From assembly GCA_020431825.1 (NCBI GenBank), contig JAGQHN010000008.1, forward strand, positions 6,167 through 70,166: a DNA stretch of 64,000 nucleotides, written 5' to 3'. Below the pieces are notes generated by a model. That model worked only from the letters and a program-made list of their open reading frames with translations. It searched no databases and was not told the origin of the DNA. The DNA is from Trueperaceae bacterium (lineage in GTDB: Bacteria > Deinococcota > Deinococci > Deinococcales > Trueperaceae). Both the position numbers and the translations under genes were made by a program. Positions 1 to 64,000 of the stretch are shown here, piece by piece. The number at the start of each line of letters is the position of its first letter. Position 1 is the stretch's first letter.

Positions 1-696
1 CCTGATCGTTTGCAGGCACCCAATCAAACCTATCTTCTGGGCACCGATGAGCTAGGCCGTGATATTTTTAGCCGCGTGCTTTACGGAGGTCGCATCACCA
101 TTCCGGCAGGCCTTGCGGTCATTATTATTGATGGCATTTTAGGGCTGGTGATTGGCGCCGTTGCTGGTTACCTTGGTGGCATCTGGGACGAAATTATGAT
201 GCGCCTGACCGAGCTTTTTATGGCCTTCCCTACGATTATCTTAGCGATGGCAGTTACGGCTGCCCTTGGCCCCAGTCTGATGAATGCCGTCTTAGCTCTT
301 GTTATTGTCCGCTGGCCTGATTATGCACGGCTAACCAGAGGCATCATCATTGAAAATAAAACAGCCGAATATGTCGAGGCAGCCAAAGCTCTGGGCGGCA
401 AAAATCCCTATGTCCTTTTTCGCACCTTGTTACCTAACAGTCTTGCGCCTGTATTGGTTTACGGCTCACTTGATATTGGCAACGCCATTTTGATTTTTGC
501 TGGACTTAGTTTCTTAGGGCTTGGCCCTGAACCTGCTTCTCCAGAGTGGGGACGCATGATCTCTATTGGCATAGATTTTTTTGACCAGTGGTGGATGTGG
601 CTTTTTCCAGGGCTGGCCATTGCCAGTTTGGTGATGGCGTTTAATTTTATTGGCGATGGGTTACGGGATTTGCTTGATCCGAGGATGCGAACCTAA
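1..696 (+). CDS. ABC transporter permease, peptide/nickel (DppC/OppC-like) family; 5' end lies outside the window
   Basis: Reading frame is open from base 1. Multi-TM protein with LGTDELGRD near the N-terminal part and the binding-protein-dependent permease loop (EYVEAAKALGG). Confidence 0.8.
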   Translation, partial: PDRLQAPNQTYLLGTDELGRDIFSRVLYGGRITIPAGLAVIIIDGILGLVIGAVAGYLGGIWDEIMMRLTELFMAFPTIILAMAVTAALGPSLMNAVLALVIVRWPDYARLTRGIIIENKTAEYVEAAKALGGKNPYVLFRTLLPNSLAPVLVYGSLDIGNAILIFAGLSFLGLGPEPASPEWGRMISIGIDFFDQWWMWLFPGLAIASLVMAFNFIGDGLRDLLDPRMRT

Positions 697-714
697 AAAA
701 GTTATGCTTGAGAT

Positions 715-1728
715 ATGAAGCTCGAGTACCTCAACAAAATCATCATCGGCGGCTGGCAACTCTCTCAGGGTCACAGCGAAGCCTCACAAACCGAAGCGCT
801 CAAAGTCATAGAGAGTTACTACGCAGCAGGTTTCAGGGTTTTTGACTGCGCTGATATTTATACGGGTGTTGAAGCAAACATAGGAAACTTTATACGGGCA
901 CACGGACTGGGACCAGACGACATAAAAGTCCATACCAAGTATGTGCCTGATATGACGATGCTCGAGACTCTGACCTTTGAGCAAACCGAGGTGATTATTG
1001 ACCGCTCACGCTCGAGGCTTGGGCTCGAGCAACTTGACCTGGTGCAGTTTCACTGGTGGCACTACCCTAGCGGTAGCTACTTAGCGGCACTTGATAGCTT
1101 GAAAAAGCTCAAAGAGCTGGGCAAACTAAGAGAAATTGGTCTGACGAATTTTTCTGCTGAGCGTGTTCAGGGTATCGTTGACCACGGCATTCCGGTAGCC
1201 TCAATCCAGGTGCAATACTCAGTGATAGACAGGCGAGCAACAAAGAGGCTCGAGCAAGTCACCCAGGCAAATGACATCCAGTTGCTATGCTATGGCAGCG
1301 TAGCTGGCGGGCTTTTGTCTGACCATTATTTAGACAAAAGCGAACCTCAGGAACCTCACGAAAACCGCTCGCTGACCAAATATCTCCTTATGGTTGAAGA
1401 AATGGGCGGTTGGGATGCTTTGCAAGCTCTTCTAGGTGTTTTAAGAGCCATTGCCAATACGCACAACACAGATATTGCCTCGCTTGCTTCGGCCTATTGT
1501 CTGGCGCAAGCTGCGGTGCGCGCCTGCATTGTTGGCGCACGAAATACCAAACATCTGCAAGAACATGTGGCATTAAGGGATGGGCTCGAGCTTTCCGCAA
1601 CAGAACTCACACAAATTGAAACCGTCCGATCAAAGTTTAAAGCCATTCCTGGTGACGTTTACGAACTCGAGCGCGATGTCGAGGGCAGACACGGACGCAT
1701 TATGAAATACAACCTCAATAAAGGTTAA
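715..1728 (+). CDS. aldo/keto reductase family oxidoreductase
   Basis: 337 aa with AKR-like segments (FDCADIY, LDLVQFHWW, IGLTNF). Follows the permease gene by 18 nt. Confidence 0.75.
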   Translation: MKLEYLNKIIIGGWQLSQGHSEASQTEALKVIESYYAAGFRVFDCADIYTGVEANIGNFIRAHGLGPDDIKVHTKYVPDMTMLETLTFEQTEVIIDRSRSRLGLEQLDLVQFHWWHYPSGSYLAALDSLKKLKELGKLREIGLTNFSAERVQGIVDHGIPVASIQVQYSVIDRRATKRLEQVTQANDIQLLCYGSVAGGLLSDHYLDKSEPQEPHENRSLTKYLLMVEEMGGWDALQALLGVLRAIANTHNTDIASLASAYCLAQAAVRACIVGARNTKHLQEHVALRDGLELSATELTQIETVRSKFKAIPGDVYELERDVEGRHGRIMKYNLNKG

Positions 1729-1752
1729 ACCTTACATTTTACCCGGGTGATA

Positions 1753-1781
1753 TTGACAAACAGATTTTACCCGGGTAAAAT
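1753..1781 (+). promoter_or_regulatory. sigma70-type promoter TTGACA-17 nt-TAAAAT; predicted start site coincides with the ATG at 1788 (leaderless mRNA)
   Basis: TTGACA at 1753-1758 and TAAAAT at 1776-1781 with a 17-nt spacer. The ATG begins 7 nt after the -10 hexamer and has no Shine-Dalgarno sequence. Confidence 0.6.
1764..1781. promoter_or_regulatory. 18-bp perfect palindrome ATTTTACCCGGGTAAAAT overlapping the -10 element; candidate operator
   Basis: Perfect dyad read directly from the sequence. A 13-nt copy, ATTTTACCCGGGT, is repeated at 1736-1748, upstream of the -35 element. Confidence 0.55.
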
Positions 1782-1787
1782 TAAGCT

Positions 1788-2357
1788 ATGCAAACGAATG
1801 GTACATTTACAAGCTTTCACGATGTTCAAAAAATAGCTTCGGGTACTCTAGCTGAAACCCTGGCAACGACAAGAACTTACTTGGATAGTCAAGGTTTAGC
1901 CAAAGATCAGGGATCGCTGGAGCATTTGCTCATTTTTCACGACCAAACCGGCAGACAGGTCGAGTTTGATTTGCGTGGCACCTCCCAAGAGGTTCTGGAG
2001 CGCAACCTGCCCCAACCCGAAACCACTGGTCCAGGCAGACCAAAATTGGGCGTTGTGTCTAAAGAAGTCACCCTTTTGCCTCGCCACTGGGAGTGGCTCG
2101 AGTCGCAACCCAAAGGTATTTCAGGAACACTAAGGTTACTGGTCGATGAAGCGCGCAGACATAGCCCGGCAGTTAGTGCCAAAAAGCTCGAGGCTATAGA
2201 TAAATTTATGCTTGCTATGGCCGGCAATTTAGCAGGTTATGAAGAAGCCTCGAGGGCACTTTACAGCAGAGATTTTGATCGCCTGGAAAGGCAAATAAGT
2301 GCTTGGCCAGAAGACATTCAGAGCTTTGTCAGGGATAGACTGGCAGCTGGCGACTAA
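1788..2357 (+). CDS. hypothetical protein, DUF2239-like (recalled from memory), possibly DNA-binding
   Basis: 189-aa ORF directly behind a strong promoter. The central GRPKLGVV...LLPRHWEWL segment resembles DUF2239 proteins. Confidence 0.55.
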   Translation: MQTNGTFTSFHDVQKIASGTLAETLATTRTYLDSQGLAKDQGSLEHLLIFHDQTGRQVEFDLRGTSQEVLERNLPQPETTGPGRPKLGVVSKEVTLLPRHWEWLESQPKGISGTLRLLVDEARRHSPAVSAKKLEAIDKFMLAMAGNLAGYEEASRALYSRDFDRLERQISAWPEDIQSFVRDRLAAGD

Positions 2358-2400
2358 ACCTTTTTAAAGTTATTCTTTAAAAGAATGCTAGGCTTTCACT

Positions 2401-2739
2401 ATGCCTGGCATTTTTAAACTTTATGACCTGAAAGTCGAAATTGTAGCCGTCAAAGAGGGGCTCGAGGACATCTGCAATCATCATATCGGTGACTATTTTG
2501 AAGTCTCAGGGGAAAACCTGAGCATTCCAGCCGGAAAAACGTTTAGCATGTATGCACTAGCAGCAGTTTTGCCGCTCCTGCCAGCTAAACAACGCCTAAC
2601 CGATGAAAGCGACTGGATGAGCACAGACGATCTTGTTATGTGTCCTGACCCTAACTGTCAGGCAGTTATGAAAATTAGTCGAACCGGCATTCGTGAATTT
2701 CGCACTGAAGATGTCACAGTTGTCGCAAGCTCTGACTAA
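2401..2739 (+). CDS. small Cys/His-containing protein, TIGR04076-like
   Basis: 112 aa with CNHHIGDYF and CPDPNC segments. Family assignment is from memory only. Confidence 0.45.
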   Translation: MPGIFKLYDLKVEIVAVKEGLEDICNHHIGDYFEVSGENLSIPAGKTFSMYALAAVLPLLPAKQRLTDESDWMSTDDLVMCPDPNCQAVMKISRTGIREFRTEDVTVVASSD

Positions 2740-2853
2740 ACCCTCAAAAAGACATTCTTCGTTTTAAATCATTGGTAAGATCTTCAAACAAATCCAAACT
2801 AGAGACGGTTACGGTTTTTACCCAACCTTCTTATCCCTCAAGGAGTCAGCGCC

Positions 2854-3591
2854 ATGATTCAAACCCCAGATATCCAGCGTCCACCCAAGGAAATTGTCGA
2901 AGGTCTCAAGCGTATTGGCAGCGCTACCGCCAGTGGTGAACTGAGGCGCATGGGCATTCGTGATTCACAGATTCGTGGTCCGGTTGGCTGGACACCCGGT
3001 ATTACGGCGGCTGGCCCAGCACTAACCTTACAGTTTATGCCCTTAAGGGAAGACCAGTACAAAGAAGAAGAATATGGTGACCCCGAAACCCAGCTTCACC
3101 GCCATGTGCTCTACCATACGCAACCTGGCGATATGGTCGTGGTTGATGCCAGAGGCGATATGGCCAGTGGTGTTTTTGGAGAAATGATGCTGACCTACTT
3201 TAAAGGTCGCGGTGGTTCGGGGGTCGTCATAGATGGCTGCATTCGTGATTACCCAAGCGCCAAAGAGCTTGGACTGGGTCTTTGGATAAAAGGCGTTACG
3301 CCTAACTACCATACCCAAACAGGTATTTTCCCTTACGCTGTTAATGTACCCATTGCCTGTGGGGGTCGCCTGGTTATGCCCGGTGACATTATTGTGGCAG
3401 ATGAAGATGGGGTTGTCGTTGTGCCTGTTGGTTTGGCAGCTGACCTTTTAGGCCATGCCAGAGAGCACGCCGAGTGGGAGGTCTTTTCCAAGATGAAGCT
3501 CGAGCAAGGCGGCGACCTGCGCAAGTACTATCCTTTAAGCAAAGAGGGTTGGGCAGAGTACGAAGTCTGGCGCAAAGAGCAAAACAAGTAA
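2854..3591 (+). CDS. RraA family protein (4-hydroxy-4-methyl-2-oxoglutarate aldolase / oxaloacetate decarboxylase-like)
   Basis: GEMMLTYFKGRGGSGVVIDGCIRD core typical of the RraA/DlpA fold. AAGGAG ribosome-binding site 8 nt upstream of the ATG. Confidence 0.7.
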   Translation: MIQTPDIQRPPKEIVEGLKRIGSATASGELRRMGIRDSQIRGPVGWTPGITAAGPALTLQFMPLREDQYKEEEYGDPETQLHRHVLYHTQPGDMVVVDARGDMASGVFGEMMLTYFKGRGGSGVVIDGCIRDYPSAKELGLGLWIKGVTPNYHTQTGIFPYAVNVPIACGGRLVMPGDIIVADEDGVVVVPVGLAADLLGHAREHAEWEVFSKMKLEQGGDLRKYYPLSKEGWAEYEVWRKEQNK

Positions 3592-3606
3592 AACTATTCA
3601 TGTCTG

Positions 3607-3648
3607 GGATCAGTAGTCAAAGCAGGCTGCTGATCCTCCTTTATTTTT
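3607..3648 (+). terminator. rho-independent terminator after the RraA-like gene
   Basis: 10-bp stem GGAUCAGUAG/CUGCUGAUCC (one G-U pair) followed by the tract UCCUUUAUUUUU. Confidence 0.65.
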
Positions 3649-3665
3649 AAAAGAGGGTAATCGCT

Positions 3666-4694
3666 ATGAAGGTACTTATAACAGGTGGTACAGGTGACAT
3701 AGGCAGTGCCGCCAGCAAACGTTTTTTAGAACTAGGCTGGGATGTTCATATCATTGATCTAAAAGATGAAATGGATATGGCTCCAGTTACTTACGCAAAG
3801 TGCAACATCATGGACTTTGATGACCTCAAAGAGCAAATGGAAGGCTGTGACGCGGTGGTACATATGGCAGCCATACGCGCGCCCACCATCGCACCTAATC
3901 CAGAAGTTTTTCGCATTAATGTAGCTGGCACCTTTAATGTCTACGAGGCCGCCGCGCAACTCGGCATCAAACGGGTCGTACAGGCCAGTTCCATCAATGC
4001 GATTGGCTGTGTCTGGAGTATTGGCGACATTCACCCGCAGTATTTTCCCCTTGATGAAGAGCACCCACGGTTTACGACCGATTCCTATTCTTTATCGAAG
4101 CAAATGGTTGAAGACCTGGCTGAGTATTTTTATCACCGTGACGGCATTTCGGGCGTTTCCTTCCGCTTTCCCTGGGTTTATAACCGCGAAAAACATATCA
4201 ATGAAGGCTATTTTGAACGCATGCGCACTAACCGCGACAATGTGCTGGCGCTGTTTGAGCAAAGTCCTGAGGACCAAAAGAAAAGACTCGAGCGCCTAAA
4301 GACAGAGGTTCTGGCGTTTCGCAAGACGAGGCCGCTCGAGTATGCTCAGGTCAAAGACCGCAAACATCCTTTTGCCCAGGATCACGCTGACCCACTGTGG
4401 CGTTTTTATGCTTTTGACCGCTTTGACTACTGGGTCAATCTGGATGACCGTGACGCCGCGCAAGCTATCGAAAAAAGCGTAACATCTGACTATGAGGGAA
4501 GCCACCCTCTTTTTGTCATGGCACCCAAAAACACTCTGGGCATAAGCAGTCGCAAACTTGCCGAAACTTTCTATCCTGAAGTTGTAACCTGGAAAAAAGA
4601 TATACAGGGCGCCGAGGCTCTGGTCAGTAGCGATAGAGCAAGAGCACTGATTGGTTTTGACCCGCAGTACCAGCTAAGCCTTCCAGATGCCTAA
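3666..4694 (+). CDS. NAD-dependent epimerase/dehydratase family protein
   Basis: N-terminal Rossmann motif VLITGGTGDIGS. Extended SDR length of 342 aa. Confidence 0.7.
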   Translation: MKVLITGGTGDIGSAASKRFLELGWDVHIIDLKDEMDMAPVTYAKCNIMDFDDLKEQMEGCDAVVHMAAIRAPTIAPNPEVFRINVAGTFNVYEAAAQLGIKRVVQASSINAIGCVWSIGDIHPQYFPLDEEHPRFTTDSYSLSKQMVEDLAEYFYHRDGISGVSFRFPWVYNREKHINEGYFERMRTNRDNVLALFEQSPEDQKKRLERLKTEVLAFRKTRPLEYAQVKDRKHPFAQDHADPLWRFYAFDRFDYWVNLDDRDAAQAIEKSVTSDYEGSHPLFVMAPKNTLGISSRKLAETFYPEVVTWKKDIQGAEALVSSDRARALIGFDPQYQLSLPDA

Positions 4695-4839
4695 AAATGA
4701 CTGCCTCATTATGCTGTTGCCTGGTGAATAGTTTTTCAAAGCTAAACAATTCCTGGCAAAAACAAAGCTCAAAGAACTTAGTTCTCAATCTATTTTATAG
4801 ACCGCCGATTATTTAGTGGAACATGAGGTTTTAATCTAA

Positions 4840-5973
4840 ATGCACTTTACTACTTTATCCCACCCGAGAAAGCTATTTGTTCAACTTGTATTTCTGGCAT
4901 TGTCCTTTTTAATAGGATCATTAACAAAAGCCCAAACTGTCAATGTCAATAGTTCTTTAGCCAAACAATTACAAGAACGTTTGGATACTTCTGTCGATAG
5001 TTCAGGGGCAGCGGGTGCTGTACTCTTTATTCAAAGCCCTAGCTTTACATGGATAGGCTCGAGTGGTTTTGCTGATCTGGAGCAAAAGCGCTCTATGAGT
5101 ACTGATGACGCCTTAAGACTTGCCAGTATGACCAAGACTTTTGTTAGCGTCACAGTTTTAAAACTTGCCGAAGAAGGAAAAATTGCTCTGGATGATCCTG
5201 TTACAAAGTATCTATCTACCCCGGCAGTTAGTGCCATTCCTAATAGTTCAGAAATAAGTATTCGACACCTGCTAGCCATGACAAGTGGCGTTTTTGATTA
5301 CACCGATAGTGATGACTACAATGATGCTATCGAAACGTTTCCTGAACGCCGCCCCTGGAAAGCTGAAGAGGTGCTGGCTTATATCCCTCTGGAAAATGCC
5401 CTCTTTCTCCCGGGAGAAGGCTGGAGCTATTCCAATAGCAATTACGTCTTGCTTGACTTGCTTGTTAAAGAAGTCAGTGGGACTTCTCTGGCGAGTGAAA
5501 TCAGACGCATTATTATTGACCCTTTAGATTTGCAGCATAGCTTTATGGAGATACAAGAGCCTAGGCCGGGGGGATTTGGTGGTTTAAAAGTGCGAGGTTA
5601 TGAAGAAGGAGAAGATGTTACCGAAATTCAAGATGCTTTAGGTCTGGGCGACGGGGGTCTTATCTCTACTGCTTATGAAGTAAGTCAGTTTCTAAAAGCC
5701 CTCTTTACCGACAAGTCACTAATCAATGACGAAATGCTTTTAGAGATGCGGAAATTTCATCCTCAAGAAGATTATGGTTTAGGTCTCGAGCGCCGTGAGA
5801 CCCAGTTCGGTACAGCATGGGGACACAGTGGGGCGTCATCTGGCTTTCAAGGTGATATGCTGTATTTTCCCGAAAAGGATTTTATCTTTGTATTGTTAAG
5901 TAATACGATGGATACAGATCTTTGTGACATCATTTTCAGTGAAACCATGGACCTTATAAATGCCAATGAATAA
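4840..5973 (+). CDS. secreted serine hydrolase (beta-lactamase class C / DD-peptidase-like)
   Basis: Signal peptide, SxxK motif (SMTK) and YxN motif (YSN). Confidence 0.75.
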   Translation: MHFTTLSHPRKLFVQLVFLALSFLIGSLTKAQTVNVNSSLAKQLQERLDTSVDSSGAAGAVLFIQSPSFTWIGSSGFADLEQKRSMSTDDALRLASMTKTFVSVTVLKLAEEGKIALDDPVTKYLSTPAVSAIPNSSEISIRHLLAMTSGVFDYTDSDDYNDAIETFPERRPWKAEEVLAYIPLENALFLPGEGWSYSNSNYVLLDLLVKEVSGTSLASEIRRIIIDPLDLQHSFMEIQEPRPGGFGGLKVRGYEEGEDVTEIQDALGLGDGGLISTAYEVSQFLKALFTDKSLINDEMLLEMRKFHPQEDYGLGLERRETQFGTAWGHSGASSGFQGDMLYFPEKDFIFVLLSNTMDTDLCDIIFSETMDLINANE

Positions 5974-6051
5974 CCTTTACCAAATATCTCTACGAGCTAT
6001 TTTCAACTTATTCACAACTTTGTTTAACGAAACAACCTACTAGGAGTCAAT

Positions 6052-6885
6052 ATGCGTCTGGGTGGCCCTTGCAATAGTAAAGATTCACCAGAAAGCTGGG
6101 TAGCTGAACTTAAACGCCTGGGCTACCGTGCTGCCATTTTCCCTTTCAAACATGATGCCGATAGAGAAACCTCTCATGCTTTTGCCAAAGCGGCAGAAGA
6201 AGCAGATATTTTACTGGCCGAAGTTGGTGCCTGGTCAAACCCTATGAGTCCAGACGACAACGAACGTAAGCAAGCGATTTCTTTTTGTCAGGAGCAGCTT
6301 GCACTTGCCGACGAGATTGGCGCGCGGTGCTGTGTAAATATTGCAGGCTCGAGAGGTCACCGTTGGGACGGTCCGCACCCTGAAAACTTAAGTCAGGATA
6401 TGTTTGCCCTGATTGTTGAAACCACGCAGCAAATCATAGATGCGGTAAAACCAAAACGCAGTTTTTACTGCCTTGAAAGCATGCCCTGGGTTTTTCCTGA
6501 TTCACCCGAGAGCTATCTAGACTTGCTTAAAGCTATTGATCGACCTGCCTGCTCGGTACACTTTGACCCGGTCAATATGATCTCGAGCCCACAGCGCTAC
6601 TTTCGCAATGCCGACTTTTTGCGCGAATGTTTTCGCTTACTTGGCCCTCAAATCAAAAGCTGCCACGCCAAGGACATCAAATTGCAAAAAGAATTGACTG
6701 TTCACCTTGATGAAGTGCGCCCGGGTCAGGGATTTTTAGACTATGAGGTGTTCCTGAATGAACTGAACAAACTGGACCCGGATACACCCCTGATTATCGA
6801 GCACCTCCCTAATGATGAGGAATACCGACTGGCAGCTGAACATATTCGTGACGTGGCCAAGCGTTTAACCATACCTGGGGTCTAA
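6052..6885 (+). CDS. sugar phosphate isomerase/epimerase (xylose isomerase-like TIM barrel)
   Basis: 277 aa with the family pattern (CVNIAGS, HFDPVN, HAKD, IIEH). AGGAG ribosome-binding site upstream. Confidence 0.65.
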   Translation: MRLGGPCNSKDSPESWVAELKRLGYRAAIFPFKHDADRETSHAFAKAAEEADILLAEVGAWSNPMSPDDNERKQAISFCQEQLALADEIGARCCVNIAGSRGHRWDGPHPENLSQDMFALIVETTQQIIDAVKPKRSFYCLESMPWVFPDSPESYLDLLKAIDRPACSVHFDPVNMISSPQRYFRNADFLRECFRLLGPQIKSCHAKDIKLQKELTVHLDEVRPGQGFLDYEVFLNELNKLDPDTPLIIEHLPNDEEYRLAAEHIRDVAKRLTIPGV

Positions 6886-7758
6886 ATGTCAAACTATTCT
6901 ATAAGTCTAGATATTGGTGGTAGCCATGGTACAGCCGCGCTGGTTGACCTCGAGCAAAAACAAATTATTGAGCAGAGCATTCAGCGGCAGACGTATAATC
7001 ATGAAGACAGTGCCGAAAATCTGCTAGCCATTTGGGCAACAATTGCCCTTCAGAGCCTTCCACAAACACCCGTAACTATAAGACACATTGGTCTGGCAAT
7101 GCCTGCGCCCTTTGACTATGAATCGGGTATTTCTTTACTCGAGCATAAACTAAAAGCACTTTTTCAGGTGAATGTTCGAGAGGCGTTGGCAAAAAGCTGG
7201 CACGGAACCAGACTCGAGTCCGTGCCGATATACTTTGGCAATGATGCTGACCTTTTTGCTCTTGGTGAGTGGTGGGCTGGTTCTGCTCAGGGCAGTAAGC
7301 GCATGATTGGCATTACGTTAGGAACGGGTTTGGGTGCAGGTTTTGTTGAAGCGGGCAAAGTCTTACGTCACGACAAACGCATTCCACCAGACGGAGAAAT
7401 CTGGAATTTGCCCTTTCAAGATGGCATTGCCGAAGATTTTGTAAGTGCAACCGCGCTGGTAAAAACGTATCATGTCAAAACTGGAAAGAGCTTGTCAGGC
7501 AAGCAGCTTGCCCAACTGGCAAGGCAGGGAAACCAGGAAGCACAAGCTAGCTTTAGCGAAATGGGCGAATACTTTGCCCAGGTACTCGAGCCCCTTGTTT
7601 ACAGATTTCAACCTGATACGCTGGTCTTAGGCGGAAACCTAGCCAGGGCTTTTGATTTGTTCGGCAGCCCTCTGGAGAGATTTACTGGCCTGAAGTGCCA
7701 GATAAGCCAGCACTTCGAGCAGGCAGCCCTTTTTGGTGCAGCGGCTTTAAAAACTTAG
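6886..7758 (+). CDS. ROK family protein (sugar kinase-like)
   Basis: LDIGGSH N-terminal ATPase motif and GNDADLFALGEWWAG. Start codon abuts the preceding stop codon. Confidence 0.7.
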   Translation: MSNYSISLDIGGSHGTAALVDLEQKQIIEQSIQRQTYNHEDSAENLLAIWATIALQSLPQTPVTIRHIGLAMPAPFDYESGISLLEHKLKALFQVNVREALAKSWHGTRLESVPIYFGNDADLFALGEWWAGSAQGSKRMIGITLGTGLGAGFVEAGKVLRHDKRIPPDGEIWNLPFQDGIAEDFVSATALVKTYHVKTGKSLSGKQLAQLARQGNQEAQASFSEMGEYFAQVLEPLVYRFQPDTLVLGGNLARAFDLFGSPLERFTGLKCQISQHFEQAALFGAAALKT

Positions 7759-8766
7759 CTTTATAGGGACTCGAGCCCCTTTCTCAGAACTTTCCACCGC
7801 ACCCAGCACCATAGCCAGACTTTTTATATTATCGGTGCAAATCGTTTCAGGTTCTTTACCCTCGAGCATGGCGTGCGTAAAACTCTGCAAGGCACCCAGA
7901 TGCCCTGCCCCAAAATCAGTCGCCTTGTGACTATGGACAGTTAACGGTTTATAAGTGGATAAAAAGCCCGAATTATCTTCAATTAGCTCGGCTTTAAAGC
8001 CCTCAGCTCCATTCCAGCTCACACTGCCTTTAGTACCAATGATGCGCCACTCACTTTCCCAGGTGGTACGCAAACCTTCGGCGCACCAGCTTCCCCGGTA
8101 GTTAAACAGCACCCCGTCGGTCATTTCAAAAATGGCAATGGCAGAGGCATCCTGATCGTACCAGGAACCTTTGGGGTTCCACTCATGGCAATAGACCGCC
8201 TCTGGGTCTTTTTCTATCAAAAAACGGGCCGCGTCAAAGGTATGAATCGCCATATCTTTAACCAGAATGTGTTTCATATGATCACGAAACCCACCAAACC
8301 GCGCTCCCACAAAAAAATCAGCATGAACTGTCGTAATATCTCCGAGCACACCTGAAGCCAGAAAGGCTTTCAGACTGCGAATGTTGGGATCGTAACGGCG
8401 GTTTTGCATAACCGCATAGACTTTGCCCGCCTCTTTAGCGGCCTTAACCATCTGCTGAGCTTCGGTTAAAGAATCAGCCATAGGCTTTTCGCCAAAAACA
8501 TGACAGCCTGCTTTTAGCGCCGCAAGGCTAACATCATAGTGCGCCTGGGGAATGGTGCAATCAAAAACGAGGTCGGGTTTTAGCTTATGAAGCATGTCAA
8601 AAAGACTCGAGCCTGTTACAAGCTCAAGCTCAAACTGCTGAGCCCGCTGTTTGGCCAAAGCCTCATCCAAATCAACCAGACCCAAAAGCTCAATTTCAGG
8701 TATCTGCGCTATGGCCTTAAGCCAGGTCTGACTTATGCCGCCACAACCAACCAGAAGCGTCTTCAT
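7747..8766 (-). CDS. Gfo/Idh/MocA family oxidoreductase
   Basis: Rossmann N-terminus MKTLLVGCGGIS and an EKP motif (GEKPMA). Confidence 0.8.
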   Translation of the reverse strand: MKTLLVGCGGISQTWLKAIAQIPEIELLGLVDLDEALAKQRAQQFELELVTGSSLFDMLHKLKPDLVFDCTIPQAHYDVSLAALKAGCHVFGEKPMADSLTEAQQMVKAAKEAGKVYAVMQNRRYDPNIRSLKAFLASGVLGDITTVHADFFVGARFGGFRDHMKHILVKDMAIHTFDAARFLIEKDPEAVYCHEWNPKGSWYDQDASAIAIFEMTDGVLFNYRGSWCAEGLRTTWESEWRIIGTKGSVSWNGAEGFKAELIEDNSGFLSTYKPLTVHSHKATDFGAGHLGALQSFTHAMLEGKEPETICTDNIKSLAMVLGAVESSEKGARVPIKLSF

Positions 8767-9771
8767 TTATCTGACCCGCTCACCATTCAGACGGTGCCCT
8801 ATAAGAGAGGAAATAATAATGATACCGTAAAAAAATTGGGTAAAAAACCCTGTTAAGCCCGCAGCGATAACGCCTGTTTCAATAAAAGACACAATCGAAA
8901 CTCCAAAAACCCCTCCCAGAACCGTGCCAATGCCCCCCCAGGCTGGCGTTCCACCTACAAAAATACCGGCTAAAACAGGCAGTAGCAAACCGTCCCCCGT
9001 TGTAGGCCACCAGACAAAATTAATCATGACCGAGAACACACCCGCAAAGGCCGCACCCAAACCCGAAAAAACAAAAACCATAATGCGAGTACGCTTAACA
9101 TTAATGCCCATCTCCTGAGCACTGCCCGGGTGATCGCCTACACAGTGAACATGGACGCCAAATTTATGGAAGTTATAAAGCAAAAACCCAATGATGGCAA
9201 AGCCTAGCGCCCAAAACATCTGATTGGGAATGCCAAAGGTCGTGCCTGTTAAGAGCGTGTGAAAGAGCGTGCCCCGAATTTCTGGAAGGGCGATTGAAAA
9301 GCCTTCTGCCCCAATATTAATTAAGCCCCGCAGCAAGAAGTTCATCCCTAAAGTGGCAATCAGTGCCGAAAGACCAAACTGAACGACAAATATCCCGTTG
9401 ACAAAACCAAGTAAGAGACCAATGGCTAAAGCCGCTATAAGTGCCAGAAGAGGATTTCCCCCCACATCAATAATGCTGGCAAACCCATAAGATGCCATAC
9501 CAACAATTGCAGGGAAAGCCAAATCTATTTCACCTGCTGTGACCACAAAAACCAGTGGAACAACCAGAAATATCGAAATGGGCAGCGCTATCATAACAGC
9601 GCGGTAGGTCTTAAACTGCGTAAAAACAGAGGGATTTGCCAGGGTAAAGGCAATAAGCATGACAACTAAAAAGGCAGCTGAGGTAAGGACACGACGGTTA
9701 TTGCGCAACCACTTTTGAAAAGAAGAAACTTCATCTCGGCCCTTACGACGATCTATCGACTGGGTACTCAT
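8767..9771 (-). CDS. sugar ABC transporter permease (ribose/xylose type)
   Basis: 334 aa, polytopic and glycine-rich membrane protein, immediately downstream of the ATPase gene. Confidence 0.8.
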   Translation of the reverse strand: MSTQSIDRRKGRDEVSSFQKWLRNNRRVLTSAAFLVVMLIAFTLANPSVFTQFKTYRAVMIALPISIFLVVPLVFVVTAGEIDLAFPAIVGMASYGFASIIDVGGNPLLALIAALAIGLLLGFVNGIFVVQFGLSALIATLGMNFLLRGLINIGAEGFSIALPEIRGTLFHTLLTGTTFGIPNQMFWALGFAIIGFLLYNFHKFGVHVHCVGDHPGSAQEMGINVKRTRIMVFVFSGLGAAFAGVFSVMINFVWWPTTGDGLLLPVLAGIFVGGTPAWGGIGTVLGGVFGVSIVSFIETGVIAAGLTGFFTQFFYGIIIISSLIGHRLNGERVR

Positions 9772-10571
9772 GCGGCCCCTTTCATCTCTGCATGGCCCAT
9801 CCGGGCAATATCGTGCATGGTTTTAATCAAGTGTTCAGCCGAGGGTACTTCCGACTTGTCTGAAGTCAAGACAACCTGACCTCGGTCAAGCACAATAAAT
9901 CTTTCAGCAATATCATAAACGTGATAAATATTGTGACCAATAAAGATGATCGAACGACCTTGTGCCCGCACATTTTCAATAAAGCTAAAGACCTTGTTGG
10001 TTTCTGTTAAAGAGAGTGCCGTAGTTGGCTCATCTAAAATGATGAGGTCAGCATCATAATAAAGAGCCCTGGCAATGGCAACACCCTGTCTTTCACCCCC
10101 AGAAAGCGTAGCAACGGGCGATTCCGGATCAAAAACCTTAGAGGTAAAGCCAATCTCGCGCATAAGTCGGTTTGCTTCTTGGTATTGTTTTTTAACATCA
10201 ACAAAACCAAAGCGGTTTTGAATTTCGCGACCCATAAAAATATTACGTGTAATTGACTGCTGTACCGCCAGAGCCCGGTCTTGGTAAACCGTTTCGATAC
10301 CCGAATGACGCGATTTGGCAGAGTCCCAATGGTTTACCTTTTCACCACGCAGATAAATCTCGCCACTATCTGGTTTGTGCACACCTGATAAAACTTTAAT
10401 AAGGGTGGACTTACCTGCGCCATTATCCCCTATGAGACCAACAACTTCACCTCGTTTAATCGCAAGACTTACTCCGTCCACAGCATTAACATTTCCAAAA
10501 GATTTGGTAACGTTTCTTAGTTCAATAATGTACTCACTCAAAATAGATAATCCTTCCTGAAATACCAGCAA
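9768..10571 (-). CDS. sugar ABC transporter ATP-binding protein
   Basis: Walker A GDNGAGKST, signature LSGGERQ, Walker B LIILDEPT. The exact start is uncertain (TTG at 10571 or an internal codon). Confidence 0.85.
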   Translation of the reverse strand: MLVFQEGLSILSEYIIELRNVTKSFGNVNAVDGVSLAIKRGEVVGLIGDNGAGKSTLIKVLSGVHKPDSGEIYLRGEKVNHWDSAKSRHSGIETVYQDRALAVQQSITRNIFMGREIQNRFGFVDVKKQYQEANRLMREIGFTSKVFDPESPVATLSGGERQGVAIARALYYDADLIILDEPTTALSLTETNKVFSFIENVRAQGRSIIFIGHNIYHVYDIAERFIVLDRGQVVLTSDKSEVPSAEHLIKTMHDIARMGHAEMKGAA

Positions 10572-10675
10572 ATCTGAAATACCACCAAATAAAGCAGTCA
10601 GAACTCAGCAAGTGCTAAAACCCACCGAATTCTGACCAGGCATTTAGACGATGCGCCTAAGACTATCAGCGTTGT

Positions 10676-11671
10676 CTAGCGGTAACCTGCGTTAGCCAAA
10701 TCGCGAACTTGCTGATAATTATTAACATCAATAAATCCCGCGCCCGTATCTACATTCATGGGTGCAAGACCAAGCTTGGCAGTTTGACAAATGCTAAGAA
10801 TAGGCAAGTAGCCTTGTAAGAAGGGTTGCTGGTCAGAGGTCAAGTGAATCCAGCCATCTTCAAAACCATTCATAATAAATTCATTGGTATCAAAGCCAAT
10901 TGCTTTGACCTGCCCGGCAGTAAGTCCAGCAGCTTCAAAATACGTTTGGGTGTTGCCAAGAGCCTGGCCACCAGGGAAAACAACCATCTTGACGTCTGGA
11001 TTAGCTGTTAAAGAAGCAACGACGGTAGGAATAGCGAGGTTGGGGTCTGCTGCCCAGGCAGGGTTACCTTCCATATGGATGACCTCAATGCCATCTTCCT
11101 CGAGCCTTTCCCAGACACCAAGTTCACGTTGCGCCCGTTCACGCTGTGCCAAGTTAACTTGAACGATAACCTTATCGCCAGCCGTAAGGCCAAATTGACG
11201 AATCGCTTCTTCACCCAAAGCCCGGCCCTGGGCTGCCAACTGAGCACCAACATAGCCCCCACCATAGGCTGCGCGTACATCGGGCACATCCACATTTTGA
11301 TACATCATAATAATGCCCTTTTCGGCGGCCTCGGCAGCTAAAGGCATAATGGCTTCGGAACCAGGATGACCCATCATGGCAATACCATCAGGCTCTTGAG
11401 CAACGGCTTCACGGAGTTGCTGAGTCATAATTTGCGAATCCCAACCCGAAAAAACATACTCGACATCTGCGCCTAAATCACGAGCGGCAGCTAAGGCCCC
11501 GCGGTGAACGATAGCAGCAAATCCATCGCCTTCTTTACCCCCAGCAAAGAAGCGGATTTTAACCCCTTCGCACCAGCCTTGCTTCTCGAGTTCTGGAATT
11601 TGCGCAAATACTGGCATAGATATTAGAGCAAATAAAAACGCAGCCATGATTATTCCTAGTTTTCTAGACAT
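10676..11671 (-). CDS. sugar ABC transporter substrate-binding protein
   Basis: Signal peptide ending PVFAQ. Periplasmic-binding-protein type I pattern. First gene of the transporter operon. Confidence 0.8.
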   Translation of the reverse strand: MSRKLGIIMAAFLFALISMPVFAQIPELEKQGWCEGVKIRFFAGGKEGDGFAAIVHRGALAAARDLGADVEYVFSGWDSQIMTQQLREAVAQEPDGIAMMGHPGSEAIMPLAAEAAEKGIIMMYQNVDVPDVRAAYGGGYVGAQLAAQGRALGEEAIRQFGLTAGDKVIVQVNLAQRERAQRELGVWERLEEDGIEVIHMEGNPAWAADPNLAIPTVVASLTANPDVKMVVFPGGQALGNTQTYFEAAGLTAGQVKAIGFDTNEFIMNGFEDGWIHLTSDQQPFLQGYLPILSICQTAKLGLAPMNVDTGAGFIDVNNYQQVRDLANAGYR

Positions 11672-11799
11672 ATTTTTCCCTTCCCAAACTATTGAAATGA
11701 ACGAAAAACCTGCTGAATAAAGACAACTCGAGCCTTTAAACCCTTCTGTTCCACCTCCTAAATACAGCTATAGTCAAAAGACTTCTGAGGCAATTGAAG

Positions 11800-11813
11800 T
11801 CGAATCGATTCAA
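11800..11813. promoter_or_regulatory. candidate LacI-family operator TCGAATCGATTCAA
   Basis: 10-bp perfect palindrome GAATCGATTC (11802-11811), extended to 14 bp with one mismatch. Lies in the divergent spacer between the binding-protein gene and the LacI gene. Confidence 0.45.
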
Positions 11814-11885
11814 TGTTAGATTAAGCGAAAGTATAAATTTATCTTGCTTTTCTGTCAATAAGGAAGATGAGGGGTTTTCTAACAA

Positions 11886-12887
11886 GTGGCAACGATTAAA
11901 GATGTAGCAAAACATGCCGGTGTGGCACCCAGCACAGTTTCCTATGCGTTGAGTGGTAAACGGCCCATTTCAATAGCGGTTAAACAGCGCATTGAAAGGG
12001 CTATCAAAGAACTCGGTTTTGTACCCAATGCCCAGGCACATAACCTACGCCTGGGTCTAAGCAGGACTATTGCGATGGTGCATCCACCGTATGAAAATAT
12101 GCTGGAAGGCACAAGCATTGACTTTATAACAGCAGCAGCAGAGGCTCTCGAAGAGACTCATACCTTAAGCCTGTTTCCTTACAGCAAAACCGCAGACAAG
12201 CTGCTTGATGCATTTCGTCAACGTCGCATTGATGGTCTAATACTGATGCATATTGCCCGTCACGATGAAAGAATTGAAATCCTAAAAACCAGTGACTACC
12301 CCTTTGTTTTAATTGGTCGAACCGAACACACAGAAGATCTAAGCCTGGTTGACTTTGACTTTGAAAACGCTGCCTATCTTGCCATCAAACACCTGATTGA
12401 TTTGGGTCATACTCGGATAGGTTATCTAGATTTATCAGTACAAGAACAAGCAGAAGATTTAGGCTACGCCTTTTATATGAAACAAGGCCTAGAGCGTGCG
12501 CAAAGTGACTTCAAAATAGACCTCATCCGACAAGTAGCAGGTCGGCGAAATAGTGAAAGCTATCAAGCAACTCAAAAACTCATTCGGAATGAAAAAAATA
12601 TAACGGCTATTGTCGCACTTTTGGGAGCAACTTATCTTGGCATTTTGCGTGCTTTACATGATAGTAAGAAGCGCATTCCACAGGACTGTTCCTTAATTTG
12701 CCTGGGTTCTGCAGCGGCAGCGCGCTGGACGATACCCAGCATTACCACGCTGGATAATCAACTTGCTGAACTGGGCAAGGTTGCTGCTGAGCTTTTGCTC
12801 GAGCGTTTAGCTGGCAGTACAGAAATAAAACAAATCCTTTTGCCCGCTCAACTGGTCATACGCGAAAGTACAGCAGCCAGAAGCTAA
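11886..12887 (+). CDS. LacI family transcriptional regulator
   Basis: N-terminal HTH TIKDVAKHAGVAPSTVSYALSG followed by a periplasmic-binding-like effector domain. GTG start. Confidence 0.85.
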   Translation: MATIKDVAKHAGVAPSTVSYALSGKRPISIAVKQRIERAIKELGFVPNAQAHNLRLGLSRTIAMVHPPYENMLEGTSIDFITAAAEALEETHTLSLFPYSKTADKLLDAFRQRRIDGLILMHIARHDERIEILKTSDYPFVLIGRTEHTEDLSLVDFDFENAAYLAIKHLIDLGHTRIGYLDLSVQEQAEDLGYAFYMKQGLERAQSDFKIDLIRQVAGRRNSESYQATQKLIRNEKNITAIVALLGATYLGILRALHDSKKRIPQDCSLICLGSAAAARWTIPSITTLDNQLAELGKVAAELLLERLAGSTEIKQILLPAQLVIRESTAARS

Positions 12888-13750
12888 ACTTTCTTTCTTA
12901 AGTGCCGATACTCTCCTGGAGTTAAACCCACAAACTTTTTAAACACCGTAGCAAAATACTGACTGCTGGAAAAACCTAGCTCGAGCGCAATGCCAGTAAT
13001 GCTTGTATCTGAGTTACGCAGCCTTTGCTTGGCAATAAAAAGTCGCTGACGCACATGATAATCAGCCGGACTTAAGCCCACTTCCTGATGAAAAACCTTA
13101 TAAAACTGAGCCACACTCATAGCTGCAAGTTCCGCCAGGGTTTCACTATGCGCATCTTCGGCAAGATGCTTGTCCATCCAGCCAAGTACTCTTTTAATCC
13201 CTGGCGAATACTCGAGCCGAGTCTGTGCCAGATAATCTCGAGCACTTGTAATCAAGATTTGCTGAAAGATTGCTCTGGCGCAACTTTCTGCCAGTAAGCC
13301 CGGCTGCCGCTGTTCATTTAGCAACTGCTCAAAAAGCTGCTCTACCTGGCTCGAGGCCGCAAAGTAGCGCCGCTCCATACCCTCATAGATGCTTTTGAGT
13401 TCTGTCACGACCTCTTCACGCAAGCCAGGCAAGTCCCCATCAGGTGGAAAGAAAAACTGCAACCAATACATTTCACAGGGTTGCACCATACCGCTATTGC
13501 CTCCATGCCACTCACCCGGTTTATTGATAAAGAGGCTTTTGGGACCAGCTTCATAAAGCTGACCGTTTATCCACCACTCAACACTGCCCCTATCAATAAA
13601 GCAAATTTCAAAGGCTCGGCTCTCGCTGGGTCTTGGTCCTCCAGGAGTACCCTGACTAAAGGTACGCCAGCCAAGACCCGGTAATTCGGGCAAGAGCGTT
13701 TTAGGATAGTACGTTTCAATAGTATCGGCAGCCAGCAAAGAACGCTTCAT
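12884..13750 (-). CDS. AraC family transcriptional regulator (cupin N-domain)
   Basis: C-terminal double HTH (ITGIALELGFSSSQYFATVFKKFVGLTPGEYR). Confidence 0.85.
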   Translation of the reverse strand: MKRSLLAADTIETYYPKTLLPELPGLGWRTFSQGTPGGPRPSESRAFEICFIDRGSVEWWINGQLYEAGPKSLFINKPGEWHGGNSGMVQPCEMYWLQFFFPPDGDLPGLREEVVTELKSIYEGMERRYFAASSQVEQLFEQLLNEQRQPGLLAESCARAIFQQILITSARDYLAQTRLEYSPGIKRVLGWMDKHLAEDAHSETLAELAAMSVAQFYKVFHQEVGLSPADYHVRQRLFIAKQRLRNSDTSITGIALELGFSSSQYFATVFKKFVGLTPGEYRHLRKKV

Positions 13751-13752
13751 AG

Positions 13753-14763
13753 CTAATTTTGGAAAAAGTCAAGCAAAGTCTCTGCAAAACGGTAATTTGC
13801 CTCTTTGGTACGCCCAGCCATATGCGGCGTATGCAGCACATTGTGCCGACCTATAAGAGGATCATCCAGGGGCAAAGGTTCCACATCAAAGACATCCGCG
13901 GCAAGACTCACTTCATCCTTTAAAACCCGTTCTCTTAGTGCTGTAAAATCAGTAATAAGCGCTCTGGTCACCAGCACCACCAGACAACCCTCAGGTAAAC
14001 ACTGAATGTGTTCTCTTGTCACTAGCCCCCTTGTGGTTTCAGTCAAAGGTAACATCGGCACAAAAATCTCGGCGTCATCTAAGAGTTGTTCCAAATAGCG
14101 CACGCGCCTCGAGCCACTGCGGTGAAAACTGGCTTCGGGTGCATAGGGGTCCCAGGTTGCCACGTCTGCCCCTAAAAAATGAGCAAAACTGGCAAAGCGA
14201 CTGCCGATATTCCCGGCACCTACAATGCGCACTCGTTTGCCCCCTAAGGTACCACTGGTGAACTGAGTGGTATCGCAAAACTGCACACCCCGTTTCTCGG
14301 GCTGTCCTACTCCATCTTCGGGCTCATAGTCCCAGGGTTTTAAAGACGTCATCATACTTCTATAAGCCTGAGGAATCTGACGAAGCGCTGAAAGAGTTAA
14401 GGCCAGCGCAAACTCAGCCACCGACTGACCCCAGTAACCTTCGCTATCGTGTTTGTAAACCCTCACGTTTCTTGCTGCCAGAAAATCAAGACAGTTCTGA
14501 GCTGCCTGCTGGCCGTAAGGGTCGGTATAAATAACGGCTTCTTTTAGCGAGCTAAAAGGCTCGAGACTTTGCTCTGTCACAGGTGCCATGAGCGAAATGA
14601 GCGCTTCAACGTTCTCTGGCTGCTCGAGTAACTGTTCGATTGACTTTGTTTCGTTTGGCTCGAGCCTCAGCAACTTGGCGTTCCAGAGCTTTGCCAGATG
14701 ATTGGCCACAAAGGGCCAGGTTCCTTCAAAACTTGGATGAACAAGAATCAGGTTTTTATACAT
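13753..14763 (-). CDS. D-isomer-specific 2-hydroxyacid dehydrogenase family protein
   Basis: NAD-binding motif VRIVGAGNIGSRFA and C-terminal HTPHMAGRT. Confidence 0.8.
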   Translation of the reverse strand: MYKNLILVHPSFEGTWPFVANHLAKLWNAKLLRLEPNETKSIEQLLEQPENVEALISLMAPVTEQSLEPFSSLKEAVIYTDPYGQQAAQNCLDFLAARNVRVYKHDSEGYWGQSVAEFALALTLSALRQIPQAYRSMMTSLKPWDYEPEDGVGQPEKRGVQFCDTTQFTSGTLGGKRVRIVGAGNIGSRFASFAHFLGADVATWDPYAPEASFHRSGSRRVRYLEQLLDDAEIFVPMLPLTETTRGLVTREHIQCLPEGCLVVLVTRALITDFTALRERVLKDEVSLAADVFDVEPLPLDDPLIGRHNVLHTPHMAGRTKEANYRFAETLLDFFQN

Positions 14764-14929
14764 GCCATCAGTCCCATCTGCTTATAGGGCAAATCGTCTA
14801 ACTGTTTGATATCCTCTAGCATATTTTTAAACGACAGCACCTCAATTTTCGCCTATACTTTTAGTCTATCAATAGATTGAGGAAAAAAGTCCGGCTTTTG
14901 AAGCCATGCTTTGCAAAAGGAGTATATAT

Positions 14930-15925
14930 ATGGCAGTTACCCTAGACCCACAGCTCGAGGCCCTGCAAAAAGGTGGCCCAAGCTTTATTAGCGAGCCTAC
15001 TCTCAAGAATGGCAGCATCAAAGCGTTTTACGAAGAAAATGGCTATTTTGTCTTGCCGGAGGCTCTTTCCAAAACCGAGCTACAAGAACTCAATGACGAA
15101 GCCCTGCGCATTTGTAAAGGTGAACGCGGCATCTTCGATGGCCTCCTGGACTTTTCCGAAGAAGATAGCGATGATGATATCCTGAGCCGCTATCTTTGCA
15201 TTCACTTCCCGCACAAGATGTCAGACATTATGACCAAGTACTTGGCAACGTCCAAGATGGTCGATGTTTTAACGCAGGTGATTGGACCCGATGTTAAGTG
15301 TATGCAGTCGATGCTTTTTATCAAATCAAAAGGCAAACCAGGGCAAGCCTGGCATCAGGATGAAGATTTTATACCGACCCGTGACCGCTCACTGACAGGT
15401 GGCTGGATTGCCCTGGATGACGCCACCATAGAAAATGGCTGTCTGTGGGTCATTCCTGGTTCGCATAAACATGGGGTTCTATGGCCTTTAGAAGCGCAGG
15501 AAGATGACCGTTTTGACTGCACCGATGAATCGCAGGGCTTTCCTTACACCGATGCCGACGCTATACCCGTAGAAGTCAAGGCTGGCTCGATCGTTTTCTT
15601 TAATGGCTATACGCTGCACCGCTCATTCCCTAACCGCGCCCAGAGTGGCTACCGCCGTGTACTGGTCAATCACTATATGAGCGCCTCATCCCTCTTACCC
15701 TGGCGACTGCCTGAACCCAATGAATATATGGCGATAGCTGACTACCGCGACATCGTTATGATTGCGGGCAAAGACCCTTACTTCTGGAAAACCACACAGG
15801 ACATTGCCAAACCTATGGTCAGACCCACAGGTGAAGGCGGCTGCGAAAAATGGGGCTCGAGGGCTCGCAAAAAAGCTGCTGAGGAAGCCGCCAAAGCCAG
15901 TAACAGTGATACCGTAATGGGATGA
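14930..15925 (+). CDS. phytanoyl-CoA dioxygenase (PhyH) family Fe(II)/2-oxoglutarate oxygenase
   Basis: WHQDEDF iron-binding HxD motif and TLHRSFPN. AAGGAG ribosome-binding site precedes the ATG at 14930; the ORF-track start at 14906 is probably too long. Confidence 0.75.
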   Translation: MAVTLDPQLEALQKGGPSFISEPTLKNGSIKAFYEENGYFVLPEALSKTELQELNDEALRICKGERGIFDGLLDFSEEDSDDDILSRYLCIHFPHKMSDIMTKYLATSKMVDVLTQVIGPDVKCMQSMLFIKSKGKPGQAWHQDEDFIPTRDRSLTGGWIALDDATIENGCLWVIPGSHKHGVLWPLEAQEDDRFDCTDESQGFPYTDADAIPVEVKAGSIVFFNGYTLHRSFPNRAQSGYRRVLVNHYMSASSLLPWRLPEPNEYMAIADYRDIVMIAGKDPYFWKTTQDIAKPMVRPTGEGGCEKWGSRARKKAAEEAAKASNSDTVMG

Positions 15926-16746
15926 AAAAACTCACGGTCAAAGATATCTTTGAGCTAAAAGGCAAACGACAAGTCACTGAGGTCTATGTCAGTACTCCGA
16001 CTGAAGCCAGCGCCGCTGAAGCCGCTGGTATTGACATGATTATCACGTCCGAGCGCAATGACGTTAAAGCCTTTCGCGAGGCGGCGCCCCATACCTTTTT
16101 CACAGTAGGCTTTATCAACAGCGGTGATTATGTGAATGGCGATGCCTGCATTCGCAATGCCTTTAAGGCGCTCAATATCGGCGCTGATGCGGTTTATGCT
16201 GGTGTGAGCTTAAAGTCGGTTGAGGCCATGGCAAATGAAGGCATTCCTGTGGTGGGGCATGTCGGCTTTATCCCGTATAAAAGCACCTGGTTTGGGGGGT
16301 TTAAAGCCGTTGGCAAAACCACCGATAGTGCCCTGAAGGTTTATCAGCGCACACTGGCTTACCAGGAGGCAGGAGCCATTGGGGTAGAGATGGAAATTGT
16401 ACCCCATAGGATTGCCGCTGAAATTTCAAAACGCGTGAAAATTTTGGTGCTGTCAATGGGGAGCGGTACGGGTTGCGACGGACAGTATCTGTTTGCTACC
16501 GATATTTTAGGCACCAATACCGGACACGTCCCACGTCATGCTAAGGTTTACCGAAATCTGGCTGCTGAATACGAACGTCTTCATAAGGAAACAATCGCTG
16601 CTTTTAAGGATTTTAAAGCCGATGTTGCCACTGGAGGCTATCCTGAAGCCGGGCACATGGTTGACATTAAAAATGACGAGTATCAGAAATTTATGGAAAT
16701 GCTCGAGCAAATACCCAGCCAGGGAGACATTAAGGAGTTTTTGTAA
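15922..16746 (+). CDS. 3-methyl-2-oxobutanoate hydroxymethyltransferase (PanB)-like protein
   Basis: N-terminus KKLTVKDIFELKGKRQ and overall PanB/PEP-mutase-superfamily pattern. Start overlaps the upstream stop codon (ATGA). Confidence 0.6.
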   Translation: MKKLTVKDIFELKGKRQVTEVYVSTPTEASAAEAAGIDMIITSERNDVKAFREAAPHTFFTVGFINSGDYVNGDACIRNAFKALNIGADAVYAGVSLKSVEAMANEGIPVVGHVGFIPYKSTWFGGFKAVGKTTDSALKVYQRTLAYQEAGAIGVEMEIVPHRIAAEISKRVKILVLSMGSGTGCDGQYLFATDILGTNTGHVPRHAKVYRNLAAEYERLHKETIAAFKDFKADVATGGYPEAGHMVDIKNDEYQKFMEMLEQIPSQGDIKEFL

Positions 16747-16756
16747 GCTTTCTAAG

Positions 16757-16783
16757 GTAGTGGTATAGGATAGACAGATAGGG
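16757..16783 (+). repeat. diverged copy of the GGTGGTAT...GACAGAT motif
   Basis: GTAGTGGTATAGGATAGACAGATAGGG. GTGGTAT and GACAGAT are shared with the inverted copy at 16842-16871. Confidence 0.5.
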
Positions 16784-16841
16784 TTAGCAAATTAGTGAAA
16801 AAAATTCTGTTGTGGAACGGATTTCAACTACAAAAGTAGTC

Positions 16842-16871
16842 GGGCCATCTGTCAGGATGATACCACCACCC
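16842..16871 (-). repeat. conserved motif copy GGGTGGTGGTATCATCCTGACAGATGGCCC
   Basis: Shares the 14-nt core GTATCATCCTGACA with the copies at 32792-32816 and 35480-35504. Confidence 0.7.
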
Positions 16872-16874
16872 TTT

Positions 16875-17444
16875 TTAAAAGTTAGACAAACTTTTTATAA
16901 AACCCTGCACATGCTTGTCAAAGCTTTCTTCACTGTTTATAGGCATGGCAAAACCTTCGTTGAGCTCGAGCATAATAAAGCCTGCCAAATTAGCCCGCAA
17001 ACTACGTGTAGCATGAAGCGCCTGCTCACCTTCAAGACCAAAGCCCTTTAAGATGCTTAAGATAAGCTCGAGGATTTCATAACCTTCTTTCTTGATTTCT
17101 CCTTGCTTATCTTCAACATTTCTTAGGGTCGCCTGAAAAAGCCCCGGGTTGTTCAGGGCAAAGCGTCTGTAGGCATGGGCAAATCCTTGAAGTGCCTCTT
17201 GCTGTGTTTTGGCAACCGTTGCCTTTAGCAAATCTTGCTTTAGTAAGCTGATGGCTTTTAAAGTAAGCTGGTCTTTCAGAGCATCTAAACTGGCAATATG
17301 ATTATAGAGCGATGGCGGCTTGACCTTGAGGCGCTGCGCCAGTTTGCCAAGGCTTAGTTGCTCGAGCCCATGCTCATTTATAAACAGGCTGGCGTTTTCG
17401 ATGATGTCCACTTGACTTAAGCCTGCTCTAGGCATGCTTACCAA
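16875..17444 (-). CDS. TetR/AcrR family transcriptional regulator
   Basis: N-terminal HTH (LSLGKLAQRLKVKPPSLYNHI). Overlaps the upstream DUF4260 gene. Confidence 0.85.
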   Translation of the reverse strand: MVSMPRAGLSQVDIIENASLFINEHGLEQLSLGKLAQRLKVKPPSLYNHIASLDALKDQLTLKAISLLKQDLLKATVAKTQQEALQGFAHAYRRFALNNPGLFQATLRNVEDKQGEIKKEGYEILELILSILKGFGLEGEQALHATRSLRANLAGFIMLELNEGFAMPINSEESFDKHVQGFIKSLSNF

Positions 17445-17799
17445 GTTTTCCCAGATGAGTGTAGGCGAATCCTTCAGAGCTTTTTAGCCCATACCCCAGC
17501 GTGCGGTCAAGCCCAATATGAGCAAACCAGATCAGGGCAATGCCAGTCATAAGAGGCGAAGCTACAAGCAAAGCTACAGTTAGCAAAAGAGCTGGACTAA
17601 TATAACTATGAAACAGATTGTAAACGAGCGCCCCAAACTTTGGTCCCTGCAAATAACCAAGCATGCCCACATCAAAACTAAACAGCAAGAGCGCAAAAAG
17701 CCACCAGCTAAGACCCGTCTGAAAATAAACATAACTACTTAAAGCCAGAATAACGAAACCTTCTAAACGAAGCCATTGGGTACTTGAACTATAGGTCAT
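17428..17799 (-). CDS. DUF4260-like small membrane protein
   Basis: 123 aa with about 4 TM segments. Family assignment is from memory. Confidence 0.6.
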   Translation of the reverse strand: MTYSSSTQWLRLEGFVILALSSYVYFQTGLSWWLFALLLFSFDVGMLGYLQGPKFGALVYNLFHSYISPALLLTVALLVASPLMTGIALIWFAHIGLDRTLGYGLKSSEGFAYTHLGKLGKHA

Positions 17800-17812
17800 T
17801 GCTTTCTCCTTT

Positions 17813-17848
17813 ACTAATACTATTAGTTTATAAACTAATAGTATTAGT
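17813..17848. promoter_or_regulatory. 36-bp perfect palindrome made of two 15-bp palindromes (ACTAATAnTATTAGT); candidate TetR operator
   Basis: ACTAATACTATTAGT-TTATAA-ACTAATAGTATTAGT lies 14 nt upstream of the start of the DUF4260-TetR operon. Confidence 0.65.
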
Positions 17849-17890
17849 TTTTCTGCGACCTGTCAAGCATGGCCTAGAGTAAGGTAGCGT

Positions 17891-19072
17891 TTAGCTAGGT
17901 TCTGCCGTCGTTTTAAAGTCTGACGCTGCAGTCTGCAAGGCAGGATTACTGAGCGACAGGGTTATGACCAGTGCTGGAATAAGCAAAAGCCCCAAAACTG
18001 TTAAGGTTGGTACCACACCAAATCTCTCAACAAGCGGGCCAATAATGCCGTAGAGTAAACCAGCAAAGCCCCAGGTAAAGCCCATAAGCAGACCCGAGAC
18101 AGTTGCGATCTGCTTGGGTTCATATTCTTGTGCCATCGCTACTGCAACCGGAATACCGGCATTCATAAGGGCACCTGCCAGGGCTAAAAGGGGTATATAC
18201 AACCACGACTCAGGTCGAAACAGCATAAGGGCAGCGTAAATGGGTAAAGACCCCACCATGGTCATAACCAGAACTCGCTTACGCCCAACGCGATCCGATA
18301 AGGTGCCTCCAATAAAGGTGCCTGCAACGGCTGCAAAACTATAGATACTCAAGGTTATTGCCATCTGTGCGTCAGATATACCGCGCTGAGCAAACCAGAA
18401 GGGAATAGTGGTAGAAAAGCTCATAAAGGTAACGTTTCGCAGGGTAGAAATCGCCCAGAGTTTGGCAACTTCGCCGCGAAAAACTCTGGCCAAATCACGA
18501 AAGCTCGAGGGCTTAGCATCTATGTTAATGGGCGGTGCCTGCCGCATAAGCAAAAAGGCTGCCACCGCGCCTAAAGGCGTAAGCAATGCCAGCCCTTTAA
18601 GCCCCACCCCATTTTCCATACCTACCGCCACCATCGGCGCCATGGCAATACCAAACATACCCGATGAGGCAAAAAAGCTCAGCCAGAAGCCCTTTTTGCC
18701 AGCAGGGGCGTACTGACCTGCCAGCGCTGCCCCCGAAGAGTGAAAAAGGGCCGAACCCAAACCTGCTACGGACAGTGAAATAGCCATAACGATTAGATTT
18801 GGATAAAAACCCAGAAAGCCAAAACCCAGCACCACCAGAAGAGGCCCAATCGCTGCCAGCAAACGCCGGTCATAGCGGTCAGCAATAAGACCAGCAACGG
18901 GCTGCAAAAGACTACTCGAGAACGAGTAAATCGCCACAACCAGCGAAACTGCCGCATAACTCACGCCAAATCTACCCTGCAAACTGGGCAAAAGGGGCGC
19001 TAAGAAAGAGCTAAACATGTCGTTACAGATATGTAAAAAAGAAATTATTAAAGGCAGCACGAGCATGAGCAT
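17891..19072 (-). CDS. MFS transporter
   Basis: 393 aa with about 12 TM segments and an MFS loop motif (ADRYDRR, SDRVGRKR). Confidence 0.85.
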   Translation of the reverse strand: MLMLVLPLIISFLHICNDMFSSFLAPLLPSLQGRFGVSYAAVSLVVAIYSFSSSLLQPVAGLIADRYDRRLLAAIGPLLVVLGFGFLGFYPNLIVMAISLSVAGLGSALFHSSGAALAGQYAPAGKKGFWLSFFASSGMFGIAMAPMVAVGMENGVGLKGLALLTPLGAVAAFLLMRQAPPINIDAKPSSFRDLARVFRGEVAKLWAISTLRNVTFMSFSTTIPFWFAQRGISDAQMAITLSIYSFAAVAGTFIGGTLSDRVGRKRVLVMTMVGSLPIYAALMLFRPESWLYIPLLALAGALMNAGIPVAVAMAQEYEPKQIATVSGLLMGFTWGFAGLLYGIIGPLVERFGVVPTLTVLGLLLIPALVITLSLSNPALQTAASDFKTTAEPS

Positions 19073-19099
19073 ACGTTTTTTGGCTTTAACGGAATGACA

Positions 19100-19136
19100 A
19101 AAGGGCTACTAAGATCATGATTTTTGGTAGCCCTTT
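19100..19136 (-). terminator. hairpin terminator downstream of the 19161-19676 gene
   Basis: 10-bp perfect stem AAAGGGCTAC/GTAGCCCTTT, followed on the minus strand by UUUGUCAUU. Confidence 0.5.
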
Positions 19137-19160
19137 CGCTAAAAACCAATCTTTTTGGTC

Positions 19161-19676
19161 TTAATGGCAAACCCAGGAACTGCTTGCCAGAACTCGCTCA
19201 CCCTGCTCGTCAAAAAGATAGGCAACAAATGAGCCTCGCTGGCTGACTGGGTCAAAAGAAAGCTCACCCTCGGTTGCGGTAAAAGTTTGATAAATACCCT
19301 CTTGACCCAGGAGATGAAGGCTCAGGGGATAAGTTGCTCCCAGGGTAAATACTGCTGCTTTACTAAGCGTTTTTGGAAACTCAAAGGTCCAGCTAAGTCC
19401 GTAGATTTCAGGGGTGGCAGGTTGACTAAAACGAAAACTGGTATCTGTACAAGCGAACATGGCACTCGTTTCTTCGCTATCGAGTAATAAGTTGGCCTGT
19501 ACCGCACCTGAAAGAGCAAGGGTGAGATGAGGTTGAGCTAAAAAGTTAGCTTGGGGCGTTTTAACCGTGTAGGCAAGTAAGCTTATGCCCCCGACCAAAA
19601 TAAGTACGAAACTAATCAGAATAAGGAAAGGCTGTAACCAGACAACAAAAGCTTGTTTACGAGGAAGATAAATCAT
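19161..19676 (-). CDS. hypothetical membrane-anchored protein
   Basis: 171 aa with a single N-terminal TM segment. Divergent from the LysR gene. No recognisable family. Confidence 0.5.
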   Translation of the reverse strand: MIYLPRKQAFVVWLQPFLILISFVLILVGGISLLAYTVKTPQANFLAQPHLTLALSGAVQANLLLDSEETSAMFACTDTSFRFSQPATPEIYGLSWTFEFPKTLSKAAVFTLGATYPLSLHLLGQEGIYQTFTATEGELSFDPVSQRGSFVAYLFDEQGERVLASSSWVCH

Positions 19677-19750
19677 GTGTAACCTCCTGCACCTAGCTTA
19701 GAAAAGCAAGCGAAAACTATCAAAAAGGGTTCTTGATATAAGGCAGGTCA

Positions 19751-19771
19751 TCTATAAACAAAACTTATAGA
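19751..19771. promoter_or_regulatory. LysR-type T-N11-A box TCTATAA-N7-TTATAGA
   Basis: 7-bp perfect inverted arms with a 7-nt spacer in the divergent spacer. Overlaps the putative -35 element of the LysR gene. Confidence 0.55.
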
Positions 19772-19802
19772 TAATTTAAGGGGCAGCCTTTAGACTAGTG
19801 TT

Positions 19803-20750
19803 ATGAAACTTTCGCAGCTTAAAGGATTCCTGGCAGTCGTGGACTCGAGCAGCTTTTCTGAGGCGGCGCTAGACCTGGGAGTTTCGCAGGCTGCTATAAG
19901 TCACTCGGTCGCTGAACTCGAGAACGAACTGGGCATTAAGCTCTTAGACCGAGGTCGTTTTGGTGCTAGACCTACTAGGGCAGCGCTCGGCATTATTGAG
20001 CACGCCCGTAAAATCCTGCAAAGTGAAGCCGCTATAAATCAGGAAGTTGCCCTGCATAAAGGGCTGGTAAAGGGGCGTCTACGCGTCGGCGTCTTTCATA
20101 GTGTGGCCTATCACCTCATGCCACCTCTCATGAAGCGGCTAGGAGAAAAGTATCCGCAGCTAGACATAGTAATGTTTGAACCCGTAATGCCCAATTCTCA
20201 AAGTTGTATTTATACCTACGTGGAAATCTTACAAAAATCGGAAGTGGACGCTTCCTTTATCCATTTATCAACACCAAACACGCCCAAGATGGAAAATGTG
20301 CTTTCCTGGAAACTCTTTACCGACCCTTATGTTGCAGTGGTACCTCAGGAGTTTAGCCGAAACCGCCTAAGCCTGAAGGATTTGCAGGATTATCCGATTA
20401 TTGTTGAAGCAGAAAAAGCCTGTGAGGAAACCATCAGTGACTTTTTACGGCAGGAAGCCCCTGGGGTAACGCCAAAATATTTTATTCAGGATGAAGCTGC
20501 CCTGTTAAACATGACTGCGCAGGGTCTTGGGATTTCAATCTTGGCAAAGCTGGCGATTACTCATTTACCGGCAGGCTTGCGAATTGTAGATTTACCTACA
20601 CCACTCGAGCGCACTATAGCCATTGGGGTTCACAGTGCTAACTTTAAAGTACCAGCTGTGAGGGCTTTTTTGTCTGTTTTAAAAGAGTTTTATCCAGAGA
20701 GTGAATTACCCAGTCTGTCGCTAGGTAAAGAAGTGGTTGAGCAGGCTTAA
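19803..20750 (+). CDS. LysR family transcriptional regulator
   Basis: N-terminal HTH (FSEAALDLGVSQAAISHSVAELE). -10-like TAGACT at 19791-19796 lies 6 nt before the ATG, with no Shine-Dalgarno sequence. Confidence 0.85.
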   Translation: MKLSQLKGFLAVVDSSSFSEAALDLGVSQAAISHSVAELENELGIKLLDRGRFGARPTRAALGIIEHARKILQSEAAINQEVALHKGLVKGRLRVGVFHSVAYHLMPPLMKRLGEKYPQLDIVMFEPVMPNSQSCIYTYVEILQKSEVDASFIHLSTPNTPKMENVLSWKLFTDPYVAVVPQEFSRNRLSLKDLQDYPIIVEAEKACEETISDFLRQEAPGVTPKYFIQDEAALLNMTAQGLGISILAKLAITHLPAGLRIVDLPTPLERTIAIGVHSANFKVPAVRAFLSVLKEFYPESELPSLSLGKEVVEQA

Positions 20751-21323
20751 GGAGAAGGCTCGAGGCTTAGCTAATATCTCATTGGCTAAAACAATGATGA
20801 TCTAACCATTCTTTCCAAGGGTAATTGAAACACTTGCAAGTTTACTAGCATTTTCACACCTCATTGAGACAAGCGTTTGCAATCACCCATTGTGAATACG
20901 GAAAAAGTGTCTCAATGAATCTTGAAACTGCTATGCGTTAACGATCAGCAAGTTTGGCAGCCTTTGCATTGGCTTAGGTGACAATCTCAGGTTTGCGAAA
21001 AGACTCATCCATATATTCAGAAGTGGTCAACTGGGTTTTTAGACTGTCTGCCCTAATTCACTTTCACAAATCTTTAAATTAGGTCCCAGACCGATCCCTC
21101 AGCAATTAGCCTAGGGCTAACAGATTACTTCTCAAAACTTATTAAGACGATGCTAAGCTAGCACGATAGTGTTGCCGAAGTAAATGAGTAAAAACCAAGT
21201 GCCGAATTGTCAATATCAGTCGGGCAATGGTTTAGCGCCTCCTAGAGTTGAAGGCAACAGATACGTTCGCTCCAAAAATCCAATCCGTTATTGTAGCTTT
21301 TTTCTCTTAGCTTGCTAAATTAG

Positions 21324-22082
21324 CTAAGCTTGAAAAAATCTTTTATGTAAATAAGGTTGTAAAAGCAGTCCATTTAAATCGATCAGAGCATGAACAAGCA
21401 TAACCAGCCAGATATTTCCCGTCGCAAGATAAAGCACAGTAAACGCTGCGCCTAAAAGGGTCGTAATCATAATGCCGGCCCAGCCCTGATAAAAGTGTGC
21501 CAAGCCAAAGAGTAAAGCAGCCAAAACCAGCGCCAAGATGGCCTGCTTAAAAACCAGGTAAAAAAGCAGGGGTAACAATAAACGAAAAAAAAGTTCCTCA
21601 CTAAATCCAGCATTTATGGCCAGCAGAGCTGCCCAAAAACCCTCCGCCTTATTTCTAGGAAAAAACGCCTCTACATCGCCAACAATAAGCGGCTTTTGGG
21701 GCTTTTTCTTTTTCAGCAGGATGCCAAGCACTACACCAAGCAGAATCCCTCCAAATATAGCGCCAATGAGTAAGCCTGAAACAAAGCTGCCCCCTTCCGA
21801 AGCAGAATTATCTGTAAGGGTAAAAAAGTTGTTGGATATCAGAGTGCTAAAAGCAGAATACAGGGAGCTTAATAGCCGTCCCTGGCCCATTAATAGAAGG
21901 CTAAGTATACTCGAGCATCCAAACAGCAAAAAAGACTCGAGTAACCACTTCTTGTACATGCGTTGTCTGTCAGAACTTGACACTAAAGCCTTAAAAGCTT
22001 CAAATTCTCGTTTATCTTGTCGCATGCGAAAAAGTAAAATACCCACAAATACAGGTAAAAGCAGGTAGGCTAACCAATCCAT
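21324..22082 (-). CDS. CPBP family intramembrane glutamic endopeptidase (CAAX protease-like)
   Basis: Motifs SEELFFR, FGLAHF and HALIDLNG. Confidence 0.8.
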   Translation of the reverse strand: MDWLAYLLLPVFVGILLFRMRQDKREFEAFKALVSSSDRQRMYKKWLLESFLLFGCSSILSLLLMGQGRLLSSLYSAFSTLISNNFFTLTDNSASEGGSFVSGLLIGAIFGGILLGVVLGILLKKKKPQKPLIVGDVEAFFPRNKAEGFWAALLAINAGFSEELFFRLLLPLLFYLVFKQAILALVLAALLFGLAHFYQGWAGIMITTLLGAAFTVLYLATGNIWLVMLVHALIDLNGLLLQPYLHKRFFQA

Positions 22083-22916
22083 TTATGAGCCTTTTTCGTC
22101 AGCATTGTTACGTTGTCTCCTCTACTTATTGCCCGAAGCCATTTTACTTGCTGCAGGTAATCGTCTTAACCACCACATACTGATAAAACCAAAGACTGGC
22201 CCCAGTGCCAAAATCATAAAAGCGTAGCGCCAACTAAGCCAAGCTTCTAAAGGTGGAATCATCCGAATGGTAAAGAGCGTTAGCAAAAAACCCATACTGG
22301 TTTGCATGGGTGCGCCAAGAAGCGCATATTTGTAATGTGTCTGATGACACCTTTAGGAGATTAGCAGCCTAATGAACCGTTGGGGCGTAGCCACTATATA
22401 CTCACGTAGAGGTGAAATAGCTGCCCCTGAAAGGCGGGTTGAGAGTCAACAGCAGACTCAAGATGACTCCGCTTGGTTGAGGAATGATATGATTAGTAAA
22501 GCGAACATCGGTCTAGTCGGGATACCCAGCTCCAGTCGAAACGCTGTTGGAGTCAATAAAATGACTCAAACGACTGTACGCACTCCTGCACCATCTACCA
22601 TGCTTGGCGCAGGACATCACATGGCCGTGGATGACAACCCTTACGCTAATTTGGGAAGTCTGTGCGTAGACACTCTCAACCTGAGAGCTAAAAGACATAC
22701 GATGAATCTAAGTCATTCCGTTACAGTACAAATATGTGAACTTGGGAAGGTTATGCGGGGAGTCATGAGTATGACAATGAAGCGCATAACTGGCGGAGCC
22801 GCCGTAGTAGTCCGAGACAGGGAAAGCCTGTTACAAGGCAACTTGCCATGGCGAAGGGCGGCAGTCCGAAACCTCTCTAATGCAAAGGTACTTAATGAAC
22901 AAGTTGGTGAATATCA

Positions 22917-24623
22917 ATGAATATTAAGGAAATGCAAAAGAGACTTAGTTTCTGGAGTATGGAAGGCAAAAAGATGAATAATGTCTACAACCTTCTCTAC
23001 GACAGAACATTCTTAGAGGCCGCTGCTAACAAAGTGTTAAGCAATGCTGGCAGCATAACGGCAGGATGTGATGGCATCGACAGATACGTCTTCGACAGAG
23101 ACTTCGACTATCAAATAAACAAGATAGCCGAAGAACTCAGAGAAGGAACTTTCGAGCCATACCCGGTACGGAGAGTCAATATTCCCAAAACAAACGGGAA
23201 ATTAAGACCTCTAGGTATCCCATCCCTCAGAGACAGGGTAGTACAGGAAGTGCTCCGCATGGTACTGGAACCCATCTTTGAACCTCAATTCAGCGAAAAC
23301 TCATTCGGCTTTAGGCCAAACAGGAACACTATTCAGGCCATCAAATATCTGACCCATTACCAGTCTGCGCAAAGCAAGTATTACTGGGCCGTTGAAGGGG
23401 ATATTCAGTCCTACTTCGACACGGTTAACCACCGCAAACTCAGCAAGCTTGTAGGGCGCCGGGTAACGGATAAGAAAGTTCTTGACCTGATATGGAAATT
23501 CCTAAGAGCGGGTGTTATGGAGAAAAGGTTATTCAAGAATACTGAAAGCGGCGTGCCGCAAGGAGGCATCTTGAGCCCCTTATTAGCCAATATCTACCTG
23601 AATGAGCTAGACCAGTTTGTTGGACATGAACTTGGAGCCAACTTCACAAGAACTCAGATATACTACCGCCAAGGCAAAGGGTTACCTACCTTCGGCTACG
23701 TAAGATACGCTGACGACTTCGTGCTAGTGGTAAGAGGTACAAAACAACAGGCCCAGGAAGCCAAAGACACTGTCATTAACTTCCTGACGGAAAAGCTCAA
23801 GCTCACGGTCGCGCCAGAAAAAACCAAGCTGACACACATTGCAGAAGGCTATGAGTTCCTTGGTTATGAATTGCTGAGAAGAGACATGGGATACGGTACA
23901 TTCAGCACGTCAACCTATATACCTATGAAAGCGTCCAAGAAAGCGCTAGCTAAACTAGAGCAAATGCTGGACAAAGCAACGTATAACCACTCTGTTATCG
24001 ATAAGATAAGAGCGGTTAATGCGTTCACCACGGGGTGGTGCAATTACTACAAGTACGCCAATAATAGCACAGTAGTGTTTAATTGGCTGAGTGATAAAAC
24101 GCATCATCTGTTTGCACACTGGCTAGCTAGAAAGCAGAAAAGCACAATTGCAAAGCTCTACGCAAGCAACGTGTACAAGGACACCAACTGGGTATATCAA
24201 GGGTTTACACTGAAACGGGCCACAACCATTAAAAGGGTAAGTATGCGACAAGTGAAATTCAAAGACATTCTCAATCCCTACCTAGACGAAGGATTGATTG
24301 TCAGAGAAGAATTACTTGTTTCGGACAAAGCCTGGGGCGGCAGCTCAAAACGCCGCACCGCCGACCTCCGCATGACCGTATTGCAAGAACAAGGTTTTGA
24401 ATGTAACCACTGTCATAAAGAATTAAGCTTTGAGACAGCAGAATTGCATCATAAAAGCCCATTCAAGCGGTACAAGAACGTGGACTCTGCTAACCTCAGA
24501 GAAAACGTCGAAGCGTTATGCAAAGAATGTCATTTAACAGAAACTAGGAAATTTCGGATGGAAAGCCGGATGCAGGGAAACTTGCACGTCCGGTTTGGAG
24601 GAGAGGGTGAGCCTAATGGTTAA
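22917..24623 (+). CDS. group II intron reverse transcriptase/maturase with HNH endonuclease domain
   Basis: RT motifs (GVPQGGILSPLLANIYL, RYADDFVLVV), maturase X domain (TGWCNYYKYAN) and En domain (CNHCH...HHK...CKECH). The 3' end of the ORF reads through domain V. Confidence 0.9.
   Translation: MNIKEMQKRLSFWSMEGKKMNNVYNLLYDRTFLEAAANKVLSNAGSITAGCDGIDRYVFDRDFDYQINKIAEELREGTFEPYPVRRVNIPKTNGKLRPLGIPSLRDRVVQEVLRMVLEPIFEPQFSENSFGFRPNRNTIQAIKYLTHYQSAQSKYYWAVEGDIQSYFDTVNHRKLSKLVGRRVTDKKVLDLIWKFLRAGVMEKRLFKNTESGVPQGGILSPLLANIYLNELDQFVGHELGANFTRTQIYYRQGKGLPTFGYVRYADDFVLVVRGTKQQAQEAKDTVINFLTEKLKLTVAPEKTKLTHIAEGYEFLGYELLRRDMGYGTFSTSTYIPMKASKKALAKLEQMLDKATYNHSVIDKIRAVNAFTTGWCNYYKYANNSTVVFNWLSDKTHHLFAHWLARKQKSTIAKLYASNVYKDTNWVYQGFTLKRATTIKRVSMRQVKFKDILNPYLDEGLIVREELLVSDKAWGGSSKRRTADLRMTVLQEQGFECNHCHKELSFETAELHHKSPFKRYKNVDSANLRENVEALCKECHLTETRKFRMESRMQGNLHVRFGGEGEPNG
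24563..24596 (+). ncRNA. group II intron domain V
   Basis: AAGCCGGAUGCAGG-GAAA-CUUGCACGUCCGGUUU: 34 nt with the AGC triad, a 2-nt AC bulge and a GAAA tetraloop. Confidence 0.85.
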
Positions 24624-25690
24624 ACCATGCAACTTGCTCTTATCCTACTCAGCGCTGTACCCACATAGCGGGCATCACTAAGTTCGCTCACCGCGGTACT
24701 GAACTGAGCACTGTCTGCGACCACTGCAAACCCCCAAATCAGACAGAGCAAGGTGAGAAAAACAGGAGAATTAAAGAAAAACCCGGCTACCAGGGCTATG
24801 CTTCCTGAAATCACCAAACTTATCATTGTTATACGTGTGCGGCCCAGGCGGTCAGCGAGCTTGCCAGCCAGTAAACTTCCGAGACCGCCTACAGCAATGA
24901 CACTAAAACCAGCCAACCTGGCAGCCGCGGTACCTAGACCTGCCCTCTCATAGCTTGCGAGTAAGAAAAGGGGTACCCAGGCCCACATGGCATAAAGTTC
25001 CCACATATGCCCTAAATAACCAAAATTTGCCAACCTGACGCCTTTGTCAGAGAAAGCTTTACCTGCTAAGCGCCAGTTGAACTGTGCAGCTTTGCCCAGA
25101 TAAGGCCCTTCCCTTACAAACAAGATGCTAATGATCGCTGAGATGATTGCTAGAGCTGAGGCTAAAAACAGTACCAGACGCCAGTTAGGTACGGTTCCTG
25201 ACCCTGTGAGTTCAGGGATGACATTGAGCAGATGAGGCGAAGCCGAGCCAATCGTAAGTGCCCCAACCAGCAAACCTATACCAAAGCCGCGGTCTTCTTT
25301 GCACCAGGTTGCCATGAGTTTCATGCCCGGTGGGTAAACGCCCGCCAGACTAATGCCCGTGAGAAAACGAAGAATGAGCGCGGGGCCAATGTCATTGACA
25401 CTCAGTGCAATCAGGGCATTAAAGCTCGAGCCCAAAAAGGCACTCACTGTAAAAAGGACCCTGGCACTCACCCTGTCTGCCAGATTAAGCACAGCACTTG
25501 CCAGTGCCCCAACCACAAAGCCAATCTGCACACTCATGGTCAGCCAGGACTTTTCTGCCCCTGTCAGATTCCAGGCAAGCGTTAATTGTGGGATGACTGC
25601 CGAAGCTGAAAACCACAGGGCCATAGCAAAAAGCTCTGCCAGAGCTAAGAGATAAAGGCTTTGACGTTTCCCCGGAAGGCGTGTCACAAA

Positions 25691-26725
25691 TTAGTAAAGC
25701 TTGACCGGCGAAGGGTTACGTTCCTGAAAGGGTCGCTGATGCCAGTAGGGGTAAATCGGCGTGGTCTGGCTGACTTTATCCAGCCTGGCCATTTGCTCGG
25801 GGCTTAGATTCCAGCCAACAGCACCAAGATTTTGTCGCAACTGTTCTTCATCTCTTGCACCGATAATGAGGCTCGAGACCGTTGGGCGCTGAAGCAGCCA
25901 GTTTAGCGCCACCTGCGTTACCGTTTTATCCAACTCTTCTGCCAGTTCAAAAAGTACGTCGACCACATCAAAAAGCAGCTCATCAGGCACCGGGGGCGCA
26001 CTTTTTAGGGTTACATGCAAACGACTCTCGGCGGGTAATTCCTGACCTCGGCGCAGCTTGCCTGTTAGCCTTCCCCAACCCAAAGGACTCCAGACAATGG
26101 TGCCCACCTTTTGATCAAGTGCCAGCGGCATAAGCTCCCACTCGTACTCGCGGCCTACCAGCGAGTAGTAGGCCTGATGCCCGGCGTAGCGCGACCAGCC
26201 AAAACGGTCAGAGGTAGCTAAAGATTTCATAAGATGCCAACCCGAGAAATTGGAGCAGGCAATATAACGAACCATGCCCTTTCGCACCAGTTCATCTAAG
26301 GTTTTAAGCACTTCTTCTACCGGGGTAAGGGCATCAAAACCATGCAGGGTATAAATATCAATGTAGTCGGTGCCCAGTCGTTTTAAGCTTGCCTCACAGG
26401 ACTTAATCAGGTGATAGCGTGACGAACCCAGATCATTGGGACCATCTCCCATGCGAAAGGTGGCCTTGGTTGAAAGGAGCACCTTGTCACGCCGACCTTT
26501 GATGGCCTGACCCAAAATTTCTTCTGACAACCCCTGCGAATAAGTATCGGCAGTGTCAAACATGTTAACGCCCGCCTCGAGACAGATATCGAGAAGCTTA
26601 TTGGCCTCTGCCACATCCGTACTGCCCCAGGCTTTGAAAAACTCTCCACGTCCGCCAAAGGTTGCAGTTCCAAAGGATAGGGCTGGCACTTTCAAGCCCG
26701 AACCACCAAGTTGCCGGTATTCCAT
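25691..26725 (-). CDS. aldo/keto reductase
   Basis: MEYRQLGGSGLKVPALSFGT N-terminus, FDTADTYS and IDIYTLHG. Confidence 0.85.
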   Translation of the reverse strand: MEYRQLGGSGLKVPALSFGTATFGGRGEFFKAWGSTDVAEANKLLDICLEAGVNMFDTADTYSQGLSEEILGQAIKGRRDKVLLSTKATFRMGDGPNDLGSSRYHLIKSCEASLKRLGTDYIDIYTLHGFDALTPVEEVLKTLDELVRKGMVRYIACSNFSGWHLMKSLATSDRFGWSRYAGHQAYYSLVGREYEWELMPLALDQKVGTIVWSPLGWGRLTGKLRRGQELPAESRLHVTLKSAPPVPDELLFDVVDVLFELAEELDKTVTQVALNWLLQRPTVSSLIIGARDEEQLRQNLGAVGWNLSPEQMARLDKVSQTTPIYPYWHQRPFQERNPSPVKLY

Positions 26726-26789
26726 AGCACGCCTCCTAAAGGTCTTGGCTATTGTACCGTTTGGCCTGGGGCCTTTAAGTCGTTAAGGC

Positions 26790-28307
26790 TCAGGCCAAAT
26801 GACCTAAAATAACCTCAACCTTTACACCATATGCCTCGGCAAACAGGTCCTTACGGTCATTGGCTTCTCTCAGTTCAATATAGGCATCACCCTGCGCTAA
26901 GGCCTCAATTTGCACAAAGCCCTCACCGATATGACAGCGCAGATCCTTGATGCGCTGCGACTTGCTGCGCTCGAGATATTCGGCCAGGCGTAACAGGGCC
27001 GCCAGCTTGCCCAGCCTTGCCATATCATCCTCTTGTAAAAGCGCGTCATAGCCCTGGCTCGAGGGACTGCCTTTACGGTGATAGCGGCACAGCAAGCCAA
27101 TAAGCGCCTGCTCACGGTGACTAAAGCCCGGCAAGGCCGCGCTCATGACTAAAAAAAGTCCATGCTTATGATGATCGTAGTAATTAACCGCCATGCCAAT
27201 GTCATGAATTAGCGCTGCGTGTCCCAAAAGCTCCCGCTCCCAATCACCATACTGATGCAGTGAACAGAGTTCATCAAAAAGCTTTAAGCTTAATACTTTG
27301 ACGTGCTCATTATGAGCAGGCCGATCATAATAGCGCTGTGCGAGGTTGGCGATGCTGAAACCACGGACATCGTCTAGTAAATGCGGCTCGTCGGGCATAA
27401 GTTCGGTAAAGAATAGACCTTCGCGTAGACCCATACCGCTTATGATCATTTCAGCAGCACCAGAAAACTCGAGCGCTTCTAAAACCACAATGCCACCCGC
27501 CGTTATGATGTCTGCCCGGTCACTATTTAGACCAGAAATGTCGCGCTTTTCCACTACAGTTTTTTCAACTAGATCTTCAACGATTTCGGCAAGATCTGAC
27601 TTTTTCAGCACATAATCGTGCAATATATCCAGCACATAATTCTCGCGCTTTTTCTGCACATCCGCGAGATTGCGAATCGTTCCCCCTATGCCAATAACAG
27701 GCAGCTCTTTGGGCAAATCAGCAAAGAAGCCTTCGGCCTGACTGCGCGTCTCTTTAAGCAGCGCCTTGACTTCTTTTTTCTTTACCGGATCATGCTGCAA
27801 AAACTGTTCTGTAGCGGTAACCGCACCAAGCGGCCAGGAGGCAGCCTTTACAAACTTTCGGCCTTGCATGAGGCTGACCTCGAGACTACCCCCACCAATA
27901 TCAAAAATGATGGCATCAGGATATGGCAAGCTATTGGCGACCGCTAGGGTACCCATTCTGGCTTCAGCGTCCCCGGGCAAAAGCTCGAGCTCTAAGCCAG
28001 CCCGCTCTCTGGCTGACCGCAGAAAGCTCTCGCCATTTTGGGCTTCGCGCACGGCACTGGTCGCTGTCGCTCTAATTTTGGCTATCCCGGCAGCGTCACA
28101 GTAGGTTTTAAAAGAAACTAAGGTCTGCAGGGCGCGCTCATAAGCGTCTGCACGAATGATCTTACCCTCACCCATGCCTTCAGAAAGGCGCACCACCTCC
28201 CGAAGTTCATCAACCAGTTGATAGTGCTTTTTAGCTTCATAAGCAAATACCACCAGCCGCGCGGTATTTGACCCCAGATCAATAATGGCAATACGCTCTT
28301 CTGGCAT
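26790..28307 (-). CDS. Ppx/GppA family phosphatase (exopolyphosphatase-like) with C-terminal HD domain
   Basis: IDLGSNTARLVV ASKHA N-terminus, DIGGGS, and HDIG in the C-terminal domain. Confidence 0.85.
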   Translation of the reverse strand: MPEERIAIIDLGSNTARLVVFAYEAKKHYQLVDELREVVRLSEGMGEGKIIRADAYERALQTLVSFKTYCDAAGIAKIRATATSAVREAQNGESFLRSARERAGLELELLPGDAEARMGTLAVANSLPYPDAIIFDIGGGSLEVSLMQGRKFVKAASWPLGAVTATEQFLQHDPVKKKEVKALLKETRSQAEGFFADLPKELPVIGIGGTIRNLADVQKKRENYVLDILHDYVLKKSDLAEIVEDLVEKTVVEKRDISGLNSDRADIITAGGIVVLEALEFSGAAEMIISGMGLREGLFFTELMPDEPHLLDDVRGFSIANLAQRYYDRPAHNEHVKVLSLKLFDELCSLHQYGDWERELLGHAALIHDIGMAVNYYDHHKHGLFLVMSAALPGFSHREQALIGLLCRYHRKGSPSSQGYDALLQEDDMARLGKLAALLRLAEYLERSKSQRIKDLRCHIGEGFVQIEALAQGDAYIELREANDRKDLFAEAYGVKVEVILGHLA

Positions 28308-28457
28308 GAACCCAGTATGTCATAGATGAGTCGGTGCCCAAGCCAAAGGCAAAAGTAAATCCATTTCAAATGAAGATACCTTCATGAAGCCAATTTCAAG
28401 AATTCTTTTATTCTTTTCAAGTTTGCTTTGCTAGGCTTAGGCTCCAAAGGAGGATGC

Positions 28458-29789
28458 ATGAAACGTTTACTATTATTTGGCTTTTTCATGGCATTCGGCT
28501 TAGCATTGGCTCAATCTGATGATGTAGTGTTTAGTCCGCAAAGTATTGTTATTAATCCGATCGCTGATTTTGAAGTTGAAGTTTTTGTCAATAAAGACCC
28601 CTCTGGCGAGGCCAGCCCCAGTTACGCCATTGGCGAAAGCATCCAGATTGGGGTTAAACCCAGTGAAGATGCCTATATCTATCTCTTTAATGTCCGTTCT
28701 ACCGGTGAAATTATTCAGATTTTACCGAACCGCTACGACAGTAACGGCTCCGATGTTTTTGTTAGTGCTGGGCAAACGCGCTACTTCCCTCCCAATGACG
28801 CCCGTTATACCTTTGACATAGACGGCCCCCAAGGTCAGGATAAGGTGATCGCCCTGGCCAGTAAAGAAGCCCTTGATACTTCTGATCTGGCAGATTTTAA
28901 ACAGGACACGCAGTTTGCGACCAGCGATGCTGGAGAATCTAATTTTGCTCAGACCCTAAGCATCATTATTAAGCCCAAACCACAAACCAGCTGGGTGACC
29001 GACACCGCTCTTTTTTATGTGGGTTCTCAGCCACAGACCTCTAAATACGGCAACTTGCAGATAAACTCGAGCCCCTCGGGCGCCAAAGCCTTTGTTGATG
29101 GTCAATTTGTTGGCTATACCCCTGTTCGCTACGGCACCACGACGGGTTCTCACAGCATCCGGCTCGAGCTGGCCAACTACAATCCTTATACGCAAACGGT
29201 TAATCTTTCGGGTGGTCAAACCCTGAGGATAGACGGCACAATGACTGCACTTGCACCCCAGACGCAATACGGTACTGTAAGTTTTACCAGCAATCAGGCA
29301 GCGCAAGTCTACATAAATGGTCAGTCTTACGGCACCACGCCAACTGCACAAACGCAACTGGCAAGTGGCAACTATCAGGCTAGATTTGTCGCCAATGGCT
29401 TTCAGGATAAATATGTTTCCTTTACGGTAGGTGCTAACAGCAATCAGACAGTGAGCGCCACCTTTGCCATACAAACAGCGCCCAATCAAACCTATATTTA
29501 CCAGCAACTTGGACTGGTGCTTTACCCTGGAGCAAGCTTAGAAAAGCTCGAGCAACGCCCCTCCGAAGTCGATGCCAGCTTTTACAGTGATGCCAGTCTT
29601 AATCAGGTCTACGATCATCTGCATAGCCAGCTTATTAATAGTGGCTGGCAGAGGACTAGTTATGAACTAAAAGACCAGTCTCAAAAGCTCGAGGCAAACT
29701 ATCAGCGCGGCGGTGAAAGCCTTAAGCTCGAGCTTGATAAAAAGGGAAAAAGTGGTCGCTTTAGCCTCGAGCTAAATTACACATCTTAA
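28458..29789 (+). CDS. secreted DUF4384 plus PEGA domain protein
   Basis: Signal peptide MKRLLLFGFFMAFGLALAQ behind an AAGGAGG ribosome-binding site. IYLFNVRSTGEIIQILPN (DUF4384-like) and repeated PEGA-like units (GAKAFVDGQFVGYTPV, AQVYINGQSYGTTP). Confidence 0.7.
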   Translation: MKRLLLFGFFMAFGLALAQSDDVVFSPQSIVINPIADFEVEVFVNKDPSGEASPSYAIGESIQIGVKPSEDAYIYLFNVRSTGEIIQILPNRYDSNGSDVFVSAGQTRYFPPNDARYTFDIDGPQGQDKVIALASKEALDTSDLADFKQDTQFATSDAGESNFAQTLSIIIKPKPQTSWVTDTALFYVGSQPQTSKYGNLQINSSPSGAKAFVDGQFVGYTPVRYGTTTGSHSIRLELANYNPYTQTVNLSGGQTLRIDGTMTALAPQTQYGTVSFTSNQAAQVYINGQSYGTTPTAQTQLASGNYQARFVANGFQDKYVSFTVGANSNQTVSATFAIQTAPNQTYIYQQLGLVLYPGASLEKLEQRPSEVDASFYSDASLNQVYDHLHSQLINSGWQRTSYELKDQSQKLEANYQRGGESLKLELDKKGKSGRFSLELNYTS

Positions 29790-29793
29790 CCGT

Positions 29794-29812
29794 CTAGGGT
29801 AGCAAACCCTAG
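29794..29812 (+). terminator. hairpin after the PEGA protein gene
   Basis: 7-bp stem CTAGGGT/ACCCTAG with loop AGCAA. The T-rich tract is not immediately adjacent. Confidence 0.35.
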
Positions 29813-29930
29813 CTGCCTGACAAGTAACTCTTTTTCTTAATTTTTGGCGTTTTACTCTTGGCAAGTCGTTAAACTTGAGGTATAAGTAGCTCTGGTGAAA
29901 AATCCTTTTTGCTGGAGGGAGGGTTAAGTC

Positions 29931-31274
29931 GTGAAACTGTTTAGCTATATGCTTTGGTCATTACTTATGCTTATGCTTGTGCTTGCCGCTTGCAGTAAAG
30001 CACCGAACCTGACCCTGGGTGAACCAGAGACACGCTTTTTTAGCAGTGGCTCTCCTGTTGTTTTTAAAGTACCTTTTGAAGGCTCTGGCTTTCAGTTTAA
30101 CTGGACCCAATTTATTGGGGAAGCGAAGTTTAGCTCTCGCATTGAAAATGGTTTTGCTGTACTTGATTTGCCTGCCCAGGAAACAACAACGCAGCTTTAT
30201 TTTAGATTTAAGCTATCAAGCGGCAGCACCACTAAAGTCTATGACTTTTATGTCGTCAATGAAGCGCAGCTTAAAGAATCAAACCTGCTTGACTATAGCC
30301 AGAGTCAGCAACAAGATCAGTGCAATGTATCAGCCTGGCAGGACAAGGCTGATAAAGAGCTAAGGATTGGTCTACCCAAGCGTCTCTCTGATACGGCCTG
30401 TGTTCAGATGACAACGCCAACTGAGCCGCCAGCGGGGGCTTATCCTTATGAAGTTCAACGGGCTTTCTGGTCAGATGGTGTATTAAAAACGCGCTGGTTC
30501 TTTTTACCGGAAGGAGGGAAAATAAAGTTTCCCAAGGACAATCATGAAAGTCTGGATTTTCCGGTAGGCACGGTGCTGGTTAAACAGTTTACGCTGAATG
30601 ATAAAGCTATAGAAACCCGGTTAATGATTCACTCGAGTCAGTCAAGCTGGCTTGGTTACAGTTACGAATGGAATGATGAACAAACGGAAGCCTTTTTGCT
30701 CGAGGACAGCAAGGACAAAAGCATTGATGGACAGCTCTGGCACTACCCAAGCAGCTCTGAGTGTTTGCAGTGTCACACAGCAGGTGCAGGCTACGGTTTA
30801 GGCACCAATCTCCTGAATATGAATGTCATCTCCCGGCGCAATAACGAGCTTCATAGCCAGCTTTTGGATCTGCTTGATCTGGGTATTTTTGCAAATAAAG
30901 TCTCTCTACAACCTCATCTGGCCAGTTCTGAAAATGAAGGTATAGGTCTAAACCGCGAGGCTCGAGAATACCTCGAGGTTAACTGCTCAGGCTGTCATCG
31001 ACCTGGGGCTTCAGCCGGTCGGGCTCAAATCAATCTGCTGGCAGATACTCCCCTGGCAGAAACGGGTACCTGTGAAGTTAGATCCTGGTTTGATAGTGTG
31101 GGCATTCTGGATGCCTATATCATTGCTCCTGGTAGACCAGAAAACTCGATCTTGCTTAAGCGACTCTCGAGTCGGGAAAGCTATCAGATGCCCCCTCTAG
31201 CTAGCTCCATCGTTCCTGAAAACGGCGCAGAGCTGATTCGCCGCTGGATTGGTAAGCTAGACAGCTGCGAATAG
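29931..31274 (+). CDS. lipoprotein with two CxxCH haem-binding motifs (dihaem c-type cytochrome-like)
   Basis: Lipobox LAAC, then CLQCH and CSGCH motifs in the C-terminal half. GTG start behind a GGAGGG ribosome-binding site. Confidence 0.6.
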   Translation: MKLFSYMLWSLLMLMLVLAACSKAPNLTLGEPETRFFSSGSPVVFKVPFEGSGFQFNWTQFIGEAKFSSRIENGFAVLDLPAQETTTQLYFRFKLSSGSTTKVYDFYVVNEAQLKESNLLDYSQSQQQDQCNVSAWQDKADKELRIGLPKRLSDTACVQMTTPTEPPAGAYPYEVQRAFWSDGVLKTRWFFLPEGGKIKFPKDNHESLDFPVGTVLVKQFTLNDKAIETRLMIHSSQSSWLGYSYEWNDEQTEAFLLEDSKDKSIDGQLWHYPSSSECLQCHTAGAGYGLGTNLLNMNVISRRNNELHSQLLDLLDLGIFANKVSLQPHLASSENEGIGLNREAREYLEVNCSGCHRPGASAGRAQINLLADTPLAETGTCEVRSWFDSVGILDAYIIAPGRPENSILLKRLSSRESYQMPPLASSIVPENGAELIRRWIGKLDSCE

Positions 31275-31443
31275 ACAGGTATTCAAAGCGACGGTATATC
31301 AGGTAGTTTGACTCCAGACACATGAATACCGATGTCATCTTGTTGTCAGTGTCTATGCTTGTTTTCGGTGTCAATGCTTGAAATGTACTTTTTGGCGTTG
31401 AAACCCTGTTATTGCTCTGTTCAACGTTTATACTGGTCAGATT

Positions 31444-32391
31444 GTGTTTGACATCATTCAAGACTCCCTTAAGGCCTTTGAACGCGAACTTGCCATCCAC
31501 CTGAAATCGTCTGTTGAATTTATAGAGGCCATCGGTGATGATCTGGTCACTGCCGGAGGCAAACGTTTACGCCCCAGCCTGTCCTTTTTAGCAGCCAAGA
31601 TGCTTGGCGCAAGTGACACAGTGAGTATGCCTGCCGCCCTCTCGGTTGAACTACTCCACTCTGCTTCCCTACTTCACGATGATCTTATAGATGATGCTGA
31701 TACCAGGCGTGGGCGCGAAGCTGCCTTTCGCCGCTACGGCAATGTAGTGAGCGTAATGTCTGGCGACTATATGCTGGCAAAAGTTCTAGGGCTTTTGGCT
31801 GATGCCAACAATGCCGACTTTACCCGCCTGATGTCAGAAACCGCCGCCAAAATCTGCGAAGGCGAAGTCTTGCAGTTTCAAATGGCAACCTTAGAAACCT
31901 TTTCTTTTGACAACTATTTTAGAGTCATTGAAGGAAAGACCGCGGTGCTTTTTGCAGCAGCACTCGAGTCCGTAGCTATAGTTGCCCATGCCAGCCCCGA
32001 AATGAGGCAAGCCCTAAAAACATTTGGCATGGCTTACGGCCGCGCCTTTCAAATGCAAGATGATTACCTTGATCTTTTAGGCGATGAAAAGAAACTGGGC
32101 AAACCTGTAGGCGGCGACCTACGCGAAGGTAAAGCCACCTACCCGGTTCTGGTACTTTTTGATGCCGGGATTGAGGAAGCCAGAGCTATTGTCAGGCGCC
32201 ATGCCAGAGGCGAGACCGATGTAGAACGCATGATTAGCCTTGTCAAAGAACACGGTGCTGACAAAGAAACAAGGGCGCAAATTATTCATGAAGCTCAAAC
32301 GGCTATAGCTGCGTTAAACGTCTTTGAAGATTCAGAGGCAAAATCTGAGCTTACTGGCTTAGCAGAAAGAGAAATTGCCAGGGCTTCTTAA
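31444..32391 (+). CDS. polyprenyl diphosphate synthase (trans-isoprenyl diphosphate synthase family)
   Basis: First and second aspartate-rich motifs LLHDDLIDDAD and QMQDDYLD. GTG start. Confidence 0.85.
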   Translation: MFDIIQDSLKAFERELAIHLKSSVEFIEAIGDDLVTAGGKRLRPSLSFLAAKMLGASDTVSMPAALSVELLHSASLLHDDLIDDADTRRGREAAFRRYGNVVSVMSGDYMLAKVLGLLADANNADFTRLMSETAAKICEGEVLQFQMATLETFSFDNYFRVIEGKTAVLFAAALESVAIVAHASPEMRQALKTFGMAYGRAFQMQDDYLDLLGDEKKLGKPVGGDLREGKATYPVLVLFDAGIEEARAIVRRHARGETDVERMISLVKEHGADKETRAQIIHEAQTAIAALNVFEDSEAKSELTGLAEREIARAS

Positions 32392-32702
32392 ACCGCTGCC
32401 GTATCAAAATTCCGAGAAAAGGCGATCATATCTATTAGTTTCTTGACCGTTTTTTGTTCTTCTTCCCCAAGATCAGGGTTAGCCTGGGCAAAATCATTTA
32501 TCAGCGCCTCAAAACGGTCTTTTTGCTCAGGCCCAAGCTGGTAAAAAGCCAGGTTTCCATAAGTTCTAGATGCATATAGAAGCTCGTGAAAGGCAGAGCG
32601 CGCCTCTATATGACGCATCACATGATCGATGACATGTTTCAAAATGTCATCATCAACTTGCCAGATATATTCGCCCATTTGATCGATAATAATGGTTGCC
32701 AT
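32388..32702 (-). CDS. hypothetical protein
   Basis: 104-aa ORF convergent with and overlapping the synthase stop codon by 4 nt. No recognised family. Confidence 0.5.
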   Translation of the reverse strand: MATIIIDQMGEYIWQVDDDILKHVIDHVMRHIEARSAFHELLYASRTYGNLAFYQLGPEQKDRFEALINDFAQANPDLGEEEQKTVKKLIDMIAFSRNFDTAAV

Positions 32703-32791
32703 GTCGCTGCCTCCAGCATAAAAGTGCCATTAGCCTAGAGGATTTTTTGCAATAATGCTGCGAAAGGTTTCATTCTGATAACGTTTTCATA

Positions 32792-32816
32792 GTGTTAGTA
32801 TCATCCTGACAAATAG
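32792..32816 (+). repeat. conserved motif copy GTGTTAGTATCATCCTGACAAATAG
   Basis: Contains the 14-nt core GTATCATCCTGACA shared with 16842-16871 and 35480-35504. Confidence 0.7.
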
Positions 32817-33027
32817 TATGTTTCCTTTACAGCTTGAATCGTTTTCCAGACAATGGTTCTTTCTAGATGCGTGCCCTGTTTATCTTTTTGCGCTTTACGA
32901 CTATTCTTTCCGTCAAGGTACTCGAGGGTTAACCTATCGCCTCCTTAAAGCAGTGCGACATCTCTCACGTTCAAGGCAGTCTTTGAGCAAGTACGCTAGA
33001 CATAATCTAAAGTAAAGGATGCAGACT

Positions 33028-33783
33028 ATGAAACTTATTTTTAGCCTTTTTATTTGCCTGCCAGGTCTTGCGTTTGCACAAGTCGCGTTAGTTCCTTACG
33101 AAGTGGCTGGGTTAACCTTTAAGCTTCCCGCAAACTGGCAGGTCCAATCGGATGATTACAGCGTTATTGCCTACGAAAACCCAAATGACGAAGATGCGGC
33201 GCTTTTAGGCTTATTTGCCTTTGTCAGTCAGGGAGGCACAAACACAAGCGCCGAACAAGTTGCTGACTCTATGCTCGAGAGTTTTGACCTGACCAGTCAG
33301 GGCTTTTACAGTCAACTCATGGATGAAAACACGCAGCAAGGTGCCCTTTACCGGCTTTATCAACTATATGACGCTGAAAATGTTGGCTACCTGAGCACCT
33401 ATACCTATGTCGATGCCCAATCCGGAGCTATTTATTATCTCTTTTATTCAGCCTTGCAAGATAACTTTGTGGCTTACGGCGGCCCAGCACTGCCTCTAGT
33501 TGCTTTTGTTGGTATGGATGAAAGTTTGCTCGAGTACACCGGAGCGACCTCACCACAACCTCTCACTGACCCCTATGCTGGCTCAGAATCCTGTGAAGAT
33601 CAGGCGGCAAATGCCAGTAATCAGCAAGAAGCCAATCTAGTTTATAAGCAGTGCGTCCAGGACAGGCAAGCTGCCTATGAAGTCATGAGCCAGATATCTG
33701 CCATGTCGCATGAAACCATGATGAAAACCATTTATAACCTTGACACTGGCTGGTGCTACTCGGGTGAAGCTGGATGTTATTAG
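33028..33783 (+). CDS. secreted hypothetical protein
   Basis: Signal peptide MKLIFSLFICLPGLAFAQ. Cys-containing C-terminal region. No recognised family. Confidence 0.6.
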   Translation: MKLIFSLFICLPGLAFAQVALVPYEVAGLTFKLPANWQVQSDDYSVIAYENPNDEDAALLGLFAFVSQGGTNTSAEQVADSMLESFDLTSQGFYSQLMDENTQQGALYRLYQLYDAENVGYLSTYTYVDAQSGAIYYLFYSALQDNFVAYGGPALPLVAFVGMDESLLEYTGATSPQPLTDPYAGSESCEDQAANASNQQEANLVYKQCVQDRQAAYEVMSQISAMSHETMMKTIYNLDTGWCYSGEAGCY

Positions 33784-33826
33784 GGTAAAGCGGCTGGTAG
33801 TTATGGATAGTGGTTAAACTAGCCAA

Positions 33827-34381
33827 GTGACGTCTAATGAGTTTCTAAAGCTTATAAAGCAAAACAACTATAACCGCATTCTTTTAGAGCGCTTACCGAG
33901 ACTCAATCTTCCCCAGACCTATCTGGTTGCAGGTTGCCTGTTTCAAACGGTCTGGAACTTACAAAAGAGTCGTCCTGCTAAGGAAAATATAAAGGATTAC
34001 GACGTTTTTTACTTTGATGACAGCGATCTGAGTTATGAAGCCGAAGACAGGGCAATTAAACAAGCAGAGGCTCTGGCTCAAGATTTGCCCATCAGGCTCG
34101 AGCTGAAAAATCAGGCGCGGGTGCATTTGTGGTACAGGGAGCATTTTGGTCACGACTACCCCAGATTAGGCTCGAGTCAAGATGGCATAGACCGCTATCT
34201 AATTGCTGGCACCTGTCTGGGTATAGAGGTCAGGCATGAAGAGGTTTATGCCCCCTATGGTTTTGAAGATATGGAGCAGGGAATTTTACGAGCCAATCCT
34301 AAAAATCTGGCACCAGAGTTGTTCAGAGCCAAAGCAGACAGTTATCAGAAGCGCTGGCCTCATCTTGTAGTTGTTGAATAA
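33827..34381 (+). CDS. nucleotidyltransferase family protein (PF06042/DUF925-like)
   Basis: LVAGCLFQTVWN and DYDVFYFD segments, typical of this family from memory. GTG start 6 nt after the -10-like TAAACT. Confidence 0.6.
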   Translation: MTSNEFLKLIKQNNYNRILLERLPRLNLPQTYLVAGCLFQTVWNLQKSRPAKENIKDYDVFYFDDSDLSYEAEDRAIKQAEALAQDLPIRLELKNQARVHLWYREHFGHDYPRLGSSQDGIDRYLIAGTCLGIEVRHEEVYAPYGFEDMEQGILRANPKNLAPELFRAKADSYQKRWPHLVVVE

Positions 34382-34467
34382 ACGCAAACTAAAGAACTAA
34401 GAACTCCGAAAGGCTGTTCTCAGATAATCAGGAGAGAACAAACTTTCTCGAGGTGGGTTGTTCGCCC

Positions 34468-34510
34468 GGCGGCTAGGTTACACGGCATTGTTAACCTAGC
34501 CGCCTTTTTA
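34468..34510 (+). terminator. strong rho-independent terminator
   Basis: 13-bp perfect stem GGCGGCTAGGTTA/TAACCTAGCCGCC with an 11-nt loop, followed by TTTTTA. Confidence 0.8.
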
Positions 34511-34564
34511 TGCTTGCAGGTAGTACCTGGTTTTAACAATACTGCTCTACTACGGTATACGCCT

Positions 34565-35380
34565 CTAAGCTTTTCCCTCTGCTCCCATAAATCTAATTTT
34601 CTCTCTGGCAACTTCTTTTAGTGCAGCTCTGGCCCGCTCATAGACTTCACGGTGGTTTTTAGCATCGGCAGAACTTTCCCAGACTTTGCGCAGAGCGCGG
34701 TAAAGTGCAGAGCCTATATTGGCTTTAACCACGCCAAATGTTCTGGCAGCCGCATAATCCTCAGCACTGACACCACTGCCCCCGTGAATAACCAGGGGGT
34801 GATTTAGTGTTTCATAGATATCCTTGAGCAAATCCAGTTTGAGCGCTCCCGTTTGCCCATGTTCCGTACCAATGGAAACGGCAATCATATCGGCACCCGC
34901 TTCTTTGAGTTTTAGAGCGTCTTCGGGTTTGGTGTATTCCACCTGTCCGGCATTAAAACTTTCAGCGGCAACTTCAACAGCAACGCTTGCAACGCTGGTA
35001 ATAGATACCAGTTGCTTAGTCGTCGCAATGACCTCAGATAGATCCTGATTGGCACCGTCATACATTACTGAGCTGTAACCATTGCGTATACAGTCAATAT
35101 CCATTTGCAAACTTTGCCCATGGTCCATATGCAGCATTATGGGCACGGTGGCATCTTCGGCATAGCTTTTTATAAGGTTTTTTATGTGCTTGGTTGAAAT
35201 CTGCAAACTATCGGCCGGGTAAGTCTGCAAGATGATAGGGGCTTTTTCTTCCTCGGCGGCTTCTATACAGGCACGAATCATTTCAGCACTACAAATATTA
35301 AAAGCTGGCAGGGTATAGTGCCGCTTAAAGGCATCCTGAATCATTATTCGACCATCGCTTATATAGGGCATAGCTACCAC
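34565..35380 (-). CDS. class II fructose/tagatose-bisphosphate aldolase family protein
   Basis: LPAFNI, HMDHG and VIHGGSG motifs. Confidence 0.8.
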   Translation of the reverse strand: MVAMPYISDGRIMIQDAFKRHYTLPAFNICSAEMIRACIEAAEEEKAPIILQTYPADSLQISTKHIKNLIKSYAEDATVPIMLHMDHGQSLQMDIDCIRNGYSSVMYDGANQDLSEVIATTKQLVSITSVASVAVEVAAESFNAGQVEYTKPEDALKLKEAGADMIAVSIGTEHGQTGALKLDLLKDIYETLNHPLVIHGGSGVSAEDYAAARTFGVVKANIGSALYRALRKVWESSADAKNHREVYERARAALKEVAREKIRFMGAEGKA

Positions 35381-35458
35381 CTTGGTTATAAATTAAGCTC
35401 GAGCCCGTTTAAGGGCAAAGCACTCTTAGAAGTCTAACAAGTTCAGCGCTCAAACACT

Positions 35459-35477
35459 GGTGGTGGTATTATCCTGA
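35459..35477 (+). repeat. conserved motif copy GGTGGTGGTATTATCCTGA
   Basis: In tandem with the copy at 35480-35504. Matches GGTGGTGGTATCATCCTGA at 16842-16871 with one mismatch. Confidence 0.65.
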
Positions 35478-35479
35478 AC

Positions 35480-35504
35480 TGGTGGTATCATCCTGACAAA
35501 TGGC
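35480..35504 (+). repeat. conserved motif copy TGGTGGTATCATCCTGACAAATGGC
   Basis: Contains the 14-nt core GTATCATCCTGACA. TGGTATCAT resembles an extended -10 element. Confidence 0.7.
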
Positions 35505-35564
35505 AAGTTTGGAGTTTGGTTTAGGCTGTCCTCCAGCACCACACTTTCACCCGAATCATTGCCC

Positions 35565-36425
35565 TTAACCTCTGTTTGCGCTATAAACCGACTCTCTTGA
35601 AAACTGGACTTTAGCAAAACACTCTGGTACGTGTGAATCCCAAACATAGTGTGGGCTGAGCGCCCAACCCCCTGAATCAGCAGCAGGAGCAGCTTCTTTG
35701 TACTGATTGAATCTGGAAAAATCCATGCGCCAGATGTCACCCTCATCTGGTGGCAAAGAGCGGCCTGAGGCAAGGTGTTTCATACCTGACCAGGGCAGGG
35801 CCAGTTCCACCGTCCAACCGCGGTCTCGGTCACTGTTATCATTCAGACTGCCATCAATAAATACGGCCTTTTTCAGCCCAGGAAAATCCCAGCTCCAAAA
35901 GCCAATGCGCTTGCCCCTTGAGTGTTTAAAGCCCACACCATCAAAAGGTCTTACCCCTTCACACTCCAAAGCAAACTCTGGAATTTGACTGTAGCGTGAG
36001 CGCTCATAAGCATCTTGCCAGATAAAAAAGACTTCGTAAATTGTGCCATGAGCATTGATCTCTAACTCATAGTAGGCATCTGGCCCAGCAATAAACAGCT
36101 CAACATCGTTATCTTGATAAATCAGCGCATCTTGCTCGAGCAGGCTAGCTTCGACAAAGGGTTCTTCTACCCAGTAGGCGACGTAGAGATAAGCTTCATC
36201 CCAGAGAAGGGAGACTCGAGTGTCAAATAGTGTTTCCGCACCCGAGACCAGATCACGAAAACGCGCCGAACGTGGCGCATTTTGCCAGGCAGGTTTATCC
36301 AGATGACCATCAATAGTAAGGGGTTCACTCAAATAGTAAGCTGTATAACTGGGAAGCTGATCTTCAGGGCAGGGAAAAGACATAGCAAAGTTTAGCAAAG
36401 TGGCAACAAAAAATGCCTGTGACAC
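35565..36425 (-). CDS. carbohydrate-binding family 9 (CBM9/DOMON-like) protein
   Basis: PAWQNAPRS...FRDL...LLWDEAYLYVAYW pattern typical of CBM9-like domains. Confidence 0.6.
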   Translation of the reverse strand: MSQAFFVATLLNFAMSFPCPEDQLPSYTAYYLSEPLTIDGHLDKPAWQNAPRSARFRDLVSGAETLFDTRVSLLWDEAYLYVAYWVEEPFVEASLLEQDALIYQDNDVELFIAGPDAYYELEINAHGTIYEVFFIWQDAYERSRYSQIPEFALECEGVRPFDGVGFKHSRGKRIGFWSWDFPGLKKAVFIDGSLNDNSDRDRGWTVELALPWSGMKHLASGRSLPPDEGDIWRMDFSRFNQYKEAAPAADSGGWALSPHYVWDSHVPECFAKVQFSRESVYSANRG

Positions 36426-36458
36426 CGGGCCACAGGCAAAAAAAGACGGGTCTAAAAG

Positions 36459-37676
36459 TCAGGGAAGCTTCAAATATTCATTGAGGATGGCCTCGAGCGT
36501 CGTCATTTCACCATTTTTAAAGTTGATCTCGAGCTCTTCACCTGGAACACCGTTACCATTGCTGTCATTAAAGGTGCCCATAAAGCTTAGTACTTGCTGG
36601 CTATCGGCTTTTACATCCCCACTGATGTCATAAATGGCGTAGCCTTTTTCATCAGCAATCACCTGACCATGGCTCAGAGCCAGTTCAATAAGTCGCTCTT
36701 TACCGTCAAGTGCGAGGTCAAGCTTTATGTTCACATCACCCTGATCTATAGCAATAACAGTCAGGAAACAATTTTCATCGCGGTAGAGATATCCCTGATC
36801 CAGAATATCCCAGGTTAAGTGAGCCCTATCTTCGCCAGAAGTATAAAGGATGTCACCCGTAGTTTTGATGGTATCTTTTTCGTCACCACCATTATCGGTA
36901 AACTTGTAGTAAACATCTATATCGATTTTATCCGGCGAACCCTCATAGCCAAACTGACCTTTAACAGTTAGTTTGCTCAGTTCAAATATGTCTTCTCCGC
37001 AGCCTTCGCACCACTCAGCATCTAAATCAAGATAGCCTATTGCCGTATCATTTTTGGTCACTGAAATGCGCATAATGTCAGGTACTTCTATGCTGCGACC
37101 GGTACGGTCTAAGACCGTTGTGGTTGGCGCGCCATAATTCCAGTCAAAGGTCAGCACGATTTTGATATCCGAGTCATCGGTATCTTTGATGATAAATTCC
37201 AGACTCAAGTCTTCGGAGTCTTTTATAAACATCCAGGACTGGCTTTCAAGATCGTAGTCGTAGTAACCAACAGGCAAGCTGACATCTGATTGATGGGTCG
37301 GTATCAGCTGATAGAGACTTAAAAAAGCAAACGAGCTAAATTGCTCGAGCGCTGTCTTGGTATCCTCCATACTGATCAGATCGGTCAGGCTCGAGAGATC
37401 GGTCAGCAAAGTATTGGCAGGTAGGGCATTTAGGTAGCTTGGCCCCTCCTCACTTTCTCCGATGACACTTTGCCAATCAGCGTTAAGCTCTTGCAGATAA
37501 GTAGCAAAGTCTGCTTCGGTACTCGTTTCAGGTTCTGGGGTTTCTCCGGGGGTCGGCTCTGGCTCTGGGTTGGTTTCTGGTGTCGGTGTCGGTTCCGGCG
37601 TTGGCACCGGCTCACTGCTACAGGCGACCAGAAAAACAAAGAGCAAAAGCGCAAAAAAGTAGCGTATATTTTTCAT
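36459..37676 (-). CDS. lipoprotein with a Pro/Glu/Thr-rich linker, function unknown
   Basis: MKNIRYFFALLLFVFLVAC lipobox followed by SSEPVPTPEPTPTPETNPEPEPTPGETPEPE. GGGAGA ribosome-binding site before the ATG at 37676. Confidence 0.65.
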   Translation of the reverse strand: MKNIRYFFALLLFVFLVACSSEPVPTPEPTPTPETNPEPEPTPGETPEPETSTEADFATYLQELNADWQSVIGESEEGPSYLNALPANTLLTDLSSLTDLISMEDTKTALEQFSSFAFLSLYQLIPTHQSDVSLPVGYYDYDLESQSWMFIKDSEDLSLEFIIKDTDDSDIKIVLTFDWNYGAPTTTVLDRTGRSIEVPDIMRISVTKNDTAIGYLDLDAEWCEGCGEDIFELSKLTVKGQFGYEGSPDKIDIDVYYKFTDNGGDEKDTIKTTGDILYTSGEDRAHLTWDILDQGYLYRDENCFLTVIAIDQGDVNIKLDLALDGKERLIELALSHGQVIADEKGYAIYDISGDVKADSQQVLSFMGTFNDSNGNGVPGEELEINFKNGEMTTLEAILNEYLKLP

Positions 37677-37819
37677 GCTTTCTCCCTTAAATAAAATGTA
37701 AGGATTTTTGCTAATGAACAAAAGCCAGGCTAGCCCGGGTTGAGAGCCGAGGGTAACGTTAGCTACCCTCAGCCCCCTGGAAAACTAAACTGGTGTGCTT
37801 TGCTTAGCGCTAAATCAGA

Positions 37820-38860
37820 TTAGAGGGATAAGAGGAAGGCGAAATCATCCTCGAGCCCGGAAGGAATGGTTATACCCTCTGGGAAGAAACCACCAGCCTG
37901 CGTAGTTGGGCTTAGATAAACAATGTTGGCAACCTGTTTGGGCGTGCGACTAAAGGCAATGCCATTGCTATCGGTAGGTACAATATTGGCACCTAAGCCA
38001 TCATCACCTTCATGAACCAGCGTATCTAGGTCATCATTGCCTACAATGCCCTGATCAAGGTCAGTATTCATACTGGCATTGCCCTGATCAAGAGAATCTC
38101 TGGCGTCGGAAATAGCACGAACAATCGTCCAGGTATCCAGTCCACCAAAGCTGTCACCACGGCGTTTATCAGCGGCGTAAAGGAAGGTGCGAACCAGCCC
38201 AGCATGATAGGCTTCAACCGCCAAAATGCCTGCAGCTGCCTCTAGAAAGTCCGGGTTTTTAAGATAGCGAGCGGCACCTTTATAAGCCGTTACCCCAACA
38301 TCTTCAAAAATAAAGGCGCCATGTAAGAAAAAAGCACCATTGGCAAAGGGGTCAAAGTCGGCAGGGTCAAAGGGGAAACCGTTCATAGTTAAACCCGATG
38401 CAGCCGCTGCTGCTGCTTTAAAAGAAGCGTCTAAATCAAGTTTGGGCAAGGACGCAGCGCCCGAGCCAAGACCTGCTATTAAGAATTGCACATGAGCTAG
38501 CTCATCCTGTGCGATTTCCTGAGCATACTCGGCAATGGGGTCAGCGACAGGGCCTTTGTCTGGAAATAGAGATTTACTGGGGTCAGTGCCGTCATAGCCA
38601 CTTGGCAAAATGACTTTGGCAGGGTCATAGCCTGGCAATTCATGAAGTCTACCGACCACTGCCAGATAAAAGGCAGCCTCGAGGTACTCGAGGTTGAGAG
38701 CAAAATTTAAGATTGCGGCGTCATAGTCTTTACCGGTTTTAGGGTCTTCAGCAAAAACCCCGCCACAAGCAGTAAGCATGGCACCTGCCCCCATCATTCC
38801 CAGGTTTCCAAGAACTCTCCGGCGATCTACTTTGGTTTCGAATAACTTTTGAACGTTCAT
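37820..38860 (-). CDS. Tat-exported ferritin-like domain protein (PF13668, PCC13-62 desiccation-related-protein-like)
   Basis: Twin-arginine signal DRRRVLGNLGMMGAGAMLTAC. ILNFALNLEYLEAAFY motif characteristic of the family. Confidence 0.7.
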   Translation of the reverse strand: MNVQKLFETKVDRRRVLGNLGMMGAGAMLTACGGVFAEDPKTGKDYDAAILNFALNLEYLEAAFYLAVVGRLHELPGYDPAKVILPSGYDGTDPSKSLFPDKGPVADPIAEYAQEIAQDELAHVQFLIAGLGSGAASLPKLDLDASFKAAAAAASGLTMNGFPFDPADFDPFANGAFFLHGAFIFEDVGVTAYKGAARYLKNPDFLEAAAGILAVEAYHAGLVRTFLYAADKRRGDSFGGLDTWTIVRAISDARDSLDQGNASMNTDLDQGIVGNDDLDTLVHEGDDGLGANIVPTDSNGIAFSRTPKQVANIVYLSPTTQAGGFFPEGITIPSGLEDDFAFLLSL

Positions 38861-39110
38861 GTTTCCCTTTCTCTCAGCCTCGTCTGTCTGCGGTTGGAGA
38901 CCAGAGCAACCTTGATTTGCAGACCTTCAAAGAGTAGTTACACAGCTAAGTTATTTTTGGATGTTTAAAGTTTTGATGAAGTCAAACTTGTGGATTTTTT
39001 AACAAAAAAGAGCATATTTTTGTAGGTTAAACCAATGAATTTAATCTAACTCACTAAAAAGAGCTGAATCAGCCAGCCAAAACTCGAGCCCTGTAGTCTG
39101 TTAGCGGTCC

Positions 39111-39584
39111 TTACTCGAGCACTTTTTCTACAACAAAACTTCCCCTAATAGCGTCATCAACACAGTTCACGCCAACAAAGCTACCCTCGAGTCTTTCCGT
39201 ATTGCGAATAGCTTTGGCACGGTAATAACAGTAATCAGGGTCGTCGGGCACCAGCTCAAAACTGACTTCGTCGTATTTCAACATGCCGGAAACCTTGCCT
39301 TTAAGGCTCGTCTTATAAAACGGCTCATCGACTTTGAGTAAGCCTTCCCCACGTAAAAAGACCAGATCTTGCTCGAGCCTCAGTTCTAAGTCTGCTTCGT
39401 AATCTTCAAATATGACTTTCCCTAGCCACTGACCGCTAAAGTTTTCAGGCTCACCGGTCTCGGGATTAGTCGTTTCTGGTGTTTCGGGTTCACTGGGACC
39501 AGGCTGGGGTGGCGGGTCTGAAATTGTGTCAAGGCTCGAGCATGCACTAAGGCAAAGCATTACAACCACCATTAAATACTTCAT
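39111..39584 (-). CDS. small lipoprotein with a Pro/Glu/Thr-rich linker, function unknown
   Basis: MKYLMVVVMLCLSAC lipobox followed by PPPQPGPSEPETPETTNPETGEPE. Confidence 0.6.
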   Translation of the reverse strand: MKYLMVVVMLCLSACSSLDTISDPPPQPGPSEPETPETTNPETGEPENFSGQWLGKVIFEDYEADLELRLEQDLVFLRGEGLLKVDEPFYKTSLKGKVSGMLKYDEVSFELVPDDPDYCYYRAKAIRNTERLEGSFVGVNCVDDAIRGSFVVEKVLE

Positions 39585-39668
39585 TGTTTTCTCGCCCAAC
39601 CTTTCAAATCTCTTCTTACAAAGTCATACACCTATAGGGTCAAACTGGATGTTTAAACCCAGAATGTT

Positions 39669-39908
39669 TTAACCTTCAGGCTTCTTTAGACACTTACGGC
39701 AGTGATTTAAAAGTATCGGGCTAACCTGCACAAATCCTGGCACGTCAGCTGTATCAGCCAGAATTTTTGTTAGCGAGGCTTCATAGTCGTTTGCTGAGAC
39801 CACAGTTGCCAGTTTTTTAAGCCTTGTCAGGCGCTTACGAAGGGTCCGCATTTTCATTCTGATGATGTTCTTCTTTCTGCAATAAGACCCAAGAAGCCCC
39901 TTAATCAA
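39669..39908 (-). CDS. doubtful small basic ORF
   Basis: 79 aa (62 aa from the internal MKM). No recognisable motif. Lies in a 500-bp gene-poor spacer. Confidence 0.25.
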   Translation of the reverse strand: MIKGLLGSYCRKKNIIRMKMRTLRKRLTRLKKLATVVSANDYEASLTKILADTADVPGFVQVSPILLNHCRKCLKKPEG

Positions 39909-40106
39909 TAGTAATTAAAGTTAGTAAAGCAGCTTGAGCAGAGCAAAAAAAGAACTAGCCATACTCTTTGAGAAGTATGACTGTACTAAAGCCTTAGTAA
40001 ATTTACTCTGGAATTGAGACGGTGTACCAGATTATGCATATTTAATTTGGTGAATGTCCCTGTTGCCAGGGTTTACCCTTCGTCCCTTACACCAAATCGG
40101 ACATCT

Positions 40107-42740
40107 TCAAAATTGACAGCGAATCACTCGTATAGCACGACCGGGCAAATCAATTTGCATACGTCCATTACTTACAGCAATCTCTTCCTGACTGTTTTCA
40201 AGTAAATCACAGTTAAAAGCTGCCTTAAGCTCGAGTAATCCTGAAGCAATCTCAGCGGTTTGCACCCCATCACTGGCATTTAGCAGCCGCAGAATAAGTC
40301 CCTTACCCTCGTCAGCTTGCTTGATATGCAAAACCTGAAAAGGCGCGTTAGGTAACTGAAGCAGTTCCCCCTCTGGAGGTAAAGCGTCACCACCCCTCGA
40401 TTGCTCAGCCATGTGCTGAAAAAGCGGCAAGTCGTTGAGCGCCTCTTGACCCAGACGGTGAGCAGCACTTTCATCAAAAGCACCCTCATAGGCTTCAATT
40501 CGGTAGCGAGCCTCTACCTGACCCGGCTGATGCGAGCGAAAATTGGTCTCCCAGTAATTGTTGGTCACCCAGCCAAGCAAGGTGGCTTGCTCGAGCCTAA
40601 AGTCCATCTGATACTTGCCAAACTGAAAGCCACCAAGTTGTACCATCGGGTTTTCAGGCATAGCAACCCGTACACCGCGCTGACCATTATTAAAGTCAAC
40701 CCAGCCCTGCACGGTAAAGTAGTCACGGCACACTCCCGGAAGTTGCTCTTCACCTGCCAGCACAGCCTGTCCGCCCACGTCATACCTTGCTTTTGCCTCA
40801 GGCAAATCAAAAGGAAAAACCAGATAGCTTGCTTCCGGGTGGCTGTCAAGCATCATCGTCCAGTGGGCTGAGCAGTCAATAAAATCAGCATAATCGGGCA
40901 AAAAGACCTGCTGGCTTAAAAGCCCATCCATCCCTTTTGCCTCAAGTTCCTGTACCACCAGAAGACCATAAGGCAAGCGATAAACCTCATGTTTTAGCAG
41001 CTTATGAGGCGCCTCACGGCGAGCATGCCAGTCCTTTTTCCAACCCGTCGGAATCTCGGCAAGTTCCGCGTTCCAGTCCTGATAAAAGAGTCGGTGGCGC
41101 GGCGGCTTAAAGCCTCTGTCGGCCACTTCTTCATGAACATAGCTGTGTAAAGGATAATCGGCCGCCGTATTAACCATTTCCCAGTCAAGCTTTTTGTCAT
41201 ATAGCGAGCTAATTCCGCCTCTTTCCCGGTCAAAGACAAGACGGTAACGGTGATTTTCTACTGTGGCAGCTTCACCAAGTAACCGCTCCTCGCTTTTGAC
41301 CAGCTCGGCTCGAGCCACGACCTTATATCCAAAGGCAGGAAGTTCGGTTGCAGGCAAATCAAACTGATCGCCCCTGTGCCAGTGATCGCCTGCTTGCTTT
41401 TTCCACTTGCGGTCCTGATGATGGCGCCCAGCTGTGCTATCACTGGCAACACCACGAGGATTCGTCACAAAGTAAGGCACTGAGCCTGCCACCGTTCGTG
41501 ACCAGGGTAGAGGATTAAACAGCAAAATATCATCGGGATGCTGGCGCTGAACCTGCTGGGCAAAATCACCGACGGCTTCACGCTGTAACAAGGTGCTTAG
41601 ACTGCGCGCCTTATGAGCGTAATCCGCTTTGTGATACCACTGAGTACGCGCGTCGTCATTATTGGGCTGGTTTATAGAAGAGTCAGCACCCCAGGTATGC
41701 TCATCCCAGAAGTTAAGCTGATGCCAGGCTTCTTTGCGGTGGCGAGAAAAAGCCTTATCTGACCATTTCGCTGTATTGACAACTTGCTTTAATCCACCAT
41801 AAACGGCGTCCGCAGCCCTTAGCTGCGCCCGGCTGATGCGGTTAAGCCGCGTTTCATGGGCACTGCTGACGCTGCCAAAATTCCAGTAGTCTGTCCAGTC
41901 TCCTTGAAGTGTCTCGAGCTTAGCAGCATGCTGCTCAACAGCCTGCCACCACAAGCGCGGCGTTGCCATAACAATTTTAGGTTCTTGACTGGCATTCCAA
42001 GTATCAATAAACGGCGTAAAGTCAAAGGCACTGCCGTTATCCCCGTAAGGATGATAGGTCTGCAACAGCAGGATTGGCAAAGGATAATCAATCTCGCTCA
42101 AATAGCTTTGTAACCGCTGCCAGCGAAGTTTGAATTCGTCTTGATCCCGACCAATCCCTTCACGCCAGGCTTTGTCGTAAGGCCAGCCGTTATTTACCTT
42201 GAGACTGCGACCCGAGGGAGCCTGCCAGTTAAAGGTGCTAGGTCTGGGCTGAAGCGCACCACCAAAATGACTATTGATAGCCATACTAAAACCCTTTATG
42301 CCTAAATCTAAAAGGACATCGGTCAGGGGCCAGTTCTGTCCATTAACATCGCAGTTCATGGCATGTTCGATGCTAAAACCATAGTCCTGGCGCAAACGAC
42401 GCAGGATTTGAAAACTCTCGATAAGCTGATCGGTGTCATAGAGCGGGGTTATGTTGGCAAACATGCCCGTGACTTCAACCCGCCCCTGACGCTCGAGCCT
42501 TATCAGTCTGTCAATCTCAGCGTCCGTGGCGTACCTGAGCCAGTACTCAAGGATAGCCGTTGTCTCAATTGTCCAGCGGAAAGCCCCGTCGCTATCATGG
42601 TCCTGATACTTTTCTGCCAGATCAAGCGCCTCATCAATAAAACGGCTATGCATTTCCCAGACAATCGGCTGATCCTGGGTATAGCCAATATCGGTATGGC
42701 TGTGGTGAACCAGATAAATTGTCTCAATCTTATTTTTCAT
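40107..42740 (-). CDS. glycoside hydrolase family 38 alpha-mannosidase
   Basis: N-terminal IYLVHHSHTDIGYT metal-binding motif. 877 aa. Confidence 0.85.
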   Translation of the reverse strand: MKNKIETIYLVHHSHTDIGYTQDQPIVWEMHSRFIDEALDLAEKYQDHDSDGAFRWTIETTAILEYWLRYATDAEIDRLIRLERQGRVEVTGMFANITPLYDTDQLIESFQILRRLRQDYGFSIEHAMNCDVNGQNWPLTDVLLDLGIKGFSMAINSHFGGALQPRPSTFNWQAPSGRSLKVNNGWPYDKAWREGIGRDQDEFKLRWQRLQSYLSEIDYPLPILLLQTYHPYGDNGSAFDFTPFIDTWNASQEPKIVMATPRLWWQAVEQHAAKLETLQGDWTDYWNFGSVSSAHETRLNRISRAQLRAADAVYGGLKQVVNTAKWSDKAFSRHRKEAWHQLNFWDEHTWGADSSINQPNNDDARTQWYHKADYAHKARSLSTLLQREAVGDFAQQVQRQHPDDILLFNPLPWSRTVAGSVPYFVTNPRGVASDSTAGRHHQDRKWKKQAGDHWHRGDQFDLPATELPAFGYKVVARAELVKSEERLLGEAATVENHRYRLVFDRERGGISSLYDKKLDWEMVNTAADYPLHSYVHEEVADRGFKPPRHRLFYQDWNAELAEIPTGWKKDWHARREAPHKLLKHEVYRLPYGLLVVQELEAKGMDGLLSQQVFLPDYADFIDCSAHWTMMLDSHPEASYLVFPFDLPEAKARYDVGGQAVLAGEEQLPGVCRDYFTVQGWVDFNNGQRGVRVAMPENPMVQLGGFQFGKYQMDFRLEQATLLGWVTNNYWETNFRSHQPGQVEARYRIEAYEGAFDESAAHRLGQEALNDLPLFQHMAEQSRGGDALPPEGELLQLPNAPFQVLHIKQADEGKGLILRLLNASDGVQTAEIASGLLELKAAFNCDLLENSQEEIAVSNGRMQIDLPGRAIRVIRCQF

Positions 42741-42799
42741 CTTTGCTCCTTCAGGTTCAAGAAACCTTTCTTAGCCGTTCAACCTTGCAAAAAATAAAA

Positions 42800-42813
42800 A
42801 AGGCTCGAGCCTT
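42800..42813 (-). terminator. weak terminator-like palindrome AAGGCTCGAGCCTT followed by a U-tract (minus strand)
   Basis: 14-bp perfect palindrome centred on CTCGAG, followed on the minus strand by TTTTATTTTTTG. Lies between the E1 and GH38 genes. Confidence 0.35.
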
Positions 42814-42903
42814 ATGCTTGCTATAGTTTCAATCTAGCAAAGTCGTCTGGCTCGAGCCACGGTAAAACTGGACAAGAATGTTTAAAAAACGGACAAAAGC
42901 AAG

Positions 42904-45360
42904 TTATATACCCAGGCAATTACGTCTGACAATCTCAGCAGCACTCTGTGTCGTGCTAACGTTATGACCCTCGAGTGGCAAAATGCTCTCATGAATCGCA
43001 TCTAAGATCCACTCTTTTTGCGGAAAGAAGGCTTCCTCGAGCTCCGCAGGTGGGGTAATCCAGTTTCGCGCACCAACAACCACAATGGGCGCGTCCAGAT
43101 AATTAAAAGCCAAATGGCCCAAGGTCGATGCCATGGTGTGGAGAAATGAGCCACGCTCACAGGCATCTGACGCCAGAACCAGACGACCCGTCTTTTTCAC
43201 CGACTCGAGAATTGTTTCATAATTTAAGGGGTTGATAAAACGCGCATCTATAACTTCAGCAGATAAACCGTAGCTTTCCTCTAAAATCTTGGCAGCCTCG
43301 AGTGCACGGTAAAGCGTTGCACCCACCGTAACCATGGTCAAATCACTTCCTTCACGGCGCAGCGCAGGCTCACCCATAGGTACTTCGTAGTAATCCGTCG
43401 GAACGCCACCTTCAACCAGCGTTTCCGTTTCGGTGTAAAGGCGCTGGCTTTCAAAAAAGACCACCGGGTCAGTACCGCGCAGTGCCAGATTGAGCATTCC
43501 TTTAGCGTCATAGGGTGTTGCTGGAAACATAACTTTTAAACCAGGAATATGGGCACAGAGCGATGACCAATCCTGTGAATGCTGCGCACCGTACTTGGAA
43601 CCGACCGACACACGTAAGACCATCGGCATAGTTAAAACACCAGCCGACATAGACTGCCACTTGGCCATCTGGTTAAAGATTTCATCGCCGGCACGACCCA
43701 TAAAATCGCAGTACATCAGCTCAGCTACGACACGCCCACCTGAAAGTGCGTAACCGACTGCCGTTCCCACAATGGCAGCTTCGGAAATCGAGCTATTAAA
43801 CAGACGATGATAGGGCAAAGCCTCTGTCAGACCACGGTAAACGCCAAATGCGCCGCCCCAGTCGCGGTTTTCCTCGCCGTAAGCAATCATGGTGGGGTCT
43901 TCATAAAAACGGTGAATCATGGCCTCAAAGAGCGCTTCGGCGTAGGTCAGGGTTTTGAGTTTTGAGGTCGGTTTGCCGTCTTCTAAACCAAAGCGAAGCT
44001 TGCCCTGGGTCACGCTTAAACGCGTTTCAGATAGGGCTTGCAGCGTTTCAGGTTTGCCCTCTTCCATGCGGTCTTTGACGCCATTAGAAAACATCAGGTC
44101 TCCAATGGTGTTGCTGCTAATACTCATATAGGGTGAAAGCTCGGTGGATATAGCAGCCTCAGTAATGCGCTTAATGCGCTCCAAACTTTCAGCAATGACC
44201 GCCTCTAAGTCAGTTTGCGAAGCATGTTTGTTGTCTCTCAGGTACTCAGCAAAAGATAGAAGCGAATCCTGTGAACGCCAAAGCTCGAGCTCATCACGCT
44301 CACGGTAGCTCGAGGCGTCTGAGGGAGAGTGCCCACTAAAGCGGTAGGTAATGGTATCAAGCAAAACTGGCCCTTTACCCTTTAAGAGCAAGTCTTTTTT
44401 GCGTTTGATGGCATCAGCGACAGCAAGCGGATTGTAGCCGTCTATGCGCTCAGCGTGCATGGCTTCAGGGTTTACTCCCATAGCGACTCTTGCCAACATG
44501 CCAAAGCCCATGGTCTCGCCTTGCGGTTGCCCACCCATACCATAAAAGTTATTCATAAAATTAAAGAGAATGGGCGGCGCCCCGCCTAAGTCTTTATCCC
44601 AGAGGGTTTTGTACTGGTCCATCGCGGCAAACATCATGGCTTCCCAGACCGGACCACAACCCATCGAAGCGTCACCAATATTGGCAATACAAATACCAGG
44701 TTTGCGGTTTACCCGTTTAAATAAGGCAGAGCCTGTGGCGATGTCAGCAGAACCGCCCACCAGCGCATTATTGGGCATAACCCCAAAAGGTGGAAAAAAG
44801 GTATGCATCGAGCCGCCCAGGCCTTTGTTAAAGCCTGTTTCACGCGCAAAAATTTCAGCCAATACCCCATAAAGTACATAGTCAATCGCTAAATCCTTGA
44901 TGTCTTTATGTTCAAAGCGCTCAACTACTTTAAGCGCGGCACCGTCCATATAGGACTGCATAATGGACTCAAGTTCAGCTTCAGAAAGCTGCTCGATGGC
45001 AGAAAAACTCTTGGCTAAAATCTCGCCATGGCTACGGTGTGAACCAAAAATAAAGTCATCTGGGCTCAGGTAATACGCCTGCCCCACCACGGAAGCCTCT
45101 TGCCCAATGGACAAATGCGCAGGGCCGCGGTGGTTATAGCTTATGCCCTCGTAACTGCCCTCACGCTTAAAGCGGTCAAGCATGGTTTCAAACTCTCTTA
45201 TGTAAACCATGTCGCGGTACATGCGCCGCAGGGTTTTCTTACCGTAGGTTTTGGCTTCTTTTTTGGGCTCAGCGTTGTAGGCATTAACGGGTAAGTCGGG
45301 TGCAGTGATGACCCCCGGTTTACGCACCTCACGCGGGTCAATGGTTATGGATTTGGGCAT
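42904..45360 (-). CDS. fused 2-oxoacid dehydrogenase E1 component (alpha and beta subunits in one chain)
   Basis: 818 aa. The N-terminal half has the TPP motif (GDASMGCG...[10 protein letters not shown]). The C-terminal half is a transketolase-like pyrimidine-binding and C-terminal domain. Confidence 0.8.
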
Positions 45361-45532
45361 TTAGACTCCTTAGGGGATAAATCCTCCCTAACCCATTCGT
45401 TCTCGCAAGCTCGGAACCTTTAGAAAAAGGGGCAAACACTATTTCCCCCTTTTTTAAAGAGCCTGTTCCAACCTTGATTTGGGAGGGATTAAGGGAGATT
45501 TCTTTCAGAAAAGCAAACATAAACGTAGATTT

Positions 45533-46774
45533 TTATAAGAAGAACAAATTAGACAAATTGGCCAGATGATTGCTCAACGTCTGTAAGAACCTGGCCCCCG
45601 GCGCACCATCTACCACCTGATGATTGATAGTCAGCGACAGGCTAATGTGAGGAATATGCTCCACTTGCCCCTCAACCATCACGGCCTTTAAGTTGATGCC
45701 GCCAACACCCAAAATGGCAACCTGTGGTGGGTTAAGCACAGGCGTAAAGGTGTCTATACCAAATGCACCCAGATTCGTCACGGTAAAACTTGCCCCCTGC
45801 AAATCATCAGGCGCAATCTTGCCATCTTGCGCTTGACTGGCCAAAACTTTGGTCTTTTTTGATAGGGCTTTAAGACTTAAATCCTGTGCACCGTGAATCA
45901 CTGGAACCAGTAAGCCTCTTGACGTATCTACCGCAAAACCAAGATTGACTGCCTTGTACTGATAAATTGTGTCATTTTCAAAAATTGCGTTCAGGTCAGG
46001 GTGCTGCAAAAGGGCTCTTGAAATGGCAAACAACATGAGATCATTTATGCTGATATCCCTGGCACCAAGCGCTTCCGGGCTTTTCTTGAGCTGAGCGCGG
46101 TAGTGTAGCAGTTCTCTGGCATCAGCACTACTATTCAGCGTGAGTTGCGCAGTTGTCTGCAAGGACTCGAGCATCCGCTTGGCAATCCGTTTACGAATTC
46201 CTGTAAGTGGGATAACCGTGACCAAATCATCAGTCAGGCTGTCAATAAGAGACACGTTTGGTTCAAGAGTTGCAGCTGGCAAATCGGCAAGTCGTGACTC
46301 GAGCGCCGCTAAAACATCTCTTTCAATAATGCGCCCTTGTGGGCCGCTGCCCCTAAGGCTCGAGGTATCCAGATTTTCTTTTTCAGCCAGCTTTCTTGCC
46401 CTGGGCGACACGCCGATTTTTAGAGAGCTTCTTGATACCGGTACAGGCTCTTTTGCAGCGCTTACAGACTGCGAAGTCTGTTCCATTCGCTGACTGGGTT
46501 CAGATTTTGCCTCGCTTACTTTTTCGACCTGCTCCCCCGCTTCGCCAATCATGGCAATGGTGGTTTGCACCGGAACATCATCATTCTCTTTATAGAAAAT
46601 CTCGAGCAAAGTGCCACTTGCCGGGCTTTCCACTTCTATGACAGCTTTGTCGGTTTCAACCTCGAGTAAAATTTCGCCCTGTTCAACCCTATCGCCCGGG
46701 CGTTTTTTCCACTCAACAATCAGGCAACTTTCAACACTGTTGCCCTGTTTGGGCATGAGGACAGGACTAGCCAT
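45533..46774 (-). CDS. dihydrolipoamide acyltransferase (E2 component)
   Basis: Lipoyl domain (VETDKAVIEV), a subunit-binding domain (SPRARKLA) and a catalytic NHQVVDG motif. Confidence 0.85.
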   Translation of the reverse strand: MASPVLMPKQGNSVESCLIVEWKKRPGDRVEQGEILLEVETDKAVIEVESPASGTLLEIFYKENDDVPVQTTIAMIGEAGEQVEKVSEAKSEPSQRMEQTSQSVSAAKEPVPVSRSSLKIGVSPRARKLAEKENLDTSSLRGSGPQGRIIERDVLAALESRLADLPAATLEPNVSLIDSLTDDLVTVIPLTGIRKRIAKRMLESLQTTAQLTLNSSADARELLHYRAQLKKSPEALGARDISINDLMLFAISRALLQHPDLNAIFENDTIYQYKAVNLGFAVDTSRGLLVPVIHGAQDLSLKALSKKTKVLASQAQDGKIAPDDLQGASFTVTNLGAFGIDTFTPVLNPPQVAILGVGGINLKAVMVEGQVEHIPHISLSLTINHQVVDGAPGARFLQTLSNHLANLSNLFFL

Positions 46775-46871
46775 ACTTATCCTTTTCCAAAGTGGTCATA
46801 TCTACTCACATTCAAATAAAAATAAGATCCTTGCAATACAAAACTACATTTAAATAAAGACTTGGCCCTAG

Positions 46872-47639
46872 TTACCAAAGGACGTACCCCCCATCAACCA
46901 CCAGATCATGACCTGTGACATAGCTCGAGGCATCTGAGGCTAAAAAGACCGTAGCACCCTGCAAATCATCTGGCGTTCCCAGACGACCCATCGGGGTATT
47001 GGAGAGCCAGGTTTCACTCATTTCTTTAAGAGAAGCTGCGGTCATAGGGCTGATGGTGTGACCTGGGCTTAAGGTATTCACCCTTACGCCTCTGGCAGCC
47101 CACTCTGCCGCACAAGAGCGCGAATACTGGATAACCCCGGCTTTAGCAGCATTGTAATGAGCGTGTAATTGCGGACGGTTGACAATCTGACCTGACATGG
47201 AAGCAATGTTAATAATTGAGCCTGCGCCTTGCTCGAGCATGACTTTGGCCTCTTCTCGAGTGCTTAAAAAAATACCTTTTAAGTCAATATCAACAACAAA
47301 ATCCCAGTCTTCTTCGCTCATTGCTTCGGCTGCGCTACGCTTAGCAACCCCGGCACTATTAACGGCAATATCCAGCTTGCCCCAGGCATTCGTTACTGTT
47401 TCTACCATCTGGATAACACTGGCAGCATTTGTTACTTCAACCTGCACGGCTAAAGAGCGAACGCCTAGTGTCTTAATGGCTTCAGAGCTTTCCTGAGCTG
47501 TCGATGTATCAAGATCGGCAATAGCGACGTCGGCACCTGCTTCAGCTAAAGCCAGTGCGAGTTTTGCACCGATGCCACGTCCACCGCCTGTTACCAGGGC
47601 TGTGCGACCTTTTAAGGAAAAACGATCTAAGATAGACAT
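46872..47639 (-). CDS. SDR family oxidoreductase
   Basis: TGGGRGIG cofactor motif and YNAAK catalytic motif. Confidence 0.85.
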   Translation of the reverse strand: MSILDRFSLKGRTALVTGGGRGIGAKLALALAEAGADVAIADLDTSTAQESSEAIKTLGVRSLAVQVEVTNAASVIQMVETVTNAWGKLDIAVNSAGVAKRSAAEAMSEEDWDFVVDIDLKGIFLSTREEAKVMLEQGAGSIINIASMSGQIVNRPQLHAHYNAAKAGVIQYSRSCAAEWAARGVRVNTLSPGHTISPMTAASLKEMSETWLSNTPMGRLGTPDDLQGATVFLASDASSYVTGHDLVVDGGYVLW

Positions 47640-47656
47640 AGTGCCTCCTATTATTT

Positions 47657-48583
47657 TTAACTAAGTGCCTGGCGTGCCAGATGAGCAGCACCTAAGATAG
47701 CAGCGTCTTCTCCCAGCTTAGTCGAAACCAGGCTTATCCTCGAGCTAAAACTTTTAAATGAGTACTTAGGAATAGTAGTTCTGGCGCTATTAATGAGCAA
47801 ATCGCCAGCTTTTGCAACGCTACCCCCTACAATAAAGCGCTCTATATCGAGCATCATGGCGGTCGTTGCCACCATAACACCCAGCGCTTCTCCTGCCTCG
47901 TGAATGATTTGAAGGGCAGCCTCATCACCGTGCTTTGCTCGTTCGGTAATAGCTGCGCCAGAAATTTGACCAACATCAGGGCATAATCTGGCATAGCGCT
48001 TGGTAAGAGATGGGCCACTCATAAAGGTTTCAAAACAACCCCTCGAGCCGCAGTGACAGGGCTCACCGTAGCGGTCAAGCGTGGCATGCCCGATTTCTCC
48101 GGCAAAGTTTTTTTCGCCGCGGTAAAGATCACCGTTTAGGATGATGGCAGCACCAACACCAGTACCAATAACGATATATACAAGACTGTTAAAACCTTGC
48201 CCCTCACCAGCATAAAGCTCACCTAGGGCAGCGGCTTTGGCGTCGTGCTCGAGCCGTGCAGGTACGCCCAGACGCTCTTCCAAAATAGTTTTGAGGGGCG
48301 TGTTGTGAAACCTGGGCATATTGGTCGGACTTAGCATAATGCCCTGTTCATGGTCTAGAGGACCGGGCGCACAAACACCAACTGCGGCTAAGCGTACGTC
48401 CGCCGCCAAACCAGCCTTGAAGGTTTCAATCTCCTCAAGCAAACGCCCGATAATATTGTCTGGCCCTTCATCTGCTTCGGTAGCAATTCGGGCTCTGGCT
48501 ACTATTTGATTATTTTCATCCAGCAATGCCAGCGCACTTTTGGTTCCACCCAAATCAATGCCAACTACATAATCTTTAGGCAC
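47657..48583 (-). CDS. ROK family sugar kinase
   Basis: IDLGGTK, and the zinc motif CHCGSRGCFE. Confidence 0.8.
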   Translation of the reverse strand: MPKDYVVGIDLGGTKSALALLDENNQIVARARIATEADEGPDNIIGRLLEEIETFKAGLAADVRLAAVGVCAPGPLDHEQGIMLSPTNMPRFHNTPLKTILEERLGVPARLEHDAKAAALGELYAGEGQGFNSLVYIVIGTGVGAAIILNGDLYRGEKNFAGEIGHATLDRYGEPCHCGSRGCFETFMSGPSLTKRYARLCPDVGQISGAAITERAKHGDEAALQIIHEAGEALGVMVATTAMMLDIERFIVGGSVAKAGDLLINSARTTIPKYSFKSFSSRISLVSTKLGEDAAILGAAHLARQALS

Positions 48584-50084
48584 GCAGTTTCCCCTTTAAA
48601 TGGTCTGCCACTCGCAGCGCCTGCGCCGCTATGGTAAGGGCAGGGTTCATAGCAGTAGAAGACGGGAAGAATGAGCCATCTACTACATATAAATTATCGA
48701 CTTCCCAGGCTCTGCAAAAGGGGTCAAGCACTGAGGTTTCTGGGTCATTACCAAAGCGAATAGTGCCGCACTGGTGCGAATTGGTAGCAATTCCCATACG
48801 CTCAGCAATCACAATCGGATACCCTGCCTGACGCATCATGGTTTTGGCAGCCTCAATCAGCTTTTCATGGGCCACCAGATTATTGGCTTGCCAGCGTACA
48901 ATAATGCGGCCATCGCTGCCCAGCGTGACACGGTTTTCCGGGTCGGGCAGATCTTCTGACATGACCCACCAGTCAACGCTGCGATTAGCCATGGCCTGCA
49001 AAATAGGCTTGGGCATAAAAGGTTTGGACGCTGCCAACATACCGGCCTGCAACTTGCCAAGTGCCTGAATATTGCCCATAGGGTAATTAAATTCAGGGCC
49101 TTTAAAATAATAATCGTTAATAGCAGTGGTTTTTTGAAAAACGGTCGGGTTAGCTAAGAAAGGGTTTACTGCCATAAGCGCAGTATTGTTATGCACCATA
49201 TAATTTCTGCCTACAAGTCCGGTTTTATTTGCCAGTCCCTCAGGGTGAGCGCTATTTGCCGAACGAAGCAACAAGGCAGTTGAGTTAACCGTGCCACAGG
49301 CGGAAATAACAATATCGGCGCTTACCTGCACCGTTTCACCCTCTTTTTCAACTTCAACGCCTGCTATACGCCTGCCATCTAACGTGGTGATGAGGCGTTT
49401 GACAAAACTTTTTGTCCAGAGGGTGACATCTGGACTTTCCAAAGCCGGACGAACCACACAGGTATCAGCGTCGCTTTTGGCGAGCACTTTACAGGGAAAA
49501 CCATCACAGGTTTTACAGCGGATACAGCGGCCCCCATCTCGCAGGTCAATCCCCATTGGGTAAGAAAAAGGATGCAGACCTTGTGCCCGCAATTTATCTA
49601 TAAGCTTTGCTATATAGGGTTCATGAGGAACGGCTGGAAAAGGAAAATCCGTAGAACGTGGAGGTTCAGTGGGGTCTTCACCAACTGTGCCGTGTACCCG
49701 GAAAAGTTTTTCCGCTTCTGTGTAGTAGGGCTCTAAATCTTCATAGGAAATAGGCCAGGCAGGCGAGGTGCCCCCTTCATGCTCGAGTACCTCAAAATCC
49801 TGTTCGCGAAAACGCGGTAAGGCGGCTCCATAAACCTTGGTGTTTCCGCCCACATAGTAGTGAACACCTGGTTTAAACGCTTCACCCGTATGGCTGTACC
49901 ACGCTTCTTCAGGCTTATAGCGGTTTTCCTTAAAGACCGATTCGACCTGCCAGTTTTCTTTTTCCTGCGGTAAGAAGTCACCACGCTCGAGGATGAGGAT
50001 TTTTGCACCCGCATCTTTTAGAGCATAAGCTAAGGTTCCGCCACCAGCCCCCGTTCCAATGATGATGATATCGTACTCATTCAT
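48576..50084 (-). CDS. GMC family oxidoreductase
   Basis: FAD motif YDIIIIGTGAGGG. C-terminal GMC pattern (HQCGTIRFG, DGSFFPSS). Confidence 0.8.
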   Translation of the reverse strand: MNEYDIIIIGTGAGGGTLAYALKDAGAKILILERGDFLPQEKENWQVESVFKENRYKPEEAWYSHTGEAFKPGVHYYVGGNTKVYGAALPRFREQDFEVLEHEGGTSPAWPISYEDLEPYYTEAEKLFRVHGTVGEDPTEPPRSTDFPFPAVPHEPYIAKLIDKLRAQGLHPFSYPMGIDLRDGGRCIRCKTCDGFPCKVLAKSDADTCVVRPALESPDVTLWTKSFVKRLITTLDGRRIAGVEVEKEGETVQVSADIVISACGTVNSTALLLRSANSAHPEGLANKTGLVGRNYMVHNNTALMAVNPFLANPTVFQKTTAINDYYFKGPEFNYPMGNIQALGKLQAGMLAASKPFMPKPILQAMANRSVDWWVMSEDLPDPENRVTLGSDGRIIVRWQANNLVAHEKLIEAAKTMMRQAGYPIVIAERMGIATNSHQCGTIRFGNDPETSVLDPFCRAWEVDNLYVVDGSFFPSSTAMNPALTIAAQALRVADHLKGKLRA

Positions 50085-51205
50085 ACCTCAGTCCAGTTTC
50101 CTTGCTTTGCAGCTCGAGCCGCCGCTTCCATAATAGCCTGCACATGCAGGCCATCGGCAAAGTTGGGGCTGCCGTCACGGTCTTCCCAGATAGCTTTTAA
50201 AAACTGATACTGACACTCGGCGTGGGTGCGCACAAAACCTGTTGGCATACTGCCATCCGGTGCTTTTTGTCCTGGGTAACGGCCTATGGTCTCGAGCTTT
50301 TTGAAACCACGCATAGTGCCACTATCCCGAACATCATAGACTTCTAAGTAGCTGGGGTCTTCGGCATTAAAGCGAATGCTACCCTTATCACCATAAATCT
50401 CAAAAAGACACTCGTTATTCACACCTGTGCCCATCCTCGAGATTTCAATGTGACCCAGGGTACCACTGGCTAACCTGGCCGTAATCAGGGCAAAATCATC
50501 AACATCTACGGGGCCTTTTTCGGTAGAGCCTGCCTTAATAGGTCGTTCTTTAATCAGCGTATCAAGATTAGCTTGAACCGAGGCAAAGGGGCCCAGCAGA
50601 TAGTAAAGCAAATCAATGATATGAGAGCCCAGATCAAACAGGGCGCCGCCGCCAGACACGTCTTTGCTGAGTCGCCAGGACAGCGGTTTTTCCGGGTCGA
50701 TGTAACTCGAGCGGTAATACCTGCCCCGAAAGGAAAACACCCGCCCTAAAAAGCCCGCTTCGATGAGTTCTTTAGCACGTAAAATCGCAGGGAAAAAGCG
50801 AAAATTAAAGGTCATCTGCGTTTTGACGCCTGCTGCTTGTACGGCGTCCAGCATTTCCTGCGCCTCTAAAAGATTCATGGCCAGCGGTTTTTCACAGTAG
50901 ATGTGTTTACCTGCTTTAGCAGCTGCCAGGATAATGTCTTTATGCGCACTATTGGGTGTGCAGCAGTCAATCAGGTCAATGTCAGGGCACTCGAGGAGTT
51001 CATGGTAATTGGCAGTATAAAGCTCACAGCCGATTTCTTTAGCGGCTTTTTCAGCGGTTTCGGCTCGAGTCGTTGCCACCGCAGCAAGATTGACCAAACG
51101 GGCAGGCAAGCCATAAGTAAACGGGATATCGCGGTAGGCCATGGCATGGACCCGACCTATGCCACCGTAACCTATGAGCGCAATATTGAGGGGGCGCTCA
51201 GACAT
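50081..51205 (-). CDS. Gfo/Idh/MocA family oxidoreductase
   Basis: LNIALIGYGGIG Rossmann N-terminus and CEKPLA motif. Confidence 0.8.
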   Translation of the reverse strand: MSERPLNIALIGYGGIGRVHAMAYRDIPFTYGLPARLVNLAAVATTRAETAEKAAKEIGCELYTANYHELLECPDIDLIDCCTPNSAHKDIILAAAKAGKHIYCEKPLAMNLLEAQEMLDAVQAAGVKTQMTFNFRFFPAILRAKELIEAGFLGRVFSFRGRYYRSSYIDPEKPLSWRLSKDVSGGGALFDLGSHIIDLLYYLLGPFASVQANLDTLIKERPIKAGSTEKGPVDVDDFALITARLASGTLGHIEISRMGTGVNNECLFEIYGDKGSIRFNAEDPSYLEVYDVRDSGTMRGFKKLETIGRYPGQKAPDGSMPTGFVRTHAECQYQFLKAIWEDRDGSPNFADGLHVQAIMEAAARAAKQGNWTEV

Positions 51206-51999
51206 TAGTTTTTAAGCCCGTTTTCGTTACGGTACTTATTGCTGGCGTCAGTCATGACACTACGCAGCTTCTGCACCGCAGCCTTAATCTCACCCGTTCC
51301 AGGCTGTAATTTGCCACCAGGGCCTTTTAAGAGCGGCGAGGAAAACTCACCTACCGTCATGCCGACTTCAATAAAGTCACTGACATTTCCAGCATTTAGC
51401 CCGCCGTCCTCCATCAGTTCGATGCGGTCTTCCATACCTGCTTCTTTAATCATCTGATGCAGTTTGTGTACGGTTTGAACCACGATAGGGTCAATGGTAT
51501 GTGGGCTTTTACCAGCCACGGGCTTTACCCAGAACGGTGCACGGCACTCATACTCAATAATGTCTACATAAGGGTGAATGAACTGTTCAAACGCAGTGGC
51601 AGGCACACCTTGCCAGGCCCAGACACCCACTTTAAGCTCGAGCTTTTCCTTTATGTAGGTTATATCCTGAAAGATTTTTTCGTAAGTGGTTTCAATGGGC
51701 AAACTGATTAAATTTACTCCCAAGTCTTTTAGCTGGTCAAAAACATCAAAACTGGGGCGGTGCATCTGAAGCTGAGCTTCAATTTCCAGGTTGCTGCTTT
51801 TACGCACCCCTTCAATAATGTCAAAGCCGCCTCTGGGCATACCAAAGTCCATATATTTTCCGTCGCGCACTTCGATATGCAGCCAGTCAACCCCAGCCTC
51901 TTCCAGGTCTTTGACCTGCGCGCCCAGCACCGAGTAATCGGCCCAGAAAAGTCCGGCGGCAATCTTGCACTGTTGGCTTACTTTACCTATCGTATTCAT
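51205..51999 (-). CDS. ribulose-phosphate 3-epimerase-like protein
   Basis: DWLHIEVRDGKY resembles the RPE HxDxMDG motif, with Glu in place of Asp. GGAGGA ribosome-binding site before the ATG at 51999; the ORF-track start at 52089 is probably too long. Confidence 0.6.
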   Translation of the reverse strand: MNTIGKVSQQCKIAAGLFWADYSVLGAQVKDLEEAGVDWLHIEVRDGKYMDFGMPRGGFDIIEGVRKSSNLEIEAQLQMHRPSFDVFDQLKDLGVNLISLPIETTYEKIFQDITYIKEKLELKVGVWAWQGVPATAFEQFIHPYVDIIEYECRAPFWVKPVAGKSPHTIDPIVVQTVHKLHQMIKEAGMEDRIELMEDGGLNAGNVSDFIEVGMTVGEFSSPLLKGPGGKLQPGTGEIKAAVQKLRSVMTDASNKYRNENGLKN

Positions 52000-52108
52000 A
52001 TATCCTCCGTTGGTTTGAAAGTGTCTGATTTTGTGAGATGAGTTAAGGATAAAGCTGAATAGCCAATAAGCTTCATCCTCAGAAAACACAAAATCTGGTA
52101 CACCGTCA

Positions 52109-53695
52109 CTATAAAGCTTTCAAGTAATCAGCGAGTTTGATAGAAAGGGCTACGATGGTCAGCGTTGGATTGGCGTAACCCCCGGTTGGGAAAATCGAGC
52201 AACCTGCCATATAGAGGTTATTTACCCCGTGCACTCTGGCATCGGCATTGACAATGCCGTCTTCTGGCGTTTCTGACATACGCGTTGCTCCCATATGGTG
52301 GTCACCCGTTGCCAGTGCCGCAGGGTTTTCTGGACCAAAGGTCCAGTTATCAGCGCCGCCGCTTAAGTCAGTAACATAGTCATAAGAAAGGGCACCGTGT
52401 TTACGCAGGAAGTGTTCGGTGAGCTCGAGTGCTCTCACGGCTGTACGTTTATCTTCATATTTTAATTGCCAGTCAAGGTGGCTAACAGGCTGTCCAAAGA
52501 CAGGATCACGTTTTTCCAAATTTAAGCTAATGCTACTGGCCTCATTGGGCACTTGCTCCCAGTTCAAATTGACAATCGCTTCATCAGGCGATAAGAAATA
52601 AAGAACGATGCGAAAATTACCGATTTTTTCTCTGCTGAGCGTTGCTTCGCTGGCTGCTAAAATGCCCCAGGCATTAAAAACATCATAGTCAAAAATATAT
52701 TCCGGGTTAACCAGCGGCATGGCAACGTGTTCGTACACTCCGCCTTTGTCTTTGGGTGGGTTTAAGCGCACTTGCTGTTCTCTAAAAAAGTTTCGAATGT
52801 CGGTGGCAATGCCGTCTTTAAATCTAACTTTAGCAGCATGCGTCAAGAGTGGATGCACCATAAAGCCTCGCCCTAAGTGGTCAGCTTCGTTATTGCCTAA
52901 ATCCCCTGAGAGTTTGAGCATGCGCACATTTTCGATGCCGCCCATTGCAAGAACATAAGAGCTTGCCTCAACACTAAAAGAGAGTCCCTTTTGACCGTTT
53001 TCCAGCGTGGCACAGTGAAGCTGCATAACCTCATCTTGAGAAGCGTTGCTGTCAATCTTCAGGAGATGGGCATTGAATAAAACCGTGATATTTTCGGCGT
53101 CTTTGAGCTCTTCGCCAAACTGAATTTGAAAGTCATGTAAACTTTCTTCGTACTGGGCATGCATAATAGCAGGTTCTAGGGCGTCACCTGCCTGCCCTGG
53201 AAATGAGCGCGCATAAAGCACCCGCTCCCAGAATGCCAGATCATCGTAATTGAAAGGGCCAAAGTGCCCAAATGCATGAGCAGCCTCATAGTAAGGCGTG
53301 AGTTCAGCTAAAGCAAAAGGCCAGCTGGCTTCCCGGTAACCCGGCCGTGGGGAAAAATCCCAGGGGTCAAGTGGACGCGACCAGAAGCCAAAATGATTGG
53401 TTGTGCCACCATACATGTGCAAACGGGAACGGTCTAAAAAGATAGGATCAACTTTTTCAAGAAATGACCCTACCGTTCCCCGATAGATGGACTGCCGTTT
53501 TTCCTCGGGTCGGCCCCTGTCTCTGGCCTGTCCGCTGACTAGCAGAAGCACTTTTTTACCACTGCCTATTAGTCTTTTCGCCATAGGAATGCCAGCAGCC
53601 CCTGCACCGACAATACAAATATCAAAACCAGCCAGACTTTGCCCTGGTGTTAAGGTTTCAGCCTGCTGGTACATAAGCGTCCTGTTGTTTACCAA
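52109..53695 (-). CDS. GMC family oxidoreductase (second paralogue)
   Basis: FDICIVGAGAAG FAD motif and C-terminal HHMGATRM and GCSIFPTGG. Start is either TTG at 53695 or ATG at 53674. Confidence 0.75.
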   Translation of the reverse strand: MVNNRTLMYQQAETLTPGQSLAGFDICIVGAGAAGIPMAKRLIGSGKKVLLLVSGQARDRGRPEEKRQSIYRGTVGSFLEKVDPIFLDRSRLHMYGGTTNHFGFWSRPLDPWDFSPRPGYREASWPFALAELTPYYEAAHAFGHFGPFNYDDLAFWERVLYARSFPGQAGDALEPAIMHAQYEESLHDFQIQFGEELKDAENITVLFNAHLLKIDSNASQDEVMQLHCATLENGQKGLSFSVEASSYVLAMGGIENVRMLKLSGDLGNNEADHLGRGFMVHPLLTHAAKVRFKDGIATDIRNFFREQQVRLNPPKDKGGVYEHVAMPLVNPEYIFDYDVFNAWGILAASEATLSREKIGNFRIVLYFLSPDEAIVNLNWEQVPNEASSISLNLEKRDPVFGQPVSHLDWQLKYEDKRTAVRALELTEHFLRKHGALSYDYVTDLSGGADNWTFGPENPAALATGDHHMGATRMSETPEDGIVNADARVHGVNNLYMAGCSIFPTGGYANPTLTIVALSIKLADYLKAL

Positions 53696-53822
53696 ACTGC
53701 TTTATTTGCCCAAGCACAGATGGCCTCCAAAATAAATAATAGCCAAGTTTAAACAAAAGTGAGCAAAATTTCAAGGACCGTGCAATTGCACACCGGCCCT
53801 GGGTGAGCTAAACTGTGACCTT

Positions 53823-54752
53823 GTGGACGACAAACATCAGTATCTACTGGCGAAAGTAGCTGACTTTTATTACAACCAAGAAAAGACTCAGGGAGCTATT
53901 GGCAAAGAGCTTGGCTTATCCAGAGTAAAAATTTATCGACTGCTTAAAGAAGCCAGAGATAAAGGCGTTGTCCGCATAACGATCAACTGGCCCATAAAAA
54001 CCAATAGTGAACTCGAGCACCGACTAAAAGAACGCTTTGGTCTAACCGATGCCCTTGTTCTAGCAAACAGTCAGGGTTTAAGCGCTTTAGCTGAACTGGC
54101 TGCGCAGTACCTCGAGCAAAACCTAAAGCCTCGCAGCACCTTAGCCATCTGCCTCGGGCGAACCACGCACGCCGTTATCGAAGCCCTTCATCCAGACTAT
54201 CAGGCACATATACGAGTGGTTCAGGCCACCGGGGGTATGTCATCATCTTTGCAGCAGTACGATAGTTCGTCACTGGCAAGGCAACTGGCTGAAAAACTAG
54301 GGGGGGAGGCTATTTACTTACCTTCGCCTGCCATTGCTGATAACCGTGAGGCTGCCCAGGTAATCATGCAGCAAAGCGAAGTTCAGCGTGTCTTGGAAAG
54401 CGCGAGAAAAGCAGATTATGCTCTGGTAGGTATTGGCAATCTTGATCCAAAAAGCTCTAACTTTGTTAAGGCGGGTTTTTTGCAAGAACCTGATGTCCTG
54501 GCCTTAGGTGAAGCAGGCGCCGTAGGTGATATGGCCTGGCATATTTTTGATGCTGGGGGAAATCTGCACCCTAGCAGCTTTAATGAGCAGATTATCGGGA
54601 TATCGCTCGAGGATTTAAAACAAATTCCTGTAACGATTGCTGTGGCTCAAGGTAAGGAAAAAGCTCAGGCCATTCTTGGAGCCTTAAATACAAGAGCCTT
54701 GAGGGTGCTATGCAGCGATGAAGAAACAACCCTTACTCTGCTAGCGCTTTAA
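53823..54752 (+). CDS. SorC/DeoR-type sugar-binding transcriptional regulator
   Basis: N-terminal HTH (TQGAIGKELGLSRVKIYRLLKEARDKGVV) plus a sugar-binding domain. GTG start. Divergent from the long catabolic operon. Confidence 0.8.
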   Translation: MDDKHQYLLAKVADFYYNQEKTQGAIGKELGLSRVKIYRLLKEARDKGVVRITINWPIKTNSELEHRLKERFGLTDALVLANSQGLSALAELAAQYLEQNLKPRSTLAICLGRTTHAVIEALHPDYQAHIRVVQATGGMSSSLQQYDSSSLARQLAEKLGGEAIYLPSPAIADNREAAQVIMQQSEVQRVLESARKADYALVGIGNLDPKSSNFVKAGFLQEPDVLALGEAGAVGDMAWHIFDAGGNLHPSSFNEQIIGISLEDLKQIPVTIAVAQGKEKAQAILGALNTRALRVLCSDEETTLTLLAL

Positions 54753-54753
54753 C

Positions 54754-55728
54754 TCAGGCCGTACCAAATTTTAGCCCCAATTCTCTTAACCACTTGCGGT
54801 AAGCTATGGCTACCCGGTCAGAACGTAAATGCAACTCTGCCTGCAAGTCCAGAGGTAATAGCTCGGGGCGTTGACTCTCCACAATGGCACGGTCTTCTTC
54901 AAAGATTGCCCGGATGCGCGGTTCATAATCGGCTGCTAGAGCCTCGGTGTCCTTCATTGCTGTCGTTGCAACCACAAACCAGGCCGTACTATCTAATTCA
55001 TCATGCGGAGTAACGGTTAGCATCATGCCATTGGTTGCGCCCTTCATATGCTTGGTAAAGTGCGCGGTTAAGGGCCGAAAAGCATGATAGGTATAAGTGA
55101 CTTCTCCAGCACTGTCTCCGTAAGGATTGGGCTGATATACCCGTATAGGGTCAGAGGCAATGCCTTCAGACGTCTGGCGAACCTCGAACTCTCCAAGCAT
55201 GGGTTTATCAGGGTCACCCAGGACATTTTCATGGACAAAAGGAAAGTGGGCAGCGTCCAGATAATTTTCTATGAGTCTGGGGCCATGCGCCTTTAGGTGC
55301 TCATAAGGCCCACACACGGCTTTAGCCATCTGGCTGTTTGGCCATTCAGGAAATGGCGGAACCTCTTTTTCAGGTTGTCCCAGACACACCCATAAGAGAC
55401 CATAAGCTTCTGTTACCAGATAGGTCTTGACAAGAGCCTTGGCAGGAGGCGTTTGCTCCGGATGGGTTGGGATAAAAATGCATTTACCATCCTTATCGTA
55501 GTACCAGCCATGATAGGGACACATAAGGCAGTTGTCTTTTATCTTGCCTAAAGAAAGTTTTGCCCCTCGGTGTATACACAGATCTTGCCAAGCGTAGTAG
55601 TGACCCTGATCTTTCCAGATGACTATATCTTCGCCAAGTAAGCGGCTACCAAAAACGGGCTTTTGCTCGAGCATCTTGACACTGGCTAAAGGGTGCCAGT
55701 CATTTACCAGTACCGGGTCATCAATCAT
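54754..55728 (-). CDS. Rieske (2Fe-2S) non-haem iron oxygenase, alpha-subunit-like
   Basis: CIHRG...CPYHGW Rieske motif. DAAHFPFVH iron-site-like segment. Confidence 0.75.
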   Translation of the reverse strand: MIDDPVLVNDWHPLASVKMLEQKPVFGSRLLGEDIVIWKDQGHYYAWQDLCIHRGAKLSLGKIKDNCLMCPYHGWYYDKDGKCIFIPTHPEQTPPAKALVKTYLVTEAYGLLWVCLGQPEKEVPPFPEWPNSQMAKAVCGPYEHLKAHGPRLIENYLDAAHFPFVHENVLGDPDKPMLGEFEVRQTSEGIASDPIRVYQPNPYGDSAGEVTYTYHAFRPLTAHFTKHMKGATNGMMLTVTPHDELDSTAWFVVATTAMKDTEALAADYEPRIRAIFEEDRAIVESQRPELLPLDLQAELHLRSDRVAIAYRKWLRELGLKFGTA

Positions 55729-55745
55729 GGGCTCAGTCTACCTTG

Positions 55746-56231
55746 CTATAGCACTTTAGCTAAGACATCATCATGAAAAATGGTCTCGAAAACATGCACC
55801 TCGGTCACGCCTATTTTACTAAAGCCTCGAGCCTTGTAAAAAGCCAGTGCCCCCCTGTTCTCCTGCCAAACTTTTACCCATAAGCACTTAGCCTGTAACT
55901 GCCCTGCCCCAGCCACGGCGTCGTCTATGAGCAACTTGCCAAAGCCCATCGCTCTGGCTTCTTTTGAAATATAAAGCTTTTCCAGCTCGAGCCTTTGCTG
56001 GGCTAAACTCCTAAGCTTCAGCAGACCAACCACCTTATTGTCGAATTGAGCAAGGCGGTAGTGCTCGAGTTCAGCCGCTACTTTTTCCTCGCTAAATTGC
56101 TGGGTTAAAAAGCTCTCAAGAACCGCTTGTTTTAAGGCTGGACCATAGGTATCTGTAAAGACCTCTTTGAGTATGGCTACAATCTTTAAAACATCATTCT
56201 TTTGGGCAGGACGTACAAGTTTTGGACTCAC
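55746..56231 (-). CDS. GNAT family N-acetyltransferase
   Basis: 161 aa with an acetyl-CoA motif region (ARAMGFGKLLID). Confidence 0.75.
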   Translation of the reverse strand: MSPKLVRPAQKNDVLKIVAILKEVFTDTYGPALKQAVLESFLTQQFSEEKVAAELEHYRLAQFDNKVVGLLKLRSLAQQRLELEKLYISKEARAMGFGKLLIDDAVAGAGQLQAKCLWVKVWQENRGALAFYKARGFSKIGVTEVHVFETIFHDDVLAKVL

Positions 56232-56341
56232 CTTAAAAGCTATATACCATATTTGTTTTCTGCAGACATTGTGACCAAACTCTTCTTATTATCATAATTA
56301 CCTGATATATCTAGTTTAGAACGTTTTTGAGATGGTTGATT

Positions 56342-57238
56342 ATGAAGCAAAAGCAACTGGGTAAATCAGACCTTTGGATCAGTGAAATTGGGTTTGGCTG
56401 TATGTCGCTTGGCACCAACGAAGCGCAAGCTCTGAACTTACTCGAGCGTGCCTTTGAGCTGGGCATTAGTTTTTTTGATACCGCCGATCTATATGACCGC
56501 GGCCTGAATGAAAAGTTTGTCGGTCGGGCTTTTAAACATAAACGGGAAAAAATAATTCTGGCGACCAAAGTGGGTAACCGCTGGAATGATGATGGCAAAA
56601 GCTGGCGCTGGGACCCTTCACCCGACTGGATTAAAGAAGGGGTTATGGATAGCCTCGAGCGTCTGCAAACTGATTATATTGACCTTTATCAGTTGCATGG
56701 TGGCACCCTGGATGATCCCATTGATGACATTATTGCGACCTTTGAGCAGTTAAGAAATCAGGGAATTATAAGAGCTTATGGCATTTCTTCTATTCGGCCC
56801 AATGTCATACGCGAGTGGCTGAAACGTAGCAAACTTTCTTCTGTCATGATGCAGTACAGCTTGCTTGACCGCCGCCCCGAAGAAACCGTGCTTGATTTGC
56901 TTGCCAAACAAGGCGTGAGCGTTATTGCCAGGGGGCCTGTCGCCAAGGGCCTGCTCTCAGATAAACCTGCCAAAGCCTACCTCGAGCATAGTGAAGCCGA
57001 GCTTGCTACCTTGCAAACCCGGCTTGATGATTTTGTTTTGCCTAATCGCAGTCGCAGCCAGCTGGCTCTGCGCTACGCCCTTGCCCATCCGGCGGTAGCC
57101 AGCGTTATACCAGGGGCCAGTAATCTTAATCAGCTCGAGGAAAATATTGCAGCGCAAACGTCTCCTGACTTAAGCAAAGATGAAGTCTGCGCTCTCAGGA
57201 AATTAGCGCCAGCAGCGGTTTATAGCGACCACCGCTAG
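56342..57238 (+). CDS. aldo/keto reductase
   Basis: [22 protein letters not shown]-terminus, FDTADLYD and IDLYQLHG. Confidence 0.85.
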
Positions 57239-58251
57239 TTTTCTCGTTCGGTTCGGGTTCTGGGCCAATCGGAAACCTCGTTGAGTGCCTCGAGTTCATG
57301 AGCATCTAAGACCAGATCAGCAGCAGGTAGCAGTTGCTTTAACTGTTCTACACTATTAGCACCAACAATCGGTGCAGTCATATAAGGTTTAGACAATAGC
57401 CATGCCAGAGATACCTGTGCTACATGCGCCTGATGATTGTCCGCGACTTCACGCAAGTTATCTAAAATAGCCCAGTTTTTTTCACTAAAACGACTATCAG
57501 CAATGCCTTTGGCACGTTCGCTATCTGGTAAATCGGCATCTCGCTGATACTTGCCCGTTAAAAAGCCGCCAGAGAGCGGGCTATAAGGAATAACCCCTAC
57601 CCCGTACGTCTCACAGACTCGAGCAATTTCTCTTTCAAATTGTTCACGCACCGGACTGGCAATACTGTACTCAGGCTGAATCGAAACAAAGCGCTCAAAG
57701 CCGTGCTTATCACTGGCCCAAAGCGCTTGCATGAGACGCCAGGCACTAAAATTTGAGCAGCCAATATATCTGACATAACCCTTGCGAACCAGATCTGTTA
57801 GAGCAGACAGCGTTTCTTCTATAGGGATAATAGGGTCAAGCCAGTGCACCTGATAGAGGTCTATATAATCTACTTGTAAGCGCTTTAACGAATCTTCGCA
57901 AGCTCGCATAATCCACTTGCGCGACAAACCTTCACGCTGATGTTTTGTCTGCCGTCCCTCACTGCCCATGTGCCCCATTGGTCCACGAACTTTGGTTGCG
58001 ACCAGCACCGTATCTCTATTTTTTCTCGTCTTGAGCCAGCGACCAATAATTTCTTCAGACACCCCCCCTGGATTGCCAGGTGCCCAGCGACTATAGACAT
58101 CGGCAGTATCAATCAGATTGCCGCCTGCTTCAATATAAGCATCCATAATGTCAAAGCCGGTCTGTTCATCGGCAGTCCAGCCAAACTGCATGGTACCAAG
58201 GGCTAAAGGGTAAACGAAGAGGCCACTGTTTCCAAGTTGTCGGTAGTTCAT
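57235..58251 (-). CDS. aldo/keto reductase
   Basis: [21 protein letters not shown]-terminus, IDTADVYS and IDLYQVHW. Converges on the previous AKR gene with a 4-nt overlap. Confidence 0.85.
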
Positions 58252-58728
58252 TTTTTTATTATGACCCTCTCTGTTTGATCTTTTATGTAAGCCAATAAAG
58301 TATCCTTTTGTGAATTAAACTGTAAACCTGACGATCAAAAGCATAGCGCTCGAGCCTCCTCAAAAGCTAAAAAGGATTGAAATTTAAAGTGGTTTCGGCT
58401 ACTATTCCCTGAGCGGTTTTAGGTTACCTGGCGAGTAAAGACTTAAATGTTCCCTTTTTTAGTCTGGTCAGAATACTTTCTGTAGCCTTGGTTTTACCAA
58501 AGGAGTTTAAATGTCCTGCTTTCTCATTTACTGCGTTTAAAGCGCAGCCGGGTCAGACTCGAGCCTGTATCATGAAGCTTTGTTAAGCCAATCCTCACAT
58601 ACCTAATTTTTTAAGGTATACTGCGCCATGACTTTGTTCATGCGCTTACTGGTTTTGCTTATCGGCCTTTAGTCTGACGTTCTAGTTATCTTCTGTAGTT
58701 AAACTCAAAGTTCAAAAAGGAGATTACC

Positions 58729-60519
58729 TTGGCCCTTTCCAGTCTTGGCCAGTCTAAACAGGAGTTTAGTGTTGCTGGCAGCCATAGCTATAACCGCTCG
58801 AGTCCGCTGCGCTGGATTCTCTCACATCTGCGCCGCTATCCTTTACTGGTTATTGCTTTTATCAGTGCGGTAACGCTAACAGCCATCATTTTTTCAGGTA
58901 TTCCTCGGCTTATTGGGCTGGCCTTTGATGAAATGCTCAAGGCTGACCCAAGCCTCCAGCGTTTGCTGGTTATTGCTGGGACCATTTTAGGTCTGGTTCT
59001 ACTGCGTGGCCTTATTGACCTGACCAATGCTGTCTCAGTTGAAACCTTAGGCCAAAGGCTCGAGCGCGACTCGCGTGAGGAGCTTTACTTAAGCCTTCTG
59101 GGCAAAAGTCAGACATTCCATAATCGGCAAAAAGTCGGCGACATTATGGCTAGAGCGGCTAATGATGTGCGCCAGCTCAATCCTATGATGAACCCTGGCG
59201 TTTCCCTGCTTACCGAGTCTATGGTAGGCATAATCGTACCCCTCACCTTTATCGCCTTTATCAAACTTGATTTGCTCCTTGCGCCGCTTCTTTTTATCGT
59301 TACTTTTGTCTTGGCGCTCAGGTACTATATGCGCCAGCTCAACCCGGTTTCAGGCAATATGCGCCGTCAGTTTGGCATTCTGAATGCTGGTCTCAACGAA
59401 ACCATTACTGGCATTGAAGTAGTCAAATCTAGCGTTCAAGAGGGTCAGGAGCAGCAAAAATTTGTTAAAAACGCCAGTCTCTTTCGCGACTACTTTGTCA
59501 GGCAAGGTCTGGTGCAGGCTCGGTACCTGCCTCTGCTCTTTTTAGGCATTGCCAGCACCGGGGCCTTTGCTCATGGTCTCTGGCTTTTTTCTAAAGGTCA
59601 ACTTTCTGTTGGAGAGTTGGTCGCTTATATGGGGCTTATGGGCGCCCTGCGCTTTCCTGCTTTTATCTCGATCTTTACTTTTTCTCTGGTGCAACTGGGC
59701 ATGGCTGGAGCCGAACGGATGCTCGAGCTCATGCGCTCAGAAACCGAGCTAGATGAAAACCCCTCGGGCCACAGTGCGCCCATCAAAGGTGATCTGGTTT
59801 TTGACCATGTCAATTTCAGCTATAGCGGCAAGCTGAGTGACAAGCTCATCCTCAAGGATTTCTCCTTTCATGCAAGGCCCGGCGAAACGGTTGCCATTGT
59901 TGGTCAAACGGGGTCGGGTAAAAGCACGCTTACCAATCTGGTTAACCGTATTTATGACGCTACCGAAGGACAGATTTTGGTTGATGGCGTAGATGTTAAA
60001 AACTGGAATCTGGAAACGCTGCGTTCCCAAATTTCCGTCATTGAGCAAGATATCTTTCTCTTTTCTCGCTCGATTGCCGACAATATCTCTTTTGGTCTGG
60101 GGCAAGTGGCCTCGAGGGAAGCAGTTGAAGCTGCCGCCAAAGCAGCGCAGGCCCATGATTTCATCTTGGGCTTTGAAGATGGCTATGACACAGTCATTGG
60201 TGAACGGGGCGTTACCCTGTCCGGGGGTCAGCGCCAGCGACTGGCGATTGCCAGGGCGCTTTTAACCGACCCACGCATCCTTATCTTAGATGACTCTACC
60301 AGTGCCATTGACAGCGCTACCGAAGATGAGATTCAAAAGGCTATTAACAAAGTCTTAGAAGGTCGGACTACCCTTATGATTACTCACCGCCTTTCTCAAA
60401 TCCGGCGTGCCGACAAAATTCTGGTACTCCATCAGGGTGAACTTATTGATCAGGGTAAACACGAAGACCTGCTAAGACGCTGCTCGCTCTATCAAAGGAT
60501 TTTTGCCCGCTATGATTAA
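58729..60519 (+). CDS. ABC exporter half-transporter (TMD-NBD), subunit with a degenerate Walker B
   Basis: Walker A GQTGSGKST and signature LSGGQRQR. Walker B is ILILDD, with Asp where the catalytic Glu normally sits. TTG start behind an AAGGAG ribosome-binding site. Confidence 0.85.
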   Translation: MALSSLGQSKQEFSVAGSHSYNRSSPLRWILSHLRRYPLLVIAFISAVTLTAIIFSGIPRLIGLAFDEMLKADPSLQRLLVIAGTILGLVLLRGLIDLTNAVSVETLGQRLERDSREELYLSLLGKSQTFHNRQKVGDIMARAANDVRQLNPMMNPGVSLLTESMVGIIVPLTFIAFIKLDLLLAPLLFIVTFVLALRYYMRQLNPVSGNMRRQFGILNAGLNETITGIEVVKSSVQEGQEQQKFVKNASLFRDYFVRQGLVQARYLPLLFLGIASTGAFAHGLWLFSKGQLSVGELVAYMGLMGALRFPAFISIFTFSLVQLGMAGAERMLELMRSETELDENPSGHSAPIKGDLVFDHVNFSYSGKLSDKLILKDFSFHARPGETVAIVGQTGSGKSTLTNLVNRIYDATEGQILVDGVDVKNWNLETLRSQISVIEQDIFLFSRSIADNISFGLGQVASREAVEAAAKAAQAHDFILGFEDGYDTVIGERGVTLSGGQRQRLAIARALLTDPRILILDDSTSAIDSATEDEIQKAINKVLEGRTTLMITHRLSQIRRADKILVLHQGELIDQGKHEDLLRRCSLYQRIFARYD

Positions 60520-60567
60520 CTTTCCTCTTTTCCCTTTTCACTTTCCCCTTTTCAAAGGAGCTTACTA

Positions 60568-62391
60568 ATGGGTTTTATCATGGACGGTATCGACGGTGAG
60601 GCATACGACCGCAGTTATAGCGACGGACAGCTCGTCAGACGCATTTTTCGCTATTTCAAGCCCTTTTTGGGCATTATGGTTTTTGTCGCTCTGATGATTT
60701 TCTCGAGTGCTGTCATGGACGCTGCCTTACCCGTTCTCATTTCGAGAGGTATTGATGGTCTGGCAGACCTGCGTAACAGTACAACGGGTATCTGGCGACA
60801 AACCGCCTGGCTGATTGCAGCAATCCTGGTTGCAGGTTTACTCTCCTGGACCTTTAACTTTTTCAGGCAGTGGTTTACTGCCAAAGCTGTTGGCAATGTT
60901 GTACTGAATCTGCGTAAGGATGCCTTTGACGCAGTGCTGGCCAGAGATATGTCTTTTTATGACGAGTTCCCAACAGGCAAAGTCGTTAGCCGAGTCACAT
61001 CAGATACCCAAGACTTTTCTACCGTTGTCACCCTGACGCTAAACCTTATGAGTCAGCTTTTGCAGGTAGCGATTGTGGTGGGCATTCTCTTTTACATCAA
61101 TGCCCGACTGGCTCTTATTGCCCTGACCATTGCTCCCTTTATTATAGCGACGGCTCTAGCATTCAGACATATTGCCCGCTTTACCACACGGCAAGCAAGG
61201 CGCATTCTGGCCCAGGTCAATGCCAATGTTCAGGAATCCATTACTGGTATTTCTGTAGCCAAGGCCTTCAGGCAAGAGGGCACCATTTTTAATGAATTCA
61301 AAAAGGTCAATAAACAGTCTTATTCCTACAGCCTGAGGCAAGGGCTGGTTTTTAGTTCCATTTTTCCTGTCCTGGGTACCATTGCCGGAATTGGTACCGC
61401 CCTCATTGTCTATTTTGGTGGACAGAGTGTGCTTAAAGGCGCAGTGAGCGCCGGGCAGTGGTATCTCTTTGTTGAAGCCATTAACCTGTTCTGGTTTCCT
61501 CTTACCAGTATTGCTTCATTCTGGAGCCAGTTTCAGCTGGGCATGTCAGCCAGTGAGCGGGTCTTTGCTCTGGTAGATGCTGAACCTAGGGTTCATCAGC
61601 ATGACAGTAAAGCAGTCCCAGAGCTTCGTGGTGAAATTGAGTTTAAAAATTTAAATTTTCGCTATACTACGCAAGAACAGGTTCTGCTTGACTTTAATCT
61701 AAAGATAAATGCGGGTGAAACAGTAGCACTGGTAGGTCACACTGGCGCAGGCAAATCCAGTCTGGGAAAATTAGTGGCACGTTTTTATGAGTTTCAGGCT
61801 GGCGATTTACTGATAGATGGCAAAGATATTCGTGGTTTTGACCTGGGTAGTTACCGCAAGCACCTTGGAATTGTGCAACAAACCCCCTTTCTTTTTGGGG
61901 GCACGGTTCGCGACAATATTCGTTATGGACGACCAGATGCCAGTGATGACGAAGTAATTGCTGTTGCCAACAAAGTAGGCGGCGGTGATTGGCTCGAGGC
62001 CCTACCCAAGGGGCTGGATAGTGACGTGGGCGAAGCCGGTAAAGGCATCTCCATGGGTCAGAGACAGCTGGTTGCCTTAAGCCGGGTTCTCTTACAAAAC
62101 CCCAGCATTCTTATATTGGATGAGGCAACTGCTAGCGTTGACCCGCTTACCGAAGCGCAGATACAAGAAGGGCTCGAGCTTGTCCTACAGGACCGCACCG
62201 CCATTGTCATTGCCCACCGTCTATCAACGATTAAAACGGCTGACCGCATTATTGTTTTACGCAAAGGTCAAATTATCGAGGAAGGCTCTCACGAAAGTCT
62301 GCTGAAAAAAGCTGGTCACTACGCGGAACTTTACAACACCTACTTCAGACATCAGTCACCCAATTACAATCCTGAAATGGCGGCTGTTTAG
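60568..62391 (+). CDS. ABC exporter half-transporter (TMD-NBD), subunit with canonical Walker B and a degenerate signature
   Basis: Walker A GHTGAGKSS and Walker B ILILDEAT. The signature motif reads ISMGQRQ rather than LSGGQ. Confidence 0.85.
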   Translation: MGFIMDGIDGEAYDRSYSDGQLVRRIFRYFKPFLGIMVFVALMIFSSAVMDAALPVLISRGIDGLADLRNSTTGIWRQTAWLIAAILVAGLLSWTFNFFRQWFTAKAVGNVVLNLRKDAFDAVLARDMSFYDEFPTGKVVSRVTSDTQDFSTVVTLTLNLMSQLLQVAIVVGILFYINARLALIALTIAPFIIATALAFRHIARFTTRQARRILAQVNANVQESITGISVAKAFRQEGTIFNEFKKVNKQSYSYSLRQGLVFSSIFPVLGTIAGIGTALIVYFGGQSVLKGAVSAGQWYLFVEAINLFWFPLTSIASFWSQFQLGMSASERVFALVDAEPRVHQHDSKAVPELRGEIEFKNLNFRYTTQEQVLLDFNLKINAGETVALVGHTGAGKSSLGKLVARFYEFQAGDLLIDGKDIRGFDLGSYRKHLGIVQQTPFLFGGTVRDNIRYGRPDASDDEVIAVANKVGGGDWLEALPKGLDSDVGEAGKGISMGQRQLVALSRVLLQNPSILILDEATASVDPLTEAQIQEGLELVLQDRTAIVIAHRLSTIKTADRIIVLRKGQIIEEGSHESLLKKAGHYAELYNTYFRHQSPNYNPEMAAV

Positions 62392-62394
62392 TAA

Positions 62395-62426
62395 GTCAAG
62401 GATAGTAGGCATCTACTATCCTTGAC
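62395..62426 (+). terminator. strong hairpin after the ABC exporter operon
   Basis: 14-bp perfect stem GTCAAGGATAGTAG/CTACTATCCTTGAC with loop GCAT. No clear U-tract. Confidence 0.55.
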
Positions 62427-62520
62427 CATTAATCATCCTCCTCAATAAGCGAATATCCAAAAGTTTCCATCAGAGCCTAAACTTTGTGAAATAAAAATTA
62501 TGCTTTCCCCATCTCAAGCT

Positions 62521-62529
62521 TGTTACAAT
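62521..62529 (+). promoter_or_regulatory. extended -10 element TGTTACAAT upstream of the ClC gene
   Basis: TGnTACAAT ends 9 nt before the ATG at 62539 and there is no Shine-Dalgarno sequence, implying a very short or absent leader. Confidence 0.45.
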
Positions 62530-62538
62530 CTTTAAGCT

Positions 62539-64000
62539 ATGCGTGTTCTTTTGCGAAGCTTTCTCAGCGCAATTAAAGATCTGAATGTCCTGGTTGATTT
62601 GCCGGGTCACTTTGATGGACATGAACGGCGGTTGGTGTTTCAAGCGATTGTCATTGGCATACTGGTTTGGGGAATCGTTTTTGCCCTTAAGTCCAGTGTG
62701 CATCTGGTCTTTTCTCATTTATTAGCCTGGCTCGAGCATACCCCTTATCCCTTTCTGGTATTTATTCCCCTCTTTTTGGCAGGAGCCTTGGTTTCTCTCT
62801 TAGCGCGCTTTAAACCTACCCTGATTAATTACCGCGACGCTGACGGGCATATTCATGAACTAAATGATGTAGAAGGCGATGGACTCGAGCGTGCCATTGC
62901 GCTTTACTACAGCTCTGAACCTCAGTTTGAATCTTCACTTTTAGGTCAAAATGGCATAGAAGCACGCTGGGAAATGCCTACCTTTTCGCTGGTCTGGCGC
63001 AAATTTCTCGCGACTTTTTTAACTCTAGGGGGAGGTGGTTCGGGAGGGCTCGAGGCCAGTGTCACCCTGATTGGCGAAAGTACCGCATCTGGCTTATTTA
63101 AACCGAGGCGCATTCGAAAACAAGAGGCAGAAGGCTGGTGGGGCCGCTTGAAACGCTGGTGGGGTTCTTCCAACACGGATGATTTACAAACGGCTCAGCT
63201 ATGCGGCATTGCCGCCGCGGTAGCAACGTTACTCGGTACCGCCTTCACTGCTGCCTTTTTTGCCATTGAGGTTATGTACCGCAGGCGTCCGGTGGTAGAG
63301 AAACTCATCTATGCGCTGGTTTCTTCCTTAACTGCCCTTATCCTTTCTAGCTTTGTGGTGCATGAAGGCGGTCTCTTTCAGGTAGAAGAAGTTCTTTTTC
63401 CGGTCATTAGCACACGTTACTACCTGGCCCTTATTATTATGGCTATTGCTATTGCCCTACTCAGCGTTTATTTTGGACGCCTGCGCTCGAGCTTCGAAGC
63501 CAGTTTCTTGCACCTGCAACCCAATAGCCTGAGGCGGCATCTTTTAGGAGCCGGTTTTACCGCTGCGATAGCCCTGCTTGTTTACTATCTCTTACCTCTT
63601 TTTGCCCATTACAATCTGATTCCTCAAGAGGCACTAAGTCACCGCTTCGCTCTCATTCTTGGCCCGGGAGAAGAAGCGATTGATCTGGCTCTTTCTGGGC
63701 ATATGGTTTTTTGGGTTGCTCTGATCGCCCTGTTTGGCAAGATGCTGGCAACGCTTGCTACGGTTGGCTCAGGAGGTTCAGCTGGCTTGCTGGTTCCCTC
63801 TATATTTTTTGGCACCATGGTAGCGACCATCATGGCCAGGCTTTTTGGGCTCGAGCCTCAAACCCTGATCGTTCCGGCCATGACTGCTAGCCTTGTGTCC
63901 ATTGTCAATGTACCGCTGGCAGCTGTCTTTTTACCCTTTGAACTTTTTGGTCAGGCCTATCTCTTACCCGCGCTGGTGGTTCTGATTGTTTGCTTCTTAT
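62539..64000 (+). CDS. ClC family chloride channel/antiporter-like membrane protein; 3' end lies outside the window
   Basis: My own translation from the ATG at 62539 is open to the end of the window, so it is absent from the ORF track for lack of a stop codon. Polytopic protein with ClC-like glycine motifs (GGGGSGGLEAS, GSGGSAGLLVPSIFFG). Confidence 0.7.
   Translation, partial: MRVLLRSFLSAIKDLNVLVDLPGHFDGHERRLVFQAIVIGILVWGIVFALKSSVHLVFSHLLAWLEHTPYPFLVFIPLFLAGALVSLLARFKPTLINYRDADGHIHELNDVEGDGLERAIALYYSSEPQFESSLLGQNGIEARWEMPTFSLVWRKFLATFLTLGGGGSGGLEASVTLIGESTASGLFKPRRIRKQEAEGWWGRLKRWWGSSNTDDLQTAQLCGIAAAVATLLGTAFTAAFFAIEVMYRRRPVVEKLIYALVSSLTALILSSFVVHEGGLFQVEEVLFPVISTRYYLALIIMAIAIALLSVYFGRLRSSFEASFLHLQPNSLRRHLLGAGFTAAIALLVYYLLPLFAHYNLIPQEALSHRFALILGPGEEAIDLALSGHMVFWVALIALFGKMLATLATVGSGGSAGLLVPSIFFGTMVATIMARLFGLEPQTLIVPAMTASLVSIVNVPLAAVFLPFELFGQAYLLPALVVLIVCFL

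Follow-up and report, generated by a model that had tools for sequence, protein, structure and literature searches.

Cyanobacterial genomes carry highly iterated palindromes (HIPs): HIP1 is GCGATCGC, and the alternate HIPs are GGCGCC, rCCGGy, GCsGC, GGGATCCC and TCGATCGA (Elhai 2015, PMC4390886; Xu et al. 2018, PMC5861425). Each alternate HIP is found together with its cognate methyltransferase, and a ratchet based on G-meC-directed repair has been proposed for these words (PMC4390886). Methylated HIP1 increases transformation >100-fold (bioRxiv 10.1101/2024.09.10.611283), and molecular spread by preferred uptake, proposed for the uptake sequences of Pasteurellaceae (USS) and Neisseriaceae (DUS), has now been proposed for HIP1 as well.

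We analyzed a 64-kb stretch (the window) of a Trueperaceae (Deinococcota) MAG, in which the hexamer CTCGAG appears to be the closest counterpart of HIP1 outside the cyanobacteria, with the anatomy of a HIP but a new word and a new phylum. The likeness, already drawn in an initial annotation, proved apt point by point. As with the HIPs, the word is short, GC-rich, palindromic and the most over-represented in its genome; it is found in every reading frame and outside coding sequence, with no longer repeat around it. Its density is 2.4 per kb, compared to 0.5–2.5 per kb for HIPs. In both cases a methylase-type hexamer core favors an outer G...C (G-CTCGAG-C parallels G-CGATCG-C), a clade has the core in common but differs in the flanks, close relatives retain one another's sites, and abundance is lost in sporadic relatives. 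Unlike HIP1, CTCGAG is the XhoI site, with TCGA rather than GATC, and its octamer reflects nothing beyond two flank preferences that act independently. Alternate HIPs come with a cognate methyltransferase; for CTCGAG in Trueperaceae, such an enzyme and the methylation itself are putative. A word found about once per 400 bases in uncultured Deinococcus relatives offers a non-cyanobacterial parallel to the puzzling HIP1 watermark.

CTCGAG also resembles USS and DUS, which occur about once per kb, in coding DNA, in all frames and at tolerable positions, are shared among relatives and rare in newly acquired DNA, and are thought to build up by molecular drive rather than per-site benefit. However, USS and DUS are 9–12 nt long, asymmetric and often terminator-paired, whereas CTCGAG is a 6-nt palindrome with one terminator-like site, and competence is putative. 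Avoidance of restriction sites is the usual fate of 4–6-bp palindromes; CTCGAG belongs to the same class of words and shows the opposite sign, enrichment. In E. coli, very-short-patch repair by Dcm/Vsr, as Bhagwat and McClelland (1992) and Merkl et al. (1992) reportedly described, moves CCWGG up and CTWGG down. There, as proposed for CTCGAG, a methyltransferase target is over-represented as repair turns near-cognates into the target. The Dcm/Vsr effect is <2-fold with a clear T-for-C deficit, whereas that for CTCGAG is 10–50-fold and CTTGAG/CTCAAG is not depleted (0.86).

Results

Direct counting gave exactly 153 CTCGAG sites in the window (2.39 per kb), an exact match to the earlier figure of ~153. 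Base composition predicts 14.1; 100 dinucleotide-preserving shuffles of the window yielded 9.68 ± 3.13 (largest, 18); and Markov models of order 1, 2 and 3, trained on the window with CTCGAG masked, predict 8.4, 5.3 and 2.9. In the initial annotation, comparison with a Markov model had been set beforehand as the refuting test. Even the maximal-order expectation, 113.4, stays below the observed count (z = 11.7), and this figure is too high because 93% of CTCGA pentamers sit within CTCGAG. Outside CTCGAG, TCGA is depleted in the clade, to 0.35 of the base-composition and 0.64–0.69 of the Markov expectation. Observed/expected values for one-mismatch variants are 0.86 (CTTGAG/CTCAAG), 0.46 (TTCGAG/CTCGAA), 0.34 (GTCGAG) and 1.28 (CTAGAG); together, these values show no clean repair signature, a point against a repair bias.

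Coding sites number 143 and intergenic sites 10. All three codon phases are represented, as had been claimed, with 100 sites reading CTC-GAG, 10 xCT-CGA-Gxx and 33 xxC-TCG-AGx. Expected values are 10.4, 1.6 and 2.3, respectively, when codons are shuffled synonymously within genes (500 shuffles; per-phase maxima 19, 8 and 7), so that the two phases other than CTC-GAG exceed this null 6× and 15×. Of the synonymously reachable positions, 64%, 13% and 23% are occupied across the three phases. CTC-GAG encodes 100 of the 157 Leu-Glu dipeptides, where codon usage predicts 9.0; CTC-GAA and CTG-GAG are rare in this role (1 vs 14 and 4 vs 15 expected), and outside CTCGAG, CTC accounts for just ~10% of the codons used for Leu. 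In intergenic DNA (40% GC), the 10 sites compare to 0.84 expected, a 12× excess; only two of them lie in longer palindromes, and only one is terminator-like. Phases, Leu-Glu codon pairs and intergenic excess strongly support a process that targets DNA, not protein sequence, and overrides normal codon choice. The initial annotation had argued as much, naming Leu-Glu codon-pair usage as the sole cause that would tell against it; the excess in the other phases and in intergenic DNA speaks otherwise. The peptides it cited (KLEY, GSRG, ISSP and EAREY) and its intergenic sites are all present, but several of its coordinates were wrong by 1 to 18 bases (6349 for 6348 and 6571 for 6582 among the peptides; 11709 for 11727 and 58339 for 58349 among the intergenic sites).

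The base 5′ of CTCGAG is G at 81/153 sites and the base 3′ is C at 84/153, in line with the flank bias reported previously. At phase-0 sites, a preceding G is seen in 60% of cases (third-codon-position background, 22%) and a following C in 54% (first-position background, 22%). Each half-site in the window's genome also favors a flanking G, giving GCTCGAGC. The window has 60 copies of CTCGAGCC/GGCTCGAG and 40 of GCTCGAGC; for the latter, the two 7-mers predict 44.5, which indicates that the flank preferences are independent. Because they are independent, and weaker in other clade members, the common unit is the hexamer CTCGAG, and the description of the word as extended toward GGCTCGAGCC was an overstatement. 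This decamer does occur, five times rather than the four reported (0.09 expected in shuffles): 42802 and 42849 were correct, 41307 was missed, and 14649 and 63849 were 8 bases and 1 base off (true starts, 14657 and 63848). The copy at 42802 forms the top of a 14-nt palindrome, AAGGCTCGAGCCTT, followed by a minus-strand T-run directly past the E1 dehydrogenase gene, and looks like a terminator.

Eight further relatives with GC contents of 44–51% have 1.8–2.8 CTCGAG per kb; where compared, their E1 proteins are 74–95% identical to that of the window. The nine genomes together (164 kb) contain 388 sites, with 56% of Leu-Glu written CTCGAG. At ~110 control loci, this value is 9% and the high density is absent; many of the Chloroflexota controls avoid the word, and one relative (L242) has only 0.5 per kb. 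The trait is a property of a mid-GC (44–51%) uncultured Trueperaceae clade, and because eight independent contigs carry it, genome-wide counts at the codon-aware expectation outside the window are unlikely.

In the related locus L001 (80.6% nucleotide identity), 14/14 CTCGAG sites are common with the window, compared to 28% for hexamers overall; when only conserved Leu-Glu positions are considered, site conservation is weak (5/9 kept vs 34% for the control). The E1 gene served as a probe for cross-genome comparison. It has 6 sites and 10 Leu-Glu dipeptides in the window; trait genomes have 7–10 such dipeptides, compared to 4.5 ± 1.7 in 77 orthologues from trait-free genomes. Across the nine genomes there are 18 site columns, none of them occupied in all, and the tree requires a minimum of 35 changes. 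At column 108, ancestral Lys/Ser/Arg/Gln/Ala-Glu became Leu-Glu, as CTCGAG, on three separate branches, a positive outcome of the check for convergent substitutions suggested at the outset, and gains are found where outgroups do not encode Leu-Glu. The alignments indicate that sites last between close relatives and turn over across the clade, and that some gains alter amino acids. Routes to CTCGAG are mostly synonymous changes at Leu-Glu and sometimes conservative or charge-changing replacements. A sequence-specific DNA process generates CTCGAG wherever it is tolerable, and density is held near 2–3 per kb. The largest CTCGAG-free stretch contains a group II intron, whose reverse-transcriptase ORF (22917–24623) has three Leu-Glu, 0/3 written CTCGAG. 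The intron is mobile, newly arrived DNA in which conversion to CTCGAG is still to come.

Table 1. CTCGAG sites and associated features of the window
Feature	Position	Strand	Remarks
CTCGAG starts, 1–10 kb	721, 961, 1011, 1024, 1249, 1585, 1666, 2097, 2187, 2249, 2461, 3499, 4287, 4335, 5058, 5785, 6348, 6582, 6949, 7138, 7213, 7585, 7770, 7861, 8606		
CTCGAG starts, 11–20 kb	11099, 11585, 11727, 12798, 12980, 13211, 13237, 13350, 14108, 14560, 14623, 14659, 14954, 15856, 16702, 16965, 17067, 17361, 18504, 18915, 19844, 19917		
CTCGAG starts, 20–30 kb	20604, 20759, 21910, 21936, 25425, 25872, 26576, 26970, 27058, 27468, 27879, 27984, 29066, 29163, 29547, 29688, 29727, 29766		
CTCGAG starts, 30–40 kb	30632, 30699, 30961, 30972, 31166, 31963, 32921, 33274, 33529, 34097, 34171, 34447, 35398, 36135, 36215, 36492, 36528, 37344, 37390, 37850, 38678, 38687, 39083, 39114, 39186, 39372, 39535		
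CTCGAG starts, 40–50 kb	40230, 40590, 41309, 41913, 42492, 42804, 42851, 42970, 43036, 43204, 43297, 44284, 44309, 46166, 46298, 46359, 46601, 46661, 46924, 47232, 47255, 47739, 48042, 48248, 49782, 49986		
CTCGAG starts, 50–64 kb	50113, 50291, 50436, 50706, 50990, 51064, 51637, 52424, 54012, 54111, 54606, 55666, 55826, 55986, 56064, 56441, 56654, 56981, 57134, 57289, 57618, 58349, 58558, 58797, 59059, 59722, 60111, 60702, 61993, 62173, 62731, 62884, 63049, 63486, 63850		
Intergenic CTCGAG	11727..11732	.	outside ORFs
Intergenic CTCGAG	20759..20764	.	outside ORFs
Intergenic CTCGAG	32921..32926	.	outside ORFs
Intergenic CTCGAG	34447..34452	.	outside ORFs
Intergenic CTCGAG	35398..35403	.	outside ORFs
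Intergenic CTCGAG	39083..39088	.	outside ORFs
Intergenic CTCGAG	58349..58354	.	outside ORFs
Intergenic CTCGAG	58558..58563	.	outside ORFs
Decamer palindrome GGCTCGAGCC	14657..14666	.	motif search
Decamer palindrome GGCTCGAGCC	41307..41316	.	CTCGAG core common to L001
Intergenic decamer GGCTCGAGCC	42802..42811	.	CTCGAG core kept in L001
Intergenic decamer GGCTCGAGCC	42849..42858	.	within 12-nt palindrome TGGCTCGAGCCA; CTCGAG core kept in L001
Decamer palindrome GGCTCGAGCC	63848..63857	.	motif search
E1 dehydrogenase gene	42904..45360	-	fused alpha/beta subunits; PF00676, PF02779, PF02780
Largest CTCGAG-free stretch, 3.5 kb	21942..25424	.	contains group II intron

Discussion

We propose that this Trueperaceae clade has its own highly iterated palindrome in CTCGAG, driven by a putative CTCGAG-specific methyltransferase that biases repair or transformation, a reading to which we assign a probability of roughly 0.55. 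The initial annotation had listed three candidates: an orphan XhoI-type methyltransferase with biased repair, an uptake or recombination signal, and a nucleoid-organizing site. By analogy with cyanobacterial HIPs, the methyltransferase would mark the sites, and methylated CTCGAG may then bias either mismatch repair (Elhai's ratchet) or the uptake or recombination of transforming DNA. By either route, fixation would favor mutations toward CTCGAG over those away from it. Elhai's ratchet also predicts a G flanking the first C of the word. Against this reading, the window and the called neighbors in ~100 kb of related DNA yielded no gene for a methyltransferase, a restriction endonuclease or Vsr, and mismatch repair in Deinococcota involves a MutL endonuclease and is not known to be methyl-directed.

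Transformation could also act with no repair bias at all, if a putative competence or recombination machinery preferred CTCGAG, perhaps only when methylated, and alleles carrying it spread. We view this as possible, though rather unlikely. Deinococcus and Thermus are naturally competent, the HIP1 boost to transformation is methylation-dependent, and HIP1 abundance correlates with competence genes. In density, occurrence in all frames and in non-coding DNA, absence from the intron, and clade-wide sharing, CTCGAG resembles uptake sequences, many of which lie in terminator-like hairpins, as one intergenic CTCGAG does. However, known uptake sequences, at 9–12 nt, are non-palindromic, a 6-nt word has little specificity, and longer palindromes are found at only 2/10 intergenic sites.

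Direct selection for a chromosomal role, whether as a binding site for a nucleoid-associated or segregation protein or in a domain organization like that invoked for HIP1 periodicity, seems improbable. In its favor, close relatives keep CTCGAG far more than other hexamers, density is uniform (1.8–2.8 per kb) despite differing GC content and gene order, and Xu et al. argue for HIP1 selection and periodicity, although the scale in question is 10–90 kb and the window is 64 kb. Yet the clade as a whole shows no conservation of site positions, and the number of sites per gene merely tracks that of Leu-Glu dipeptides. Spacing in the window is roughly Poisson (mean 415 bp, CV 1.12) and no more even than random choice among available positions (1.04 ± 0.08). 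This lends no weight, in the repair reading either, to any requirement for evenly distributed sites, for instance for telling strands apart every ~1 kb.

It is very improbable that the sites are relics of a high-GC ancestor, retained from a time when CTC and GAG were preferred and the hexamer was common by nature, as in GC-rich Deinococcota, while the genome drifted AT-ward. In viral contigs of 70% GC, CTCGAG reaches observed/expected values of 10–20 from base composition alone, and the closest GC-rich loci by the 26790–28307 ORF (L081 and L082, 62% GC) show a mild excess, with 28–34% of Leu-Glu as CTCGAG vs 15% expected. However, passive retention should spare CTG-GAG and CTC-GAA, both of which are depleted, as well as CTC elsewhere, and the excess extends to the other two phases and to 40%-GC intergenic DNA. 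Codon-pair depletion, together with gains at positions where outgroups lack Leu-Glu, largely refutes this scenario.

An effect on protein (favored Leu-Glu) or on translation (favored CTC-GAG codon pair) would fit the 70% of coding sites in that phase and the slight Leu-Glu enrichment (157 vs 138 expected, O/E 1.13), but the latter is too small for a 10-fold DNA excess and better taken as a result of DNA-level pressure, the flank preference for G and C spans codon boundaries, and the phase (6-fold and 15-fold) and intergenic (12-fold) tests already refute it. Dispersed repeats or mobile elements of the REP or MITE type, or artifacts of cloning or assembly such as XhoI linkers, would explain high copy number and nothing further, and are already refuted: similarity ends ~2 bases past the hexamer with no repeat family beyond chance seeds, 143/153 sites are in-frame within intact ORFs, and the trait recurs in eight independently assembled contigs (NCBI, ENA, JGI and Logan).

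CTCGAG is in excess in every codon phase and between genes

The window holds 153 CTCGAG sites (2.39 per kb; 47.6% GC), precisely the number that the initial annotation had offered as approximate, and base composition predicts 14.1. In 100 dinucleotide-preserving shuffles the hexamer appeared 9.68 ± 3.13 times, with a maximum of 18, and Markov models of order 1, 2 and 3, fitted to the window after masking of the word, gave 8.4, 5.3 and 2.9 expected copies. Under a maximal-order Markov model the expectation rises to 113.4, seemingly near the observed count, and the excess still persists (z = 11.7). That model is conditioned on fragments of the word itself, and we set it aside as circular because 153 of the 164 CTCGA pentamers (93%) have G as the next base and belong to CTCGAG. 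CTCGAG has the highest observed/expected ratio (O/E) among all 6-mers in the window (10.9), and the octamer GCTCGAGC, in which the hexamer is flanked by G/C, has the highest among all 8-mers (40 copies, O/E 50). In none of ∼110 control loci does a palindromic hexamer present 10 or more times have an O/E above 10. The full decamer palindrome, GGCTCGAGCC, occurs five times rather than the four counted initially. The nested tetramer TCGA is found 243 times (248 expected), with 63% of its copies inside CTCGAG; once CTCGAG is masked, it has the lowest base-composition ratio of the 4-bp palindromes (0.35) and is moderately depleted under Markov models (0.64–0.69).

Viral DNA of ∼70% GC carries CTCGAG at 4–7 sites per kb, probably because CTC and GAG are preferred codons there. 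Contigs L174, L193, L220 and others from IMG/VR (∼70% GC) have base-composition O/E values of 15–21. Because GC-rich viral DNA reaches high CTCGAG through codon usage, base-composition O/E is misleading by itself, and it is a codon-aware null that carries the argument. For this null, synonymous codons were shuffled within each gene 500 times, preserving proteins and codon usage. A simple gene call (57 genes, 91% coding) assigns 143 sites to ORFs and leaves 10 as intergenic. The coding sites number 100 in phase CTC-GAG, 10 in xCT-CGA-Gxx and 33 in xxC-TCG-AGx, compared to shuffle means of 10.4, 1.6 and 2.3 and maxima of 19, 8 and 7. Occupancy of the positions that are synonymously reachable is 64%, 13% and 23%, respectively, the two lower values involving the rare codons CGA and TCG. 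Intergenic DNA (5.8 kb, 40% GC) contains 10 sites versus 0.84 expected. The initial annotation had placed sites in all three phases and in intergenic DNA, and all four classes indeed exceed expectation; every peptide context it quoted is present, although several of its coordinates were wrong by 1 to 18 bases.

The number of sites per gene tracks the number of Leu-Glu dipeptides. The dipeptide itself is barely enriched (157 versus 138 expected), and 100 of the 157 are written CTC-GAG versus 9.0 predicted from codon usage; CTC-GAA and CTG-GAG occur once and four times, where 14 and 15 are expected. A preference for the codon pair or for the protein sequence fails on the other two phases, on intergenic DNA and on flanking bases that lie across codon boundaries. 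Neither a Markov count close to that observed nor Leu-Glu codon-pair usage alone accounts for the excess, which extends to the remaining phases and to intergenic DNA. These data uphold the proposal that the force acts on DNA rather than on protein.

The unit is a hexamer with independent flank preferences

G precedes CTCGAG in 53% of cases, and C follows it in 55%. For phase-0 (CTC-GAG) sites, G occupies the third codon position just before the site in 60% (background 22%), and C occupies the first codon position just after it in 54% (background 22%), whereas Leu-Glu pairs written in other ways are preceded by G in only 12%. The octamer GCTCGAGC, toward which the initial annotation saw the hexamer extended, is observed 40 times versus 44.5 expected from its two 7-mers. 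The two flanks are independent, and hence the unit is six bases long, each half-site favoring a G beside the first C on its own strand. No conservation extends past ∼2–3 bases around CTCGAG, where the flank bias fades, and no longer repeat family containing the hexamer was found in the window beyond chance matches seeded by the motif. Spacing is approximately Poisson (mean 415, CV 1.12) and gives no support for even placement, as random draws from the synonymously reachable positions have a CV of 1.04 ± 0.08.

One of the ten intergenic sites is terminator-like (see table); this association is not general, and the region has no more terminator-like hits than chance would give. The largest stretch devoid of CTCGAG holds a group II intron, whose reverse-transcriptase ORF has three Leu-Glu dipeptides, none of them written CTCGAG. 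This suggests that the intron is a recent arrival, not yet converted.

Features of the window discussed in the text
Feature	Position	Strand	Description
Putative terminator	42800-42813	minus	intergenic CTCGAG in AAGGCTCGAGCCTT, then T-run, after the fused alpha/beta dehydrogenase (E1) gene
Largest CTCGAG-free stretch	21942-25424		holds group II intron
Group II intron	22917-24648		reverse-transcriptase/maturase ORF 22917-24623 (+), YADD motif; Rfam RF00029 (domains V/VI) match 24561-24648
Intergenic repeat TGGTGGTATCATCCTGACAAATGGC	35480-35504
Intergenic repeat TGGTGGTATCATCCTGACAAATGGC	16844-16868		inverted
Intergenic repeat TGGTGGTATCATCCTGACAAATGGC	32793-32823

The excess is shared by related genomes

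As a comparative probe we used E1, which in the window is 100% identical to NCBI protein KC422_03185 [Trueperaceae bacterium], encoded on a 71.6-kb contig; the family Trueperaceae is part of the Deinococcota. Exact searches with proteins of the window, meant to reach beyond it, ended without a record or at one 1.2-kb scaffold. The trait recurs in eight further contigs from NCBI MAGs and from ENA, JGI and Logan assemblies (GC 44–51%). In seven of these the E1 protein is 74–95% identical to that of the window, and the eighth, L083, was reached via an ORF at 26790–28307 (57% identity). The eight contigs have 1.8–2.8 CTCGAG per kb (O/E 8–14) and write 36–71% of their Leu-Glu dipeptides as CTCGAG. 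Together the nine genomes hold 388 sites over 164 kb (2.36 per kb), with 229 of 412 Leu-Glu pairs written CTCGAG. Because gene neighborhoods differ among the contigs, they do not represent one locus resampled. A dispersed repeat or an artefact is dismissed by the lack of extended similarity, the in-frame placement (143 of 153 sites in ORFs) and the recurrence in independent assemblies.

In 78 E1-bearing loci from Chloroflexota, Poribacteria and other groups, O/E ranges from 0 to 1.8, and many of these loci clearly avoid CTCGAG. About 9% of Leu-Glu pairs are CTCGAG in the pooled control loci, below their own codon-usage expectation, and two loci of 62% GC show only a mild excess. Many Chloroflexota E1 loci among L003–L080 (e.g. 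L006, L008, L009, L016, L020 and L031) have 0–1 CTCGAG in 15–22 kb (O/E 0–0.2); avoidance this strong would be expected of genomes in which XhoI-type restriction is common. Outside its own clade, the proteins nearest to the window E1 among the matches listed come from Chloroflexota and Poribacteria (about 76% identity), and no other Deinococcota E1 is among them, a hint that the E1-E2 operon has been exchanged horizontally.

One relative departs from the pattern. L242 (ENA ERZ27279858 k141_2462572; 45.9% GC) branches beside the window and its close relative L001, with an E1 84% identical to that of the window, and has 2 CTCGAG in 3.9 kb (0.51 per kb), with one of eight Leu-Glu dipeptides written that way. 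At the usual density of the clade, two or fewer sites would be expected with P ≈ 0.005 (Poisson estimate). Within the clade, the trait seems to have been lost in this lineage.

Sites turn over and can alter proteins

In 7.6 kb aligned between the window and L001 (80.6% nucleotide identity), all 14 L001 sites are common to the window, and 14 of 22 window sites are kept, compared to 28% of all hexamers. When only conserved Leu-Glu positions are considered the result is weaker (5 of 9 CTCGAG kept versus 34% for the control). At the eight window-only sites, the difference from L001 is mostly a C↔T or G↔A change, located in the central CpG and in the final base, and three of the eight carry an amino-acid difference, e.g. 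Leu-Glu versus Leu-Lys. Across E1 and E2, the window has six sites in common with L001 and three with L002, a further comparison contig; none is common to all three.

An E1 codon alignment of nine trait-bearing genomes plus four outgroups contains 18 site columns, none universal, with 2–7 sites per genome, and the tree requires at least 35 changes over these columns; at 74–80% protein identity, CTCGAG positions turn over. Homoplasy on this tree is not evidence of convergence, as saturation at synonymous sites makes control hexamers just as homoplastic as the CTCGAG columns. The level of homoplasy shows turnover, not special convergence, and the case for convergence consequently rests on non-synonymous changes. 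At column 108, most sequences have Lys, Ser, Arg, Gln or Ala followed by Glu, and L239, L242 and L244, on three separate branches, have Leu-Glu, all written CTCGAG. Three of the five in-frame window E1 sites fall where most orthologues do not have Leu-Glu, and E1 in three trait genomes contains 10, 8 and 7 Leu-Glu dipeptides compared to 4.5 ± 1.7 in 77 orthologues. From these cases it follows that the pressure is strong enough to alter proteins. Convergent substitution among orthologues, which the initial annotation had suggested looking for, is therefore seen in the non-synonymous changes of column 108 but not in homoplasy overall. Descent from a GC-rich ancestor, which would make the sites relics, fails as an explanation: CTG-GAG and CTC-GAA have not been kept but are depleted, and sites arise where Leu-Glu was not ancestral.

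CTCGAG belongs by anatomy to the highly iterated palindromes

Highly iterated palindromes (HIPs), among them cyanobacterial HIP1, are short and GC-rich and are the top over-represented word of their length, as is CTCGAG. HIP densities are roughly 0.5–2.5 sites per kb (Elhai 2015, PMC4390886), and CTCGAG, at 2.39 per kb (window) and 2.36 per kb (nine genomes pooled), lies within this range. Like a HIP, it occurs in all frames and in non-coding DNA beyond codon and amino-acid usage, and it is not part of a longer repeat. HIPs are also conserved over control words (Xu et al. 2018, PMC5861425), as is CTCGAG, though more weakly at conserved Leu-Glu positions. A further mark of the class is periodicity at 10–90 kb; over the short range that the 64-kb window covers, CTCGAG spacing is about Poisson. 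All described cases are cyanobacterial, whereas the source here is a member of the Deinococcota. By anatomy CTCGAG is a HIP, agreeing with the class in every testable sequence-level property except the cyanobacterial host, a mismatch that is one of novelty, not of function.

CTCGAG can also be set beside other known systems. Uptake sequences (USS/DUS) are asymmetric, 9–12 nt long, read by the competence machinery and frequently paired in inverted orientation as terminators, whereas CTCGAG is palindromic, only 6 nt long and prefers one base on each side independently, and one in ten of its intergenic copies is terminator-like. REP/MITE-type repeats have units of at least 20–30 nt and are mostly intergenic, in contrast to a hexamer that lies in ORFs at 143 of 153 sites and has no extended similarity around it. 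The footprint of Dcm/Vsr-type very short patch (VSP) repair in E. coli, marked by a deficit of T-for-C variants of the methylated target, appears to differ in both magnitude and signature. We found no report of CTCGAG hyper-abundance or of HIPs outside cyanobacteria, in a literature coverage that was incomplete and does not guarantee priority. In a 2026 preprint, CTCGAG and TCGA are among the methylated motifs given for hot-spring communities, but the text makes no explicit tie to Deinococcota.

A possible role for DNA methylation

A clade-wide, sequence-specific force at the DNA level opportunistically makes and maintains CTCGAG, up to a density that stays roughly constant. The mobile intron has so far escaped this force, which also seems to have ceased in one lineage or more. 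We put at slightly better than even (roughly 0.55) the probability that its driver is a specific methyltransferase whose marks bias repair and/or transformation. Such an enzyme would mark CTCGAG, and the methyl marks would then bias one or both processes. We favor this reading on the basis of HIP precedent, the flank pattern and work on HIP1 in transformation. Each alternate HIP in cyanobacteria co-occurs with a methyltransferase of matching specificity, and Elhai proposed a repair ratchet directed by G-meC that would put G beside the methylated C, independently on both strands (PMC4390886). If the first C were the modified base, this ratchet would predict the CTCGAG flank pattern exactly. Methylation of HIP1 raises natural transformation more than 100-fold, and HIP1 abundance is linked to competence genes (bioRxiv 10.1101/2024.09.10.611283). 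Within the methyltransferase reading, we cannot rank repair bias above uptake drive.

Several observations count against this reading or do not support it. No methyltransferase gene is present in the sequence read (the window and ∼100 kb): searching all six frames of the window, L001 and L002 for motifs gave no match, and methyltransferase, XhoI-type endonuclease and Vsr are all absent from the Pfam lists of neighboring genes on eight related contigs, ∼100 kb. Spacing of the sites is not regular. The one-off variants do not have a clean repair signature, with ratios to expectation of 0.86 for CTTGAG/CTCAAG and 0.46 for TTCGAG/CTCGAA, and values as low for the transversions GTCGAG (0.34) and CACGAG (0.43). 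Methyl-directed mismatch repair is not known in Deinococcota. Separately, a scan of viral contigs for GCTCGAGC N{20,50} GCTCGAGC, aimed at phages of this clade that might carry the methylase, was swamped by ∼70% GC phage DNA, where codon usage makes CTCGAG common, and yielded nothing from the 44–51% GC clade.

A broader proposition, which we regard as speculative and rather improbable, is that HIP-type watermarks are general and would arise independently upon fixation of a particular orphan methyltransferase. Methylated CTCGAG in the Trueperaceae clade would then be a self-DNA tag biasing natural transformation or repair, one that rewrites more than half of Leu-Glu codon pairs and even protein sequences.

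An independent replicate of the HIP puzzle

HIP1 has been a puzzle of origin and function for some thirty years, with all known cases in one phylum. CTCGAG is an independent replicate of this puzzle, and an unusually clean one, which would separate general HIP features from cyanobacterial history. Deinococcota are noted for being naturally competent and for repairing DNA in unusual ways. The word, an XhoI site nested around the TaqI site TCGA, differs from that of HIP1, and its read-out is simple: the fraction of Leu-Glu written CTCGAG is 36–71% in the clade versus about 9% elsewhere. At least nine genomes of graded divergence, including one low-density relative, form an evolutionary series in which the pressure is strong enough for convergent amino-acid replacements. 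Comparison of the L242 lineage with its high-density relatives is a natural on/off contrast that could identify the responsible gene. CTCGAG density is also a sharp marker for binning and for horizontal transfer in this clade, and genetic systems for these organisms would need to reckon with the predicted methylation.

Other sequence features of the window and of the comparison loci

Several other palindromes are scarce in the window. GGATCC and CACGTG do not occur, and GGGCCC (1 versus 8.2), CTGCAG (6 versus 17.6) and TGATCA (7 versus 16.9) are depleted relative to the maximal-order Markov expectation; these five may be footprints of restriction avoidance. The intergenic repeat TGGTGGTATCATCCTGACAAATGGC, 25–31 nt long and unrelated to CTCGAG, has two copies that are 96% complementary and may be an operator or promoter element. 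In the comparison set, L116 (Ga0299914_10000632) and L105 (Ga0302046_10029226), from an unrelated metagenomic lineage of about 50% GC, have a different hyper-abundant palindrome: the 18.6 kb of L116 contain 14 copies of ACGGCCGT (O/E 46), 22 of AACGGCCG (O/E 38) and 34 of CGGCCG, and L105 resembles it in palindrome pattern. The palindrome in these two contigs may be another HIP-type element.

Follow-up and report, generated by a model that had tools for sequence, protein, structure and literature searches.

A complete mobile group II intron lies backwards within a conserved MFS transporter gene of an uncultured Trueperaceae bacterium, on a contig of a metagenome-assembled genome (MAG) of which 64 kb, referred to below as the window, was analyzed. 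The intron and its reverse transcriptase (RT) gene are on the plus strand, whereas the interrupted gene is read from the minus strand; this arrangement, proposed in an earlier note on the same DNA, is confirmed by the open reading frames (ORFs) and by the Rfam and Pfam matches. The conserved ends of group II introns (5' GUGYG, 3' AY) are present as GUGCG at positions 22310 to 22314 and CCUAC up to position 24648, and the 5' region of the intron can be aligned with those of related introns. The Rfam model of domains V and VI (RF00029) matches positions 24561 to 24648 of the plus strand with 66.2 bits (E value, 8.5e-11; gathering score, 40), and this is the sole Rfam match in the window. The coordinates of the features are collected in Table 1.

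Table 1. Features of the group II intron and of the MFS transporter gene that it interrupts (positions are those of the window)
Feature	Position	Strand	Details and basis
MFS gene, 5' part	24649..25687	-	Codons 1-346 and first base of codon 347
MFS gene, 3' part	22122..22309	-	Last two bases of codon 347, codons 348-408, stop
5' exon target site	22296..22309	+	IBS2 CUGGUUU 22297-22303, IBS1 GCAUGG 22304-22309; delta' = U 24649
Full-length group II intron	22310..24648	+	2339 nt, 5' GUGCG to 3' CCUAC; alignment of L164 empty site breaks exactly at its ends, Rfam DV-DVI match
Domain I (DI)	22315..22745	+	Closing helices and subdomains with compensatory support (RNAalifold); same in MFE fold
Zeta tetraloop receptor	22488..22492	+	UAUGA, partner UCUAAG 22707-22712; alignment with relatives
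EBS2 loop	22522..22529	+	AUACCCAG, in hairpin GGG-loop-CUC
Delta and EBS1	22597..22603	+	Delta A22597, EBS1 CCAUGC 22598-22603; 11-nt hairpin loop UCUACCAUGCU, loop position per MFE fold
Domain II (DII)	22749..22791	+	9-bp helix, compensatory changes in 8 of 9 pairs
Domain III (DIII)	22794..22868	+	Includes conserved core CGUAGUAGUCCGAGA...GGCGAAGGG...GCAGUC
Intron-encoded protein (IEP)	22917..24623	+	568 aa; RT (YADD), maturase X, HNH endonuclease; ORF in DIV, through DV, into DVI loop
Domain V (DV)	24563..24596	+	34 nt, AGC triad 24564-24566, 2-nt bulge, GAAA loop; Rfam alignment
Domain VI (DVI)	24599..24646	+	Bulged branch-point A at 24642; fold and alignment with five relatives

Excision of positions 22310 to 24648 joins 25687-24649 to 22309-22122 on the minus strand and yields a 1,227-nt ORF of 408 aa, as had been proposed; the joined protein matches MFS_1 over residues 14 to 356 (E value, 9.7e-26). 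Uninterrupted orthologues are likewise 408 aa long (P0243, with about 96% aa identity; P0001, 91%; P0004, 78%), and their alignment, together with an empty site found on an independent contig, establishes that the flanking ORFs are the two halves of one MFS gene rather than unrelated genes. The junction reads GTAL-T-MQTS, in which an alignment of 14 sequences shows no variation at G343, T344, L346, T347, Q349, and T350, and it falls inside a hydrophobic, invariant segment, YVGTALTMQTSxGFLLTLFTIR. According to hydropathy, the junction splits TM11, whose second half is encoded, along with the whole of TM12, by the 3' part of the gene.

The empty site provides the comparison with an intron-less allele that the earlier note had called for. 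It is carried by L164, a contig from another sample that is about 94 to 95% identical to the window: nt 1 to 1351 of L164 align with window positions 25999 to 24649 (94.3% identity), and nt 1352 to 2189 align with positions 22309 to 21462 (95.0% identity). The earlier note had deduced precise boundaries from the exact restoration of the frame. The boundaries stand, but this argument is a weak one: of the possible boundaries within ±6 nt, one-third likewise preserve the frame, and restoration, a 1-in-3 event, is thus weak evidence. Certainty about the boundaries comes from the allele with the empty site and from the invariance of the junction motif, and they are exact, with no room for sliding, since neither the bases at 22309 (G) and 24648 (C) nor those at 22310 (G) and 24649 (T) are the same. 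We also considered a host gene on the plus strand, which would make the intron sense oriented, and rejected it; the longest open stretch over the empty site is 61 aa.

Group II introns, which frequently occur in several copies, can break or misjoin assemblies, and the source here is a MAG contig; a repeated intron could, in principle, have been misjoined into the MFS gene during assembly. The chance of such an artifact appears negligible. Both junctions are base-exact relative to the independent L164 contig, and the EBS1 and delta nucleotides of the intron show complementarity to the exon bases that flank it, which would not arise from a random misjoin. Furthermore, searches of the window, of about 5.8 billion proteins, and of the JGI metagenomes found no other copy, and the copy described here is the single one known. 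A metagenome scan with the exact 26-mer of DV returned 65 contigs, all from other lineages with IEP identities of 42% or less, and revealed neither a second copy nor another insertion site. As the contig derives from a MAG, occupation of the site may be a feature of just one variant in the population.

All six ribozyme domains are present, including domains I to IV, on whose presence the earlier note had made its reading depend, and they are supported by many compensatory changes relative to related introns. A consensus fold computed with RNAalifold from the window intron and three relatives has 144 predicted pairs, and compensatory changes support 75 of these. Of the 144 pairs, 119 are formed by the window intron, whose failures cluster in a misaligned part of DId. 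Its single-sequence minimum free energy (MFE) fold has the same DI closing stem and the same DII and DIII architecture (z = -2.8), and DV folds with a z score of -4.8. At the zeta receptor, where the relatives have UAUGG/CCUAAG, the window intron shows a compensatory C-G to U-A change. The branch-point A is 7 nt from the 3' end of the intron.

The IEP, which is identical to NCBI MCA9835868.1, matches the Pfam families RVT_1 (E value, 2.4e-42), GIIM (5e-8), and HNH (8e-5) and scores 350 bits against TIGR04416, the model of group II intron RT/maturases (cutoff, 300). It keeps all the invariant columns of a 21-sequence alignment (Y264, A265, D266, D267, C496, C499, H512, N530, C535, C538, and H539), and its endonuclease (En) domain is intact, with the HNH Cys and His residues retained. 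The intron may still be active. The nearest IEP in a search of about 5.8 billion proteins is 46% identical. In a tblastn search of plasmids, the best match is 37% identical and all matches are named "ltrA"; a scan of genome contigs with a profile of the IEP alignment (generic RT patterns YADD and PQGGxxSP) gave, among the matches listed, introns that are 29 to 41% identical. Weak matches to PF01348 were seen in some IEP relatives. Against solved structures, among which LtrA represents class ML, GsI-IIC class C, and 6me0 class CL, the IEP scored best with LtrA (213.6 bits), followed by GsI-IIC, the 7uim RT/maturase, and the 6me0 maturase RT (170 to 177 bits).

A hallmark of IIA introns is that the 3' exon is recognized by delta, next to EBS1, rather than through an EBS3-IBS3 pairing (PMC4424553). 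Judged from the sequence, and specifically from the delta-delta' side of 3' exon recognition, the window intron is of the IIA structural type, which would place its IEP in class ML or A. EBS1 forms six of six possible Watson-Crick pairs with IBS1, and delta pairs with +1 U, the first base of the 3' exon. In all six introns of the family, a pair forms between the nucleotide 5' of EBS1 and exon position +1 (A:U, C:G, U:A, U:A, U:A, and A:U), with three pair types in use. CCAUGC was preferred as EBS1 because its location, an 11-nt hairpin loop, conforms to the UC..-EBS1-U. layout of the family; CCGUG (22625-22629), a candidate derived from the MAFFT columns, was dropped in its favor.

The EBS2-IBS2 pairing is only partial: four contiguous pairs and five of seven in total are formed with CUGGUUU at exon positions -13 to -7, as counted by hand from the alignment with relatives, whereas the homologous EBS2 loops of the relatives L083, L084, and L088 form 7/7, 6/7, and 7/7 pairs with their own -13 to -7 bases. 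Another EBS2 candidate, CCAGU (22532-22536), was rejected, as it is predicted to be part of a stem and the relatives have their homologous EBS2 loop in a GGG...CCC hairpin. The complete EBS1 pairing, the delta A-U pair, and the partial EBS2 pairing therefore point to a site that is most likely ectopic and resembles the usual target of the lineage. Sites of this kind are known to resemble the homing site (PMC2435150). In the window, 5' exon bases -15 to -6, TACTGGTTTG, are common to the insertion site and that of L083. The sense orientation of the relatives, described below, likewise makes an ectopic site probable, although the EBS2-IBS2 mismatch could instead reflect drift in the intron after insertion.

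The closest relatives are five metagenomic introns (L083, L084, L088, L094, and L095) whose IEPs are 44 to 46% identical to that of the window. Common to all six introns are the 5' end, GUGCGCCA(A/C)GA, the architecture of DI to DIII, DV, and DVI, and the positions of the EBS2 hairpin and EBS1 loop. The window intron is set apart by its rearranged DId region, its compensated zeta receptor, and its IEP ORF, which does not end in the DV loop as those of the relatives do. It also differs in its orientation: all five relatives lie inside ORFs in the sense orientation, in genes for a methylase, an integrase, a ParB-like protein, and a peptidase. Since this holds for five of the five relatives that could be analyzed, antisense placement is an exception in the lineage.

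Similar features are seen in well-studied introns. Like Ll.LtrB and other IIA (ML-class) introns with RT-X-D-En proteins, the window intron encodes an IEP with RT, X, and HNH En domains; it also has in common with IIA introns the 5' GUGCG, the GAAA loop of DV, an 11-nt-type zeta receptor, the location of EBS2 and EBS1 in DI loops, and a delta directly 5' of EBS1 that reads the 3' exon. Unlike Ll.LtrB-type introns, it is hosted by a Trueperaceae (Deinococcota) MAG, its IEP ORF runs through DV into DVI, and its nearest IEP relative is 46% identical. The insertion site, if ectopic as we infer, is comparable to those used in ectopic retrotransposition of Ll.LtrB, with a good IBS1 and delta' and a weaker IBS2 in an ordinary chromosomal gene, not a mobile element. 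RmInt1 also retrotransposes to ectopic chromosomal sites.

Targetrons provide the closest parallel to the orientation. Targetron inserts in the antisense strand are unspliceable, give nonconditional disruptions, and are routinely used for knockouts (PMC3898094). The window insertion has the same configuration and consequence but is natural, and the intron keeps its own ORF and selected its target with its wild-type EBS sequences. Literature searches for natural antisense cases yielded only targetron and integron-associated examples. The phrase "unusual gene-killing configuration" used in the earlier note is thus justified with respect to the rarity of the natural find and to the five sense-oriented relatives, but not with respect to the mechanism, which is well known from targetrons (PMC3898094).

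The most plausible pathway of insertion is one in which the intron RNA would have reverse spliced into the DNA strand complementary to the MFS coding strand, with reverse transcription then completing the insertion by retrohoming or retrotransposition. The target would have been set by the EBS1-IBS1 (6/6) and delta-delta' (A-U) pairings and by the partial EBS2-IBS2 pairing. [quoted passage not shown] Translation would end 9 codons into the insert, giving a protein of 355 residues that lacks half of TM11 and all of TM12. The predicted product, 346 native residues followed by 9 from the intron complement, agrees with the truncation after about 346 native residues that had been anticipated; the corresponding ORF (24620-25687) ends with SRIRASCMV and is the "MFS transporter" MCA9835869.1 of NCBI. 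The interruption very probably makes the gene a null allele.

The CPBP protease gene, which lies downstream, may also suffer from polarity of the insertion. The gene order AKR-MFS-CPBP is kept in L164, the closest relative; L001 has no CPBP downstream of the MFS gene, and L002 lacks AKR. The three genes could be cotranscribed. The plus strand of the 1.7-kb region upstream of the intron yielded no sigma-70-like promoter in a scan that is uninformative on intron transcription, and the counts obtained in the promoter and terminator scan were no different from those in shuffled controls. The GC skew of the plus strand, -0.037, is too weak to indicate the direction of replication.

It is conceivable that an antisense insertion is tolerated or favored, either as an adaptive loss of the transporter or because the 355-aa and 61-aa fragments reassemble as a split transporter. 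Some MFS proteins, e.g., LacY, can function as separately expressed fragments, and the 61-aa fragment starts at Met348, an in-frame ATG (22307-22305) directly after the junction. The 5' part of the gene also appears to be under purifying selection on the window branch, with an N:S ratio of 5:29, but a very recent insertion explains this low ratio equally well. Moreover, the break falls midway through TM11 rather than in a loop, and the ATG at 22307 is preceded by the reverse complement of the intron 5' end, with no Shine-Dalgarno-like sequence. We therefore consider a tolerated or favored insertion to be highly improbable.

The absence of decay in the exons had been taken as a sign of recent insertion, and the comparison with the empty-site allele bears this out. 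Relative to L164, the MFS gene has a dS of about 0.27 and a dN/dS of 0.067, with no stops or frameshifts in 1,227 nt; the N:S ratio of the gene on the window branch is 8:32. The purifying-selection signature in the exons and the lack of frameshifts indicate that the insertion is recent. If the insertion were old and the gene a long-dead pseudogene, its intact frame would be a coincidence. Three window-specific substitutions at otherwise conserved positions of the 61-codon 3' fragment (G372S, R393W, and E399A) could be read in this way, as could the window-branch N:S ratio of 3:3 in this fragment compared with that in the 5' part. However, this contrast is not significant (Fisher p = 0.08 to 0.10), nor is the relative-rate test (12 versus 8 lineage-specific changes), and the invariant columns of the MFS family are all kept. 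Together with the undamaged frame and the low dN/dS against an allele at such a dS, these observations make an old insertion very unlikely.

We conclude, with high confidence, that a mobile IIA-type intron reverse spliced in antisense orientation into the MFS gene, that it did so recently, and that the gene is disrupted. A further reading, put forward tentatively and with low expectation, is that a previously unsampled IIA-type lineage in Deinococcota is seen here shortly after it jumped, in an ectopic and endonuclease-dependent event, into a housekeeping-type chromosomal gene, the antisense strand of which mimics the ancestral target (TACTGGTTTG being common to the methylase-borne L083). Less likely than this is that a knockout or split transporter is selectively maintained, as opposed to a transient deleterious insertion.

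The locus represents a well-documented natural inactivation of an ordinary chromosomal gene by an antisense group II intron; the process is a known one, with no new mechanism or kind of element. An annotation error is flagged here as well: in the public record, the truncated ORF of 355 aa is named an MFS transporter with no mention of its disruption. The divergent intron and RT from Deinococcota, of IIA type and apparently intact, may be of interest for RT mining and as targetron scaffolds. How the site was selected can be seen from the cognate EBS/IBS pairing combined with the empty-site allele of a near relative, and the disrupted transporter gene exemplifies the price of insertion that excludes bacterial group II introns from conserved genes.

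Two minus-strand ORFs flank the group II intron, and removal of 22310-24648 in silico joined them into a 1,227-nt, 408-codon ORF that matches MFS_1 over residues 14 to 356. The earlier note had taken this restored frame as proof of exact boundaries; since the frame survives equally with one third of the boundary pairs that lie within +/-6 nt, the argument is weak on its own. The boundaries themselves stand on other grounds. MFS homologues number thousands, the closest being uninterrupted and exactly 408 aa long, and the junction motif G-T-A-L-T-M-Q-T is gap-free in a 14-sequence alignment, with G343, T344, L346, T347, Q349, and T350 invariant. A cluster look-up identified a 408-aa protein (P0243) with ~96% identity to the joined product. 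Its 2,199-nt contig (L164; Logan SRR23848403) gives two alignment blocks against the window and therefore represents the empty-site allele of a very close relative. This comparison with an intron-less allele, which the earlier note had called for, confirms that the two ORFs are halves of one gene and shows that the insert is exactly 22310-24648, with any sliding of the boundaries barred by the flanking bases. The intron junctions show no target-site duplication, the expected outcome with a group II intron. On the plus strand, the longest open stretch over the empty site is 61 aa and no ORF spans the site; thus, the intron lies antisense to the sole gene there. The 3' fragment opens with an in-frame ATG (22307-22305) directly past the junction.

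Features of the intron, its host gene, and related loci (IEP, intron-encoded protein; DI to DVI, ribozyme domains)
Feature	Contig	Position	Strand	Remark
IEP ORF	window	22917-24623	+	568 aa
DI	window	22315-22745	+	consensus fold mapped to window
DII	window	22749-22791	+	consensus fold mapped to window
DIII	window	22794-22868	+	consensus fold mapped to window
DIV	window	starts near 22890	+	consensus fold mapped to window
DV	window	24563-24596	+	AGC triad, 2-nt bulge, GAAA loop
DVI	window	24599-24646	+	single bulged A at 24642, 7 nt from 3' end
MFS 5' ORF	window	24620-25687	-	355 aa, flanks intron
MFS 3' ORF	window	22122-22307	-	61 aa, flanks intron
L164 1-1351	window	25999-24649		94.3% identity
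L164 1352-2189	window	22309-21462		95.0% identity
Ppx-AKR gap	window		-	64 nt
AKR-MFS gap	window		-	3 nt
MFS-CPBP gap	window		-	39 nt
Intron	L083	3323-5731		host: N6/N4 DNA methylase
Intron	L084	931-3401		host: tyrosine recombinase, junction between LLGH and KDVRTTMIYTHV
Intron	L088	1479-3865		host: ParB-like protein
Intron	L094	2828-5233		host: M15 peptidase
Intron	L095	2841-5224		3' exon starts with TAG (5225-5227), the host ORF stop codon

RF00029 (group II intron domains V-VI) was the sole Rfam family at gathering score across the 64-kb window (24561-24648, plus strand; 66.2 bits; E = 8.5e-11). Upstream on the same strand, the IEP contains RVT_1 (E = 2.4e-42), group II maturase (GIIM), and HNH nuclease domains, scores 350 bits against NCBIfam TIGR04416 (group II intron RT/maturase; cutoff, 300), and, in an alignment of 21 sequences, matches every invariant column, YADD and the Cys/His residues of HNH among them; its best solved-structure match is LtrA. 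A single database entry, NCBI MCA9835868.1 ("MAG: Trueperaceae bacterium"; encoded on a 71,599-nt contig), matches it exactly, and the next-best protein among ~5.8 billion is 44 to 46% identical. Whereas the ORFs of its relatives end at a UGA from the DV GAAA-loop region (e.g., CAUUGAAAGG in the metagenomic relative L083), the window IEP frame (24558-24623) meets no stop in DIV, continues across DV in full, and terminates in the DVI loop with a TAA at 24621-24623. One TTAA palindrome holds both this TAA and the stop (24620-24622) of the truncated MFS ORF. A 182-aa plus-strand ORF over ribozyme domains I to III (22372-22920) matched no Pfam family and is almost certainly not a genuine gene.

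The 5' 610 to 690 nt of the intron could be aligned with three relatives (L083, L084, and L088) through many conserved blocks, beginning with the shared intron start GUGCGCCA(A/C)GA. RNAalifold yielded 144 consensus pairs for these four sequences, 75 of them with a compensatory double change in at least one sequence. The window intron forms 119 of the 144, its missing pairs being concentrated in a poorly aligned part of subdomain DId, where its architecture differs. An independent fold of 22310-22870 alone (-183 kcal/mol; z = -2.8) reproduced DII, DIII, and the stem that closes DI. Domains I to IV, whose absence the earlier note had named as refuting its reading, are therefore present. The DV-DVI region is alignable with five relatives and folds with z = -4.8. 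In the zeta receptor halves in DI (22488-22492/22707-22712), the window has UAUGA/UCUAAG versus UAUGG/CCUAAG in the three relatives, a compensatory C-G to U-A change. From its sequence, the intron looks fully functional.

In the intron orientation, the 5' exon ends ...AUA CUGGUUU GCAUGG and the 3' exon starts with U. A hairpin loop, UCUA-CCAUGC-U (22594-22604), displays CCAUGC, which forms six of six Watson-Crick pairs with GCAUGG, and A22597, just before it, is the partner of the initial U of the 3' exon. Across all six members of the family, the best candidate for EBS1 occupies the corresponding loop, and in each the base 5' of EBS1 pairs with exon position +1 (A:U, C:G, U:A, U:A, U:A, and A:U). 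Such delta-delta' recognition of the 3' exon is the defining mode of IIA introns (PMC4424553); together with the En domain and the LtrA match, it places the intron in type IIA and its IEP in class ML or A. EBS2, in the loop of a GGG...CCC hairpin, makes 7/7, 6/7, and 7/7 pairs with exon positions -13 to -7 in L083, L084, and L088, respectively; the window loop (AUACCCAG, 22522-22529) makes just 4 to 5 of 7 with CUGGUUU. Ten 5' exon bases (-15 to -6), TACTGGTTTG, are common to the window (22295-22304) and L083 (3308-3317) in unrelated hosts, an MFS transporter (antisense) versus a DNA methylase (sense), and the two IEPs are 45% identical. EBS2 accounts for only -13 to -7 of these bases; the rest may be recognized by the protein. 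The event is best read as retrotransposition-like, with the intron entering a site that resembles the lineage's target by chance, probably through target-primed reverse transcription, since the En domain is intact.

Most bacterial group II introns sit outside housekeeping genes (PMC4424553; PMC8632793). In silico excision regained plus-strand ORFs in five of five relatives, all of them inserted in sense orientation and several in genes typical of mobile elements. Compared with these five sites, the antisense window copy appears as the exception within its lineage. A further relative (L096, ~2930 to ~5300, 5' to 3' end; IEP, 44% identical) starts with GUACG, not GUGCG. Its neighbors on either side lie on the minus strand, among them a CHAT-domain ORF (5482-6078), and L096 is a possible second example of opposite orientation in the lineage. 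The DVI of L084 (3255-3401) is ~90 nt longer than those of other family members owing to an insertion between its two strands.

Antisense insertion leads to unspliceable, non-conditional disruption (PMC3898094). The junction splits codon 347 (A/CC) within an invariant hydrophobic segment, YVGTALTMQTSxGFLLTLFTIR, which we take to be TM11; the final hydropathy peak (TM12) spans approximately residues 371 to 394. As the earlier note had proposed, the product is truncated after 346 native residues, and reading into the intron adds SRIRASCMV. Lacking one and a half helices, this 12-TM transporter would very probably be inactive. At 17891-19072 the window carries its second MFS gene, unrelated to the interrupted one (32% identical across 50 aa). 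Intergenic gaps on the minus strand range from 3 to 64 nt, and L164 keeps the order AKR-MFS-CPBP; among loci with uninterrupted orthologues, L001 keeps AKR-MFS with a different gene downstream, and in L002 MFS directly follows Ppx. Cotranscription and a polar effect on the CPBP protease gene are plausible; a promoter/terminator scan gave counts no different from shuffled controls. In L164, gene calling splits the CPBP-homologous region (1579-2198) into two ORFs, 1579-1920 and 1920-2198, which suggests a frameshift or assembly error.

Between the joined MFS gene and L164, dS is 0.27 and dN is 0.018 (dN/dS, 0.067), and the joined gene contains no frameshifts or stops. It was thus under purifying selection during nearly all the time since the split from L164, and the insertion is recent, in agreement with the lack of exon decay noted earlier. 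When L001 is used to polarize substitutions, 8 nonsynonymous and 32 synonymous changes fall on the window branch; their ratio is 3:3 in the 3' fragment versus 5:29 in the 5' part, a contrast that is not significant (P = 0.08). The three 3'-fragment replacements (G372S, R393W, and E399A) are all at conserved positions.

A search for further copies found the intron to be a singleton: no second copy occurs in the window, and no close IEP was detected in ~5.8 billion proteins or among 65 metagenome contigs (L099 to L163) carrying the identical 26-nt DV core, GGATGCAGGGAAACTTGCACGTCCGG. Where present, the IEPs of these contigs are only 33 to 42% identical; DV identity is therefore no marker of close kinship. 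The contig is ascribed to a Trueperaceae MAG, yet the window's G+C content is just 47.6%, whereas cultured Truepera is far richer in G+C, roughly 68%. The intron (46.0% G+C) is compositionally like its surroundings.

Overall, the observation and its interpretation proved correct. The element is a sequence-divergent, IIA-type, En-containing mobile group II intron of a kind already known, and how its configuration arises and acts is textbook knowledge from engineered targetrons and ectopic retrotransposition. Public annotation can be corrected, in that MCA9835869.1 (24620-25687, minus strand, 355 aa), labeled "MFS transporter" without a disruption flag, is a truncated fragment. Besides this correction, the insertion is of value as a clear-cut case from nature for which an empty-site control exists.
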